Shown: positions 1 to 64,000, counted from the first letter of the stretch. The stretch is DNA of 64,000 bases from Alphaproteobacteria bacterium (GCA_050175015.1 JBFXJJ010000007.1:10513-74512), one strand, 5' to 3'. Numbers and translations: made by a program. The notes: generated by a model from the letters alone, not told the origin.

Positions 1-8355: not shown

Positions 8356-9258
8356 ATGAGAAAAACAAAAGAAGGATATTTAAAAGTTGATGAAATTCAT
8401 AAAATCCATTGGGTAGAATATGGTAATCCTGAGGGTAAACCTGTTTTGATTTTTCACGGCGGACCTGGTTCTCAGTTTAAAAAAAGACACGCTTCGAATA
8501 AAGATAAATATAGGATTATAGGTTTTGATCAAAGAGGCTGCGGAAAATCGTTGCCCAGTGGTGAGATTAAGAACAACACGACACAGGACTTGTTAAGAGA
8601 TGCCGATAAGCTTTTAGATTATCTCAAGATAGATAAAATTAATCTTTTTGGGAGTTCTTGGGGTTCAACAATGGCTCTTTTATATGCGGAGCATAATCCT
8701 TTGCGGGTTGCATCAGTCTTTGTTTCTGCGGTTTTTCTTGCTCGCAAAAAAGATGATGAATGGCTTTATAATGGTGTTAAGTCAATATATCCCGATTATT
8801 ACGAAAAATTTATCAAAAATATTCCCGAAAACAAAAGGGATAATATTGCAGAGTACTTATTAGAAATTATAGAAAAGGGTTCTTTTCAAAAGCAAGGTGA
8901 GACAGCTCTTGCCATTAGCAATTATGAATATTCCTTAATGTTGGTTAATCCAGAAAAAGAAGAATTTTCTAATGAAGCTAGTGAGGAGGACATCGCCGCA
9001 TCTAAAATCTTTTTGCATTATTCTAAAAATGACTATTTTTTATCCGAAAAAGAGCAGATTTTAAATAATCTTCATAAAATTAAAGATATTCCAATAACAA
9101 TCGTTCACGGAAGATTTGATATGTGTTGTCCTTTAGAAGGCGCTTATAGTTTACATAAAGGGCTTAAAAAGTCTAAATTGATAATCTCTGATGGCGAAAA
9201 TCATATCAGTCCTAAAAACAGCAAAATACTAAATGAAGAAATTAATAAAAATTTATAG
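8356..9258 (+). CDS. pip: Proline iminopeptidase (alpha/beta hydrolase, S33)
   Basis: HGGPGS, DQRGCGKS, nucleophile elbow GSSWGS, HGRFDMCCP, C-terminal His (GENH); GGAG RBS. Confidence 0.85.
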   Translation: MRKTKEGYLKVDEIHKIHWVEYGNPEGKPVLIFHGGPGSQFKKRHASNKDKYRIIGFDQRGCGKSLPSGEIKNNTTQDLLRDADKLLDYLKIDKINLFGSSWGSTMALLYAEHNPLRVASVFVSAVFLARKKDDEWLYNGVKSIYPDYYEKFIKNIPENKRDNIAEYLLEIIEKGSFQKQGETALAISNYEYSLMLVNPEKEEFSNEASEEDIAASKIFLHYSKNDYFLSEKEQILNNLHKIKDIPITIVHGRFDMCCPLEGAYSLHKGLKKSKLIISDGENHISPKNSKILNEEINKNL

Positions 9259-9328
9259 TTGAACTTAAGGTGGTTTTATTAGTATGTACTTAAGGGAGCA
9301 AACATATTTAGATTGTTAGGATTTATCT

Positions 9329-10798
9329 TTGTTATTTAACAGCTGCAGCTTTATTTTTTTGTTTCTGCCTATAACATTTTTTATCTATTTTTATTTGAAT
9401 AAGAATAGATTAACAGAGGCGGCTAAATCCTTTTTGGTGGTTTTTTCCCTGTTTTTTTACAGTTGGTGGAATGTTTTATATCTGCCGCTGATTTTGTTAT
9501 CAATGGTTTTTAATTATGCTGTGGGGTCGTCCTTAACCAAAGATGGAGCGCAAACCAAAATTGCTAAAAAAAATCTGCTTATCTTTGGAATTATCTCAAA
9601 TGTTGTTCTGTTAGCATATTTTAAATATACCGATTTTTTTATCAGTAACTTTAATTTTATATTTGATGCTAAAATCCCTCTCCAGCATTTAATGCTTCCT
9701 TTGGCTATATCGTTTTTTACGTTTCAACAGGTGGCGTATCTTATTGATTCTTATAAAGGTGATACAAAAGAATATGATTTTTTAAATTATGCTTTGTTTG
9801 TTACCTTTTTTCCGCAGCTTATTGCTGGACCCATTGTGCATCATAAAGAAATGATGCCGCAATTTGCTAATATTCGAAACAAAGTAGTTAACTATAATAA
9901 TATTATTTATGGCTTTTTTATTTTTTCGATAGGATTATTTAAAAAAGTTGTTGTTGCCGATACTTTTGCGGTTTGGGCAAGCGCGGGCTTTGATAAAGCG
10001 GAATTGCTTAGCTTTTTTGAAGCGTGGTCGGCTTCTTTATCCTATACTTTTCAACTTTATTTTGATTTTAGTGGTTATACCGATATGGCTATTGGTGCCG
10101 CACTGTTGTTTAATATAGTTCTTCCGATAAACTTTAATAGTCCCTATAAGTCGTTGAACATTCAAGATTTTTGGCGCAGATGGCATATAACGTTAAGTCG
10201 GTTTTTAAAAGATTATATTTATATTCCTCTTGGAGGAAATAGGACGGGCAGTTTTCGAACCTTTGCTAATTTGATGATAACGTTTGTTATCGGAGGTTTA
10301 TGGCACGGGGCGGGTTGGACATTCGTTTTTTGGGGCTTTTTGCACGGATTAGCTTTAGCCCTACATAGAATATGGCGTTTTCTTGGTTTTAAGTTAAATG
10401 CGGTTCTTGCTTGGTTTATCACATTTAATTTTTTAAATATTTCTTGGATATTTTTTAGAGCCAAAAGCTGGAATGATGCCTTTAAGGTTTTGAGGGCAAT
10501 GTTTTCTTTGGATAATATTGTTCTGCCGCTTAGATTAGAGGATAAGCTCGCATTTCTTAAAAACTATGGCATTTCATTTGGTGAGTGGGCAGAAAATATT
10601 AATGGCAGTAATTATACGGTCGTGATGATACTTGGTACTATGGCGGTAGTTTTATGGTTTAAAAATTCGGTTCAAATTATAAAAAATAAAAATATCTTAA
10701 GTTTTAAGTCGGCAGTATTTTATGGGATTGTTTTTGGAATAGCGGTTATAGCAATGTCCGTTTCAAGACATTCGGAGTTCATATATTTTAATTTTTAA
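9329..10798 (+). CDS. MBOAT O-acyltransferase (AlgI/DltB/PatA-like)
   Basis: MLFNS start, PLAISFFTFQ, FFPQLIAGPI, YFDFSGYTDMAIG, FWRRWHITLS, GLWHGA. Confidence 0.92.
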   Translation: MLFNSCSFIFLFLPITFFIYFYLNKNRLTEAAKSFLVVFSLFFYSWWNVLYLPLILLSMVFNYAVGSSLTKDGAQTKIAKKNLLIFGIISNVVLLAYFKYTDFFISNFNFIFDAKIPLQHLMLPLAISFFTFQQVAYLIDSYKGDTKEYDFLNYALFVTFFPQLIAGPIVHHKEMMPQFANIRNKVVNYNNIIYGFFIFSIGLFKKVVVADTFAVWASAGFDKAELLSFFEAWSASLSYTFQLYFDFSGYTDMAIGAALLFNIVLPINFNSPYKSLNIQDFWRRWHITLSRFLKDYIYIPLGGNRTGSFRTFANLMITFVIGGLWHGAGWTFVFWGFLHGLALALHRIWRFLGFKLNAVLAWFITFNFLNISWIFFRAKSWNDAFKVLRAMFSLDNIVLPLRLEDKLAFLKNYGISFGEWAENINGSNYTVVMILGTMAVVLWFKNSVQIIKNKNILSFKSAVFYGIVFGIAVIAMSVSRHSEFIYFNF

Positions 10799-10807
10799 TG
10801 AAAGCAA

Positions 10808-11935
10808 ATGAAAAGTTATAAACTAGTAAATGTTTTTTTATTCTCTGCGGCCTTAACGGTGATAGTTTTTGTTGGGGTTATGTATACCTTTGATCCTTTG
10901 CAGCTGTTTCATAAAAAATGGTTTTACCAAAACAATATATCTAACTATATGAGAGAACAGGCGTCTGGTTTAATAAGGCACAGCGACTTTGATTCTCTTA
11001 TTCTTGGAACCAGCGTATTAGAAAATACTTCTGCTAAAGAGGCTTCAGAAAAACTTGGCGGTAAGTTCATAAATCTATCGTTATCAGGCAGTGATTATGG
11101 TGAACGAGCGGTTGTTTTAGCTTTTGCTCTTAAAAACAAAAAAATAAAAAAAGTAATCTATTCTCTAGATATTGAAGGGTTAGTTGATCTGAGAACAAAC
11201 GATATTGATTATAAATATTTATACGATGAAAGTCGGTTAAACGATTTTTATGCTTATACCAATGTAAAATACATTGGCTGTATTTTGCATAAAACCCTTT
11301 GTTTTCCAGACAATATCGATTTAGACAGACCTAATGCGTGGTATTTAGAAGAAAAACACAGCAGAAGATTTGGCGGGCTTGATAATTGGTTTAAATATCA
11401 AGAAGATGAACAAATAAAAGATGCCCTTAAAAAAGTTCTGTTTTCCATAGATGAGATGAAAAAAGGAAAGACGATAACGTATGATGTTGCAGCTAAAATG
11501 GTTGAAGCTGCTAATTATTTGAATGAATATTTACTTCGCTATGTAAGAGAATATCCTGAGACAGAATTTATTTTGGTTGTGCCGCCATATTACCGAGCGA
11601 TGTATGCAATAATGGCTCAGTACAAAGTTTCAGACTTTGAGATATATTTAAAAAATATAAAATTCCTTGCCAGCCAGACCGCATTATATCCTAACTTAAA
11701 AATTTTTGGCTGGGGTAATAACGATTTTGGAGATGACATCAAAAATTATAAAGACTTAGTGCATTATAATTATAAATATAATTCTTGGATTTTAGATGAA
11801 ATATCTCAAAATGATGGCTTGCTGGAGATAAAAAACATAGATAAATATTTAGCAGAATTTAAAAACAAAGCGCAAAACTTTAATTTGTTGGTTCTGGGAG
11901 ATCGAATAAGAACTAGTTTAAATGCTTTTAAATAA
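10808..11935 (+). CDS. Membrane-anchored SGNH-like partner of the MBOAT (AlgJ/DltD/PatB-like)
   Basis: Single N-terminal TM, LILGTS block-I Ser, INLSLSGS, C-terminal YKDLVHY (D-x-x-H); starts 9 nt after the MBOAT stop. Confidence 0.6.
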   Translation: MKSYKLVNVFLFSAALTVIVFVGVMYTFDPLQLFHKKWFYQNNISNYMREQASGLIRHSDFDSLILGTSVLENTSAKEASEKLGGKFINLSLSGSDYGERAVVLAFALKNKKIKKVIYSLDIEGLVDLRTNDIDYKYLYDESRLNDFYAYTNVKYIGCILHKTLCFPDNIDLDRPNAWYLEEKHSRRFGGLDNWFKYQEDEQIKDALKKVLFSIDEMKKGKTITYDVAAKMVEAANYLNEYLLRYVREYPETEFILVVPPYYRAMYAIMAQYKVSDFEIYLKNIKFLASQTALYPNLKIFGWGNNDFGDDIKNYKDLVHYNYKYNSWILDEISQNDGLLEIKNIDKYLAEFKNKAQNFNLLVLGDRIRTSLNAFK

Positions 11936-12016
11936 GTAGGTATTTTTATGTTAAAAAACAAAAAAATCTAAAAAATTTAAGATATGTTAAATTAAATCTT
12001 AATTCTATAAAAGTAA

Positions 12017-12883
12017 CTATTGGAGTAAAGCCAATATATGGAATATTACAAAAAAAGATGCACCTATTCGCAATTTTAATATTTCGGAAAAATTTAAATT
12101 AGAGTCATTAGCAATTAAAATGAAAAATACAGACCATATAGCAACACTTAAGATTGTTGTTACAATGCTAACCTGTTTATTTGAATTTGTTTTGAAGGTA
12201 TTTAACCAATCCTTAATATAAGTATAAGGAAGAGCTACAAACAAAATCATATTTAAAATAAAGAAGAGAAACAAAGAAGCAAAAAAACCAAAAAATACCA
12301 TTATGGGTATGATTTTTATATTATTAATTGCGTCCCATATATCAAAAACAAGAGATAAATCTTTAATTCTAAAAGATGTTAAAGATGGCAAAATATATAC
12401 CAATACTCCGAATATGATAGGAAAAGATACAATAAGCAAAAAACTATTTAAAATAGAAATAAATATTTCTGGAATATTTATTTTATTAGCAAAAAATTTG
12501 TATAAATATGAACAAATCAATAGCACTAAAGTTAATGTGAAAAAATTGTTAAAAACCCTAGATTCTGTAAAAAGGAAAAGTCTAAATATGCATATAAAAA
12601 ATGCAGGAATTTCTATTCCAAAAAGGAAATGAAAAGTTAAAGAGGAATCCGCTTTTGTTTTTTTGACTGTGTATTTTGAAATAAAGGGAATAGCAAAAAG
12701 AGCTAATAGCAATGATGAAAAATAAAAAAAACCATAAAACGAAAAAGATCTAAAAAAAGAAAGATTAGTTAAAATGGCGTATGGAATAACAAAGAAAACA
12801 ATAGATATTATTAATATATTATTGTAATTATTAAAAATAGCAGAATAATGATTATGTTTGATTTTATTAAAAAATGACGTCAT
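12017..12883 (-). CDS. Integral membrane protein; possibly a truncated N-terminal part of a TIGR02921-like protein
   Basis: 288 aa, 7-8 TM segments. FLFGIEIPAFFICIFRLFLFTE resembles (from memory) the TIGR02921 membrane block. No soluble C-terminal domain follows. Confidence 0.4.
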   Translation of the reverse strand: MTSFFNKIKHNHYSAIFNNYNNILIISIVFFVIPYAILTNLSFFRSFSFYGFFYFSSLLLALFAIPFISKYTVKKTKADSSLTFHFLFGIEIPAFFICIFRLFLFTESRVFNNFFTLTLVLLICSYLYKFFANKINIPEIFISILNSFLLIVSFPIIFGVLVYILPSLTSFRIKDLSLVFDIWDAINNIKIIPIMVFFGFFASLFLFFILNMILFVALPYTYIKDWLNTFKTNSNKQVSIVTTILSVAIWSVFFILIANDSNLNFSEILKLRIGASFFVIFHILALLQ

Positions 12884-12930
12884 TTTAAATTCTCACTTTT
12901 TTTGGTTAATTCAAAAACAGGTTGTGATTT

Positions 12931-13527
12931 CTATTCTTTTAAAGAACAGGTATTCAAATCAACAGAAAATGGGTCTATAGCACCATATTTAGTCCATTCC
13001 ATATTCTTATCATTTTCATAAGATAAAGCAAAAGCCTGTTTGTTATCAATCGACGGCATATCGGCAGGACGTATTTCTAAATGGAAAAAACTATTGTTGT
13101 TAGTTTCGGCAATTTTATCACCCTTTTTAAAACTCATTCCTTCGCTCAGAGGTTTGCCGTCTTTATCTATTATGTTTTCAAGATGTGCAAAGCGGACAAA
13201 TAAGCTTTTGCCGTTAGGACAGTCGTGACGGAAGACAATGTAGCGCCCACAAGCGCCGCCATCTTTTACATAAACTAAAGCATTTTTATCATTTTCTATT
13301 TTAACAACCTCGCCATCAGCAATCATTTTTACATCAGTTCTTTGAGGGGAGGCAAAATCAACGCCATAGTGTATTGAAACACTGCCGCAAGAGCATGGCT
13401 CCTCATCACTATAAGGTAGAAAGTCGAAAGTTATTGTTGTGCCGTTTTCTGAGGCAGATTTTATTTCTTCACTAAAAGAAGGTTGGCAAAGAAAGAATAA
13501 AGCAAAAAAAACGATTAAAAAACGCAT
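12931..13527 (-). CDS. Secreted M23-family peptidase-like protein (degenerate HxH)
   Basis: Signal peptide MRFLIVFFALFFLCQPSFS, HYGVD Zn motif, VRFAHL, and FFHLEIR where HxH is expected. Confidence 0.7.
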   Translation of the reverse strand: MRFLIVFFALFFLCQPSFSEEIKSASENGTTITFDFLPYSDEEPCSCGSVSIHYGVDFASPQRTDVKMIADGEVVKIENDKNALVYVKDGGACGRYIVFRHDCPNGKSLFVRFAHLENIIDKDGKPLSEGMSFKKGDKIAETNNNSFFHLEIRPADMPSIDNKQAFALSYENDKNMEWTKYGAIDPFSVDLNTCSLKE

Positions 13528-13556
13528 ATTATATACCAAGCCCTATGTTAAAAAAA

Positions 13557-14633
13557 TCAATCCTTAGAAAGCCAGCCCTTTTTTCCAAAATATGCCAGCA
13601 TAGCAACGGCTAGAGACAACATAATGCCTAACGCTGTGAAATAGCCATATTCGAAATGAAGCTCGGGCATATTATCAAAGTTCATACCATAAATTCCAGC
13701 AATAACACCAAGCGGAATGAATATAGTTGAGATAACGGTTAAAACTTTAATTACATCATTCATACGTGACGCTGAAATTGAAAGGAATAATTCCATAATA
13801 CTAGATGCCGTTTCTCGGTAAACTTCTATCATTTCGATAACACGCAAAGAGTGATCAAAACAGTCTTTCAAGTAGTTTTTGGTTTCATCAGAGATAAATT
13901 CATTATCATCATTGAGCAGATATTTAATAACTTCACTTTCGGGAAAGACAAGCCGTTTTAGCGTTAAAAAATCACGTTTGACCGTATGTAGTTTTAGCGG
14001 TAGTTTTTTGACTTTGGGATTAATTACTTCTTCGTCAAATTCATCGAGTTTATCACCATAGTATTGCAATATTGGAAAAGAAGTATCAATAATTTTATCA
14101 ATGATGGCATAAGTCAGATAATCACAGCTTAAATTACGCATAGCACTACTGTTTTTTTGAAGCCTTATAATTATGGGGTCTAAAAAGGTTGTTTTGGCAG
14201 GGTTGAAAGTTATTAGATAGTTGTTGCCTAAAAACATAGAAATTTGTTCATTGTCTATACCGTTGTTTTCATTAAGGCTGGGTATTTGAAAAACCAAAAA
14301 TAAATGGTTGTTATATTCATCTATTTTGGGCGTTTGATGCGTATTTATAACATCTTCAAAGGCGAGGAGATGAATTTTAAAAAGTTTAGCAATTTTTTCA
14401 AGAACATCTAAAGTTCCCAAGCCGTTTATGTTAAGCCAGAAATTTTTAGAATGATGCTTGGTAAGCAAAGTTTCAATTTCAGAAACTTCAATATTATCAT
14501 ATTCTAAAAGGGTTTCTTTGTCATATATTCTAAGGCATAATTCCGTTTTTTGAGAGTTTTCTTGCTGCGAAACAACGCCAGGAGCGGTTCCAGCTGGGGT
14601 TATGCTTTTGAGATAAAAGGTTCTTTTTTTCAT
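13557..14633 (-). CDS. corA: Magnesium/cobalt transporter CorA
   Basis: PGTAPG-like N-terminus, HLLAFEDVINTHQTPKIDEY, C-terminal IAGIYGMNFDNMPEL with two TMs. Confidence 0.93.
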   Translation of the reverse strand: MKKRTFYLKSITPAGTAPGVVSQQENSQKTELCLRIYDKETLLEYDNIEVSEIETLLTKHHSKNFWLNINGLGTLDVLEKIAKLFKIHLLAFEDVINTHQTPKIDEYNNHLFLVFQIPSLNENNGIDNEQISMFLGNNYLITFNPAKTTFLDPIIIRLQKNSSAMRNLSCDYLTYAIIDKIIDTSFPILQYYGDKLDEFDEEVINPKVKKLPLKLHTVKRDFLTLKRLVFPESEVIKYLLNDDNEFISDETKNYLKDCFDHSLRVIEMIEVYRETASSIMELFLSISASRMNDVIKVLTVISTIFIPLGVIAGIYGMNFDNMPELHFEYGYFTALGIMLSLAVAMLAYFGKKGWLSKD

Positions 14634-14722
14634 TGGCCGTAATACTTTAAAAGTTATTATGTTTTGTAAAGTCTAGCACGTTCTAAAAGCAAAGTTAATG
14701 GAAAACATCATTAACAAATTAT

Positions 14723-14757
14723 TTGCATATATAATTATGCGGTCATATAATTATATA
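14723..14757 (+). promoter_or_regulatory. sigma70 promoter overlapped by an 11-8-11 inverted repeat (candidate TetR operator)
   Basis: TTGCAT(14723-28)-N17-TATAAT(14746-51). Arms TATATAATTAT (14728-38) and ATAATTATATA (14747-57). The AT-richness lowers significance. Confidence 0.5.
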
Positions 14758-14784
14758 ATAATTACAGAAAAAGGATAATAAAAA

Positions 14785-15435
14785 ATGACAAGACCTTCAC
14801 GCAATCAAGATGCTCTTCTAATTGAAGCTGGGAAAAAACTTCTTCCAGAAGTTGGTGTTAGTGGCATGAGTTTGAAGATGGTGGCTGATAAAGCTGGAGT
14901 TAACCTTGGAATGTTTCACTATTATTTTAAAACCAAATCTAACTTTATTAGTAAGGTTTTAGAAGCGTTTAAGGAGGATATGAATGGCGGAGATATTAGT
15001 TTTCCTAAGAAAGCAGATTCTATAGAAAAGTTGAAATATTATCTTAATACTATGGGCAAATCTTTTCGTGACAACCGCCAGTTAGCAATAATTTTATATC
15101 GTGATATGCTTAATAACGATGCTGAAGTAATTGATTTTTTAATAAGCAATTTTGAAAAAAAGGAAGAGCTTTTAATGCAGTTGATTAAAGACTGCCAGAA
15201 AGATGGCTATATTCCATCTGAAATACCAATTTCTCAGCTTATTAATTTTTGTGTTTCTGGTGTTAAAACCCCGATTGTAATTGCGGGTGTTTTAGAAAAT
15301 ATGAAATCGCTTAAGACGCCGAATAAAGACGAGTTGATTAGCGATGATGCGATAGCACAAAGAGTAGAGATGATATTAAATGGTATTGTATCATCTAAAG
15401 AAAAGAGCGGTTTTTGGTTTTTTAAGAAGAACTAG
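14785..15435 (+). CDS. TetR/AcrR-family transcriptional regulator
   Basis: N-terminal HTH GVSGMSLKMVADKAGVNLGMFHYYFKTK. Confidence 0.9.
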   Translation: MTRPSRNQDALLIEAGKKLLPEVGVSGMSLKMVADKAGVNLGMFHYYFKTKSNFISKVLEAFKEDMNGGDISFPKKADSIEKLKYYLNTMGKSFRDNRQLAIILYRDMLNNDAEVIDFLISNFEKKEELLMQLIKDCQKDGYIPSEIPISQLINFCVSGVKTPIVIAGVLENMKSLKTPNKDELISDDAIAQRVEMILNGIVSSKEKSGFWFFKKN

Positions 15436-15447
15436 TTTTTAATATAG

Positions 15448-16080
15448 CTAAACATTTTTAGTTCTATTTTTTACTTTTTCTAAAAGCAGATGAAAAGGCG
15501 GCAATATTTTTTCAATTAGAGACATATCATTTTCTAAAACGGCCAAAGTATAGGCAACAGCTTCAATCGTTGAAACGCTTTCTTTCCGAGGCTCCTTGCG
15601 AAGTCTGCCATAGAAGGACAATCTTGGGGGCTGCAAAACTAAGCGCTGGCATTTAAGAAGCCACGGATTACGCCACCATAGAGCCTTGGCTTGAGACCAG
15701 TTGCCATCAAGTAAAATAATACATTTTAATTGATTTAGGATACCTTCTTGATTATCAAGCATAGTTCCTTTTTTGCTTATTGCCGTTAAAATATTAGGGG
15801 GAAGAGCCTCTTTAGTTTTAGCTGTTCCAAGGTAGAGAACACCTACTTTTTTAGAATCAAGTTTATATCCCAAAGCTTTTTCTAAATTTGCCCAAGATAA
15901 TCCTGTTTTAACACTTGAATTTTTAAGCTGGAGATTAACAATTTTAGCCGTTCCTAAGATGCGGTCTTGTTCTTGCGGGTGTCTTAAAATCAAAACATCA
16001 ATTTTATTTTCTAAGGAACCAATTTTTTCACAGACGCAAAGCTCAACAGGCTTTTCACAAACGTTGCAGGTCTCGCTCAT
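15448..16080 (-). CDS. DTW-domain tRNA-uridine aminocarboxypropyltransferase (TapT/YfiP-like)
   Basis: N-terminal CxxC...CxC, ILRHPQE, LLDGNWSQAK, ESVSTIEA. Confidence 0.85.
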   Translation of the reverse strand: MSETCNVCEKPVELCVCEKIGSLENKIDVLILRHPQEQDRILGTAKIVNLQLKNSSVKTGLSWANLEKALGYKLDSKKVGVLYLGTAKTKEALPPNILTAISKKGTMLDNQEGILNQLKCIILLDGNWSQAKALWWRNPWLLKCQRLVLQPPRLSFYGRLRKEPRKESVSTIEAVAYTLAVLENDMSLIEKILPPFHLLLEKVKNRTKNV

Positions 16081-16287
16081 AGTTGAATCCTCAAAAAATA
16101 AAAAGGTTATATCCCTTTAAGTAAAAACAAAAAGCCGTCTTTATTAAAGATGGATTTTCTAGAATAGATCATAATATATATTCCATTGCTTGATTATAGC
16201 CAATACAAAATAGAATGATTTTGGAAAATGGAGTTAAATATCTTTGGTTTTATTTAAAAGCACCATATTCAAAATATGGTATAAACT

Positions 16288-17274
16288 CTAAAAGGCATCA
16301 CCCCACGATGATTTTTTAAATAGTTTATAATCTGGGAACGACTTGGATATATCTATCTCTTTATAGGTTCCATCACAGTTACAAGTTTCGGCTTGAATAA
16401 CTTTTCCGCCTCTAGGGTTGCCGACAATTCTTCCTTTTATAGATTTTGCTTTTTCTCTGGTTGCTATGAGGTATGAGAATTTTTCATCTTCATAGCTTAA
16501 GTTGGCACCAGATTTTATTTGGCGGTGAACTTTGCTGCGTTCTATTCTGACGGAAAAATGGCACCATTTTTCAGAACTATTATAATTTTTAGCTATAGGG
16601 CAGTCATCTTTATGGGGGCAAGGTGCCGCAATTTCTGCTCCTAGTTTTAACAAAAGATTTCTAGTTGCAAGAATGACATCTTGTCCTTGAGGGGTTCCTG
16701 GTTCAACTATTATTAAGGCATTTTTGGTTTTTTGCCATAAATGTTCTATAGTTTTTAAGACCGTTTTTTCTCCTTGTTCCTGCCAAATTTCATTTAGAAC
16801 ATAATTAGCTGTGATTAAGTCATAGTCTTTTTTAATATTCAGATTTTGAGCCGTAATTTTCTGCCAGTCGTAGTTGATATTAGAATAACTATTTTTTAAA
16901 ACTTCCTGCCCCAGAGATTGCAGAAAAGCATTAGGCTCAACTAGGGTTATTTCATTTAGTGATTGCCAGTTTTCGATAGCGGCACAGCTCATTGCTCCAG
17001 AGCCTGCTCCCAAATCTAACAAAGATTGGGGAAAAAACTTGGGTAGGCGTTGGCTTAGTTCACTCAAAACTGATGCTGCGGCTCCAAACGTTGCGGGAAA
17101 TCTTGAAGCCAAATATGCCTTAGCCTCAATATCAGATTTTATGCTTAAAGATTGGGCATTATCCAATCTTCTATACCTAAGAGAAACATTTGCCGCAGCT
17201 TTTATTATTTCTGCGGTATTGCTTTTTGAGATTATACTATCAAGTACCAGTTTTAGATTAGAAGGAAGTTTCAT
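16288..17274 (-). CDS. Rsm22/METTL17-family (small ribosomal subunit) methyltransferase-like protein
   Basis: AYLASRFPATF, LLDLGAGSG, YVLNE, IIVEPGTPQG, APCPHKDDCP, WCHFSVR, EDEKFSY; AGGAG RBS 14 nt after the NRPS-PKS stop. Confidence 0.85.
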   Translation of the reverse strand: MKLPSNLKLVLDSIISKSNTAEIIKAAANVSLRYRRLDNAQSLSIKSDIEAKAYLASRFPATFGAAASVLSELSQRLPKFFPQSLLDLGAGSGAMSCAAIENWQSLNEITLVEPNAFLQSLGQEVLKNSYSNINYDWQKITAQNLNIKKDYDLITANYVLNEIWQEQGEKTVLKTIEHLWQKTKNALIIVEPGTPQGQDVILATRNLLLKLGAEIAAPCPHKDDCPIAKNYNSSEKWCHFSVRIERSKVHRQIKSGANLSYEDEKFSYLIATREKAKSIKGRIVGNPRGGKVIQAETCNCDGTYKEIDISKSFPDYKLFKKSSWGDAF

Positions 17275-17288
17275 ATTTCTCCTTAAAA

Positions 17289-20200
17289 TTAAATCAAAGA
17301 AATAATTTTTTTCGCTAAATCGGTTGTATTGGGAGGCGAAAGCATACTTGAATGGTTTCCAGGAACATCAAAAACAGTTACGCCGTCATTAGTGTACTCA
17401 TTCCAAGCTTCACTTGGGCTTTGATCATTAAATTCATCTTTGATTGCAGCTTTCATAAAGTTAATTTTGAGATTGCTTTTTCTTGGAAAATAATTTTCCA
17501 TAGCGTTATGATTAGCAAGCAGAACCTTAATGCGTTTTTTTAATTCCTGCATAGTTATGTTCTTATATCCACTATGACTATTTTTTATTTCATTTAGGAC
17601 ATACTCAAAACAAGCATCTTCATCAAGATTTTCCATATTTTTTTGATGTTTTGCAAAATTTTTGCCAATATCATCAAGATCTAAAAGATAGGCAAACAAA
17701 TCTTTATTGCTTCTTATCTTATAGTGCTTATATTGAGGAGCTGGAGTATCGAGCATAATAACAGGATTAAAGCTAAGACCTTTTTCTTGCATTCTAAGAG
17801 CCATTTCATAGGCGACATAGCCCCCGAAAGAATAGCCAATCAGAGTTATAGGCTGCTCGTTTCTATATTGCTCTATAGCTTCAAGATAGTAATCAGCCAT
17901 TTTTTCGATACTGTCTAAAGCATCATCATCATTCCACAAACCTTTTGATGATATTCCATAAGACGGGTAGGTGCTTTCCATCGCATTAATTAAATCCCTA
18001 AAAACAAAAGCGCCGCCACCGATAGCGTGAACAAAGAAGAGTTTTGGTTCCGTTTTTTGTCCTTGGCAAAACTGAGTTACAATCGAGGTTTCTTTTTCGT
18101 CGTCATTATTATTATCTAATGCGGCATCTTTTTTATCATTCTTGAAAGCGGCGGCAATTTTATTAGGGGTTCCTTGAATATTGATATAACTAGTTGGAAT
18201 TTTTATGCCATAAGTTCTTTTTAAAAGATTATTTAATTGAACCGAAGATAAGGAATCTCCACCTATTTGGAAAAAATCATCATTTAAGCCAACATTGTTA
18301 ATACCCAAAACTTTAGCCATTGCCTCAGCAATAACGGTTGCTTCTTGCCCTATGGATATAGCTTTTTTGGCAGTTTTGTTTTCTTCAGTATTTTTTATTG
18401 GTGTCTCGGTTTTTTTATTATCAATAAAGAAGTATTTGCGATCGAATTGATAAGTTGGAAGAGATATTCTTCCTAAATTTCGCCCTTCATATAATTTTTC
18501 CCAGTTTAAGTTAAGCCCTTTTTCCCAGAGCTGTCCTAGAGCTTCTAGAAAATCATAATACTCGCCTTTGCCTTGTTTTTTTATAACTGGGACAGCATAA
18601 CAAGGATTTTTTAATTCATTTCTTAAAGCTAGCGAGCTTAAAACTCTAGCGGGACCAACTTCAATCAGTAGGCAGGCTTTTTCTGAAGCAAGGGTTTTAA
18701 TGCCTTCAGCAAAACGCACAGGGTTTCTAATTTGTGCCGCCCAGTATTCTGGAGAAGATGCTTCGCTATCAGTTAAAAATTTACCGTTTAGGTTAGAGAT
18801 AATAGGAATCTTTATGGAACCTGTTTGAACTTTGGCTAAAGCTTCGGTAAAAGGTTTTAACGCAGGATCCATTATAAAGGAGTGGAAAGCTTTAGAATTT
18901 GGTATTTCTGAACATCTTATTTCTTTAGAAACTAAAAGATTTTTTAAGGTATCAATCGCATCATCGGTTCCGGCAACAACACTCTGATTAGAAGCGTTGA
19001 TAGCAGCAAGATTAAGCTTAGAATTCAGATATGGCAGCACATCGTTCTCAGGAAGAGAGATGGCAAGCATTTTACCTTGAGCGCATTCATTCATTAACCT
19101 GCCACGAAGAATGACCATATTTAAAGCATCTTCCAAAGAAAAGACATCGGCTAAGCAGGCGGCTACCCATTGCCCAATGCTGTGTCCAATCATTGCTTGC
19201 GGGATAATTCCAAGCGACATCAGATATTTCGCTAGGGCATACTCTATCGCGAATAATGCGGGTTGAGCATATGATGTCGATGACAGATGTTCTTCTGAGC
19301 TTTCTTCAAAGATGACATCTTTAAGACTTACAGGCAATAACGGTTCAGCTATTTTAAAACATAAATCCAAAGTGTCTCTAAAGTATGGAACTTTATTATA
19401 AAGTTCTTTCATCATACCTTTATATTGGGCGCCTTGTCCTGTGAACATAAAGATAGGTTTAAGGTCTTCTGGCGTTTTTTCAGTATTAGGATTTATCTCA
19501 AAATAAGAGATAATATCTTCGGGGCTAACCCCTACCGCAGCTTTTCTGAAATCAAAGTGTTTTCTGCCTATCGCAGTGGTATAAGCGGCATTATCTAAAT
19601 TTAAACTAGGATTGGCTTTTAAAAATTTTATGAAACTATCGGTTTGTTTTAAAGCCGAAATTTCAGTCTTGCCACTTATAAGGAGCAGGTTTGGAGTGCC
19701 ATCTTGTTTGAGATCGTCGTTTTTAGGTTTGGGAGCTTCTTCTAAAATTATAAAAGCGTTGGTTCCTCCAATGCCGAAAGAACTTACGCAAGCTCGCTTA
19801 GAATGATTTGGGCTTTTTAACTCAATACACTCCTTCGGAAAAGCAAGATGAGTTTTTTCAACACCTAGGGAAGGAATAGGCTTTTCGAAACCATAGTTAG
19901 GAGGAATAAGGCTTTTTTCCATAACTTTGACGGCTTTTATAAATCCAGCTACCCCTGCGGCACTGTCTAAATGCCCTATACTGGTTTTTATGGTTCCTAA
20001 ATAGCATTGCTCCTTACGGTTTTTGCCATCTAAAGTTTCTTTTAATGCCGTAAATTCTATGGGGTCTCCTAGCGCTGTTCCTGTTCCATGGGTTTCCACA
20101 TAATTAATCGTTTCTGGTTCGTAGCCAGCTTTATTAAGAGCTAAGGAAATAACTTGCTTTTGTCCTTCAATAGACGGGGCAGAAAAACCTATTTTTTCAC

Positions 20201-23200
20201 AGCCGTCGTTATTAATGGCAGAACCTTTTACGACAGCATAAATATGGTCATTGTCACGAAGAGCGGCATCTAGTTTTTTTAGAACTACAATGCCTGAACC
20301 GTTGCCCACGACTGTTCCATCGGCCTTTTCATCAAAAGCTAGACATCTTCCTGTTTTTGATGAAATCGACCCTTCTTCATAAATGTAACCCTCAACTTGT
20401 CTGGCATTAACTCTAACACCACCAGCAAGAGCGATGTCGCACTCATTGTTGATTAAGGCAGAGACGGCGGAGTGAATTGTAACTAGTGAGGTTGAACAAC
20501 CTGTATTGATGTTAACGGCGGGACCTTTTAGATTTAACTTATAAGCAATTCTAGTTGTTAGAAAATCACCAGAAGAGTTAATCAATATCTGGAAATCATC
20601 AATGTTTTCTTTGAAATCTTCATTCCCATAGATATTTTTTAAAAAGTAGCTGTTAAATCCAGAACCCGCATAAATACCTATTAATCCTTGAAAAGTTTCA
20701 GGATTATATCCCGCATCTTCTAACGCCAGCCACGATGTTTCCATAAGAATACGGTGTTGAGGATCCAAGGTTAAAGCATCTTTGGGGCTAATATTAAAGA
20801 AATCCGCATCAAAAAATTCAAAGTCATCTAAAACACCGTTGGCAGGAACATAGTCTTCATCATTTATTAATTCGGGATCATTACCAGCTTGCAGCAACTC
20901 TTCTTTAGTAAAATGGGATATACAATTTTTCCCATCTAATAAATTCTGCCATAACTCATCGATATTTTTTGCTTTAGGAAATCTTCCAGCCATACCAATA
21001 ACCGCAATATCTGATGTGTTGCTGGCGCTGTGCCGATTAAAGTTAGCTGCTTTTTCTTCCCCGCCTAAGAATGAGGCAAGTTTGGCAATGGTTGGATAGC
21101 GGAATAAATCTAGTATCTCAACTTTTTTGCCTGTTTTTTCTAATATAAGATTGCTTATTTTCGCCATCATTAAAGAATGACCGCCTAAATCAAAGAAATT
21201 GTCATTTGATGAAAAGCTTTTGTTTCCTAAAAGGCTTTTCCAAATTTCAGCAATAATTTGTTCTAGTTGATTTAAAGGTTTGGTCTGATTTTGATTATAA
21301 TTATAATTAAGAGATAATTTAAGAGCTTTGTAGTCAATTTTATTATTTGAGGTCAAAGGAATTTTTTTAATAAGCTCTATTTGTGAAGGAATCATATAAC
21401 TTGGAAGTTTATCAGATAAAAAGTCTTTGAAATCTGCGGAATTAAGGTTTTGGTTTTGACATTCAACCCAAGCTGCTAAGAATTTATTATTGTTTTCATT
21501 AATGACTTTTACGGCAGCCGCAGAAACCTCTTTGTGTTGATTTAAAACCGCTTCAATTTCTCCGATTTCAATTCTAAAGCCTCTAATTTTTACTTGATTA
21601 TCTGTGCGGCCAACGAATTGAAGCTCGCCCTTATTATCATAGCGGACTAAGTCGCCTGTTTTATAAATTCTTATGGCATCAGTTTGTTTTGGGTCTTTGA
21701 GATAAGTTTGCGGCGACCAATAGCAAAAGCGTTCTTCATTAAGTTTTTCGTTTCCTAAATATTTAAGAGCCAGAGAATCTCCGCCAAGATAAAGTTCGCC
21801 GATACCTCCGATTGGAACAGGCTGTAAAAAATTGTTTAAGATATAACAGCTAACATTTGATATAGGTTTTCCTATACTCGGAATGCCATCTTTGCCTTTT
21901 TCTAGCTTTTTATAAGAACTAACAACGGTGTTTTCTGACGGACCATAAAGATTGTAGCATTCAAAAGGTGTCGTTTCTAAGGAAGAAGATGTTACGGCTT
22001 CACCACCAAAGAACAGGCACTTAAGGGGAGTATCTTTTTCCCACTCCATATTATAGAGTTGCTCTGCAATTACTGAAGTTGCGAGCATATAGTTTATTTG
22101 ATTGGTATTAATCCAGCTTTTAAGTTTTTCATAATCCAGAATAAGATTGTTGGGCAGAAAGGTTAAAAACAAGCCTTTGGAAAGATTGCCCCATATTTCT
22201 AAAATAGAGGCATCAAACATCAAATTAGAACATTGGGCGACGTTATTTTTGCCTTCGATGATGATGTTATCCAGCATAAGCTCTAATGCGGCAAAGCCTT
22301 TTGATGAAACTAAAACGCCTTTAGGTTTACCAGTGGAACCAGAGGTATATATAACATAAGCTGGGTCAATTTCTGATGGCAGATTATCTTGCCATAAGGA
22401 ATATTTTTCTAAATCTTCATTTTTTAAAACGATTTTGGTAATACTGCTTGAAATTAGTTCATCATATTCAGATGATATTTTGGTGCTGGAGATAATAAAT
22501 TTGGCATCGGAGTCATCAAGAATATATTTAAAGCGTTTAGTCGGTGTGCTTGGTACCGTTGGCACGTAGGCTCCACCAGCTATCATTGTTCCCAGCATAG
22601 CGATAATAGTATCAACCGATTTTTCCATAAAGATAATAACGTTATCGCCTTTATTCAGCCCCTTGGCTTTTAAAAGAGATGCTAGTTTTTGGGCGCTTTG
22701 AGAAAACTCTTCATAAGTTATGGTTTTTTCATCATCTCTTAGCGCCAGAGCTTTAGGGGTCTTGTTGGCAGCATCAAGAATATACTGAGCTATAGAACGT
22801 GGTTTTAAGTCTTCTTTTTTGCCTTGCCATTGATTAATAAGAATGTCGTGCATTCTAGGCGATATGCCGTTTAAATTGCTAATGGTAATATCAAAATTTT
22901 CAGCAACGGTTTTTAATATATGAGAGAAAGAATCAACTAAATTTTTTATTGTTTCTTCACTGTAGAGTTTAGAGACATATTCGACAAAGGCTACAATTTG
23001 GTTGTTGAACTCTTCAAAATAAAAAGTTAAGTCCTGTTTTGATACTTTAGAGTCATATTCAACAAAGCTGTAGTCATAGTTGCCAAATTTGCTACTGGTA
23101 ATTGGCGGCATAAAATTGATTGTATTTTGAAAAAGCGGCGAAAGGCTTAGATTTCTTTCAATATCAAGTTTGGATACCAGATATTCAAAAGGCATTTCGG

Positions 23201-24329
23201 CGTGGCTTAAAATTTCGCCCATTTGTTTTGAGACTAATGATACTAGTTCTTTAAAAGTAAAAGATGGCTCAAGCTTGATTCTAAAGGGGAGAACATTTAC
23301 AAACATACCAATTAAATTGTGTAATTCTGGCTTGTTTCTGCCTGCGATAGGAAGTCCTACAACAATATCATTTTGATTGGTATAATTATACATTAGCACA
23401 GAATAGATGCTGAAAAACAACGTGTTGAGGCTTATCTTCTGGGTTTTTACCAGTTGTTTTATTTTTGAAGAAAGTTCTTCATCAAAAGGAATTTTTAGGC
23501 TTTTGCCATCAAAAGATTGTTCTGATGGTCTTGTAAAATCTGAAGGAAACGTGCTTATTGGTGGAAAGTCTTTTAAATAGGTTTTCCAGAAAGAAAGTTC
23601 GTTTTCTATAGCATCGCCTGTTAAATATTTACGATTTGAAACGGCAAAATCTTCATATTGAATTGCGAGCGGTTCCAGTTCTTTATCATCATTTTTTAGA
23701 TAAAAGCCAATTTCATCAATTAAAACCCCAATAGACCAACCGTCAGCGATAATATGATGAATTAAAATTCCCAAAATGGTTTTTTCGGCACTTATGTGAC
23801 ATAGACAGCAGCGCATAAGAGGCGTTTTTGCTAAATCAAAATTATATTCCGACAATGAAGATAAAACTTTTTTTGCTTCTTCTAAGGGGTTCGAAGAGGC
23901 AGAAAAATCGTAGGTCTCAAAAGGTATTTCAACATTTTGTTCAATGTTTAGATAGGCGGTTCCATCATTTTCAACAAAAGATGTTCTAAGACTGTTATGG
24001 CGTTTTACAACTTTTGAAACCGCTTTCTTTAAGTCATCTTCTGCAACATAGCCTTTAATATCTAGGGCTTGAAAAACATTAAAAATATTTCCTGTAGGAA
24101 TCATTTTATCTAATAAAAACAAACGTTGCTGTGAGAAAGATAACGGCTTTTGGGCATTGGTACTATCTTCAGTTTTTAAATGCGCAATAAGTTCAGACTT
24201 ATATTTTTTTATCTCGGTTTTTAGGTCAGATGTCATAAGCCCTGTTGGCGCCCGATAATGAAGATTACTGCCATTTAAGGTAAGGGTAATATTGGAAGAT
24301 TTCAATTTGTTTAATAAAGACGCAATCAT
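17289..24329 (-). CDS. Hybrid NRPS-PKS (terminal): TubC_N-C-A-PCP-KS-AT-ACP-TE
   Basis: N-terminal docking LLNKLKSSNITLTLNGSNLHYRAP; C HHIIADGWS; A YTSGSTGKPKG/YGPSE/YKTGD; PCP LGGHSL; KS NTGCSTS, HGTGT, IGHL; AT GHSIG, KAFHS; ACP GGDSL; TE GYSFGG, GNH. The ATG 24329 overlaps the upstream TAA (TAATG). Confidence 0.95.
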   Translation of the reverse strand: MIASLLNKLKSSNITLTLNGSNLHYRAPTGLMTSDLKTEIKKYKSELIAHLKTEDSTNAQKPLSFSQQRLFLLDKMIPTGNIFNVFQALDIKGYVAEDDLKKAVSKVVKRHNSLRTSFVENDGTAYLNIEQNVEIPFETYDFSASSNPLEEAKKVLSSLSEYNFDLAKTPLMRCCLCHISAEKTILGILIHHIIADGWSIGVLIDEIGFYLKNDDKELEPLAIQYEDFAVSNRKYLTGDAIENELSFWKTYLKDFPPISTFPSDFTRPSEQSFDGKSLKIPFDEELSSKIKQLVKTQKISLNTLFFSIYSVLMYNYTNQNDIVVGLPIAGRNKPELHNLIGMFVNVLPFRIKLEPSFTFKELVSLVSKQMGEILSHAEMPFEYLVSKLDIERNLSLSPLFQNTINFMPPITSSKFGNYDYSFVEYDSKVSKQDLTFYFEEFNNQIVAFVEYVSKLYSEETIKNLVDSFSHILKTVAENFDITISNLNGISPRMHDILINQWQGKKEDLKPRSIAQYILDAANKTPKALALRDDEKTITYEEFSQSAQKLASLLKAKGLNKGDNVIIFMEKSVDTIIAMLGTMIAGGAYVPTVPSTPTKRFKYILDDSDAKFIISSTKISSEYDELISSSITKIVLKNEDLEKYSLWQDNLPSEIDPAYVIYTSGSTGKPKGVLVSSKGFAALELMLDNIIIEGKNNVAQCSNLMFDASILEIWGNLSKGLFLTFLPNNLILDYEKLKSWINTNQINYMLATSVIAEQLYNMEWEKDTPLKCLFFGGEAVTSSSLETTPFECYNLYGPSENTVVSSYKKLEKGKDGIPSIGKPISNVSCYILNNFLQPVPIGGIGELYLGGDSLALKYLGNEKLNEERFCYWSPQTYLKDPKQTDAIRIYKTGDLVRYDNKGELQFVGRTDNQVKIRGFRIEIGEIEAVLNQHKEVSAAAVKVINENNNKFLAAWVECQNQNLNSADFKDFLSDKLPSYMIPSQIELIKKIPLTSNNKIDYKALKLSLNYNYNQNQTKPLNQLEQIIAEIWKSLLGNKSFSSNDNFFDLGGHSLMMAKISNLILEKTGKKVEILDLFRYPTIAKLASFLGGEEKAANFNRHSASNTSDIAVIGMAGRFPKAKNIDELWQNLLDGKNCISHFTKEELLQAGNDPELINDEDYVPANGVLDDFEFFDADFFNISPKDALTLDPQHRILMETSWLALEDAGYNPETFQGLIGIYAGSGFNSYFLKNIYGNEDFKENIDDFQILINSSGDFLTTRIAYKLNLKGPAVNINTGCSTSLVTIHSAVSALINNECDIALAGGVRVNARQVEGYIYEEGSISSKTGRCLAFDEKADGTVVGNGSGIVVLKKLDAALRDNDHIYAVVKGSAINNDGCEKIGFSAPSIEGQKQVISLALNKAGYEPETINYVETHGTGTALGDPIEFTALKETLDGKNRKEQCYLGTIKTSIGHLDSAAGVAGFIKAVKVMEKSLIPPNYGFEKPIPSLGVEKTHLAFPKECIELKSPNHSKRACVSSFGIGGTNAFIILEEAPKPKNDDLKQDGTPNLLLISGKTEISALKQTDSFIKFLKANPSLNLDNAAYTTAIGRKHFDFRKAAVGVSPEDIISYFEINPNTEKTPEDLKPIFMFTGQGAQYKGMMKELYNKVPYFRDTLDLCFKIAEPLLPVSLKDVIFEESSEEHLSSTSYAQPALFAIEYALAKYLMSLGIIPQAMIGHSIGQWVAACLADVFSLEDALNMVILRGRLMNECAQGKMLAISLPENDVLPYLNSKLNLAAINASNQSVVAGTDDAIDTLKNLLVSKEIRCSEIPNSKAFHSFIMDPALKPFTEALAKVQTGSIKIPIISNLNGKFLTDSEASSPEYWAAQIRNPVRFAEGIKTLASEKACLLIEVGPARVLSSLALRNELKNPCYAVPVIKKQGKGEYYDFLEALGQLWEKGLNLNWEKLYEGRNLGRISLPTYQFDRKYFFIDNKKTETPIKNTEENKTAKKAISIGQEATVIAEAMAKVLGINNVGLNDDFFQIGGDSLSSVQLNNLLKRTYGIKIPTSYINIQGTPNKIAAAFKNDKKDAALDNNNDDEKETSIVTQFCQGQKTEPKLFFVHAIGGGAFVFRDLINAMESTYPSYGISSKGLWNDDDALDSIEKMADYYLEAIEQYRNEQPITLIGYSFGGYVAYEMALRMQEKGLSFNPVIMLDTPAPQYKHYKIRSNKDLFAYLLDLDDIGKNFAKHQKNMENLDEDACFEYVLNEIKNSHSGYKNITMQELKKRIKVLLANHNAMENYFPRKSNLKINFMKAAIKDEFNDQSPSEAWNEYTNDGVTVFDVPGNHSSMLSPPNTTDLAKKIISLI

Positions 24330-27300
24330 TATATTTCCCCTTCTTCCCATTCTGGTTCCGTTTTTTTCTGAGGTGTTTTCAAGGCTAGATATTTAGATAA
24401 TTCTTCAACCGTTGGCGAGGCAAAGAAACGGTCAAGTGAAATATCAACCCCTGTTTTATCTTTAACTTTAGATGCAATTTGAAGAGCAAGGAAGGAATCA
24501 ACTCCCAAATCAAAAATGTTTTTCTTAGGGTCAATATCAGTTATTTCCATAAGTTCACTAATAATATTAGTTAAAATTTCCTGCGGTGATAATGAAACAG
24601 GGGCATCATCTTTTGTTTTTTGTTCTTCAGTTTTTGGTTTTTCCAATGTTTCAATATCATTCGTCGATATAAAAACATAAGGTTTATCAAATGCAAGAGA
24701 GCGTTCTATAATCTCAGGTATTTCCGAAGGTTTAATGGCAGATTTTTTAAATTCCTCAATATCGATTATGGTTTTCTTCTTGCCAAAATATTTTTCCAGC
24801 TCTTTGTTGATTCCATTTTTGTTAAGCAGAACATAATTTTTAATATCTGCTATTTTCTCACCATTATTGGTCGTTATTATGATATCAAAAATAACTTTTT
24901 CTTCATCATCTTCAGAAGAAACTAATTTGCAGTAACTATAAATTTCATCTTTTATGTTTTGATAAATAGTAATTTCACCAAATTTGAAAGGAATAAAATC
25001 ACTGGTGTTACTCGTTTGCGACAAATAAAATGCCGTTGCAATGTCTGTCAGGCTTGGATAAAAAGAATGATCTTCAAAATCATTTTGCAAATTTTCACTA
25101 AGACTTAACTTTATTAACGCTTCGTTATCGCCGCACCACAATCTTTTATCAAACTGCCAGTGTTTACCAGCTTCTATTTTAAAATCGGCATTTCCATTAG
25201 TTTCAAAATCAGGTGAAGAATCAGAGATAGGTGTCTCTTTCATATTGGCTTGTAGCACAGAAATATCTAATGGTTCTGGCGCTTTTCCTTCGTTATTTTC
25301 AACAAATAGCCCCGATAAATGCTCGATTTCTTTATCTTTTTTATTACTGGTTATGGCAAATTCAAAAAAATCTTCTTTAGGGTTTGTATAAAGATTTACC
25401 TTTACTTTTTCGTGCGGTTTGGCGCTTAAACGGCGGGATAAAATTACATCTTTAAAAGTAATGATATGCTCTTTTTTCAATACATTGGCAGCAAAATCAA
25501 TATAACCTGTTGCGGGCATTGTGGGCTGGCCATTTAAAATATGCTCTCCTAAAACCCAGTTTTCTTCTGGAGATGTTTCAATACTAAATATTTTTCTAGC
25601 ATTTGGATTAAGTCCATTAACAGCTTTAGCAGCGATTCCGTTATTGGCAATAAAATCCCAAGCAATGCTAACTACAGGGAAGCCATCTTTGTTGTTGTAT
25701 TCAGTAGCAAAAGCATCAAGATAAGCATTGGCAGCAGAATATGAAGAATGACCTTTCTCGCCAAAGTTTCCAGAAGTAGAGGAGCATAAAAGTATAAATT
25801 TAGGATTGCAATTTTTGACTTTGTTATAAATTGTATTGGTCGCAGTTATTTTGGGCGACATAATTTTAAAAGCGTGTTCTTTGCTTAAAGATGCAATCAT
25901 TTCGTTATCAGCAGTTCCCACGCAATGGAAAATGCCATCGATTTTTCCTAAAAATGTGCTGGCTTCATTGATGCTGTTTTGCAAGACGGCATCATCATTT
26001 ATATCGCAGGCAAGACTCAACTTTTTGCCTGAATGTTTTACAAGATTTTTCATTCTTATATCATTATCTTGAAGCTTGCTGCGGGATATAAGGACAAGAT
26101 TAGCATTATAGTTTTGTGCAAGATACTCAGAAACCTTTGCTCCGATGCCACCAGAAGCGCCAAAAACAATATAGTTTCCTCCTTTGGTTAGAAGGTGCGT
26201 TCTGGTCAGTTTAGATTGGCTGGGATTTATTTCAGGAACAAGTTTGTATTTTCGCAATGCAATAATTTCATAAATTTTAGACGTTAAAGATAAGGTCAAA
26301 ATTTCAGGAGAAAGCTCTGAAATATCAAGGCAGCGGCATTTGATATTGGAATATTCTTTATTAATGGTTTTAACTACCCCAAGAATAATGCTTTTAAGGG
26401 GTGAGGTTACTTCATTTTCAGTTTTAAGCATATTTTTAGTTATGACACTAATAATTATGGGGGTATCGTTTAAAGCTGCAATTCTCGCAAGGGATATAAT
26501 GTTTCCAAAGTAACTTTCATAGCCTTCATTAAGAGTGTCAAAATCTTCTAAAGCATCTAGGTAAATTATGTTTTTGGTATTTTTGGTTTTCAAAATAGAT
26601 GCTAGTTCTTCTTTATTGAAATTGGAAATCTCATAACAATCTATATTCAACTTTTGCAATAAATTTAGGACATCATTTTGAATGCTTGTTTTGCGGTATA
26701 AAATTAAGCTTCCTGCAATGTCGGATTCACTATAGCTAAAATCATCTTCAAGTAGTTTCCAAGTTTTGGAATAGAACCAGTTTTCTAATGGTTTTCTAGT
26801 GTCATTGCTGGTTTTAGGAGCATCGATCCAGCATTTGGTCTTAACAAAAGCATAAGTTGGAAGCGATATGCGTTGGCATTTTTTGTTTTCAAACAGCTCG
26901 TTTCCAAAAGATGATTCGCCTTTTTGCCAGTTTAACAGCGTTGTTTTTAATTGGTCTTCAACAGCAGGGCAGACAATATCAATACTGCTTTTTTGCTTCA
27001 AGTTCTTGATAACTTCGTCACGTGAAGAACCTACAAAAACTTTTCTAAAACGGCATTCCTTGCGTCCCATAGCTAATGTGAAAAAAAGATCTGAGTTATT
27101 AAGACTGGTGTTCTGGCTTAAAAAATCGGCGAAGGTTTCAATCGAACTTTCTAAAGAATTTTGGGTTTCGGCAGAAAGAGGAACAACCCAGAAGTCATCA
27201 TTTTTCTCAGAAGTTTCTAACGAAACAAATTCTTCTAAAACGATATGAGCATTTGTTCCGCCCATACCAAAGGAACTTACTCCCGCATATCTCTTATCTT

Positions 27301-30300
27301 CAGTTTTCCAGTCTTGTAATGAGGTGTTTACAAAAAACGGGGTTTGATTAAAATCAATAACCGGACTTGGATTAGAACAGTTAAGGCTGGGCGGAATTTG
27401 AGCATTTTTTAGAGCCATTACGGTTTTTATCAATCCTGCAACGCCTGCTGCCGTATCAAGGTGTCCAACATTGCTCTTGACCGATCCAACGGCACAAAAA
27501 GATTTTTTTCTAGTATATTTAGAAAAAACTTTGTTCAAGGCGTCAATCTCAATTGGATCCCCTAGCTTTGTTGCCGTTCCGTGGGTTTCAATATAGCTGA
27601 TTTTTTCGGGATTTAGACCGCAAGAATTGTAAGCATCTTCAATAACAGCTTTTTGTCCTTGAACGCTAGGAGCCGTAAAACCCACCTTTAAACTGCCATC
27701 ATTATTTATGGCAGAAGATTTTATTACCGCATAGATATGGTCTTTATCTTCAATGGCATCTTCTAAACGTTTTAATACCACAATGCCGCAACCGCTTCCG
27801 CCAACCGTACCGCAGGCATCATCGGCAAAAGCTCGGCAATGCCCATCGGGTGACATAATGGCATCTTTTTGATAAAGGTATCCTGTTTTCTGATTGGTTT
27901 GAACCGACACCCCGCCCGCAAGAGCAATTTCACACTTGCCGCAAATTAAGGATTCACAAGCTGTATGTACAGCTACTAAAGAACTGGAACAAGCCGTATT
28001 AACATTAACGGAAGGCCCCCTTAGGTTAAGTTTATAAGAAACTCTCATTGGAAGGAAATCTTTGTCATTAGCCATTGAAATCTGATAAGCATCAAGACCA
28101 TTATTCAAAAGATTATTAGGCAATAGGTTGTTTAGTAAATATAAGCTAAGACCAACCCCAGCAAAAACGCCAATTCTTTGTTGATAACGCCAAGGGTCAT
28201 ACCCTGCATCTTCTAAAGCGTGGTAGGCTTCTTCTAAGAAAACACGCTGTTGTGGGTCGATGATTTTAGCTTCGGCGGCGTTATATCCAAAGAAATTAAA
28301 ATCAAAACAGTTATGATTTTCAATTGAACCGTGAGCTGGGACAAATGATGGATTGTCTATTGTTTCTTGAGCTATTCCTGCTTCTATCAGTTCATCATCA
28401 TCAAAAAATTTAATGCTCTCTATGCCATTTTTTAGGTTTTGCCAAAATTCATATTGATTGTTTGCTTCAGGAAAACGGCAGGCAACTCCAATCACAGCAA
28501 TATCTTGAGAGGAATAGTTTTTTGTTTCTTTTACAGTGAAGTTGTCCTCAGTGTTTCCTAAAATAAACTCAGCCTGAGTTTCAATCGTTGGATAGTTAAA
28601 TAGGTCTACAGCTTTAAGGCTTGTTTTAAATTCTTTTTGCAGTTTGGAGTGTAATTTTAAGAGAAGCAGAGAATGTCCGCCAACTTCAAAAAAGTTTTGA
28701 TTGGGCAGAATGTTTTCTCTGCCTAAAAGTTCTTTCCAGATAGCGGCAATTTTTTGAGCGCCTGCGCTTAAATTTTCTTTAGGCATAATGTTTGCCTGAG
28801 AGAAAGCGTCTTCAATATCAGGCAATGACTTCTCATCAACTTTGCCCGTTCCAGAAAACGTAATCTTGTCAACGAAGATAATGTGCTGCGGTAGCATATA
28901 TTCTGGAAGTTTTTTAGCTGCAAAACTAATAATCTCTTTGGAGCTTATTGGAGCATCTTCGGTTTCAATGTAAGCTACCAAAGATCCTTTAAATTCTTTG
29001 ACGTGACATAGTTTAATAGAAGGATTCGCCATAATTGCAGTTTCAACTTCTCCAGCTTCAATTCTAAAGCCTCTAACTTTAATCTGTCTGTCAATTCTGC
29101 CGCCAAATTCTAAAAGCCCGAGATGATTAATTCTGACTAAGTCACCCGTTTTATAAAAACGCTGTCCATTAATATCAATAAAACTGTTAAGAGTTAAATC
29201 CTCTAAGTTAAGATATTCTTGAGCAAGGCAGTCGCCGCCAATAAAGAGTTCTCCGTAGCTTCCTCGTATTACAGGCTTTAGGTATTTATCAAGAACTAGC
29301 AGTTTGCGTCCCATAAAGGCTCTGCCAATAGGAACACTTTTGGCATCTTTTAAGTCTTCAACATTTAGTTTGTAATAGGTTGAAGTTATAACGGCCTCGG
29401 TAGGGCCGTAAGCGTTGATAAGGGGTATGTCGCCGAAAGCACAATATGACCATTCTTGAGCAACATCAAGCGGTAAAGCTTCGCCGCCAGCTATTATCAA
29501 TCGAAGAAAATCAGGTGCTTTTTCGGTGTTTTCTACTAGCTCTCTTAGATAAAGAGGAGGAACATCTGCAATTGTTATCTTAAATTTTTCTGCTTTATCT
29601 AAAAATTCTTCGACCGACCATAAGGCATCTCTTTGAACAAGACTTCCTCCGCACAAAAGAGTTGGAAAAATTTGTTCTAATGCGGCATCAAAGTATAAGG
29701 AAGCAAAGAATAAAGTGCAGTCAGATGGTTTGATTTCATATTCTCTGATTGCAGCAGCACAGTGATTTTCTAACGCTTGATGCGAAACTTTTATGCCTTT
29801 TGGCTTTCCCGTCGTTCCCGAAGTATAAATGATATATGCCGTACTTTCTGGAGAATATGATAAGGAAGAAAAAGTAGCTTTTCCTAGGGTTTCAGGAGAT
29901 ATAAAGTCGATATCTAACAGTTCTTTTTTCAGCGGAAAATCTTGTTTAGATAGAGCATACTTAATATTAGCATCATCGATAATAAAATTTAAACGTTCTG
30001 CGGGAGAATTGTAATCAAGAGGAACAAAAACACCGCCCATTTTCATAACGCCTAAGATGCTTGGAATCTGCCATTCATCAGGGGGAAGAACTATACCAAT
30101 GTTATCTCCCTGTTTAGCGCCTTTTTTGGTTAAAGCTGCGGCAATGGCGTTTGCCATATTGTCAAGCATTGAATATGAAAAAACGGTTTCTTTGAAATAG
30201 ATTGCAGGATTATTAGGGGTATCTTGCGCTAATTCAGCAATTTTTTGAGCTATTCCTAAAGGTAGAAAAACATCTTTCTGAGAAATAAGGTTATTTAAAG

Positions 30301-31660
30301 ATGGGTTTAAATTAAATTTTTTATCATCATCACTTAATAGATTTAGGCTAAAAATTTTAGCAAAGGGATTTTCAAGGCAGGTTCTTAAAGTGGTGAGATA
30401 GGTCTTAGAAAGATTAGAAATAGTTTCTTTAGTAAAAAGATTAGTATTATATTCTAAATAAAACAAAGGTTTTTCAAAACCTTCGGCAACATCAAGCGTC
30501 AATTCAAAAATAGATGATTTTCTAGGTGGTTGCAGAATTTCTGCTTTTAAATCAGCAAAACCATCAATGCTTTTTAAAACATTTTGGAAAGAAAACATTA
30601 TCTGAACTAACGGATTGCGTCCGCTGGAACGTTCAGGATTAAGAGTGTTAATGATAGCATCAAGAGGAATATCCTGACTGTCTAAGGCGTTTAGGGACTT
30701 TGCTCTGATTTGTTTAATAAGCTCTTGAAAGGTTAAGTTTTGTGAAAAATCAAAACTGATAACAATCGTGTTAACAAAATAGCCAAAGATATTGTAAAAA
30801 TCTTGTTTGGCTCTTCCTGCAAAAGGAACACCAACAACAAATTTATCACTATGGGTAAATTTATTAAGCATTACACCAAAGGCGCTTAAATAAAACATAA
30901 ATGGAGTTATGGCATTCTGATTGCAGAAAAGACCAATTTCTTTTCTTAAATCTTCATCAATATTATCAAAAAGAACACGCCCCTCACCAGAAAGCTGTTT
31001 GGGATAAGGCTTATCGGTTGGGATTTCAATAAAGCTTGGAATATCGGCAAGTTGAGACGCTTGTTTTTTCGTTCTATCTAGGAAAGTAACTTCCTTGGCA
31101 GCGTTTTCTGTGAAATTCACATAATCTGAGTAGTCAGCTTTAACCTGCGGCAAGTTTATTTCTTCGTTTTTTATTAATGATGAATAAACCGTTTTCAATT
31201 CGGTAAAAAATAAATTTAAAGAAATGCCATCACCAATTATATGATGAAAGCTTGCCAGCAAGATATGACTGGTTTCAGATATTTTTAAGAGTGCAAAGCG
31301 AAATAGATTGTCTTTTTCTAAATCAAAAGGTTTTTCTAAAAAAAGTTCAGCTGTTTTTTGCCAGCCTGTTTTGCCGTCATTTAAGTTAATAGTTTCAAGT
31401 TTGTATGTCTTTTCTGGGGAGATTTTTTGTAAGACATCTCCGTTTTGAGAAAAAAAGTTAGCTCTTAGCTGGTTATGACGTTTAATAAGATATTCGAGAG
31501 CAGAATATAAGGCATCTTGATTAATAACACCGTCTAATTTAAGGCAATAAGGCATATTATAAGAAGAGTTGTTCTTATCAAGATTCCATAAAAACCAGAG
31601 TCTTTGCTGTGCAGGAGATAAAGGAAAAAGAGATTGATTTGAAGGAAGATCTTCATTCAT
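24329..31660 (-). CDS. Hybrid NRPS-PKS: C-A-PCP-KS-(AT-less)-KR with inserted DH-ACP
   Basis: C HHIIGDG; A YTSGTTGKPKG/YGPTE; PCP GGHSL; KS TACSSS, HGTAT, VGHL; no GHSxG AT; KR GASGGIG and SYSAAN; DH EHILNGQPTMP; ACP LGVDSF; C-terminus EWEEGEI. Confidence 0.95.
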   Translation of the reverse strand: MNEDLPSNQSLFPLSPAQQRLWFLWNLDKNNSSYNMPYCLKLDGVINQDALYSALEYLIKRHNQLRANFFSQNGDVLQKISPEKTYKLETINLNDGKTGWQKTAELFLEKPFDLEKDNLFRFALLKISETSHILLASFHHIIGDGISLNLFFTELKTVYSSLIKNEEINLPQVKADYSDYVNFTENAAKEVTFLDRTKKQASQLADIPSFIEIPTDKPYPKQLSGEGRVLFDNIDEDLRKEIGLFCNQNAITPFMFYLSAFGVMLNKFTHSDKFVVGVPFAGRAKQDFYNIFGYFVNTIVISFDFSQNLTFQELIKQIRAKSLNALDSQDIPLDAIINTLNPERSSGRNPLVQIMFSFQNVLKSIDGFADLKAEILQPPRKSSIFELTLDVAEGFEKPLFYLEYNTNLFTKETISNLSKTYLTTLRTCLENPFAKIFSLNLLSDDDKKFNLNPSLNNLISQKDVFLPLGIAQKIAELAQDTPNNPAIYFKETVFSYSMLDNMANAIAAALTKKGAKQGDNIGIVLPPDEWQIPSILGVMKMGGVFVPLDYNSPAERLNFIIDDANIKYALSKQDFPLKKELLDIDFISPETLGKATFSSLSYSPESTAYIIYTSGTTGKPKGIKVSHQALENHCAAAIREYEIKPSDCTLFFASLYFDAALEQIFPTLLCGGSLVQRDALWSVEEFLDKAEKFKITIADVPPLYLRELVENTEKAPDFLRLIIAGGEALPLDVAQEWSYCAFGDIPLINAYGPTEAVITSTYYKLNVEDLKDAKSVPIGRAFMGRKLLVLDKYLKPVIRGSYGELFIGGDCLAQEYLNLEDLTLNSFIDINGQRFYKTGDLVRINHLGLLEFGGRIDRQIKVRGFRIEAGEVETAIMANPSIKLCHVKEFKGSLVAYIETEDAPISSKEIISFAAKKLPEYMLPQHIIFVDKITFSGTGKVDEKSLPDIEDAFSQANIMPKENLSAGAQKIAAIWKELLGRENILPNQNFFEVGGHSLLLLKLHSKLQKEFKTSLKAVDLFNYPTIETQAEFILGNTEDNFTVKETKNYSSQDIAVIGVACRFPEANNQYEFWQNLKNGIESIKFFDDDELIEAGIAQETIDNPSFVPAHGSIENHNCFDFNFFGYNAAEAKIIDPQQRVFLEEAYHALEDAGYDPWRYQQRIGVFAGVGLSLYLLNNLLPNNLLNNGLDAYQISMANDKDFLPMRVSYKLNLRGPSVNVNTACSSSLVAVHTACESLICGKCEIALAGGVSVQTNQKTGYLYQKDAIMSPDGHCRAFADDACGTVGGSGCGIVVLKRLEDAIEDKDHIYAVIKSSAINNDGSLKVGFTAPSVQGQKAVIEDAYNSCGLNPEKISYIETHGTATKLGDPIEIDALNKVFSKYTRKKSFCAVGSVKSNVGHLDTAAGVAGLIKTVMALKNAQIPPSLNCSNPSPVIDFNQTPFFVNTSLQDWKTEDKRYAGVSSFGMGGTNAHIVLEEFVSLETSEKNDDFWVVPLSAETQNSLESSIETFADFLSQNTSLNNSDLFFTLAMGRKECRFRKVFVGSSRDEVIKNLKQKSSIDIVCPAVEDQLKTTLLNWQKGESSFGNELFENKKCQRISLPTYAFVKTKCWIDAPKTSNDTRKPLENWFYSKTWKLLEDDFSYSESDIAGSLILYRKTSIQNDVLNLLQKLNIDCYEISNFNKEELASILKTKNTKNIIYLDALEDFDTLNEGYESYFGNIISLARIAALNDTPIIISVITKNMLKTENEVTSPLKSIILGVVKTINKEYSNIKCRCLDISELSPEILTLSLTSKIYEIIALRKYKLVPEINPSQSKLTRTHLLTKGGNYIVFGASGGIGAKVSEYLAQNYNANLVLISRSKLQDNDIRMKNLVKHSGKKLSLACDINDDAVLQNSINEASTFLGKIDGIFHCVGTADNEMIASLSKEHAFKIMSPKITATNTIYNKVKNCNPKFILLCSSTSGNFGEKGHSSYSAANAYLDAFATEYNNKDGFPVVSIAWDFIANNGIAAKAVNGLNPNARKIFSIETSPEENWVLGEHILNGQPTMPATGYIDFAANVLKKEHIITFKDVILSRRLSAKPHEKVKVNLYTNPKEDFFEFAITSNKKDKEIEHLSGLFVENNEGKAPEPLDISVLQANMKETPISDSSPDFETNGNADFKIEAGKHWQFDKRLWCGDNEALIKLSLSENLQNDFEDHSFYPSLTDIATAFYLSQTSNTSDFIPFKFGEITIYQNIKDEIYSYCKLVSSEDDEEKVIFDIIITTNNGEKIADIKNYVLLNKNGINKELEKYFGKKKTIIDIEEFKKSAIKPSEIPEIIERSLAFDKPYVFISTNDIETLEKPKTEEQKTKDDAPVSLSPQEILTNIISELMEITDIDPKKNIFDLGVDSFLALQIASKVKDKTGVDISLDRFFASPTVEELSKYLALKTPQKKTEPEWEEGEI

Positions 31661-31842
31661 TGCACAAACACTCTAGAAATATTGTATGGTTCTTAAAAAA
31701 TATGGCTGTTAGGAATATAGCTAATAATACTTATTATAACAACTATAAAAAATAGAAAAAAAGCAACATTTTTTGCTTATAAATATAAGAAAAACATACA
31801 AAATTCTTGACGGTTGAGCTTTTTTTGTTTAAAGCCAAAGAG

Positions 31843-32907
31843 ATGAAAAAAAATAGTCTGTTTTACTTATTGCTGCCTTTCTTTGCTCTTTTCTTGAATG
31901 TCTCCGAAGTTTTAGCTCGTGATGCTCAAGGACGCTATGTTATAGCTTATTTTGAAAATGGAAAATACAGCGATTTTGACCGTCAAAAATTGTTAATTTT
32001 AAACCAAATGGATAAATTAGGTTTAAAAGATAAATATGTTTTACCTGATGAACTTCGCTTTAGCCCTGGCTGGAATATTCCAGAAGAAGATTTAGAAGCT
32101 GTTGCAGAAAAAGTTATGGCTCTAAAAGATGTCGATATGATTTTTTCTATGGGAACATCTGCCACCAAAGCTCTTTTGGCAAAAAACAACTATAAAACAC
32201 CTATTATCGGAGTTGCTATTTCAGATCCATATCGTTCCGCAATTGTGTCAAGCCAGACTACAAGCAATACCAATAATCTTGCTGTTCTCTATGTTCCTAA
32301 TGGTTGGTTGCAAGTCTTTAATACCCTTCACGAGATTGTAGGGTTTAATAAGATGGGCATAATTTATGAAGATACGGTTAATGGCAGGTCTTATGCTAAT
32401 TTAGATGATTCAATAGAAGCGGGAAGAAATTTTGGCTTCAGTGTCCTAGAATATCCGTTCTATAACCCTAGGAATCCTTTCGAGAGTTGTCGTGATGGGG
32501 TTAAAAATCTAGCAGCTAGAGGTGTTGATGCGCTGTTTATCTCTGATATAGAATGTTTTGATAAAAATATTGTTGATGCGGAATCTATTATCAAATTAGC
32601 GAATAGTTATAAGATTGCAACCATTTCTAACCTAGGTGATTTGCACGTTAGCGAAGGTACTCTTATCAGTGTTTCCAGCTACTCAAGTGCTAGTTTGGGA
32701 GATTTTTTTGCCACCAGAATTAAAAAGATTTTGGAAGATGGAGCGAAACCATCAGATTTTCCAATCAATGCTGACTTTAATCCAGAAATAATCATTAACT
32801 TTCAAACTGCTCAAGAAATAGGCGCAGATTTTTCAATGCCTGTTATGCTTAGTGCTGATAAAATTTATGATAGCATAAAGGAAGAAGAAACCAATGAAGA
32901 AGAGTAG
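31843..32907 (+). CDS. Periplasmic ABC-type substrate-binding protein (orphan)
   Basis: Signal peptide (MKKNSLFYLLLPFFALFLNVSEVLA) from ATG 31843; DMIFSMGTSAT, TPIIGVAISDP, PEIIINFQTAQEIG typical of the ABC_sub_bind type. Confidence 0.75.
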   Translation: MKKNSLFYLLLPFFALFLNVSEVLARDAQGRYVIAYFENGKYSDFDRQKLLILNQMDKLGLKDKYVLPDELRFSPGWNIPEEDLEAVAEKVMALKDVDMIFSMGTSATKALLAKNNYKTPIIGVAISDPYRSAIVSSQTTSNTNNLAVLYVPNGWLQVFNTLHEIVGFNKMGIIYEDTVNGRSYANLDDSIEAGRNFGFSVLEYPFYNPRNPFESCRDGVKNLAARGVDALFISDIECFDKNIVDAESIIKLANSYKIATISNLGDLHVSEGTLISVSSYSSASLGDFFATRIKKILEDGAKPSDFPINADFNPEIIINFQTAQEIGADFSMPVMLSADKIYDSIKEEETNEEE

Positions 32908-33403
32908 ATTTTTTCTATTATGGTATTTTTTTGTGCCTTTTGCTGTAGTATTTTTATTTATGTTGTTTGTCAGTGTTTTTTGCAGCGATAAAACTAAAAT
33001 TACTCACAAAAGTAATATTGAGATTGCAAGAGAGCTTTATGTTAAGGTCGATAAAACAATTTTAGCGCAGGTTAATCATAAAAAATATATCAATATTATT
33101 GAGGAACGTATTAACTGTTATACTAAACATCACAGTTATTCAGAAAGGGTTAATATTTGCAGCAGTGATTATCAGAAAAATATAATTAAAGTTGCATCTG
33201 AAATAACAAATAAAAGGCCAATGATAGGTAACTTTGTTATCAAAATTAACGAATGTCCTGTTATGTTTAATATGTGCCGCGGAGAACAGAAAACGATAGA
33301 TGAATGCATTGTTTTTGAGAAAAAATGCTTGGATTATTTTTTAGATAAATATTGGCGTGGTAATTGGGATAGCGAAATAAAGGAAAAAGCAGAATATGAA
33401 TAG
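32894..33403 (+). CDS. Hypothetical membrane-anchored Cys-rich protein
   Basis: 169 aa, N-terminal TM, six Cys in the soluble part (INC..NIC..ECP..NMC..DEC..KKC), ending LDKYWRG; overlaps both neighbours. Confidence 0.7.
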   Translation: MKKSRFFLLWYFFVPFAVVFLFMLFVSVFCSDKTKITHKSNIEIARELYVKVDKTILAQVNHKKYINIIEERINCYTKHHSYSERVNICSSDYQKNIIKVASEITNKRPMIGNFVIKINECPVMFNMCRGEQKTIDECIVFEKKCLDYFLDKYWRGNWDSEIKEKAEYE

Positions 33404-34442
33404 TTTAAAAGCTGTTTTAAATAGAATAAAATTTCCAATGATGCTTACAGGAATCATAGTGACAGTGTCATTTTTTGTGCTTTGGAGATTAGTTGTTGTT
33501 ACTATATTACCTGGTCAAAAGGCTGTGTTTTATTCCCGTATGTTTGGCGGAACGGATATGAATACCGTTTATGGTGAAGGAATTCACTTGAAAATGCCAT
33601 GGGATAAATTTTTTATTTATGATGCTAGAGTTCAAGAAGCAAAAGTTGATTTAGACGTTCTTTCCTCTGATGGTCTAACAATTAAGGTTACGATTTCTTG
33701 CCGCTATCAAATTATGAAAGATCTTCTGCCTCAGCTTCATACTGAAATTGGAATAGATTATTTTAACAAAATTATATATCCGTCATTAACTTCCGCTGTA
33801 AGGCAAGTGGTTGGCAAATATCGCCCGATAGAGCTTTATTCCAGTGCAAGACAGGAACTTCAAGATCAGATGCTGGTTACAGCAATCCAAGAAGTATCAA
33901 GGGTGCCGATTGTTATATATAATGTGATTGTGAAAAGCATAACTCTTCCAGAGATTATCAATAAAGCGATTGAGAAAAAACTTGAATCTGAGCAGGAATA
34001 TTTAAGATATCAATATATTCTGCAGACAACAGTGGAAGAAGCAAAAAGAAAAACGATAGAAGCTTATGGAATTAACCGTTATCAAGAATTAATAAATCAA
34101 AATATGACGAATGATTTTCTGCGTTTTGAAGGCATAAAAGCAACTAAAGAATTGGCAGCATCACCTAATTCTAAAATGGTTGTTATTGGCGGCGGAAAAG
34201 ATGGTCTTCCTGTTATTCTCAATACCGCAGATAGTGATGTTTCTGCAAAATCTCAAAATGCGCTAAAGCTTAATGATGCTCGAGAAAAAACAGCTAAAAT
34301 TGAGGAATCCGTTGTTAAAGAAACAGATCAAGCAATGATTAAAGCTGAAAACAGCATATTAAACCAAAACAAACTTATTGAAAAACTTAAGTATTTCGAT
34401 AAAATTCTTTTAAATCCATTGAAAGGTAGCTCAAATGAATGA
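33396..34442 (+). CDS. SPFH/prohibitin-family membrane protein
   Basis: N-terminal TM, GEGIHLKMPW, VLSSDGL, SAVRQVVGKY, AIEKKL, coiled-coil, LAASPNSKMVVIGGGKDGLPVIL. Confidence 0.88.
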   Translation: MNSLKAVLNRIKFPMMLTGIIVTVSFFVLWRLVVVTILPGQKAVFYSRMFGGTDMNTVYGEGIHLKMPWDKFFIYDARVQEAKVDLDVLSSDGLTIKVTISCRYQIMKDLLPQLHTEIGIDYFNKIIYPSLTSAVRQVVGKYRPIELYSSARQELQDQMLVTAIQEVSRVPIVIYNVIVKSITLPEIINKAIEKKLESEQEYLRYQYILQTTVEEAKRKTIEAYGINRYQELINQNMTNDFLRFEGIKATKELAASPNSKMVVIGGGKDGLPVILNTADSDVSAKSQNALKLNDAREKTAKIEESVVKETDQAMIKAENSILNQNKLIEKLKYFDKILLNPLKGSSNE

Positions 34443-34629
34443 AATTGTGATTATTTTTGTTAATGTCGTTTTGTCCGTTATCGTGGGAGCGATTGGTGAA
34501 AATCGTAAATTTGGTTTTTGGGGTTATTTTTTCGCTAGTGTTTTAATGACGCCAATTGTTGGTGCGATGTTGGTTTTGGCATCAGATGCTCCGCCAAAGA
34601 TAACTAAGGTTAAAATCGAAAACGAATAA
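34435..34629 (+). CDS. Small two-TM membrane protein
   Basis: 64 aa, RKFGFWGYFFASVLMTPIVG; overlaps the SPFH stop by 8 nt. Confidence 0.7.
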   Translation: MNEIVIIFVNVVLSVIVGAIGENRKFGFWGYFFASVLMTPIVGAMLVLASDAPPKITKVKIENE

Positions 34630-34652
34630 TAAATAAAATTGAATTTGTTTAG

Positions 34653-34691
34653 AATTAAAGGGGTTCTTTATAAAACCCCTTTAATTTTTTT
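34653..34691 (+). terminator. Intrinsic terminator of the SBP-SPFH operon
   Basis: 13-bp stem AATTAAAGGGGTT/AACCCCTTTAATT, 8-nt loop, then a T-run. Confidence 0.75.
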
Positions 34692-34907
34692 GCATTCATT
34701 ACTTAGAAAATACCGAGCGTAAGTTCTTTAAAAAACATCTTTTTGTCTTTAGGTCTTGGAATAATTTTATAATTATATTGTGCTATAAATCGATTGTTTG
34801 TTTACAGTTAAGTGGGGGATAAAACGTATATTCTGAAACAAGTATTCGTTTATGATTTAAACATAAGAAGTCTTAGTCTGAGAATAAGCTTTGGGTTAAA
34901 GAGGCAA

Positions 34908-34939
34908 TAAAAAAGCCCATAAAAATATGGGCTTTTTAT
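34908..34939. terminator. Bidirectional-type intrinsic terminator downstream of DUF697
   Basis: AAAAAGCCCATA/TATGGGCTTTTT 12-bp stem with a 4-nt loop. Confidence 0.75.
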
Positions 34940-34963
34940 GAATATTAAGTTTTTAAACTTAAA

Positions 34964-35479
34964 TTATTTTGAAGTTTGTTTAGAAAGTTCTTTACCTTCT
35001 TCAAACATTTTTTTGAAGTGAGTTTTAACTTCTTCTGGTTTGAGGTCAAGTAAGTTGCCACCAGCTTCAAAGTGAGCGGCAAAGACTTTACCTGTGGCAT
35101 AAGTTAAAGCACCTGCAATAACAGGGAGACTTACAACTCCAACAAGCTGACCTACGATTGGAATAAATTTTAATACAGAAGCAAAAATTCCTGTAGCAGC
35201 AGGCATAATACCAACTGAAGCAAAAAGAGGAAGTAAAACGTTTTTAACTTTGTTTTCTGAGAAAGGAATATTATAGACCTTTGTCATTTTAGAAAGCATT
35301 GTTATTTGTGCAGCATAAATTGCAGCAATGTCCCAGCCTGGAAAAGGAATAAGACCACCACCAGCACTCCAAAGCATAAATGTTTTGGTAATTTTATTGG
35401 CTTGTTCAAGTTGAGAAAGCCCAGAAAGTTCTTCAGAACTAATCTTTGGACCAACGTCTTTTTTTACTTCAGCATTCAC
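34964..35479 (-). CDS. DUF697/YcjF-like protein
   Basis: GTG start after GGAGGA; GGGLIPFPGWDIAAIYAAQITML...VYNIPF, FIPIVGQLVG, ALTYATGKVF..HFEAGG. Confidence 0.8.
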   Translation of the reverse strand: MNAEVKKDVGPKISSEELSGLSQLEQANKITKTFMLWSAGGGLIPFPGWDIAAIYAAQITMLSKMTKVYNIPFSENKVKNVLLPLFASVGIMPAATGIFASVLKFIPIVGQLVGVVSLPVIAGALTYATGKVFAAHFEAGGNLLDLKPEEVKTHFKKMFEEGKELSKQTSK

Positions 35480-35542
35480 AGTTAATATCCTCCAAATATA
35501 TGTAAAAAGTAGAAATTAAAGTATCAATTTAAGGGTTATATG

Positions 35543-38500
35543 TCAATCTTTATAATCGCTTTTACTTGCTATTAATTCCTTAATTCCTAAAAGGTTTGAC
35601 TTGTCAAATAAGTCAATAATATTAATTTTGGTTTTAAATTCTTGGTTTATTTTTTCTAAGAGTATTCCAATAGTTAAGCTGTCGCCACCTAGTTCAAAGA
35701 ATGAAGTGCTATCTGTTATAATTGAGGGATTTATTTTTAAAATATCAGCAAAGATCGATTTGATAGTTTCATCGGTGTTATTTTCGCCTTTGATAAGGCT
35801 AACAAAAGCGCTAAAAACAGGAAAATCAAAAACAGTAGACAAAGAAATTTTAATATTAAACTGATCTTCCATTTTTTGAACAATAGTTGCAACTTGTAAG
35901 CTGTTGCCTCCAAGTTCAAAAAAGTTGCTGTCGGGAGAAATGTTTTTAACGCCTATAACTTCACACCAAATATCAGCTATTTGTTTTTCTAATTCAGTTT
36001 TAAAACTATAGGTGTTTTCTGCCGTTTCAGTGTAAGAGTTTACGGGCATACTGGTGAGTTTCTGTCTGTCAATCTTGCCTGTTGTTGAGATAGGAAACTC
36101 ATCAATAATATTGATATATTTAGGAAGCATTTGTAGCGGTAAAAAGGAACTTATCTTTGAGTTTATATCGGCTATATTTAATTTCTCATTAGTTTTTATC
36201 CAAGCGCAGAGTTCGTTTTCTCCCGCATCATTCCTGTGAACGGTAATTATCGCCTGTTCAATTTTGTCTCCGAGAGATTGTTTTATTTTTTGTTCAATTT
36301 CTTCAATTTCAATTCTTATGCTTCTAATTTTTACTTGAAAGTCATTTCTGCCGACAAACACTAAATGACCATTTTCATTCCAATAAACAAGATCGCCTGT
36401 TCTATAAAAGATGCCTTCACCATAAGGTGTTGTTATAAATCGTTTAGAAGTTAAATCTGGGCGGTTTAAATAGCCGTTTCCAACAGACCCCCCTCCGATT
36501 AAGAGTTCTCCTGTTTGTCCGTAAGGAACAAGTTCTAAGTTTTCATCAACCACTAGAAGAGCAGTATTGTTAATCGGGGCGCCAATAGGAACAGATTTCT
36601 GTTTAGCATCAAGCTCTGAAACTTTATGCATCGTTACCCCAATCGTAGTTTCTGTTGGACCATAGATATTAAAAACAGATTTTGTTAGAGGAAGAATGTT
36701 TTCAGCAATATCATTAGTTAAAACTTCTCCTCCGGTAACTAAGTTGAGATTTGGGGAACCCTTCCAGTTATGAGAAAGTAAAAGACGGCAGAGAACAGGA
36801 CCTGAAAAAACAATATCGGGTTTGTATTTATCAATATGATCGATAAGGCTTTGAGCGCTCATTGCAACAAAGTCAGGAGCAATCACTAACGAACCGTTAT
36901 TAAAGAATGTACCATAAAAATCGAGGCCAAAAGCGTCAAAGGCATAAGAGCCAACACTAAAACATTTATAATTTTTAGGAAAATCTACATTATTGAATAT
37001 AGCTTTAATTGTAGATAAGATATTTTTGTGGGATATTAATGCCCCTTTAGGTGTTCCCGTTGAGCCAGAGGTATATAAAAGATAGGCGTTATCTTCAAGT
37101 GACGCTTTACATAAAAAATGCGGGCTATCTTTTCCTAAATCTAAGTCTTGGATTAAGATGGCCGTTTCTTTAGGAATTTTTTTATCATTAAGAGTACTTT
37201 TATCTGTGAAACAAAATTTAGCATTAGCATCATTTAGCATAAAAAGAATGCGGTCAGATGGCGCTTTGTTATCAACTGCCATATAAACGCCGCCAGCTTT
37301 TAAGATAGCGAATAGTAAAATAGGAACAAATTCATCTTTTTCGAGGCAGACAGCAACGACGTCGCCCGTCTTTAAACCTTTATTTTTCAAATGATGCGCA
37401 ATGTTATCTGATATTTTGAATAAATCGCGATAGCTTGTTTCTTGGTCATTTTTATGAGAAGAAATAATTGCTGGAATATCTAAATTATCTCGGTTTACAA
37501 ATTCGATATAATCGACAATATTTTTGAAATTGGGGTTCTCAACTTTCTGCCCTTTGCCTTTCGCAATTAAATCAAGTTTTTCATCATCAGTCAGCTTTCT
37601 CTTGGCACATAAATTAAATTTGTGAGCTAATTTTATTTCTTCTTTATATTTTTCTGAAGCTTGTTTGATAAGAGAGTTAACAGAGATTTCACCTTCCAAA
37701 ATAAACGCGTTTAAAATACATAAGAAGGTTTTGAAAAAAGCATCAACTTCTTCTTTTGACAACATTTTAGGTAAATATTCAAGACGAATAAAAGCCCCAT
37801 CATGTCCAAAGGTATCAAAATAGGTAATTGTATAAGGGAAGAAAATCGCCCCGCTTGGGATATAATGGATAACAGCATCATAATCTTTGATAAGAGGAGT
37901 TGTGATATAATTGATTGAAAAATCAGGAGGACTAGGGACAGTATTTAATTTATCATAAATATATTGATAGGTTAACCTCGTTGGGCAGTTCAAATGTCGG
38001 CTGCAAGCAATAATATTTCTGCGAATTTCTTGTGCAATTTCAATTATATTAGTCTTATCTCCTAATTTGCTAACCAAAACACGGGACTCGGACATCGGTG
38101 CAACAATATCTTTATGTTCCTTTTTTCTTCGGTTTGAAGTTACATAAGAAAATCTAAAATTATCGTTGTTGTATAAAGTTTTAGAGGCTAGATAAGTTAC
38201 GGTTGTTAGAAGAGAATTTACCGTTATTTGGCAATCTTTACATTTTTGATTTAAGTCATTATAGAAATCTTTGCTAAGATAATGGTAGATGGTTTCTTGA
38301 GGACTTATATTTTGGATTGAGGGACTTTTGGTAAAAAGATATTCATTGTTTTTTTTATAATAATCTAAGAAGAAGTCTAAATCTTTTTGATAATTATCGC
38401 TGGCAAGATATTGTTTTTGATATTCTATAAAATTATCATATTGGATAACATCATCGGGGGCTTCTTGATTTTTAAGGCTTTTTAAGCATTTTAAGAAGCT

Positions 38501-38956
38501 GTTGCAGGCGTTAACAACACCTTGACCATCGGCTATTATTTGGTGCATTTTGTAAAAAATGCCAAAGTAGTTTTCCGCTAATTTTATGATATAGAAGAAA
38601 TAAAGCGGTTTATCATAAAAAGAGGCAAAAGGCTTGATAGATTCGATACGGCAAAAATCTAAAGCATAAGACAAAGGGTCTTTTTCTTTTGAAAAATCAA
38701 GATGACTAATTTCAAAATGATTACTATGACCATACTCAAATAAAACGCCGTTCTTTCCTTTTTTTAGAATAGCGGAAAAGACATCATGAAGCTTTAAAGA
38801 CATTAATAAAGTTTTTTCTACAATGGCAGCATCAAGATTTTCTCTTAATTCAAAAAAACAGGAATTGTTAAAAGGTGTTTTTTCTAAACCAATTTTTAAT
38901 TGCTCTGTCCAGATTTCGTTTTGGTTTAATGTAAGTTCTTTGATGTATTTATTCAT
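35543..38956 (-). CDS. Starter NRPS: C(HQxxxDG)-A-PCP-PCP
   Basis: Starter-type N-terminus LTLNQNEIW; MHQIIADG; A YTSGSTGTPKG, YGPTE, YRTGD, GKIDR; two PCPs (LGGNSL and LGGDSL). Confidence 0.92.
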   Translation of the reverse strand: MNKYIKELTLNQNEIWTEQLKIGLEKTPFNNSCFFELRENLDAAIVEKTLLMSLKLHDVFSAILKKGKNGVLFEYGHSNHFEISHLDFSKEKDPLSYALDFCRIESIKPFASFYDKPLYFFYIIKLAENYFGIFYKMHQIIADGQGVVNACNSFLKCLKSLKNQEAPDDVIQYDNFIEYQKQYLASDNYQKDLDFFLDYYKKNNEYLFTKSPSIQNISPQETIYHYLSKDFYNDLNQKCKDCQITVNSLLTTVTYLASKTLYNNDNFRFSYVTSNRRKKEHKDIVAPMSESRVLVSKLGDKTNIIEIAQEIRRNIIACSRHLNCPTRLTYQYIYDKLNTVPSPPDFSINYITTPLIKDYDAVIHYIPSGAIFFPYTITYFDTFGHDGAFIRLEYLPKMLSKEEVDAFFKTFLCILNAFILEGEISVNSLIKQASEKYKEEIKLAHKFNLCAKRKLTDDEKLDLIAKGKGQKVENPNFKNIVDYIEFVNRDNLDIPAIISSHKNDQETSYRDLFKISDNIAHHLKNKGLKTGDVVAVCLEKDEFVPILLFAILKAGGVYMAVDNKAPSDRILFMLNDANAKFCFTDKSTLNDKKIPKETAILIQDLDLGKDSPHFLCKASLEDNAYLLYTSGSTGTPKGALISHKNILSTIKAIFNNVDFPKNYKCFSVGSYAFDAFGLDFYGTFFNNGSLVIAPDFVAMSAQSLIDHIDKYKPDIVFSGPVLCRLLLSHNWKGSPNLNLVTGGEVLTNDIAENILPLTKSVFNIYGPTETTIGVTMHKVSELDAKQKSVPIGAPINNTALLVVDENLELVPYGQTGELLIGGGSVGNGYLNRPDLTSKRFITTPYGEGIFYRTGDLVYWNENGHLVFVGRNDFQVKIRSIRIEIEEIEQKIKQSLGDKIEQAIITVHRNDAGENELCAWIKTNEKLNIADINSKISSFLPLQMLPKYINIIDEFPISTTGKIDRQKLTSMPVNSYTETAENTYSFKTELEKQIADIWCEVIGVKNISPDSNFFELGGNSLQVATIVQKMEDQFNIKISLSTVFDFPVFSAFVSLIKGENNTDETIKSIFADILKINPSIITDSTSFFELGGDSLTIGILLEKINQEFKTKINIIDLFDKSNLLGIKELIASKSDYKD

Positions 38957-39026
38957 TTTAACTTTCCAAAAGTTATTTTTTAAATTACAAGCAACTTAGC
39001 ACCACAGTAGTGTAAAATCAAAAAAT

Positions 39027-39662
39027 ATGTTGAGTTTTTTTATGTCTTTAAGTGATGTTTTTGATAAAGATTTATTCGAGACCTTTTTTAGCAGAATAGA
39101 CAGTGTAGAGGGGAATGTTTTTTCTGAAGAAGAAACGTTGGTTGCTAAAGCTGTTGATAGCAGAAAAAAAGAATTTAGGTCAGGAAGAATTGCCTCCCGC
39201 AAAACATTGGAGCGTTGGGGATATGGCGACTCTAAAATTTTAGCAGTTAATCGTATGCCCGTTTTTCCTTTAGGAACGGTAGGCTCAATATCTCATACTA
39301 AAGAATATGTGATTGCTGTTTCAGCGCTTAGAGAAAACTGTCAGAGCATAGGGATTGATTTGGAAGAAATCTCAAGAGTATCGCAGGATTTGTGGCATTT
39401 AATTTTTACAATAAAAGAAACAGAAATCATAAAAAAAGCTGAAGAAGAATCTTTAGCGGCGCTTTTTTTTAGTGCTAAAGAATCCTTTTTTAAAATGCAG
39501 TATCCAATAACTCAAAAAATGCTCGATTTTAAAGAGGTAGAGATTAGTTTTGGCAAAGACAATTCGTGGCAGGTTAGATGTGAAAATTCTGAAATGGCAA
39601 AAGCTCTAGGGAAATATGCTGTAGAAGACGATATTGTATGTACTTTGTGTTATCTTTTATGA
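39027..39662 (+). CDS. 4'-phosphopantetheinyl transferase (EntD/Sfp type)
   Basis: RKKEFRSGR, GSISHT, IGIDLE, FSAKESFFK. Confidence 0.9.
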   Translation: MLSFFMSLSDVFDKDLFETFFSRIDSVEGNVFSEEETLVAKAVDSRKKEFRSGRIASRKTLERWGYGDSKILAVNRMPVFPLGTVGSISHTKEYVIAVSALRENCQSIGIDLEEISRVSQDLWHLIFTIKETEIIKKAEEESLAALFFSAKESFFKMQYPITQKMLDFKEVEISFGKDNSWQVRCENSEMAKALGKYAVEDDIVCTLCYLL

Positions 39663-41324
39663 TTTGTTTACAATTAAACCTTTATCCATTGTTATAACTC
39701 TATCGGCGACATCAAAGAAGCGGTCATCATGTGAAATGGCTAAAATGGTTGCACCTGTTGCCTTAAGCTCTTTTAGGAATGTGCGATAAAAATAGACCCT
39801 GAACTCAGGATCAAAATCGGCCGCAACTTCATCGAAAAGATAAATTTCTCTTCCTTCAAGCAGCGCGCAGGTAAGAGCTAAACGTTTTCTTTGTCCCGCA
39901 GATAAATCGGTGGTTGAAAATTTGCCGCTGTCAGTTAAATGGACTTTAGAGGCGAGTTCCATTTTCCCAAAAATATTATTAATTTTCTCAAGATTGTTTT
40001 GGGGAATACCAACAGGGCTTTCAAAAATATGAAAGTTGGTGAAGACAACAGCAAATAAATTGCGATAATTCTCAATATTTTTTTCATTTATAGGATTATC
40101 ATCGAGCATAATTCCGCCCTGATAGCTGGTATATAATCCTGAAATAATTCTCATAAGAGTGGTTTTGCCAGAACCATTGCCGCCTCTAATGAAGACCATT
40201 TCACCTTTATTAAGCTCAAAATCACTGATATTAATATGAAACTCGTCACTTTCATCGGCTTCATTGTATTTAAACTGCAAATTTTTAAGTTTAATTTTGC
40301 TAAAGGTTGGGACGGCAATTTCTTTATAATCCCATTTGTTAGCGATGCCGTCTTTAGCACAGCTTTCTGATGCATTGTCTAATTCATCTTCCAGCATTTG
40401 CATACCGTATAAACTAAACTCAGTTTTTGCCAGCAGAGGAATAAAGATAATTAGGCTGCTGATAGGGCTTAAGCAAAACATTCCAACAACCATTAGCTGC
40501 CCAATTACTTCAGCTTTTATGCCAAAAAAACCAGGAAGCAGAAATAAAGTTAAGCCTAAAACAAGGAAGTTCAGCATTTCAAAAAAAGTCATACCATAAG
40601 CATAACTTTTTTCAATTTTGCTGTTATAAAGCAAAGCATTATCAGCGTCAGGTATAATTTCTTTTGAAAACAAGTCAGATGTTTTGTTGCGGTTTAATTT
40701 TAACTCGGCAAAACCTTTGATTATTCCTTGCAGAGAATGAGCAAATTTTTGATTGTATTTCACTGCTTCAGCCTGAAATACGTTAAGCTGCTTGCTTGCC
40801 ATAATTAGCCGAACAACACCTAGAAGCATTAGAAAAAGCATAAAACCAGCTCCCCAGAAGGAGATGGTGAACATCTTAAACATTGCAACAATAACCATAA
40901 CAGAGCTTGAAGCCGCAATTATCATCATTCTAGCTGCTTCAATCGCAACGGCTTGATTATCTAAGAGCGTTGCTTGAATTTTAGAAATAGAAATATTTTC
41001 AAAAGAGCGCATATCTATAGCTCTGATTTTAACAGCTATGCGCATACGCCAGTCGGCAATAGCATTTAAAGCTACTAATGATACCGTTTTCATCAAATAA
41101 CGAAAACTAAAATAGAAAATAGAAATGCTAATGGCAAAAAATAAGAATTGATGAAACAAAAGATGTCCTTGTTTCATTAAAGACTGCAATCCATGTAAAA
41201 TGGCAAAAACAGTAAACCCTTGAGCGGTGCCTGCTACGATACAAAAAAACATGAGGCGAGAAAATTTTTCTCCAGCATTTTGTTTTATAAGTTGAAAAAA
41301 TAGTGTGTCTTGCAGTCTGAACAT
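39657..41324 (-). CDS. Cyclic-peptide export ABC transporter (SyrD/PvdE/YojI type, fused TMD-NBD)
   Basis: N-terminal TMD; Walker A GGNGSGKT, LSAGQRKRLAL, Walker B YLFDEVAADFDPEFR, ISHDDRFF. Confidence 0.9.
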   Translation of the reverse strand: MFRLQDTLFFQLIKQNAGEKFSRLMFFCIVAGTAQGFTVFAILHGLQSLMKQGHLLFHQFLFFAISISIFYFSFRYLMKTVSLVALNAIADWRMRIAVKIRAIDMRSFENISISKIQATLLDNQAVAIEAARMMIIAASSSVMVIVAMFKMFTISFWGAGFMLFLMLLGVVRLIMASKQLNVFQAEAVKYNQKFAHSLQGIIKGFAELKLNRNKTSDLFSKEIIPDADNALLYNSKIEKSYAYGMTFFEMLNFLVLGLTLFLLPGFFGIKAEVIGQLMVVGMFCLSPISSLIIFIPLLAKTEFSLYGMQMLEDELDNASESCAKDGIANKWDYKEIAVPTFSKIKLKNLQFKYNEADESDEFHINISDFELNKGEMVFIRGGNGSGKTTLMRIISGLYTSYQGGIMLDDNPINEKNIENYRNLFAVVFTNFHIFESPVGIPQNNLEKINNIFGKMELASKVHLTDSGKFSTTDLSAGQRKRLALTCALLEGREIYLFDEVAADFDPEFRVYFYRTFLKELKATGATILAISHDDRFFDVADRVITMDKGLIVNKS

Positions 41325-41431
41325 ACATTTAACCGTTAGAATAAATTGAAGTTAAAGGTATAACAGTTAAATATAGTTAAATGCAAGACACTATCGCTTG
41401 TTTTTAAGAATTAATTTTGCCACTATTTAGC

Positions 41432-42004
41432 TCAAGAAATGTCTTGAGCTAAATATAAAGAATTGTACTTTGCTTTTGAGTTCTGTAGCGCCTGATACAT
41501 AGGGTCTTTCTGCATTGCTTCATAATTTATTGTAGCTTTTGGTTTAGGCAGAATTTCGTATTGAGATTGGCTAATTGCGGTGCTGGATTTTTTTATAACT
41601 CCGCCCAGCATAGCGGCAATTTGTTCCGCCCTAGCTTGAGCTAAGACAGGACCTTCTTTGCCATTTATACTCCCAATCAATTGGTGACTAATTTTAGCTC
41701 CAATAGCATTGGAGCTTTTGACATAGCCGTTATTATCGATTGTCGCCACGACTTTTCCTCCGACGACAACATCGGCATAAGTTTGATAAGCCGTATTGTT
41801 TGTAGTATTTTCTATTCTTTGATATTGCAGCTCTAATACTTCTTCTAATGTTTCAATAAAAGATTCAAGGGTATCCTTAGAAAGTTCAACAGGTTTAATT
41901 TTATCTTTTAAGGCTGTAGCTTCGCCAATAATTTGCCCGTCATTATTGAGGATATAGCACTTTTCCGCCGAGTTGGAACAAATTTCAGTCATTTTAAACT
42001 CCAT
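41432..42004 (-). CDS. Hypothetical protein
   Basis: 190 aa soluble ORF with YADVVVGGKVVATIDNNG and AQARAEQIAAMLGG; no recognised function. Confidence 0.65.
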   Translation of the reverse strand: MEFKMTEICSNSAEKCYILNNDGQIIGEATALKDKIKPVELSKDTLESFIETLEEVLELQYQRIENTTNNTAYQTYADVVVGGKVVATIDNNGYVKSSNAIGAKISHQLIGSINGKEGPVLAQARAEQIAAMLGGVIKKSSTAISQSQYEILPKPKATINYEAMQKDPMYQALQNSKAKYNSLYLAQDIS

Positions 42005-42035
42005 CTTTTAAAAATCTACTTCAATCCAAAAGGCA

Positions 42036-42051
42036 AGCAAGAAATGTGCCG
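42036..42051 (-). promoter_or_regulatory. sigma54 (-24/-12) promoter
   Basis: CGGCACATTTCTTGCT vs consensus TGGCAC-N5-TTGCW, with exact GG/GC spacing, about 30 nt upstream of ATG 42004. Confidence 0.55.
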
Positions 42052-42143
42052 AGCAATAATTTTTATTAAAAATCTTGACGCTTCTTTTTTTTAAACTATG
42101 TTTTTAGAAAAAAACAACCTATGAAAAACCAAGGTATTTTAAA

Positions 42144-42623
42144 GTGAAAATTAATTTAACAAAAAATTATAAGCATGAGATTGCAAGCATTATTACAGCA
42201 GGTTTTCCTTTTGTCGTTTATAAAACAATTATGGGTCATTTAGCATATACCCAGCTTGCAAATCCTTTTTGCTATATTGCTTTTGTGTTTTGGTTTTTGG
42301 CGTTGGTTGACTTTATAATTAATTTTCTCAACTTTGTTTTTTTAATCTTTAAGGGCAAACCATTTACAGATGTTTGTTTTCTAGCTTTCTTGTTCAATTT
42401 TTTTAAGCCTAAGCATAAAGAGGATACCGATCTTTGGTATCATATTGGAACGGCCTTTGATGCTATGCTGTCTTTTTCTATTGTTGCTTTAGTTGTTGGG
42501 TTTAATTTTTTTGTTTATTTTGTTGGACACGAAGTTTATTTTTGGAACATTGCAACTGTTTTTAATGTAATTGGGGCTGGTTTTTTTCAAGTAAAAAATG
42601 CTTTGATTAATCTAAAAAAATAA
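42144..42623 (+). CDS. Hypothetical membrane protein
   Basis: 159 aa, GTG start after AAGG, 4-5 hydrophobic segments. Confidence 0.6.
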   Translation: MKINLTKNYKHEIASIITAGFPFVVYKTIMGHLAYTQLANPFCYIAFVFWFLALVDFIINFLNFVFLIFKGKPFTDVCFLAFLFNFFKPKHKEDTDLWYHIGTAFDAMLSFSIVALVVGFNFFVYFVGHEVYFWNIATVFNVIGAGFFQVKNALINLKK

Positions 42624-42742
42624 ATCAGATATTAAAAAAAATAACTTTTTATTGAAATTAAGCCTTGATAGGGCATAATTTACAAAACTAATTAACAAAC
42701 ACACGTACAAAATCTAATTTAAGCAAAATAGGTGGATAGGTT

Positions 42743-45700
42743 ATGGACAAGCAAAAATATTATCCTGACGTTGAGGCAAAAGCAGATTTTCCCAAAATAG
42801 AAGAAGATGTTTTAAGTTTTTGGGAAAAAGAAAGCATCTTTGAAAAATCAGTAAGTCAAAGAAAGGGAGCCGAAGAGTTCGTTTTTTATGATGGCCCTCC
42901 TTTTGCCAACGGCACTCCGCACTATGGTCATATTATGGTGAGCTACGTTAAAGATGTTGTCGCTCGTTATCAGACTATGAACGGTAAAAAAGTTGACCGT
43001 ATTTTAGGGTGGGACTGCCACGGTCTTCCTGCGGAAATGTCGGCTGAACAACAGCTTGGTGTTTCTGGTCGTAAAGAAATTGAAAAATTTGGAATTGCAA
43101 AATTCAATGAGTTTTGCCGTAAAGACGTTTTGAAATATTCAGGCGTTTGGATTGATGTTATTAAGAGAATTGGGCGCTGGGTAGATTATAAACACGATTA
43201 TAAAACGATGGATTTACCTTTTATGGAAAGCGTAATTCATAATTTTAAGGCACTTTATGAAAAAGGTCTTATTTATGAAGATTACCGTGTCCTGCCATAT
43301 TCTTGGGCAGCAGAAACACCGCTTTCAAACTTTGAAGTCAATCAGGGGTATAAAGAAAAAACCGACAGTGCGATAACGGTTTTGTTTGAAATGGAAAACG
43401 GATATAAATTTCTTGTTTGGACAACTACTCCGTGGACACTTCCTTCAAACCTTATGCTTGCCGTTGGTGCTGAGATTGAATATGCCGTTATGGAGGAAGC
43501 TGGTAATCAGTATATTATAGCTAAAGCTCTTCTTCCTAAATATAAACAGCAGTTTAAAGATGCCAAAGAGGTTAAAACCATTAAAGGTTCTGAGCTGGTA
43601 GGAATGAAGTATAAGCCTATGTTCCGTTTCTTTGAAAATCTAAAAGAAAGCGGAGCTTTTAAAGTTATTGCAGGCGAATTTGTTTCAGTTGAAGACGGTA
43701 CTGGTATCGTTCACATTGCACCAGGCTTTGGTGAAGATGACTTTAATGTCTGCCGCAACTATGACAAAGATTTTCCGATTGTATGCCCTGTTGATGAAGC
43801 CGGCAAATTTACGTCAGAGGTTAGTGATTATGAGGGCAAATTGGTTTTTGATACCAATGAACCAATTATGAAACTTCTTAAAGAGCAAGGCAAACTGGTC
43901 AAAAAAGAAAATTATACGCACTCTTATCCATTTTGCTGGCGCACCGATCAACCATTGATTTACAAAGCGATGTCTTCTTGGTTTGTTAAAGTTACCGATG
44001 TTAAAGATGATTTGCTAAAGAGTAATGAGCAGATGAATTGGATTCCAAGTCATATCAAAGATGGTCGTTTTGGCAAATGGCTTGAAGGTGCAAGAGACTG
44101 GTCTATTAGCCGCAATCGTTTTTGGGGAACGCCTATTCCAGTTTGGAAATCTGACAATCCCGATTTTCCAAGAATTGATGTCTTTGGATCGGTTGAAGAA
44201 ATTGCGCAAGCCAGCGGCATAAAAGTTTCTGATTTGCACAAACCATATATTGATGATGTTGTTTATCCCAATCCAGATGATAAAAGCGGCAAGACAATGA
44301 TGCACAGAGTTTCTGATGTTTTTGACTGCTGGTTTGAATCAGGTTCAATGCCTTATGGTCAAATTCACTATCCGTTTGAAAACAAAGAATGGTTTGAAAA
44401 TCATTTTCCTGCTGACTTCATTACCGAAGCTATGGATCAAACCAGAGGTTGGTTCTATACGCTAACGGTTCTTTCAACGGCTTTGCACAATCGCCCCGCA
44501 TTTAAAAACTGTCTTTGCACAGGTCTTCTAATGGGAGAAAACAACCAGAAGCTATCTAAGAGACTAAAGAATTATCCTGATCCTAATGAAGTTTTAAATA
44601 CTATTGGATCTGATACTCTTCGCTGGTTTTTAGTATCATCTCCTGTACTTAAAGGCGGCAATCTTGCCGTTGATAAAGAAGGTAAAGAAATTGCCAAAGC
44701 TGCCCGTGTGGCTTTAATTCCGTTATGGAATGCTTTCTATTTCTTCTGTCTTTATGCTAATGCTGAAGGATATAAAGCAAAAGAAACCTATGAGTCTGAA
44801 AACTCAATGGATAATTATATTCTTTCCAAACTTAAAACCTTAGCGGTAAAAGTAAAAGCAGAAATGGACATTTATAATGTTGGCAATGCTTGCAACGAAA
44901 TTGCGAATTTTATGGAAATTTTAAACAACTGGTATATCAGACGTTGCCGTAATCGTTTTTGGAGTGGTCAAGGCGATGCTTTTGATGTTCTTTATACCGT
45001 TTTATTAAATATCTGTAAGATAGTTGCACCGTTACTTCCGATGACTGGCGAACATATTTTTAAAGCCTTAAGCGATGATGAAAGTGTTCACTTAGTAGAA
45101 TATCCTAAGTTAGAAAAGGTTAAAGTTGACGAAACTTTAGTGAAGGATATGGACTTTGTAATGGCTCTTTGTTCTAGTGCTAAGGTTATCCGTGAGGATA
45201 AAAATCTGCGTAATCGTCTGCCTTTAGCTAAGCTCACGGTTGTTGGGCAAAGCTTGGAGTTTTTATCAGATGAATACCTTGATATCATTAAAGATGAAAT
45301 CAATGTTAAAGATGTTGTTAAAGAAAGCAATCTTGCTGACTATGCCAGCAATTATGTTTACCTTTACACGCCATTAATTGGAAAACGTTTGGGTTCTGCT
45401 ATGGGCAGCATAATGGGAGCATATAAAAAAGGTGAATGGCAGGTAAATGAAGACGGTACTCTTGCGATTGGCGGTCAGATTTTAAATGCAGATGAATTTG
45501 AAGCTAGGTTAGAAATGAAAGAGGGGGTTGCAGGCAAAGCTTTTTATAATAATAAAGCTTTAGTTACGATTGATACCAATGTTACTCCTGAGCTTAAGCG
45601 AGAGGGAATTGCCAGAGACTTCGTCCGTATGGTGCAGAATTACCGTAAGGAAAGCGGACTTAATGTTTCTGACAGAATAGAACTTATCTATCAAACTTCT

Positions 45701-45850
45701 AGTGAAGAAGCCAAGCAGGCAATAACCGAAAATCAAAATTATATTGCTGAACAAGTTTTGGCAGTATCTTTTGTTTTAGGAAATGTTGCAGGCGGCAGTA
45801 CTGCTGAAATTGAAGGCGAGAAGGTCGATTTTAGTCTTCAAGTTGCATAA
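42743..45850 (+). CDS. ileS: Isoleucine--tRNA ligase, type 2 (archaeal/eukaryote-like IleRS2)
   Basis: GPPFANGTPHYGH (HIGH), GWDCHGLP, WTTTPWTLPSN, DWSISRNRFWGTP, KLSKR (KMSKS); long C-terminal extension without the IleRS1 Zn-binding tail. Confidence 0.95.
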   Translation: MDKQKYYPDVEAKADFPKIEEDVLSFWEKESIFEKSVSQRKGAEEFVFYDGPPFANGTPHYGHIMVSYVKDVVARYQTMNGKKVDRILGWDCHGLPAEMSAEQQLGVSGRKEIEKFGIAKFNEFCRKDVLKYSGVWIDVIKRIGRWVDYKHDYKTMDLPFMESVIHNFKALYEKGLIYEDYRVLPYSWAAETPLSNFEVNQGYKEKTDSAITVLFEMENGYKFLVWTTTPWTLPSNLMLAVGAEIEYAVMEEAGNQYIIAKALLPKYKQQFKDAKEVKTIKGSELVGMKYKPMFRFFENLKESGAFKVIAGEFVSVEDGTGIVHIAPGFGEDDFNVCRNYDKDFPIVCPVDEAGKFTSEVSDYEGKLVFDTNEPIMKLLKEQGKLVKKENYTHSYPFCWRTDQPLIYKAMSSWFVKVTDVKDDLLKSNEQMNWIPSHIKDGRFGKWLEGARDWSISRNRFWGTPIPVWKSDNPDFPRIDVFGSVEEIAQASGIKVSDLHKPYIDDVVYPNPDDKSGKTMMHRVSDVFDCWFESGSMPYGQIHYPFENKEWFENHFPADFITEAMDQTRGWFYTLTVLSTALHNRPAFKNCLCTGLLMGENNQKLSKRLKNYPDPNEVLNTIGSDTLRWFLVSSPVLKGGNLAVDKEGKEIAKAARVALIPLWNAFYFFCLYANAEGYKAKETYESENSMDNYILSKLKTLAVKVKAEMDIYNVGNACNEIANFMEILNNWYIRRCRNRFWSGQGDAFDVLYTVLLNICKIVAPLLPMTGEHIFKALSDDESVHLVEYPKLEKVKVDETLVKDMDFVMALCSSAKVIREDKNLRNRLPLAKLTVVGQSLEFLSDEYLDIIKDEINVKDVVKESNLADYASNYVYLYTPLIGKRLGSAMGSIMGAYKKGEWQVNEDGTLAIGGQILNADEFEARLEMKEGVAGKAFYNNKALVTIDTNVTPELKREGIARDFVRMVQNYRKESGLNVSDRIELIYQTSSEEAKQAITENQNYIAEQVLAVSFVLGNVAGGSTAEIEGEKVDFSLQVA

Positions 45851-45901
45851 CAGTTAAATTAAAGATGTTTTAAAAAAACATTGAAATAAATTTAAGCGAA
45901 T

Positions 45902-45940
45902 AAAAGCAAATATTTAACAAGGTATTTGCTTTTATTTTTT
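45902..45940 (+). terminator. Intrinsic terminator after ileS
   Basis: AAAAGCAAATA/TATTTGCTTTT 11-bp stem followed by a T-rich run. Confidence 0.6.
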
Positions 45941-46026
45941 TTGTTTAAAATTTTTATTATTTTTTTCTAACTAAAAAAAAGTTATAATTGCAAAAAATCT
46001 TAAAAAATACATTTTAATCAATCTTT

Positions 46027-49000
46027 ATGGAAAGCTTTTTTGCTATGCTTAAATCTTTATCTAAGAAATGTCTGCTGCTTATTGCTGTGCTTACTTTGGT
46101 TGCAACATCATTGAATGCTAAAGAACAGTTGAAACCTCTCACTAAAAGCGAGGTTCCAGAAGTTTTAAGAGAATGGATTCCTTTTACTTTATTTGGAGTT
46201 GATGAAAAGGAATTTAAAAACCCTTGTCCCTATCTTTATGATAACTTTAATCGCAGGGTTTGTTTGTTCCCTGACAAAATAAAGATAGATGTTAAAAACG
46301 AAGGTTTTTCATTTGAACAAAATTGGCGGGCATATGATGAAGGTTTCTTAACCATTGCGGGCGGTTATGGTTTATGGCCGCAAAATGTTAAACTTAATAA
46401 TAAGACCGTTCCTGTAGTAACTAAAGATGACGAACCTGCAGTTTATGTTTCTGAAGCTGGTGTTTATCAAATAACCGGTGAAGTAAAATGGGATAAAATG
46501 CCAGAGACCATAAAAATACCTGTGGCAACCGCTGCTGTAGATTTAACCGTTGAAGGTAAAAAAACAGAAATTCCAGAAATTGATGATAATGGTAAAATAA
46601 GGTTAAAACGCAAGCAAAAAATTGAGGTTAAAACATCAGATTCTGCAACGCTAAAAATATCAAGACATATTGTTGATGAGGTTCCAACAAAAGTTGAAAC
46701 GTTATTAAGCCTAGAAGTTTCTGGTCAAGATAGAGAAATAGTTCTTGCTAAACCTGAGCTTGATGGATTTAAAACTGTTGATATCAAATTTCCTCTTCCA
46801 ATCAAGATAGAAAATAACGGCAATTACAAAGTTTATGCTAAAGCTGGAAGATGGTATTGCTCAATAACATCAGTTGCTAAAAGTCCGTTTACGGAACTTG
46901 CGTTTTTAGATACGCCTAGTGAGGGCTTATCAGCTCAGGAAGAAATTTGGACATTTGAGGCAAGACCTGATTTACGTTCTGTAACGATTAAAGGGGTGAA
47001 ATCTATTGATCCGTCTCTTACCGAAATTCCTAGAAACAAAAGGAAATATCCTGCATATCTCGTGAGCTTTGGGGATAAAATGATTTTTGATGAGGAAAAA
47101 AGAGGCTTTGATGAAAATACCCCAGATGAATTAAGGTTGAGACGCAAGTGGGTTATGATGCTTGATGGGCAAGGCTATTTTATAAAAGATGATATTTCAG
47201 GGAGTATTAATAAGAGTACCCGTTTAGAAATGGCAAACGGCGAATTAGGTCGAGTTGATATTAATGATGTCAGCCAGCTTATTACCAAAATTGATGATGC
47301 GGCGGCACCTGGTGTTGAAGTCCGCCAAGGTGCCATTAATCTTAGAGCCGACAGCCGTGTTCTTGGAGATATTGCTAATCTTGATGTCAATGGCTGGAAA
47401 AGTGATTTTAAAAGAATTGATGCCTCTTTAACACTGCCTCCAGGTTGGAGCTTGTTTGAAGCTTTTGGAGCCGATGAGGCGTATCCGACTTGGGTTGGAA
47501 AATGGACTCTGCTTGATGTTTTTATTGTTTTGGTGACCTCTGCGGCACTTTATAAATTGCTCGGCGCATCTTATGGCTTTTTAAGCGTTATAACTTTAGT
47601 TTTAACTCATCACGAGCTGCCAGCGGCATCATGGTTGATTTTGTTTGCAGTTATTGCCTTGGCACTAGAAAAATTTTTGCCCGAGTGTTTCTTATCAAAG
47701 CTTACAAAATATTCCCGCAGGCTTCTGTATCTTTCTTTGCTTATTACGATTGCAGTGTTTTCAATAGATCATATCCGTCAAGCAGTGTATCCCGCAATTG
47801 AAGATTTCAGTTATGGTCGAAGAATTTATCAAGGTTATTATGATGGGGAAGAGATGTTGTTTAACGATACATATGGCGGTGCTTTACAAGCTCCAGCATT
47901 GCAAAAGGCGGAAGGATCTCCTCGTCGTGTTCGAAAAGGAAAACTTGCAGGAATAGCTGCTGATTCTATGAATCTTATGGAAGAATCCGTAGCGGTTACC
48001 AGCGATGTTATGCAAGAAAAAGAAAGCCTGAATGTAAAAAGTTATAATCTTCAGAATATGCTCAAAGACACAAATGTTCAAACCGGCGTCGGCGTTTCAG
48101 AATGGCGGGGAAAAGAAATCTTTTTAAAATGGAATTCGATGGTTGAAGCGGGTCATAAAGTTAAATTAATTTTTATTTCAGCAAGGTTGAATATGGTTTT
48201 ATCTTTTGTAAGGGTTATTTTGCTGTGGTTGCTAGCAGGAGTTTTGATAGCATCAAAAGAGCATTTGAAGAAAGTTAAAGACTTCGCTTCGGAATATGTT
48301 TTTAAAAATTCTACCAGAATAGCGACTATGCTGATTGTTGCAAGTTTGGTTATGGCTTCATCTCAAGCTAAATCGGCAGAAGCAACGCCATTTCCTTCTA
48401 AGGAAATGCTGCAAGAATTGAAAACAAGAGTGATGCCGCAAATACCAGAAAAACCCGATTGTTATCCTGATTGTTTTAATATTGAAAAAACGCATATTTT
48501 TGCGAATGGCAATGTTCTCTCAATTAAGAACAGGGTTCATGTTGCCAGTGATGAAGATATTATTTTTCCTCTGCCTACCGTTGCAGGGAAAACAAGACCA
48601 AACGCTGTAATAATTAACGGCAATAGCCTTGCGCCATCATTTTATATGAATAATGCGGGCTTTGTTGTCTTGGGTAAAGGCATTAATGATGTCGAAGTTA
48701 TTAGCGATATACCTCAAGTAGATGCGGTTCAAATTAACTTTCCCCTGAAAGCTTCTGTGGTTACTAGTGAAGCTAAGGGCTGGACTATTCGAGGAATTGA
48801 AGAAGATAAAACGGTATCAGGAGTTGTGCAGTTAGTTAAAGAGCAGACAAAAGAAGAAAAAGCAGAAAACAAGGAAGAGGAAAAATATAATACGCCTCAA
48901 ATAAAACCCTATTTAATTGTTGAAAGAAATATTGATTTAGGGCTTACGTGGACAGTTGTAACAAGGGTTATAATTGCAAATTCTAATACGGTGGGAGCAG

Positions 49001-50280
49001 TTGTAAAAATTCCGCTGCTTAACGGAGAGTCTGTAACTACCAAAGGAATAGAAGTAACAGATGGGCAAGCTGTAATTGATGTTACAACTAATATGCCGCC
49101 AGTTGTCTGGAACTCTGTTTTGGAAGAAAAAAGCCTTGTTGAGCTTTTTGTTTCTCCAAATGAATTTTTTACCGAAGTTTGGAAAATTAACGCATCTAAT
49201 ATCTGGAATGTTAAAGCTGAGGGACTTCCTAGAATAAGCAGCGATAAAGAATCAGGGCTAATGGTTTTTAAGCCTTGGGCAGGAGAGGCTTTGAGGCTTA
49301 ATGTTGTTAAACCTCAGGCGGTTGATGGTCAGGTTAAAACTTTTGATAAAATCGAGCTTTCAGTTAAGCCTAGCGAACGAAACTTAAGTATGGTTCTAGA
49401 TATGGTTCTTCGCAGCAGTTTAGGCACACAGCATAAAATTAAAATACCTGATAGTGCTAAATCTCCTACAGTCTTAATCAATGGAGAAAGGCAGTTTGCT
49501 AATTTTGAAAATGGCGAAATTGTTTTTCCTGTAGTCCCAGGTTCAAGGAATGTTAGGGTCGAATGGCTACAGCCCGAAAACATTACCAATATGTTTAAAA
49601 TGCCTAAAGTAGATGTTGGCGCTTCTGCGGTTAATGTTAAGATAAGCGCTGATATTCCAGAAAAAAGATGGATTTTGTTGGCAGGAGGTGCTGCAATTAA
49701 TCCTGCAATCTTGTTCTGGAGCATTTTGCCTTTAATTATATTATTGGCGGTTGGTCTAGGATTTTATCCATCGTCAATACCGCTTAAGAAAAGACATTGG
49801 TTTCTGCTGTTTCTAGGTTTAAGTCAAACTAGTATGATGGCTATCGGAACGATAGTTGTCTGGTTTTTACTTTTAGAAATACGTAAAAACAACACAATGG
49901 AAGGAAAAAGCAGGTTCTTTTTTAATTTAAGACAGTTGTTTTTTGTGGTGCTGACATTCTTTGTCGCTAATGCCTTAATTTCAGGCATAGCCAATGGTCT
50001 TTTGGGCAGTCCTGATATGAAAATAGCAGGCTATGCATCATCATCACATATTCTTGGCTGGTATCAAGACTTTATAAACGGCAGCATTCCTGATGTATGG
50101 TTTATATCTGTACCGATTTATGTTTGGCGTGGTTTGATGCTGCTTTGGGCTTTGTGGCTTGCTTTTGCCGTTACGTCTTGGGCAGAATGGGCTTTTGCTT
50201 GTTTTTCTTCAGGAGGTGTATGGCGTAAGAAAAAAGAAGACGCTGTTGAGGAGTTAAAAACACCGCCTAGAAAGCAATAA
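46027..50280 (+). CDS. Large hypothetical exported/inner-membrane protein (two soluble domains, two TM bundles)
   Basis: 1417 aa. Signal peptide (CLLLIAVLTLVATSLNA), a soluble beta-rich region, a TM block, an internal signal-like segment, a second soluble region and a C-terminal TM block. Confidence 0.8.
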   Translation: MESFFAMLKSLSKKCLLLIAVLTLVATSLNAKEQLKPLTKSEVPEVLREWIPFTLFGVDEKEFKNPCPYLYDNFNRRVCLFPDKIKIDVKNEGFSFEQNWRAYDEGFLTIAGGYGLWPQNVKLNNKTVPVVTKDDEPAVYVSEAGVYQITGEVKWDKMPETIKIPVATAAVDLTVEGKKTEIPEIDDNGKIRLKRKQKIEVKTSDSATLKISRHIVDEVPTKVETLLSLEVSGQDREIVLAKPELDGFKTVDIKFPLPIKIENNGNYKVYAKAGRWYCSITSVAKSPFTELAFLDTPSEGLSAQEEIWTFEARPDLRSVTIKGVKSIDPSLTEIPRNKRKYPAYLVSFGDKMIFDEEKRGFDENTPDELRLRRKWVMMLDGQGYFIKDDISGSINKSTRLEMANGELGRVDINDVSQLITKIDDAAAPGVEVRQGAINLRADSRVLGDIANLDVNGWKSDFKRIDASLTLPPGWSLFEAFGADEAYPTWVGKWTLLDVFIVLVTSAALYKLLGASYGFLSVITLVLTHHELPAASWLILFAVIALALEKFLPECFLSKLTKYSRRLLYLSLLITIAVFSIDHIRQAVYPAIEDFSYGRRIYQGYYDGEEMLFNDTYGGALQAPALQKAEGSPRRVRKGKLAGIAADSMNLMEESVAVTSDVMQEKESLNVKSYNLQNMLKDTNVQTGVGVSEWRGKEIFLKWNSMVEAGHKVKLIFISARLNMVLSFVRVILLWLLAGVLIASKEHLKKVKDFASEYVFKNSTRIATMLIVASLVMASSQAKSAEATPFPSKEMLQELKTRVMPQIPEKPDCYPDCFNIEKTHIFANGNVLSIKNRVHVASDEDIIFPLPTVAGKTRPNAVIINGNSLAPSFYMNNAGFVVLGKGINDVEVISDIPQVDAVQINFPLKASVVTSEAKGWTIRGIEEDKTVSGVVQLVKEQTKEEKAENKEEEKYNTPQIKPYLIVERNIDLGLTWTVVTRVIIANSNTVGAVVKIPLLNGESVTTKGIEVTDGQAVIDVTTNMPPVVWNSVLEEKSLVELFVSPNEFFTEVWKINASNIWNVKAEGLPRISSDKESGLMVFKPWAGEALRLNVVKPQAVDGQVKTFDKIELSVKPSERNLSMVLDMVLRSSLGTQHKIKIPDSAKSPTVLINGERQFANFENGEIVFPVVPGSRNVRVEWLQPENITNMFKMPKVDVGASAVNVKISADIPEKRWILLAGGAAINPAILFWSILPLIILLAVGLGFYPSSIPLKKRHWFLLFLGLSQTSMMAIGTIVVWFLLLEIRKNNTMEGKSRFFFNLRQLFFVVLTFFVANALISGIANGLLGSPDMKIAGYASSSHILGWYQDFINGSIPDVWFISVPIYVWRGLMLLWALWLAFAVTSWAEWAFACFSSGGVWRKKKEDAVEELKTPPRKQ

Positions 50281-50414
50281 GTTAATTAGAGATAGAGATT
50301 TTAGTAGTAGATGTGTTTGTGAATATTTTTTAAAAAAAGCATTAAAACTTAGAAAAAAAAATTAAAACAAGCTATCCTGCTATAGTTGTTAAAGCAAGGT
50401 GGAAAGCTTAAAAA

Positions 50415-51413
50415 ATGATGAAGCAAGATACGACTTATGATGTTTTAGCTATAGGTAATGCGATAGTTGATGTCTTAACAAGGGTTGGTGACCAGTTTTT
50501 AGTAGAACACGGCATTAATAAAGCGGTTATGAATATTTGTGATACTGAAAAATCCAATTATTTATTTAAGTGTATTGTTCCTGAACACGAATGCTCGGGA
50601 GGCTCTGCTGCTAGTACGGTTATAGGTATAGCATCTCTTGGAGGAACCCCTGCTTTTATTGGCAAAATTAGAGACGATAAATGCGGCAAAGTTTTTAAAA
50701 GAGATATTGGTACTTCTGGAGTCGATTTTTTTACTAAATCATTATTTGACGGTCCCAATACTGGAAAATGTATTATTTTAGTTACTCCAGATGAACAAAG
50801 TACGCAAGTTACTTACCCAGGAGCGTGTACGCTGCTTAGTGAAGATGATATTGATCCTGATATTATCGGGCTGGCTAAAATTTTATATTTAGAAAGTTAT
50901 CTTTTAGATTATGATTCTCCTAAAAAAGCATTCAAATTGGCTTGTGATATTGCCAAAGATAAAGGCTGTCAGATAGCTATTTCGCTATCGGATAAATCTT
51001 GCGTCGATCGCAATCGTAAAGATTTAATTGATATTATAGGCAATTATGCTGATATTGTTTTTGCAACTGATGCTGAAATTATGAATTTTTATCAAACCGA
51101 TAATCTTGATAAAGCTCTTAATGATGCTAAAAATCATACTAAAATTACGGCAATCACAAGAAAGAATAAGGGTTCGATTGTTGTCTCAGATAAAATAAAA
51201 GTTTATGCCGAGGCTGAGGTTGTTACTGATTTGGTTGACATAACAGGTGCAGGTGATTTATATGTCGCAGGGTTCCTTTATGGTTATGCTTATGGTAAAG
51301 ATTTGGCTACGTGTGCTCGTATTGGCTCCATAACTGCGGCTGAGGTTATAACGCATTATGGGTCAAGGCCTGAGGTTTCGTTAAGAAGTTTCGTGCGTAA
51401 GTATATGGTTTAA
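50415..51413 (+). CDS. PfkB/adenosine-kinase-family protein, diverged paralogue
   Basis: IGNAIVD, GGSAAST, DITGAGDLYVAG; same length (332 aa) as and collinear with the next gene. Confidence 0.85.
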   Translation: MMKQDTTYDVLAIGNAIVDVLTRVGDQFLVEHGINKAVMNICDTEKSNYLFKCIVPEHECSGGSAASTVIGIASLGGTPAFIGKIRDDKCGKVFKRDIGTSGVDFFTKSLFDGPNTGKCIILVTPDEQSTQVTYPGACTLLSEDDIDPDIIGLAKILYLESYLLDYDSPKKAFKLACDIAKDKGCQIAISLSDKSCVDRNRKDLIDIIGNYADIVFATDAEIMNFYQTDNLDKALNDAKNHTKITAITRKNKGSIVVSDKIKVYAEAEVVTDLVDITGAGDLYVAGFLYGYAYGKDLATCARIGSITAAEVITHYGSRPEVSLRSFVRKYMV

Positions 51414-51438
51414 AAAATTAAAAAAGGGTTTAAGTATT

Positions 51439-52437
51439 ATGACACAAGATATTACATATGACATGGTTGCAATCGGAAATGCGATAGTTGATGTAATGAC
51501 AAGGGTTAGCGATATGTTTCTTGACGAACGAGATTTAGTTAAAGGTTCGATGGCTCTTATTGATGCAAAAAAAGCAGGGGATTTATATTCTCAGATTGAT
51601 CCTGAACGTGAATGTTCAGGTGGTTCTGCGGCTAATACCGTTGTTGGTTTTGCAGCTCTTGGTGGAACGCCAGCGTTTATTGGCAAGGTTCACGCCGATG
51701 AGCTAGGCAAGCTTTTTAAAAGAGATATTGGCGTAGCTGGTGTCGAATTTCCAACCCCTCCAATGTATGAAGGTCCAAGTACAGGCAGATGCATAGTTTT
51801 AGTTACTCCCGATTCTCAAAGAACGATGAATACCTATCTTGGCGCTTGTTCTAAACTAAGTGTTGATGACATTGATGATGAACTTATAAAAAATTCCAAA
51901 ATTACTTATTTGGAAGGCTATCTTTGGGACGAAGAAGATGCTAAAAAGGCCATGACTAGAGCTTGTGAAATAGCAGAAAAATATGATCGCAAAGTTGCAC
52001 TTACTCTTTCTGACAGTTTTTGTGTCGACCGTCATCGTGATGAATTTCTTAAACTTATTAAAGAACACGTTAATATTCTTTTTGCGAATGAAAGCGAGAT
52101 TAAAGCTCTTTATCAAACAGATAATTTCGAAGAAGTTGTAAAAAAAGTAAAAAAAGATTGCGAAATTACAGCAATTACTAGACAAGAAAAAGGCTCCGTT
52201 GTAATTTCTGGTATGATTTCTACTTACGTTGACGCTGAAGACGTCAAGGAGGTTGTTGACAGTACAGGCGCTGGAGATTTATATGCTGCAGGTTTCCTTT
52301 ATGGTTATTGTAATGACTATGATTTAGGAGTTTGCGCACGTATCGGCGGTATTGCAGCTGGAGAGATTATTACGCACTATGGGGCAAGACCAGAAGTTTC
52401 ACTCAAAGGACTGGTTCGTAAAAAACTAGGAATATAA
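51439..52437 (+). CDS. Adenosine kinase / PfkB-family carbohydrate kinase
   Basis: IGNAIVD, GGSAANT, RTMNTYLGA, FANESE, DSTGAGDLYAAG. Confidence 0.9.
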   Translation: MTQDITYDMVAIGNAIVDVMTRVSDMFLDERDLVKGSMALIDAKKAGDLYSQIDPERECSGGSAANTVVGFAALGGTPAFIGKVHADELGKLFKRDIGVAGVEFPTPPMYEGPSTGRCIVLVTPDSQRTMNTYLGACSKLSVDDIDDELIKNSKITYLEGYLWDEEDAKKAMTRACEIAEKYDRKVALTLSDSFCVDRHRDEFLKLIKEHVNILFANESEIKALYQTDNFEEVVKKVKKDCEITAITRQEKGSVVISGMISTYVDAEDVKEVVDSTGAGDLYAAGFLYGYCNDYDLGVCARIGGIAAGEIITHYGARPEVSLKGLVRKKLGI

Positions 52438-52460
52438 TAAACAATAACAATTAATTTTTT

Positions 52461-52477
52461 AAGCCTTTAAAAGGCTT
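52461..52477. terminator. Short inverted repeat between PfkB and typA
   Basis: AAGCCTTTAAAAGGCTT; no U-tract on the + strand. Confidence 0.3.
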
Positions 52478-52493
52478 GGGGCAAATTCTAATT

Positions 52494-54320
52494 ATGGAAT
52501 TAAGAAATATTGCAATCATTGCCCATGTTGACCATGGCAAAACAACGCTTGTTGACTCGATGTTTAAACAAAGCGGCATTTATAGAAAAAATCAAGCAAT
52601 TGCTGAAAGAGCAATGGACTCTAATGATTTAGAAAGAGAAAGAGGCATTACGATTCTATCAAAATGTACCTCCATTCTTTGGCAGGATTTTCACATTAAT
52701 ATTGTAGACACACCGGGACACGCTGATTTTGGTGGTGAGGTTGAGCGTATTTTAGGAATGGTCGACGGTGTGGTTTTGTTGGTCGACGCTGCGGAAGGAC
52801 CTTTGCCTCAAACTAAGTTCGTATTATCAAAGGCTCTTAAGCTAGGAATTAAACCGATTGTTGTTATTAATAAGGTTGACCGTGGCGATGCTCGTCCTGA
52901 CGAGGTTTTAAATGAAGTTTTTGATTTGTTTGTTACGCTTGATGCGTCATCAGAACAACTCGATTTTCCAACATTATATGCTTGTGGTCGTGAAGGCTGG
53001 GCAGTGCTTGATGTTGCCAATGATGAACATAAGGATTTAGAACCGTTATTTAAAACCATAGTTAAGCACGTTCCTGCTCCAGCATGTGAGCCTCAAAAAC
53101 CATTTTCAATGCTGGCAACAACTCTTGAAGCCGATCCATATATTGGCAGAGTGCTGACAGGAAAAATCTTTTCAGGTAAAATTAAGGTCAATGAAGTTGT
53201 TAGAGCGCTTCATATTGACGGCAAAGAAATTGAAAGAGCAAGAATTACCAAAATTCTTTCATTTAAAGGTACGGAAAGAATAGCTATTCCAGAAGCCGCT
53301 GCTGGTGATATTGTTGCTATTTCTGGTTTTTCAAAAGCAAGTGTTGCTGATACTTTATGTTCTTTTGAAATTGAAAATCCAATTAAAGCGCAGCCTATCG
53401 ATCCTCCAACATTGTTTATGATTTTTTCCGTCAACGATTCCCCGCTTGCTGGGCTTGATGGCGATAAATTAACATCAAGGGTTTTGGGAGCAAGGCTCAA
53501 AAAAGAAGCTGAAGGCAATATTGCTTTAAGAATTAGAGACACTGAAAATACAGATGCTTTTGAGGTCGCGGGCAGAGGCGAACTTCAACTTGGAATTTTA
53601 ATTGAGACGATGAGACGTGAAGGTTTTGAGATGTGTATCAGCCGTCCACAAGTTCTTTTTAAATATGATGAAAATGGTGCTAAGCTGGAACCAATTGAAG
53701 AAGTAGTAATTGACGTTGACGAAGAATTCTCGGGCGTTGTTGTTGAAAAAATGGGGAACAGAAAGGGCGAGCTTTTAGAAATGCGTCCTTCAAGTGGCGG
53801 CAAAAATCGTCTTGTTTTCCGTGCGCCTTCTCGTGGTTTAATCGGTTATCACTCTGAGTTTATGACCGATACCAGAGGAACAGGAATTATTAACCGTCTT
53901 TTTTATGCTTATGAACCATACAAAGGCGGCATTGAGAAACATCGAGTAGGTGTTATGATTTCTAATGCCAGAGGTGAAGCCATTCCTTATTCTTTATGGA
54001 AACTCGAAGATAGAGGGCCAATGCTTATTCCTGCGAACGTTCCAGTATATGAAGGAATGATTATTGGTGAGCATACTAAGGGAACAGATTTAGAAGTTAA
54101 TCCAACCAAAACAAAGCAGCTCACAAACATTCGTGCCGCGGGAAAAGATGAAAACGTCACGCTTTCTCCTTACCGCAAAATGAGTTTGGAAGATGCGTTG
54201 TCATATATTGAAGAAGATGAACTTGTTGAAGTAACTCCTAAGACAATGAGATTACGTAAAGCAATTTTAGATTCTAATAATAGAAAACGCCAAGCTAGAA
54301 AGAAGTCTGTTGAAGAATAA
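52494..54320 (+). CDS. typA: Translational GTPase TypA/BipA
   Basis: [56 protein letters not shown]. Confidence 0.97.
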
Positions 54321-55593
54321 TTCGTTGTTTAAAAATTTTGCCGTTTATTTAGACAAGCGTATTATATCAATTCTATTCTTAGGTTTTTCTAGCGGTTTAC
54401 CGCTGCTTCTGCTGTTTTCAACTTTGAGTTTTTGGCTCAAAGATGCAGGTGTTCCTATTGAACTTATCGGTTTTTTCAGTTTAGTAAGAACACCTTACAG
54501 TTTTAAGTTTCTATGGTCTCCTTTAATCGATAGATACAAAATACCATATTTTTCAAAAGTTATGGGCAGGCGGCGCTCTTGGGTTCTTCTTACTCAAATT
54601 TTATTAATGTTTTCTATCTGGGGTATGGCTTGTTCTAATCCTAACAGCTCGTTGTATGTGATGGGCTGTTTCGCTTTTCTTGTTGCCTTTTTTTCATCAT
54701 CTCAAGATATTGTTATCGATGCTTACCGTATTGAGATTCTAGAAGAAACAGAACAGGGGGCAGGCTCGGCTATGGTTGTTCTTGGTTATAGGATAGCTAT
54801 GTTGTTTTCTGGAGCTGGAGCTTTATATTTAGCCTCATTCTTTTCTTGGCAGGTAGTTTATATGGTTATGGGTTGTGCTGTTTTGGTCGGCATAATTACG
54901 ATTCTCCTTATAAAAGAGCCTAAATATGAAGAAAAAGGAGAAAGTATTTCTCAGAAAGAAGATTTTCTAATTGCAATTTTTAGAAAAAGTATTGTTGAGC
55001 CGCTGAAAGATTTTATGCAAAGACCAAAAGCTATTTGGATTCTTGCTTTTATAATGGTTTATAAATTGTGCGATACCTATATGGGAATTATGGCTAATCC
55101 CTTTTATGTGGAAGTTGGTTTTTCTAAGGAAACAATCGCTAAAATTATCCAAGTATATGGAATGGGTGCAACGATTACAGGCGGTATATTAGGCGGTGTT
55201 TTTGTGAAAAAATACGGCATTATGAACTCGTTATTTGTCGGTGCAATTCTGCAAGCTTTATCTAATTTGATGTATGCAGCGCAGGCGGTTGTCGGTAATG
55301 ACGAACGTTTTTTAGTGTTAACCATAACGGTTGAAAATATTAGCGGCGGTTTGGGAACTACAGCTTTTGTTGCTTATATGTCAAGTCTTTGCAGTATAGC
55401 TTATACGGCAACACAATATGCTCTTTTAAGTTCTATTATGGCATTTGCGCGGGATATTCTTGCGTCAACCAGCGGAAAAGTAGCTTTTCTTTTGGGGTGG
55501 ACTAATTTTTTTATCGTAACAAGTTTTATGGCTATTCCTAGTTTGTTATTGTTGATAATCATAAAAAAATATCCTATAAAAAATAAGGAGTAA
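54310..55593 (+). CDS. ampG: AmpG-family muropeptide MFS transporter
   Basis: LGFSSGLP, FKFLWSPLID, GRRRSW, SSSQDIVIDAYR, TATQYALLSS. Confidence 0.9.
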   Translation: MKNNSLFKNFAVYLDKRIISILFLGFSSGLPLLLLFSTLSFWLKDAGVPIELIGFFSLVRTPYSFKFLWSPLIDRYKIPYFSKVMGRRRSWVLLTQILLMFSIWGMACSNPNSSLYVMGCFAFLVAFFSSSQDIVIDAYRIEILEETEQGAGSAMVVLGYRIAMLFSGAGALYLASFFSWQVVYMVMGCAVLVGIITILLIKEPKYEEKGESISQKEDFLIAIFRKSIVEPLKDFMQRPKAIWILAFIMVYKLCDTYMGIMANPFYVEVGFSKETIAKIIQVYGMGATITGGILGGVFVKKYGIMNSLFVGAILQALSNLMYAAQAVVGNDERFLVLTITVENISGGLGTTAFVAYMSSLCSIAYTATQYALLSSIMAFARDILASTSGKVAFLLGWTNFFIVTSFMAIPSLLLLIIIKKYPIKNKE

Positions 55594-55598
55594 AAAAA

Positions 55599-64000: not shown

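Follow-up and report, generated by a model that had tools for sequence, protein, structure and literature searches.

Locus and gene content

Positions 17289-41324 of the window (the whole 64,000-nucleotide stretch of DNA that was analysed) carry an intact five-module NRPS-PKS assembly line, as established from Pfam domains and motif reading. Its three synthases, referred to here as N1, N2 and N3, unite the NRPS domains C, A and T with KS and ACP and with a domain for release, in the collinear order of a modular NRPS / type I PKS. We recovered, at 1137, 2443 and 2353 aa (2346 aa for the last in the database copy), the three large reading frames of the preliminary description and the five-module line that it had drawn from them, as well as its phosphopantetheinyl transferase (PPTase) and SyrD-type exporter, on which Pfam and NCBIfam agree. 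The genes are as follows:

17289..24350, minus strand: N3, modules 4 and 5 and release; 2353 aa; dock-C-A-T-KS-AT-ACP-TE
24329..31660, minus strand: N2, modules 2 and 3; 2443 aa; C-A-T-KS-KR-DH-ACP, AT-less
31807..32907, plus strand: periplasmic substrate-binding protein (SBP), TrpX-like; PF04392
32894..33403, plus strand: 169-aa protein; gene translationally coupled to its neighbours for SBP and SPFH
33396..34442, plus strand: SPFH/Band-7 (prohibitin-like) membrane protein; Pfam PF01145
34435..34629, plus strand: 64-aa membrane protein; gene shares 8 nt with the end of the SPFH gene
34964..35479, minus strand: DUF697 membrane protein; Pfam PF05128
35543..38956, minus strand: N1, initiation NRPS; 1137 aa; C-like-A-T-T
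39027..39662, plus strand: Sfp-type 4'-phosphopantetheinyl transferase; Pfam 4PPT_N and ACPS, NCBIfam Npt/PptT/EntD-like
39657..41324, minus strand: ABC exporter, fused permease/ATPase of SyrD/cyclic-peptide type; Pfam ABC_tran, NCBIfam

A genome-wide domain search found this to be the sole NRPS/PKS locus of a 2.5-Mb, 35% GC, deep-branching alphaproteobacterial genome. The earlier placement in a low-GC alphaproteobacterium is supported by the named TypA matches (Alphaproteobacteria, about 71%), by a GlnD above the PRK05092 cut-off and by the GC content, which is the same for cluster and genome (0.349); the relatives compared are no closer than the level of the class. Single-copy housekeeping genes lie on the flanks of the locus, its reading frames are uninterrupted over about 18 kb and its genes show translational coupling. 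Catalytic motifs are intact in all synthase domains with one exception, the C-like domain of N1: we read HHxxxDG in N2 and N3, the A3/A4/A10 cores, the GGxS carriers, the Cys-His-His of the KS domains, GHSIG in the AT and GYSFGG..GNH in the TE. Since the whole genome holds only three Condensation-family matches, there is no E domain; MbtH was likewise absent from the genome, and no methyltransferase or oxygenase domain was found by Pfam in N1-N3, all as previously described. Downstream of N3, at a distance of 14 nt, comes a gene for an Rsm22-type methyltransferase that is probably housekeeping.

The genes between N1 and N2 (those for the SBP, the 169-aa protein, the SPFH protein, the 64-aa membrane protein and the DUF697 protein) are members of the cluster. 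A terminator-like hairpin is present at 34651-34688. The top NCBIfam match of the exporter is TIGR01194 (cyc_pep_trnsptr), which it hits with 271.7 bits, slightly short of the 286.2-bit cut-off.

Synthases and adenylation pockets

The domains of the synthases, all on the minus strand and assigned by Pfam and motifs, are listed in the order of biosynthesis:

37637-38935, minus: N1 C-like, MHQIIADG
36062-37483, minus: N1 A1, code DALFVGIIGK
35795-35983, minus: N1 first T
35567-35761, minus: N1 second T
30317-31636, minus: N2 C
28841-30232, minus: N2 A2, code DAEDIGAITK
28562-28756, minus: N2 T
27377-28507, minus: N2 KS
26825-27370, minus: N2 KS-AT linker remnant, no AT
25646-26179, minus: N2 KR
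24830-25603, minus: N2 DH
24386-24607, minus: N2 ACP
24174-24326, minus: N3 TubC_N dock
22854-24146, minus: N3 C
21339-22772, minus: N3 A3, code DALLFGLVVK
21066-21257, minus: N3 T
19887-21014, minus: N3 KS
18531-19454, minus: N3 AT; GHSIG, KAFHS
18153-18353, minus: N3 ACP
17301-18044, minus: N3 TE; GYSFGG...GNH

The C-terminal end of N1 is a tandem of two T domains; at its start lies an atypical C-like domain, in which Gln replaces the second His of HHxxxDG. This domain has a weak Pfam score (88 bits) and VibH as its best PDB match (E=6e-6); the missing His and the weak score together make N-acylation doubtful in this member of the family. For N2, the preliminary description of a reducing PKS module holds as regards KR and DH, which are both present, but has to be corrected in two respects, as the AT is missing and KR stands ahead of DH. 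The AT-less module has a trans-AT-like linker (RhiE-like linker in Pfam), the stereotype motifs of its KR are ambiguous, and the protein ends in the docking tail ...EPEWEEGEI. Only two ATs are encoded in the genome, that of N3 and, next to fabF on contig 24, a FabD-like one; neither is the dedicated free-standing AT gene that would define a trans-AT PKS. N3 likely starts at 24329, with a 1-nt overlap with the N2 stop, which gives the 2346 aa of the database copy. The nearest solved structure to its TE is that of an uncharacterised Acinetobacter NRPS (4zxh).

Stachelhaus codes were taken from an alignment to GrsA-PheA, a reference whose consistency was checked by recovering its own code (DAWTIAAICK), and the three codes reported earlier were reproduced. 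The acidic pocket of A2 can reasonably be assigned to a basic substrate, in keeping with the earlier proposal, at the level of a class that includes Orn besides Lys and Arg. For A3, the Leu/Phe-like call is finer than the pocket allows: A1 and A3 are assignable no further than as hydrophobic. We found no occurrence of the A2 code in the searchable literature.

A conserved cluster family across phyla

Sequence comparison places the cluster in the window, as a divergent member from Alphaproteobacteria, in a small family of uncharacterised clusters. We found five further collinear clusters (L035, L002, L036, G043 and L073), one of them in an Opitutaceae MAG, with synthases 33-37% identical; the six clusters form three deep sublineages, and the family, of at least six clusters, spans Alphaproteobacteria, Verrucomicrobiota and unassigned metagenome lineages. 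The shared layout, which the window fits, is C-A-T, then C-A-T-KS-KR-DH-ACP (no AT), then dock-C-A-T-KS-AT-ACP-TE. N2 is fully collinear with its five counterparts at 33-37% identity; N1 is only 23-24% identical to the family N1 proteins, yet collinear across 97-99% of its length. The AT-less KS-KR-DH-ACP order was read from motifs in all four clusters of sublineage ii. In L073, whose N2 matched neither the KR nor the DH motif pattern used, it follows from full-length collinearity, and Pfam shows no AT in that protein. All six clusters have the WEEGE(I/L) docking tail, the TE triad is kept across the family, and the A2 pocket DAED(I/V)GA(I/V)TK is near-invariant (6/6 clusters), in contrast to A1 and A3, whose pockets vary. 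This conservation of collinear clusters across three sublineages points to selection.

An SPFH protein, a binding protein and an ABC exporter are common to all six clusters, and the DUF697 protein and a 64-71-aa protein to most; neither of the last two genes was found on the 22-kb contig of L073. The DUF697 protein is the best conserved of the locus (51-64% identity to cluster-linked DUF697 proteins of other phyla). SPFH has 38-43% identity to the Band_7 gene of each member, and the exporter 31-35% to that of each member. The 64-aa protein aligns with cluster-ending proteins of 66-71 aa in L001, L002 and L036 (...GRNGKFAFWGNF...), and the clusters of G043 and L073 also have a PPTase gene. The binding protein differs in kind: those of the other members belong to a different Pfam family (SBP_bac_1/8) and show no similarity to it by blastp. 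For the 169-aa protein we found no Pfam or NCBIfam match and no counterpart in other family members, so its membership follows from position only. The gene order of the cassette is rearranged relative to sublineage ii and resembles that of L073.

All relatives of the same layout in protein searches are unnamed metagenome proteins, none characterised; the closest N3 homologues in the database are at most 38% identical and without names, and no cluster protein matched an NCBIfam equivalog. Among protein homologues, NCBIfam equivalogs and the literature we thus found no match to a characterised cluster. The earlier verdict of an unrecognised type therefore stands as regards characterised matches; what looked like a one-off architecture belongs to a family conserved across phyla.

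Proposed biosynthesis and alternative readings

The skeleton proposed in the preliminary description, an X unit, a vinylogous basic residue and a hydrophobic residue extended by C2 as a beta-keto unit, follows from the confirmed domains. N1 would load a hydrophobic amino acid, which its atypical N-terminal C-like domain may N-acylate. N2 would bring in Lys, Arg or Orn as the basic residue and extend it by malonate, the ACP of its AT-less module being charged in trans either by the AT of N3, the only one of the line, or by FabD; KR and DH would then yield a vinylogous (4-amino-2-enoyl) residue. N2 docks to N3 by its WEEGEI tail and the TubC_N domain; N3 would append another residue of hydrophobic type and, left unreduced, a second malonate. 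In the most likely mode of release by the TE, the neighbouring amide nitrogen would attack the beta-keto thioester, so that an N-(enoyl) tetramic acid (pyrrolidine-2,4-dione) forms; the absence of an O-methyltransferase from the cluster family leads us to expect the free tetramic acid. Reutericyclin, an N-enoyl tetramic acid made by an NRPS and KS-ACP-TE, and gallinamide A, a cathepsin L inhibitor in which a vinylogous Ala acylates a pyrrolinone, are precedents for the proposed end group and for its bioactivity. The compound so formed would be an alpha,beta-unsaturated imide whose electrophilic carbon has a basic residue beside it, and by analogy could covalently inhibit the proteasome or proteases of the cysteine or trypsin-like type; its export may be the joint task of the ABC transporter and the conserved SPFH/DUF697/binding-protein membrane cassette.

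Our best reading, to which we give an even chance, is that a working, self-contained assembly line joins X, vinylogous Lys/Arg and an N-acyl tetramate, a product that would inhibit as a Michael acceptor. Judging from its analogues, the product is probably a small hybrid peptide-polyketide, a reactive molecule resembling protease inhibitors. More tentatively, we hypothesise an undescribed class of covalent inhibitors, activated unsaturated imides carrying vinylogous Lys/Arg on the tetramic acid N with a basic P1, for which the cassette would provide dedicated export or self-protection; the alphaproteobacterium with its reduced genome would keep the cluster as its sole secondary-metabolite pathway against the digestive proteases, or the proteasome, of a host or predator. 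We consider this possible but doubtful.

The same line could also end in a macrolactam, with the TE directing the side-chain amine of Lys or Orn onto the terminal thioester; in the Lys case this would give a 14-membered ring with an enamide, a ring-expanded, syrbactin-like proteasome inhibitor. A ring-closing residue would need just such a basic A2 pocket, the one near-invariant specificity element in all six clusters, and the exporter is of the cyclic-peptide family; syrbactin TEs perform such a closure with Lys, and D-x-E-D-x-G codes resemble Lys and beta-Lys codes. We nevertheless regard the macrolactam as unlikely: P1 recognition explains the conserved basic residue equally well, an A2 for Arg (as in barnesin) would leave no side-chain amine, lysine hydroxylase or desaturase is absent, and the vinylogous residue of syrbactins is C-terminal and built by a PKS with its own AT, whereas here it is internal and the beta-keto unit terminal. 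Nor do we give much weight to hydrolytic release, from which a linear acid would result or a beta-keto acid that decarboxylates to a peptidyl methyl ketone, much like the first half of epoxyketone biosynthesis with the later steps missing. This would suit a terminal KS-AT-ACP-TE without a reductive domain, and the PKS modules for epoxomicin and eponemycin let go a beta-keto acid in the same way. However, a plain methyl ketone would be little gain over the enamide warhead, and cyclisation has been proposed for published C-A-T-KS-AT-ACP-TE endings (PMC3445576). An epoxyketone proper is excluded, since N3 lacks a C-methyltransferase domain and neither the cluster nor its neighbouring genes encode an acyl-CoA-dehydrogenase-like epoxidase.

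It is very unlikely that the cluster belongs to an already characterised family, of brn/gvb type or with some other entry in MIBiG, whose product is known. Modules 1-3, the PPTase and the cyclic-peptide transporter do fit the published description of brn, but brn has no second NRPS-PKS pair, kasumigamide clusters differ in architecture, and the closest homologues are the distant, unnamed ones given above, without NCBIfam equivalogs. Vinylogous arginine occurs in the searched literature only in barnesin and miraziridine, and vinylogous lysine or ornithine nowhere. Least credible, and highly improbable, is the reading that the cluster came by horizontal transfer and is now a relic, decaying or silent, with no product. 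The small genome (2.5 Mb), the catalytic His lost from the N1 C-like domain and the far greater divergence of N1 than of N2 and N3 would be compatible with decay; about 18 kb of unbroken frames, every other catalytic motif kept, translational coupling, a full set of accessory genes and fully ameliorated GC all argue against it. The tetramate-forming line remains our preferred reading.

Natural products that contain vinylogous basic amino acids are very rare in the searchable literature, and those known inhibit cysteine proteases potently. The family applies the AT-less KS-KR-DH logic of barnesin to a basic residue and adds a second, electrophile-building bimodule; it is a genome-mining target for a possibly new warhead, with the conserved pocket code and the docking tail as handles, and supplies six cases of an SPFH/DUF697/ABC accessory cassette. 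Orphan NRPS-PKS clusters are common and no known enzymology is broken here, so that we consider the find useful rather than surprising.

Comparison with known systems

Kasumigamide clusters (kas/makas/dakas/hkas) are, like the present family, cross-phylum hybrid NRPS-PKS clusters with a cyclic-peptide transporter. Their architecture is A-KR-T / C-A-T-C-A-T-KS-AT-KR-ACP / C-A-T-E-C-A-T-E-C, with no TE and no DH (PMC5061366), and membership was rejected because the loading A-KR-T, the five NRPS modules with one KS-AT-KR module, the E domains and the terminal C are unlike the window and indicate a different product class. The syrbactin systems (syl for syringolin, glb for glidobactin; in part after the summary in PMC13096860) share a small NRPS-PKS, Lys, a vinylogous residue and a TE, and their products are covalent proteasome inhibitors. 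They differ in that their vinylogous residue stands at the C-terminus and comes from Val or Ala instead of a basic residue, that the PKS module (KS-AT-DH-KR, with the macrolactamising TE right after it) has its own AT with no second, non-reducing PKS module, and that genes for a desaturase and a lysine hydroxylase are present. We rejected syrbactin membership because the vinylogous module of the window is internal and AT-less, with no desaturase or hydroxylase in or next to the cluster.

The last two modules, C-A-T and an unreduced KS-AT-ACP-TE, resemble those of althiomycin (Alb5/AlmB), where an amino acid, malonyl and the TE give a pyrrolinone, as also proposed for dolastatin 15 and malyngamide (PMC3445576); in both cases release would form a 5-membered lactam (pyrrolinone or tetramic acid). 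There an O-methyltransferase leads to a 4-methoxy-pyrrolinone, and the upstream chains are unrelated.

The closest likeness in the first three modules is to barnesin A, made by brnE/brnF/brnI/brnBCD in Sulfurospirillum barnesii SES-3, with gvb in Geovibrio (PMC13096860). Barnesin contains vinylogous arginine made by an AT-less PKS supplied by FabD, depends on its own, essential PPTase and is a Michael-acceptor cysteine-protease inhibitor (PMC13096860). Compared by published description, both systems have a starter C-A-T, C-A-T with an Arg/Lys pocket, an AT-less KS/KR/DH PKS leading to a vinylogous basic residue, malonyl supply in trans, a cluster-encoded PPTase and a cyclic-peptide-type transporter. 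No Sulfurospirillum match appeared among the database protein-search results for the window synthases, and the barnesin authors' BLAST gave no further homologous clusters (PMC13096860); the present conserved family counts at least six clusters. In brn the TE follows directly on the reducing module, giving a lipodipeptide; the window adds C-A-T-KS-AT-ACP before the TE, its N2 ends in an ACP and a docking tail, its modules are otherwise split over the proteins, and its first C domain is atypical (HQ) and its N1 closes with a T-T tandem. The window also has the SPFH/DUF697/SBP cassette.

Architecture of the assembly line and its host

For the window, Pfam and motif reading agree on a hybrid NRPS-PKS line at 17289-41324, encoded by three large genes (N1, N2 and N3) that all lie on the minus strand in the same direction. 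This corroborates, with corrections, the three-synthase line reported in a preliminary description of the same DNA, and the PPTase and SyrD-type exporter reported with it were likewise found.

35543-38956, minus strand: N1, 1137 aa; C-like, A, T, T
24329-31660, minus strand: N2, 2443 aa; C, A, T, KS, KS-AT-linker remnant, KR, DH, ACP
17289-24350, minus strand: N3, 2353 aa; TubC_N docking, C, A, T, KS, AT, ACP, TE
39027-39662: Sfp-type PPTase
39657-41324: SyrD/cyclic-peptide-type ABC exporter

The five modules are intact by their motifs and collinear (module 1 in N1, 2 and 3 in N2, 4 and 5 in N3), and functions for docking, priming and export accompany them. In N2 and N3 the condensation domains carry HHIIGDG and HHIIADG, the A core motifs and the carrier serines (GGxS/GVDS) are intact by motif reading, the KS domains retain Cys-His-His, and the signatures of KR (GASGGIG...YSAAN), DH (HILNGQPTMP and the conserved Asp), AT (GHSIG/KAFHS) and TE (GYSFGG...GNH) are all present. 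The only catalytic signature missing from N1-N3 is the second His of the HHxxxDG motif in the C-like domain of N1, where Gln replaces it (MHQIIADG); this domain is also weak in Pfam (88 bits vs about 317 for the other two C domains), and VibH was its sole notable solved relative in a PDB search. N1 ends in two carrier domains in tandem. The N2 and N3 genes overlap, and the database copy of N3 begins at 24329, 7 codons later, which leaves a 1-base overlap with the N2 stop; the C-terminus of N2 reads ...EPEWEEGEI, and the TubC_N domain opens N3. Module 3, previously described as a reducing PKS module, does have KR and DH but lacks an AT, only about 120 residues separating the KS end from the post-AT motif LPTYAF, and its KR stands ahead of its DH. 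Genome-wide, neither an E domain nor MbtH was found, and the synthases carry no MT or oxygenase domain.

The Stachelhaus codes of the three adenylation domains (A1 DALFVGIIGK, A2 DAEDIGAITK, A3 DALLFGLVVK) were re-derived by alignment to GrsA, a reference controlled by its own code, and proved identical to those read earlier by eye. Comparison of the C-like domain of N1, of A2, of KR-DH and of the TE with the PDB confirmed them at the level of the fold only. The synthases had zero equivalog-level matches in NCBIfam, and their closest database proteins are without names. When the KR-DH-ACP part of N2 was searched, both by word index and exhaustively, for BrnF or named relatives, all that matched were metagenome proteins without names and giant multi-KR PKSs, and the searchable literature held nothing relevant on DAEDIGAITK, DAEDIGAVTK or DAEDIG.

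The 127-kb contig that contains the window comes from a genome of 2.53 Mb (49 contigs, 99.4% complete). The cluster is the only NRPS/PKS locus of this genome, and the one AT outside the cluster is FabD-like and adjoins fabF. A deep-branching, low-GC (0.349) alphaproteobacterial host is supported, since no genome relative compared was closer than the same class, the TypA matches that carry a name read 'MAG: Alphaproteobacteria bacterium' (about 71%), and GlnD exceeds the PRK05092 cut-off. No GC anomaly was found as a sign of recent transfer, the GC of the cluster equalling that of the rest of the window.

A conserved family across phyla

The cluster belongs, as a divergent member, to a conserved family that crosses phyla and relies on known enzymology. 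Metagenome contigs carry N3 homologues of equal length within the same set of genes, where the synthases measure about 1070-1108 aa (N1), 2520-2545 aa (N2) and 2351-2361 aa (N3) and are followed by genes for a Band_7/SPFH protein, a binding protein, an ABC exporter, a DUF697 protein and a membrane protein of 66-71 aa. The exact three-synthase architecture, together with SPFH, binding protein, ABC, PPTase and DUF697, was found in an Opitutaceae MAG (G043), which belongs with three further loci to sublineage ii, and an ENA contig of 59% GC (L073) represents a third lineage. Identity inside sublineage ii is 53-80%, and the window is 33-35% identical to that sublineage and 37% to L073, all alignments being full-length and collinear. 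The AT-less order KS-KR-DH-ACP was read from motifs in the sublineage ii clusters; for L073, where the KR and DH patterns used gave no match, the same order is suggested by full-length collinearity.

Common to the family are the WEEGE(I/L) tail, the TE triad and the A2 pocket, DAED(I/V)GA(I/V)TK, while the A1 and A3 pockets vary. N1 of the window is the outlier (23-24% identity, the HQ motif and the T-T tandem). Conservation of the accessory proteins is at least equal to that of the synthases (DUF697 51-64%, SPFH 38-43% and ABC 31-35%); the binding protein of the window and that of the other members fall in different Pfam families, and a 169-aa protein of the window had no counterpart found in them. 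The type, called unrecognised before, remains uncharacterised as far as database and literature comparison reached, but it does not stand alone, and the earlier interpretation as a whole is partly supported.

A DUF697 scan placed the accessory cassette beside NRPS/PKS genes in records of Desulfobulbus rhabdoformis, Desulfosediminicola flagellatus, Electrothrix, Opitutales and Lewinellaceae. On the D. flagellatus chromosome (about 3.41-3.51 Mb) and on contig C37 of an uncultured Opitutaceae MAG (G044), the DUF697-SPFH-ABC cassette adjoins, or shares a contig with, far larger NRPS/PKS sets in which C-A-T and KS matches number in the dozens and extend over 50-100 kb, so the cassette is not bound to a single type of assembly line. 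As D. flagellatus and D. rhabdoformis DSM 8777 are in culture, they would allow the cassette to be studied. DUF697 homologues 35-40% identical occur in Thiothrix spp. (L020-L023) and Thiomargarita (L026), with SPFH adjacent in some, and NRPS/PKS similarity was not found within their 10-kb flanks.

Neighbouring genes

The cluster is flanked by housekeeping genes, on one side those for Rsm22, a DTW-domain protein and CorA, and on the other those for IleRS, TypA, AmpG, PhoR, MutS and GlnD. Features of these flanks are:

9329-11935, plus strand: DltB-like MBOAT (489 aa), then a 375-aa protein without family match
16288-17274, minus strand: Rsm22-family SAM methyltransferase
41432-42004, minus strand: 190-aa ORF without family match
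42144-42623, plus strand: 159-aa ORF without family match
42743-45850, plus strand: IleRS, type-2 MupA/MupB-like
46027-50280, plus strand: 1417-aa ORF right after IleRS, with zero Pfam or NCBIfam matches
50415-52437, plus strand: tandem pair of PfkB-family sugar/nucleoside kinase paralogues, 332 aa each

The Rsm22 gene starts 14 nt downstream of the N3 stop on the same strand and is therefore probably co-transcribed with N3. Among 30 relatives from the class, 5 have a single-copy homologue, which makes it probably a housekeeping gene of the lineage; those relatives searched for the cluster's DUF697 were without it. In the other family members, N3 is not followed by a methyltransferase gene. 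A role as O-methyltransferase for a methoxypyrrolinone is unlikely, given the homologues in relatives and the lack of conservation in the family. The IleRS gene, 1.4 kb past the exporter, scores about 722-724 bits against mupirocin-resistance models, far under the cut-off, and a self-resistance copy is ruled out because this is the only IleRS of the genome. No counterpart of the 190- and 159-aa ORFs between exporter and IleRS was found in related clusters. The MBOAT and the 375-aa protein may act as a pair that O-acylates a polymer of the cell envelope in this Gram-negative lineage.

Proposed assembly and release

We propose that N1 would load a hydrophobic amino acid. It is doubtful that the atypical C-like domain N-acylates this residue in the window member; N-acylation is likely in relatives with a canonical HH. 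A basic second residue would then be extended with malonate on the AT-less module, whose ACP could receive its malonyl group in trans from the AT of N3 or from FabD; in barnesin, FabD malonylates the ACP of the AT-less module (PMC13096860). Reduction and dehydration would give a 4-amino-2-enoyl (vinylogous) unit, after which a hydrophobic third residue would be added, followed by a malonate left unreduced, and the TE would free the chain. The skeleton deduced in the preliminary description, X-[vinylogous basic residue]-[hydrophobic + C2 beta-keto], follows from the confirmed domains and is supported.

For release, we favour attack by the neighbouring amide nitrogen, which would yield an N-enoyl tetramic acid, since cyclisation has been proposed for the same C-A-T-KS-AT-ACP-TE ending in althiomycin and related pyrrolinones (PMC3445576). 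We also considered that the TE could macrolactamise the chain by way of the side chain of Lys or Orn, by analogy with syrbactins, or that hydrolytic release could be followed by decarboxylation. Under all three routes, including the favoured tetramic acid, the predicted Michael acceptor is the enamide beside the basic side chain, as in barnesin.

Comparison with known systems

An epoxyketone pathway is ruled out, since cMT and ACAD are both absent, and so is membership of the kasumigamide clusters, whose published assembly line differs from that of the window (PMC5061366). Syrbactins have the chemical theme in common with the window, but not the module order. The supplements on barnesin and kasumigamide do not contain A-domain codes. 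The searchable literature yielded a vinylogous basic residue only for barnesin and miraziridine, arginine in both cases. Barnesin, likened here by its published description, resembles the window in the logic by which modules 1-3 work and in having a PPTase and a transporter; unlike in the window, its TE directly follows the reducing module. Its production required the native PPTase. Barnesin is reported to be a cysteine-protease inhibitor, with a Ki of 81 nM for rhodesain and 1.5 uM for cathepsin L (PMC13096860).
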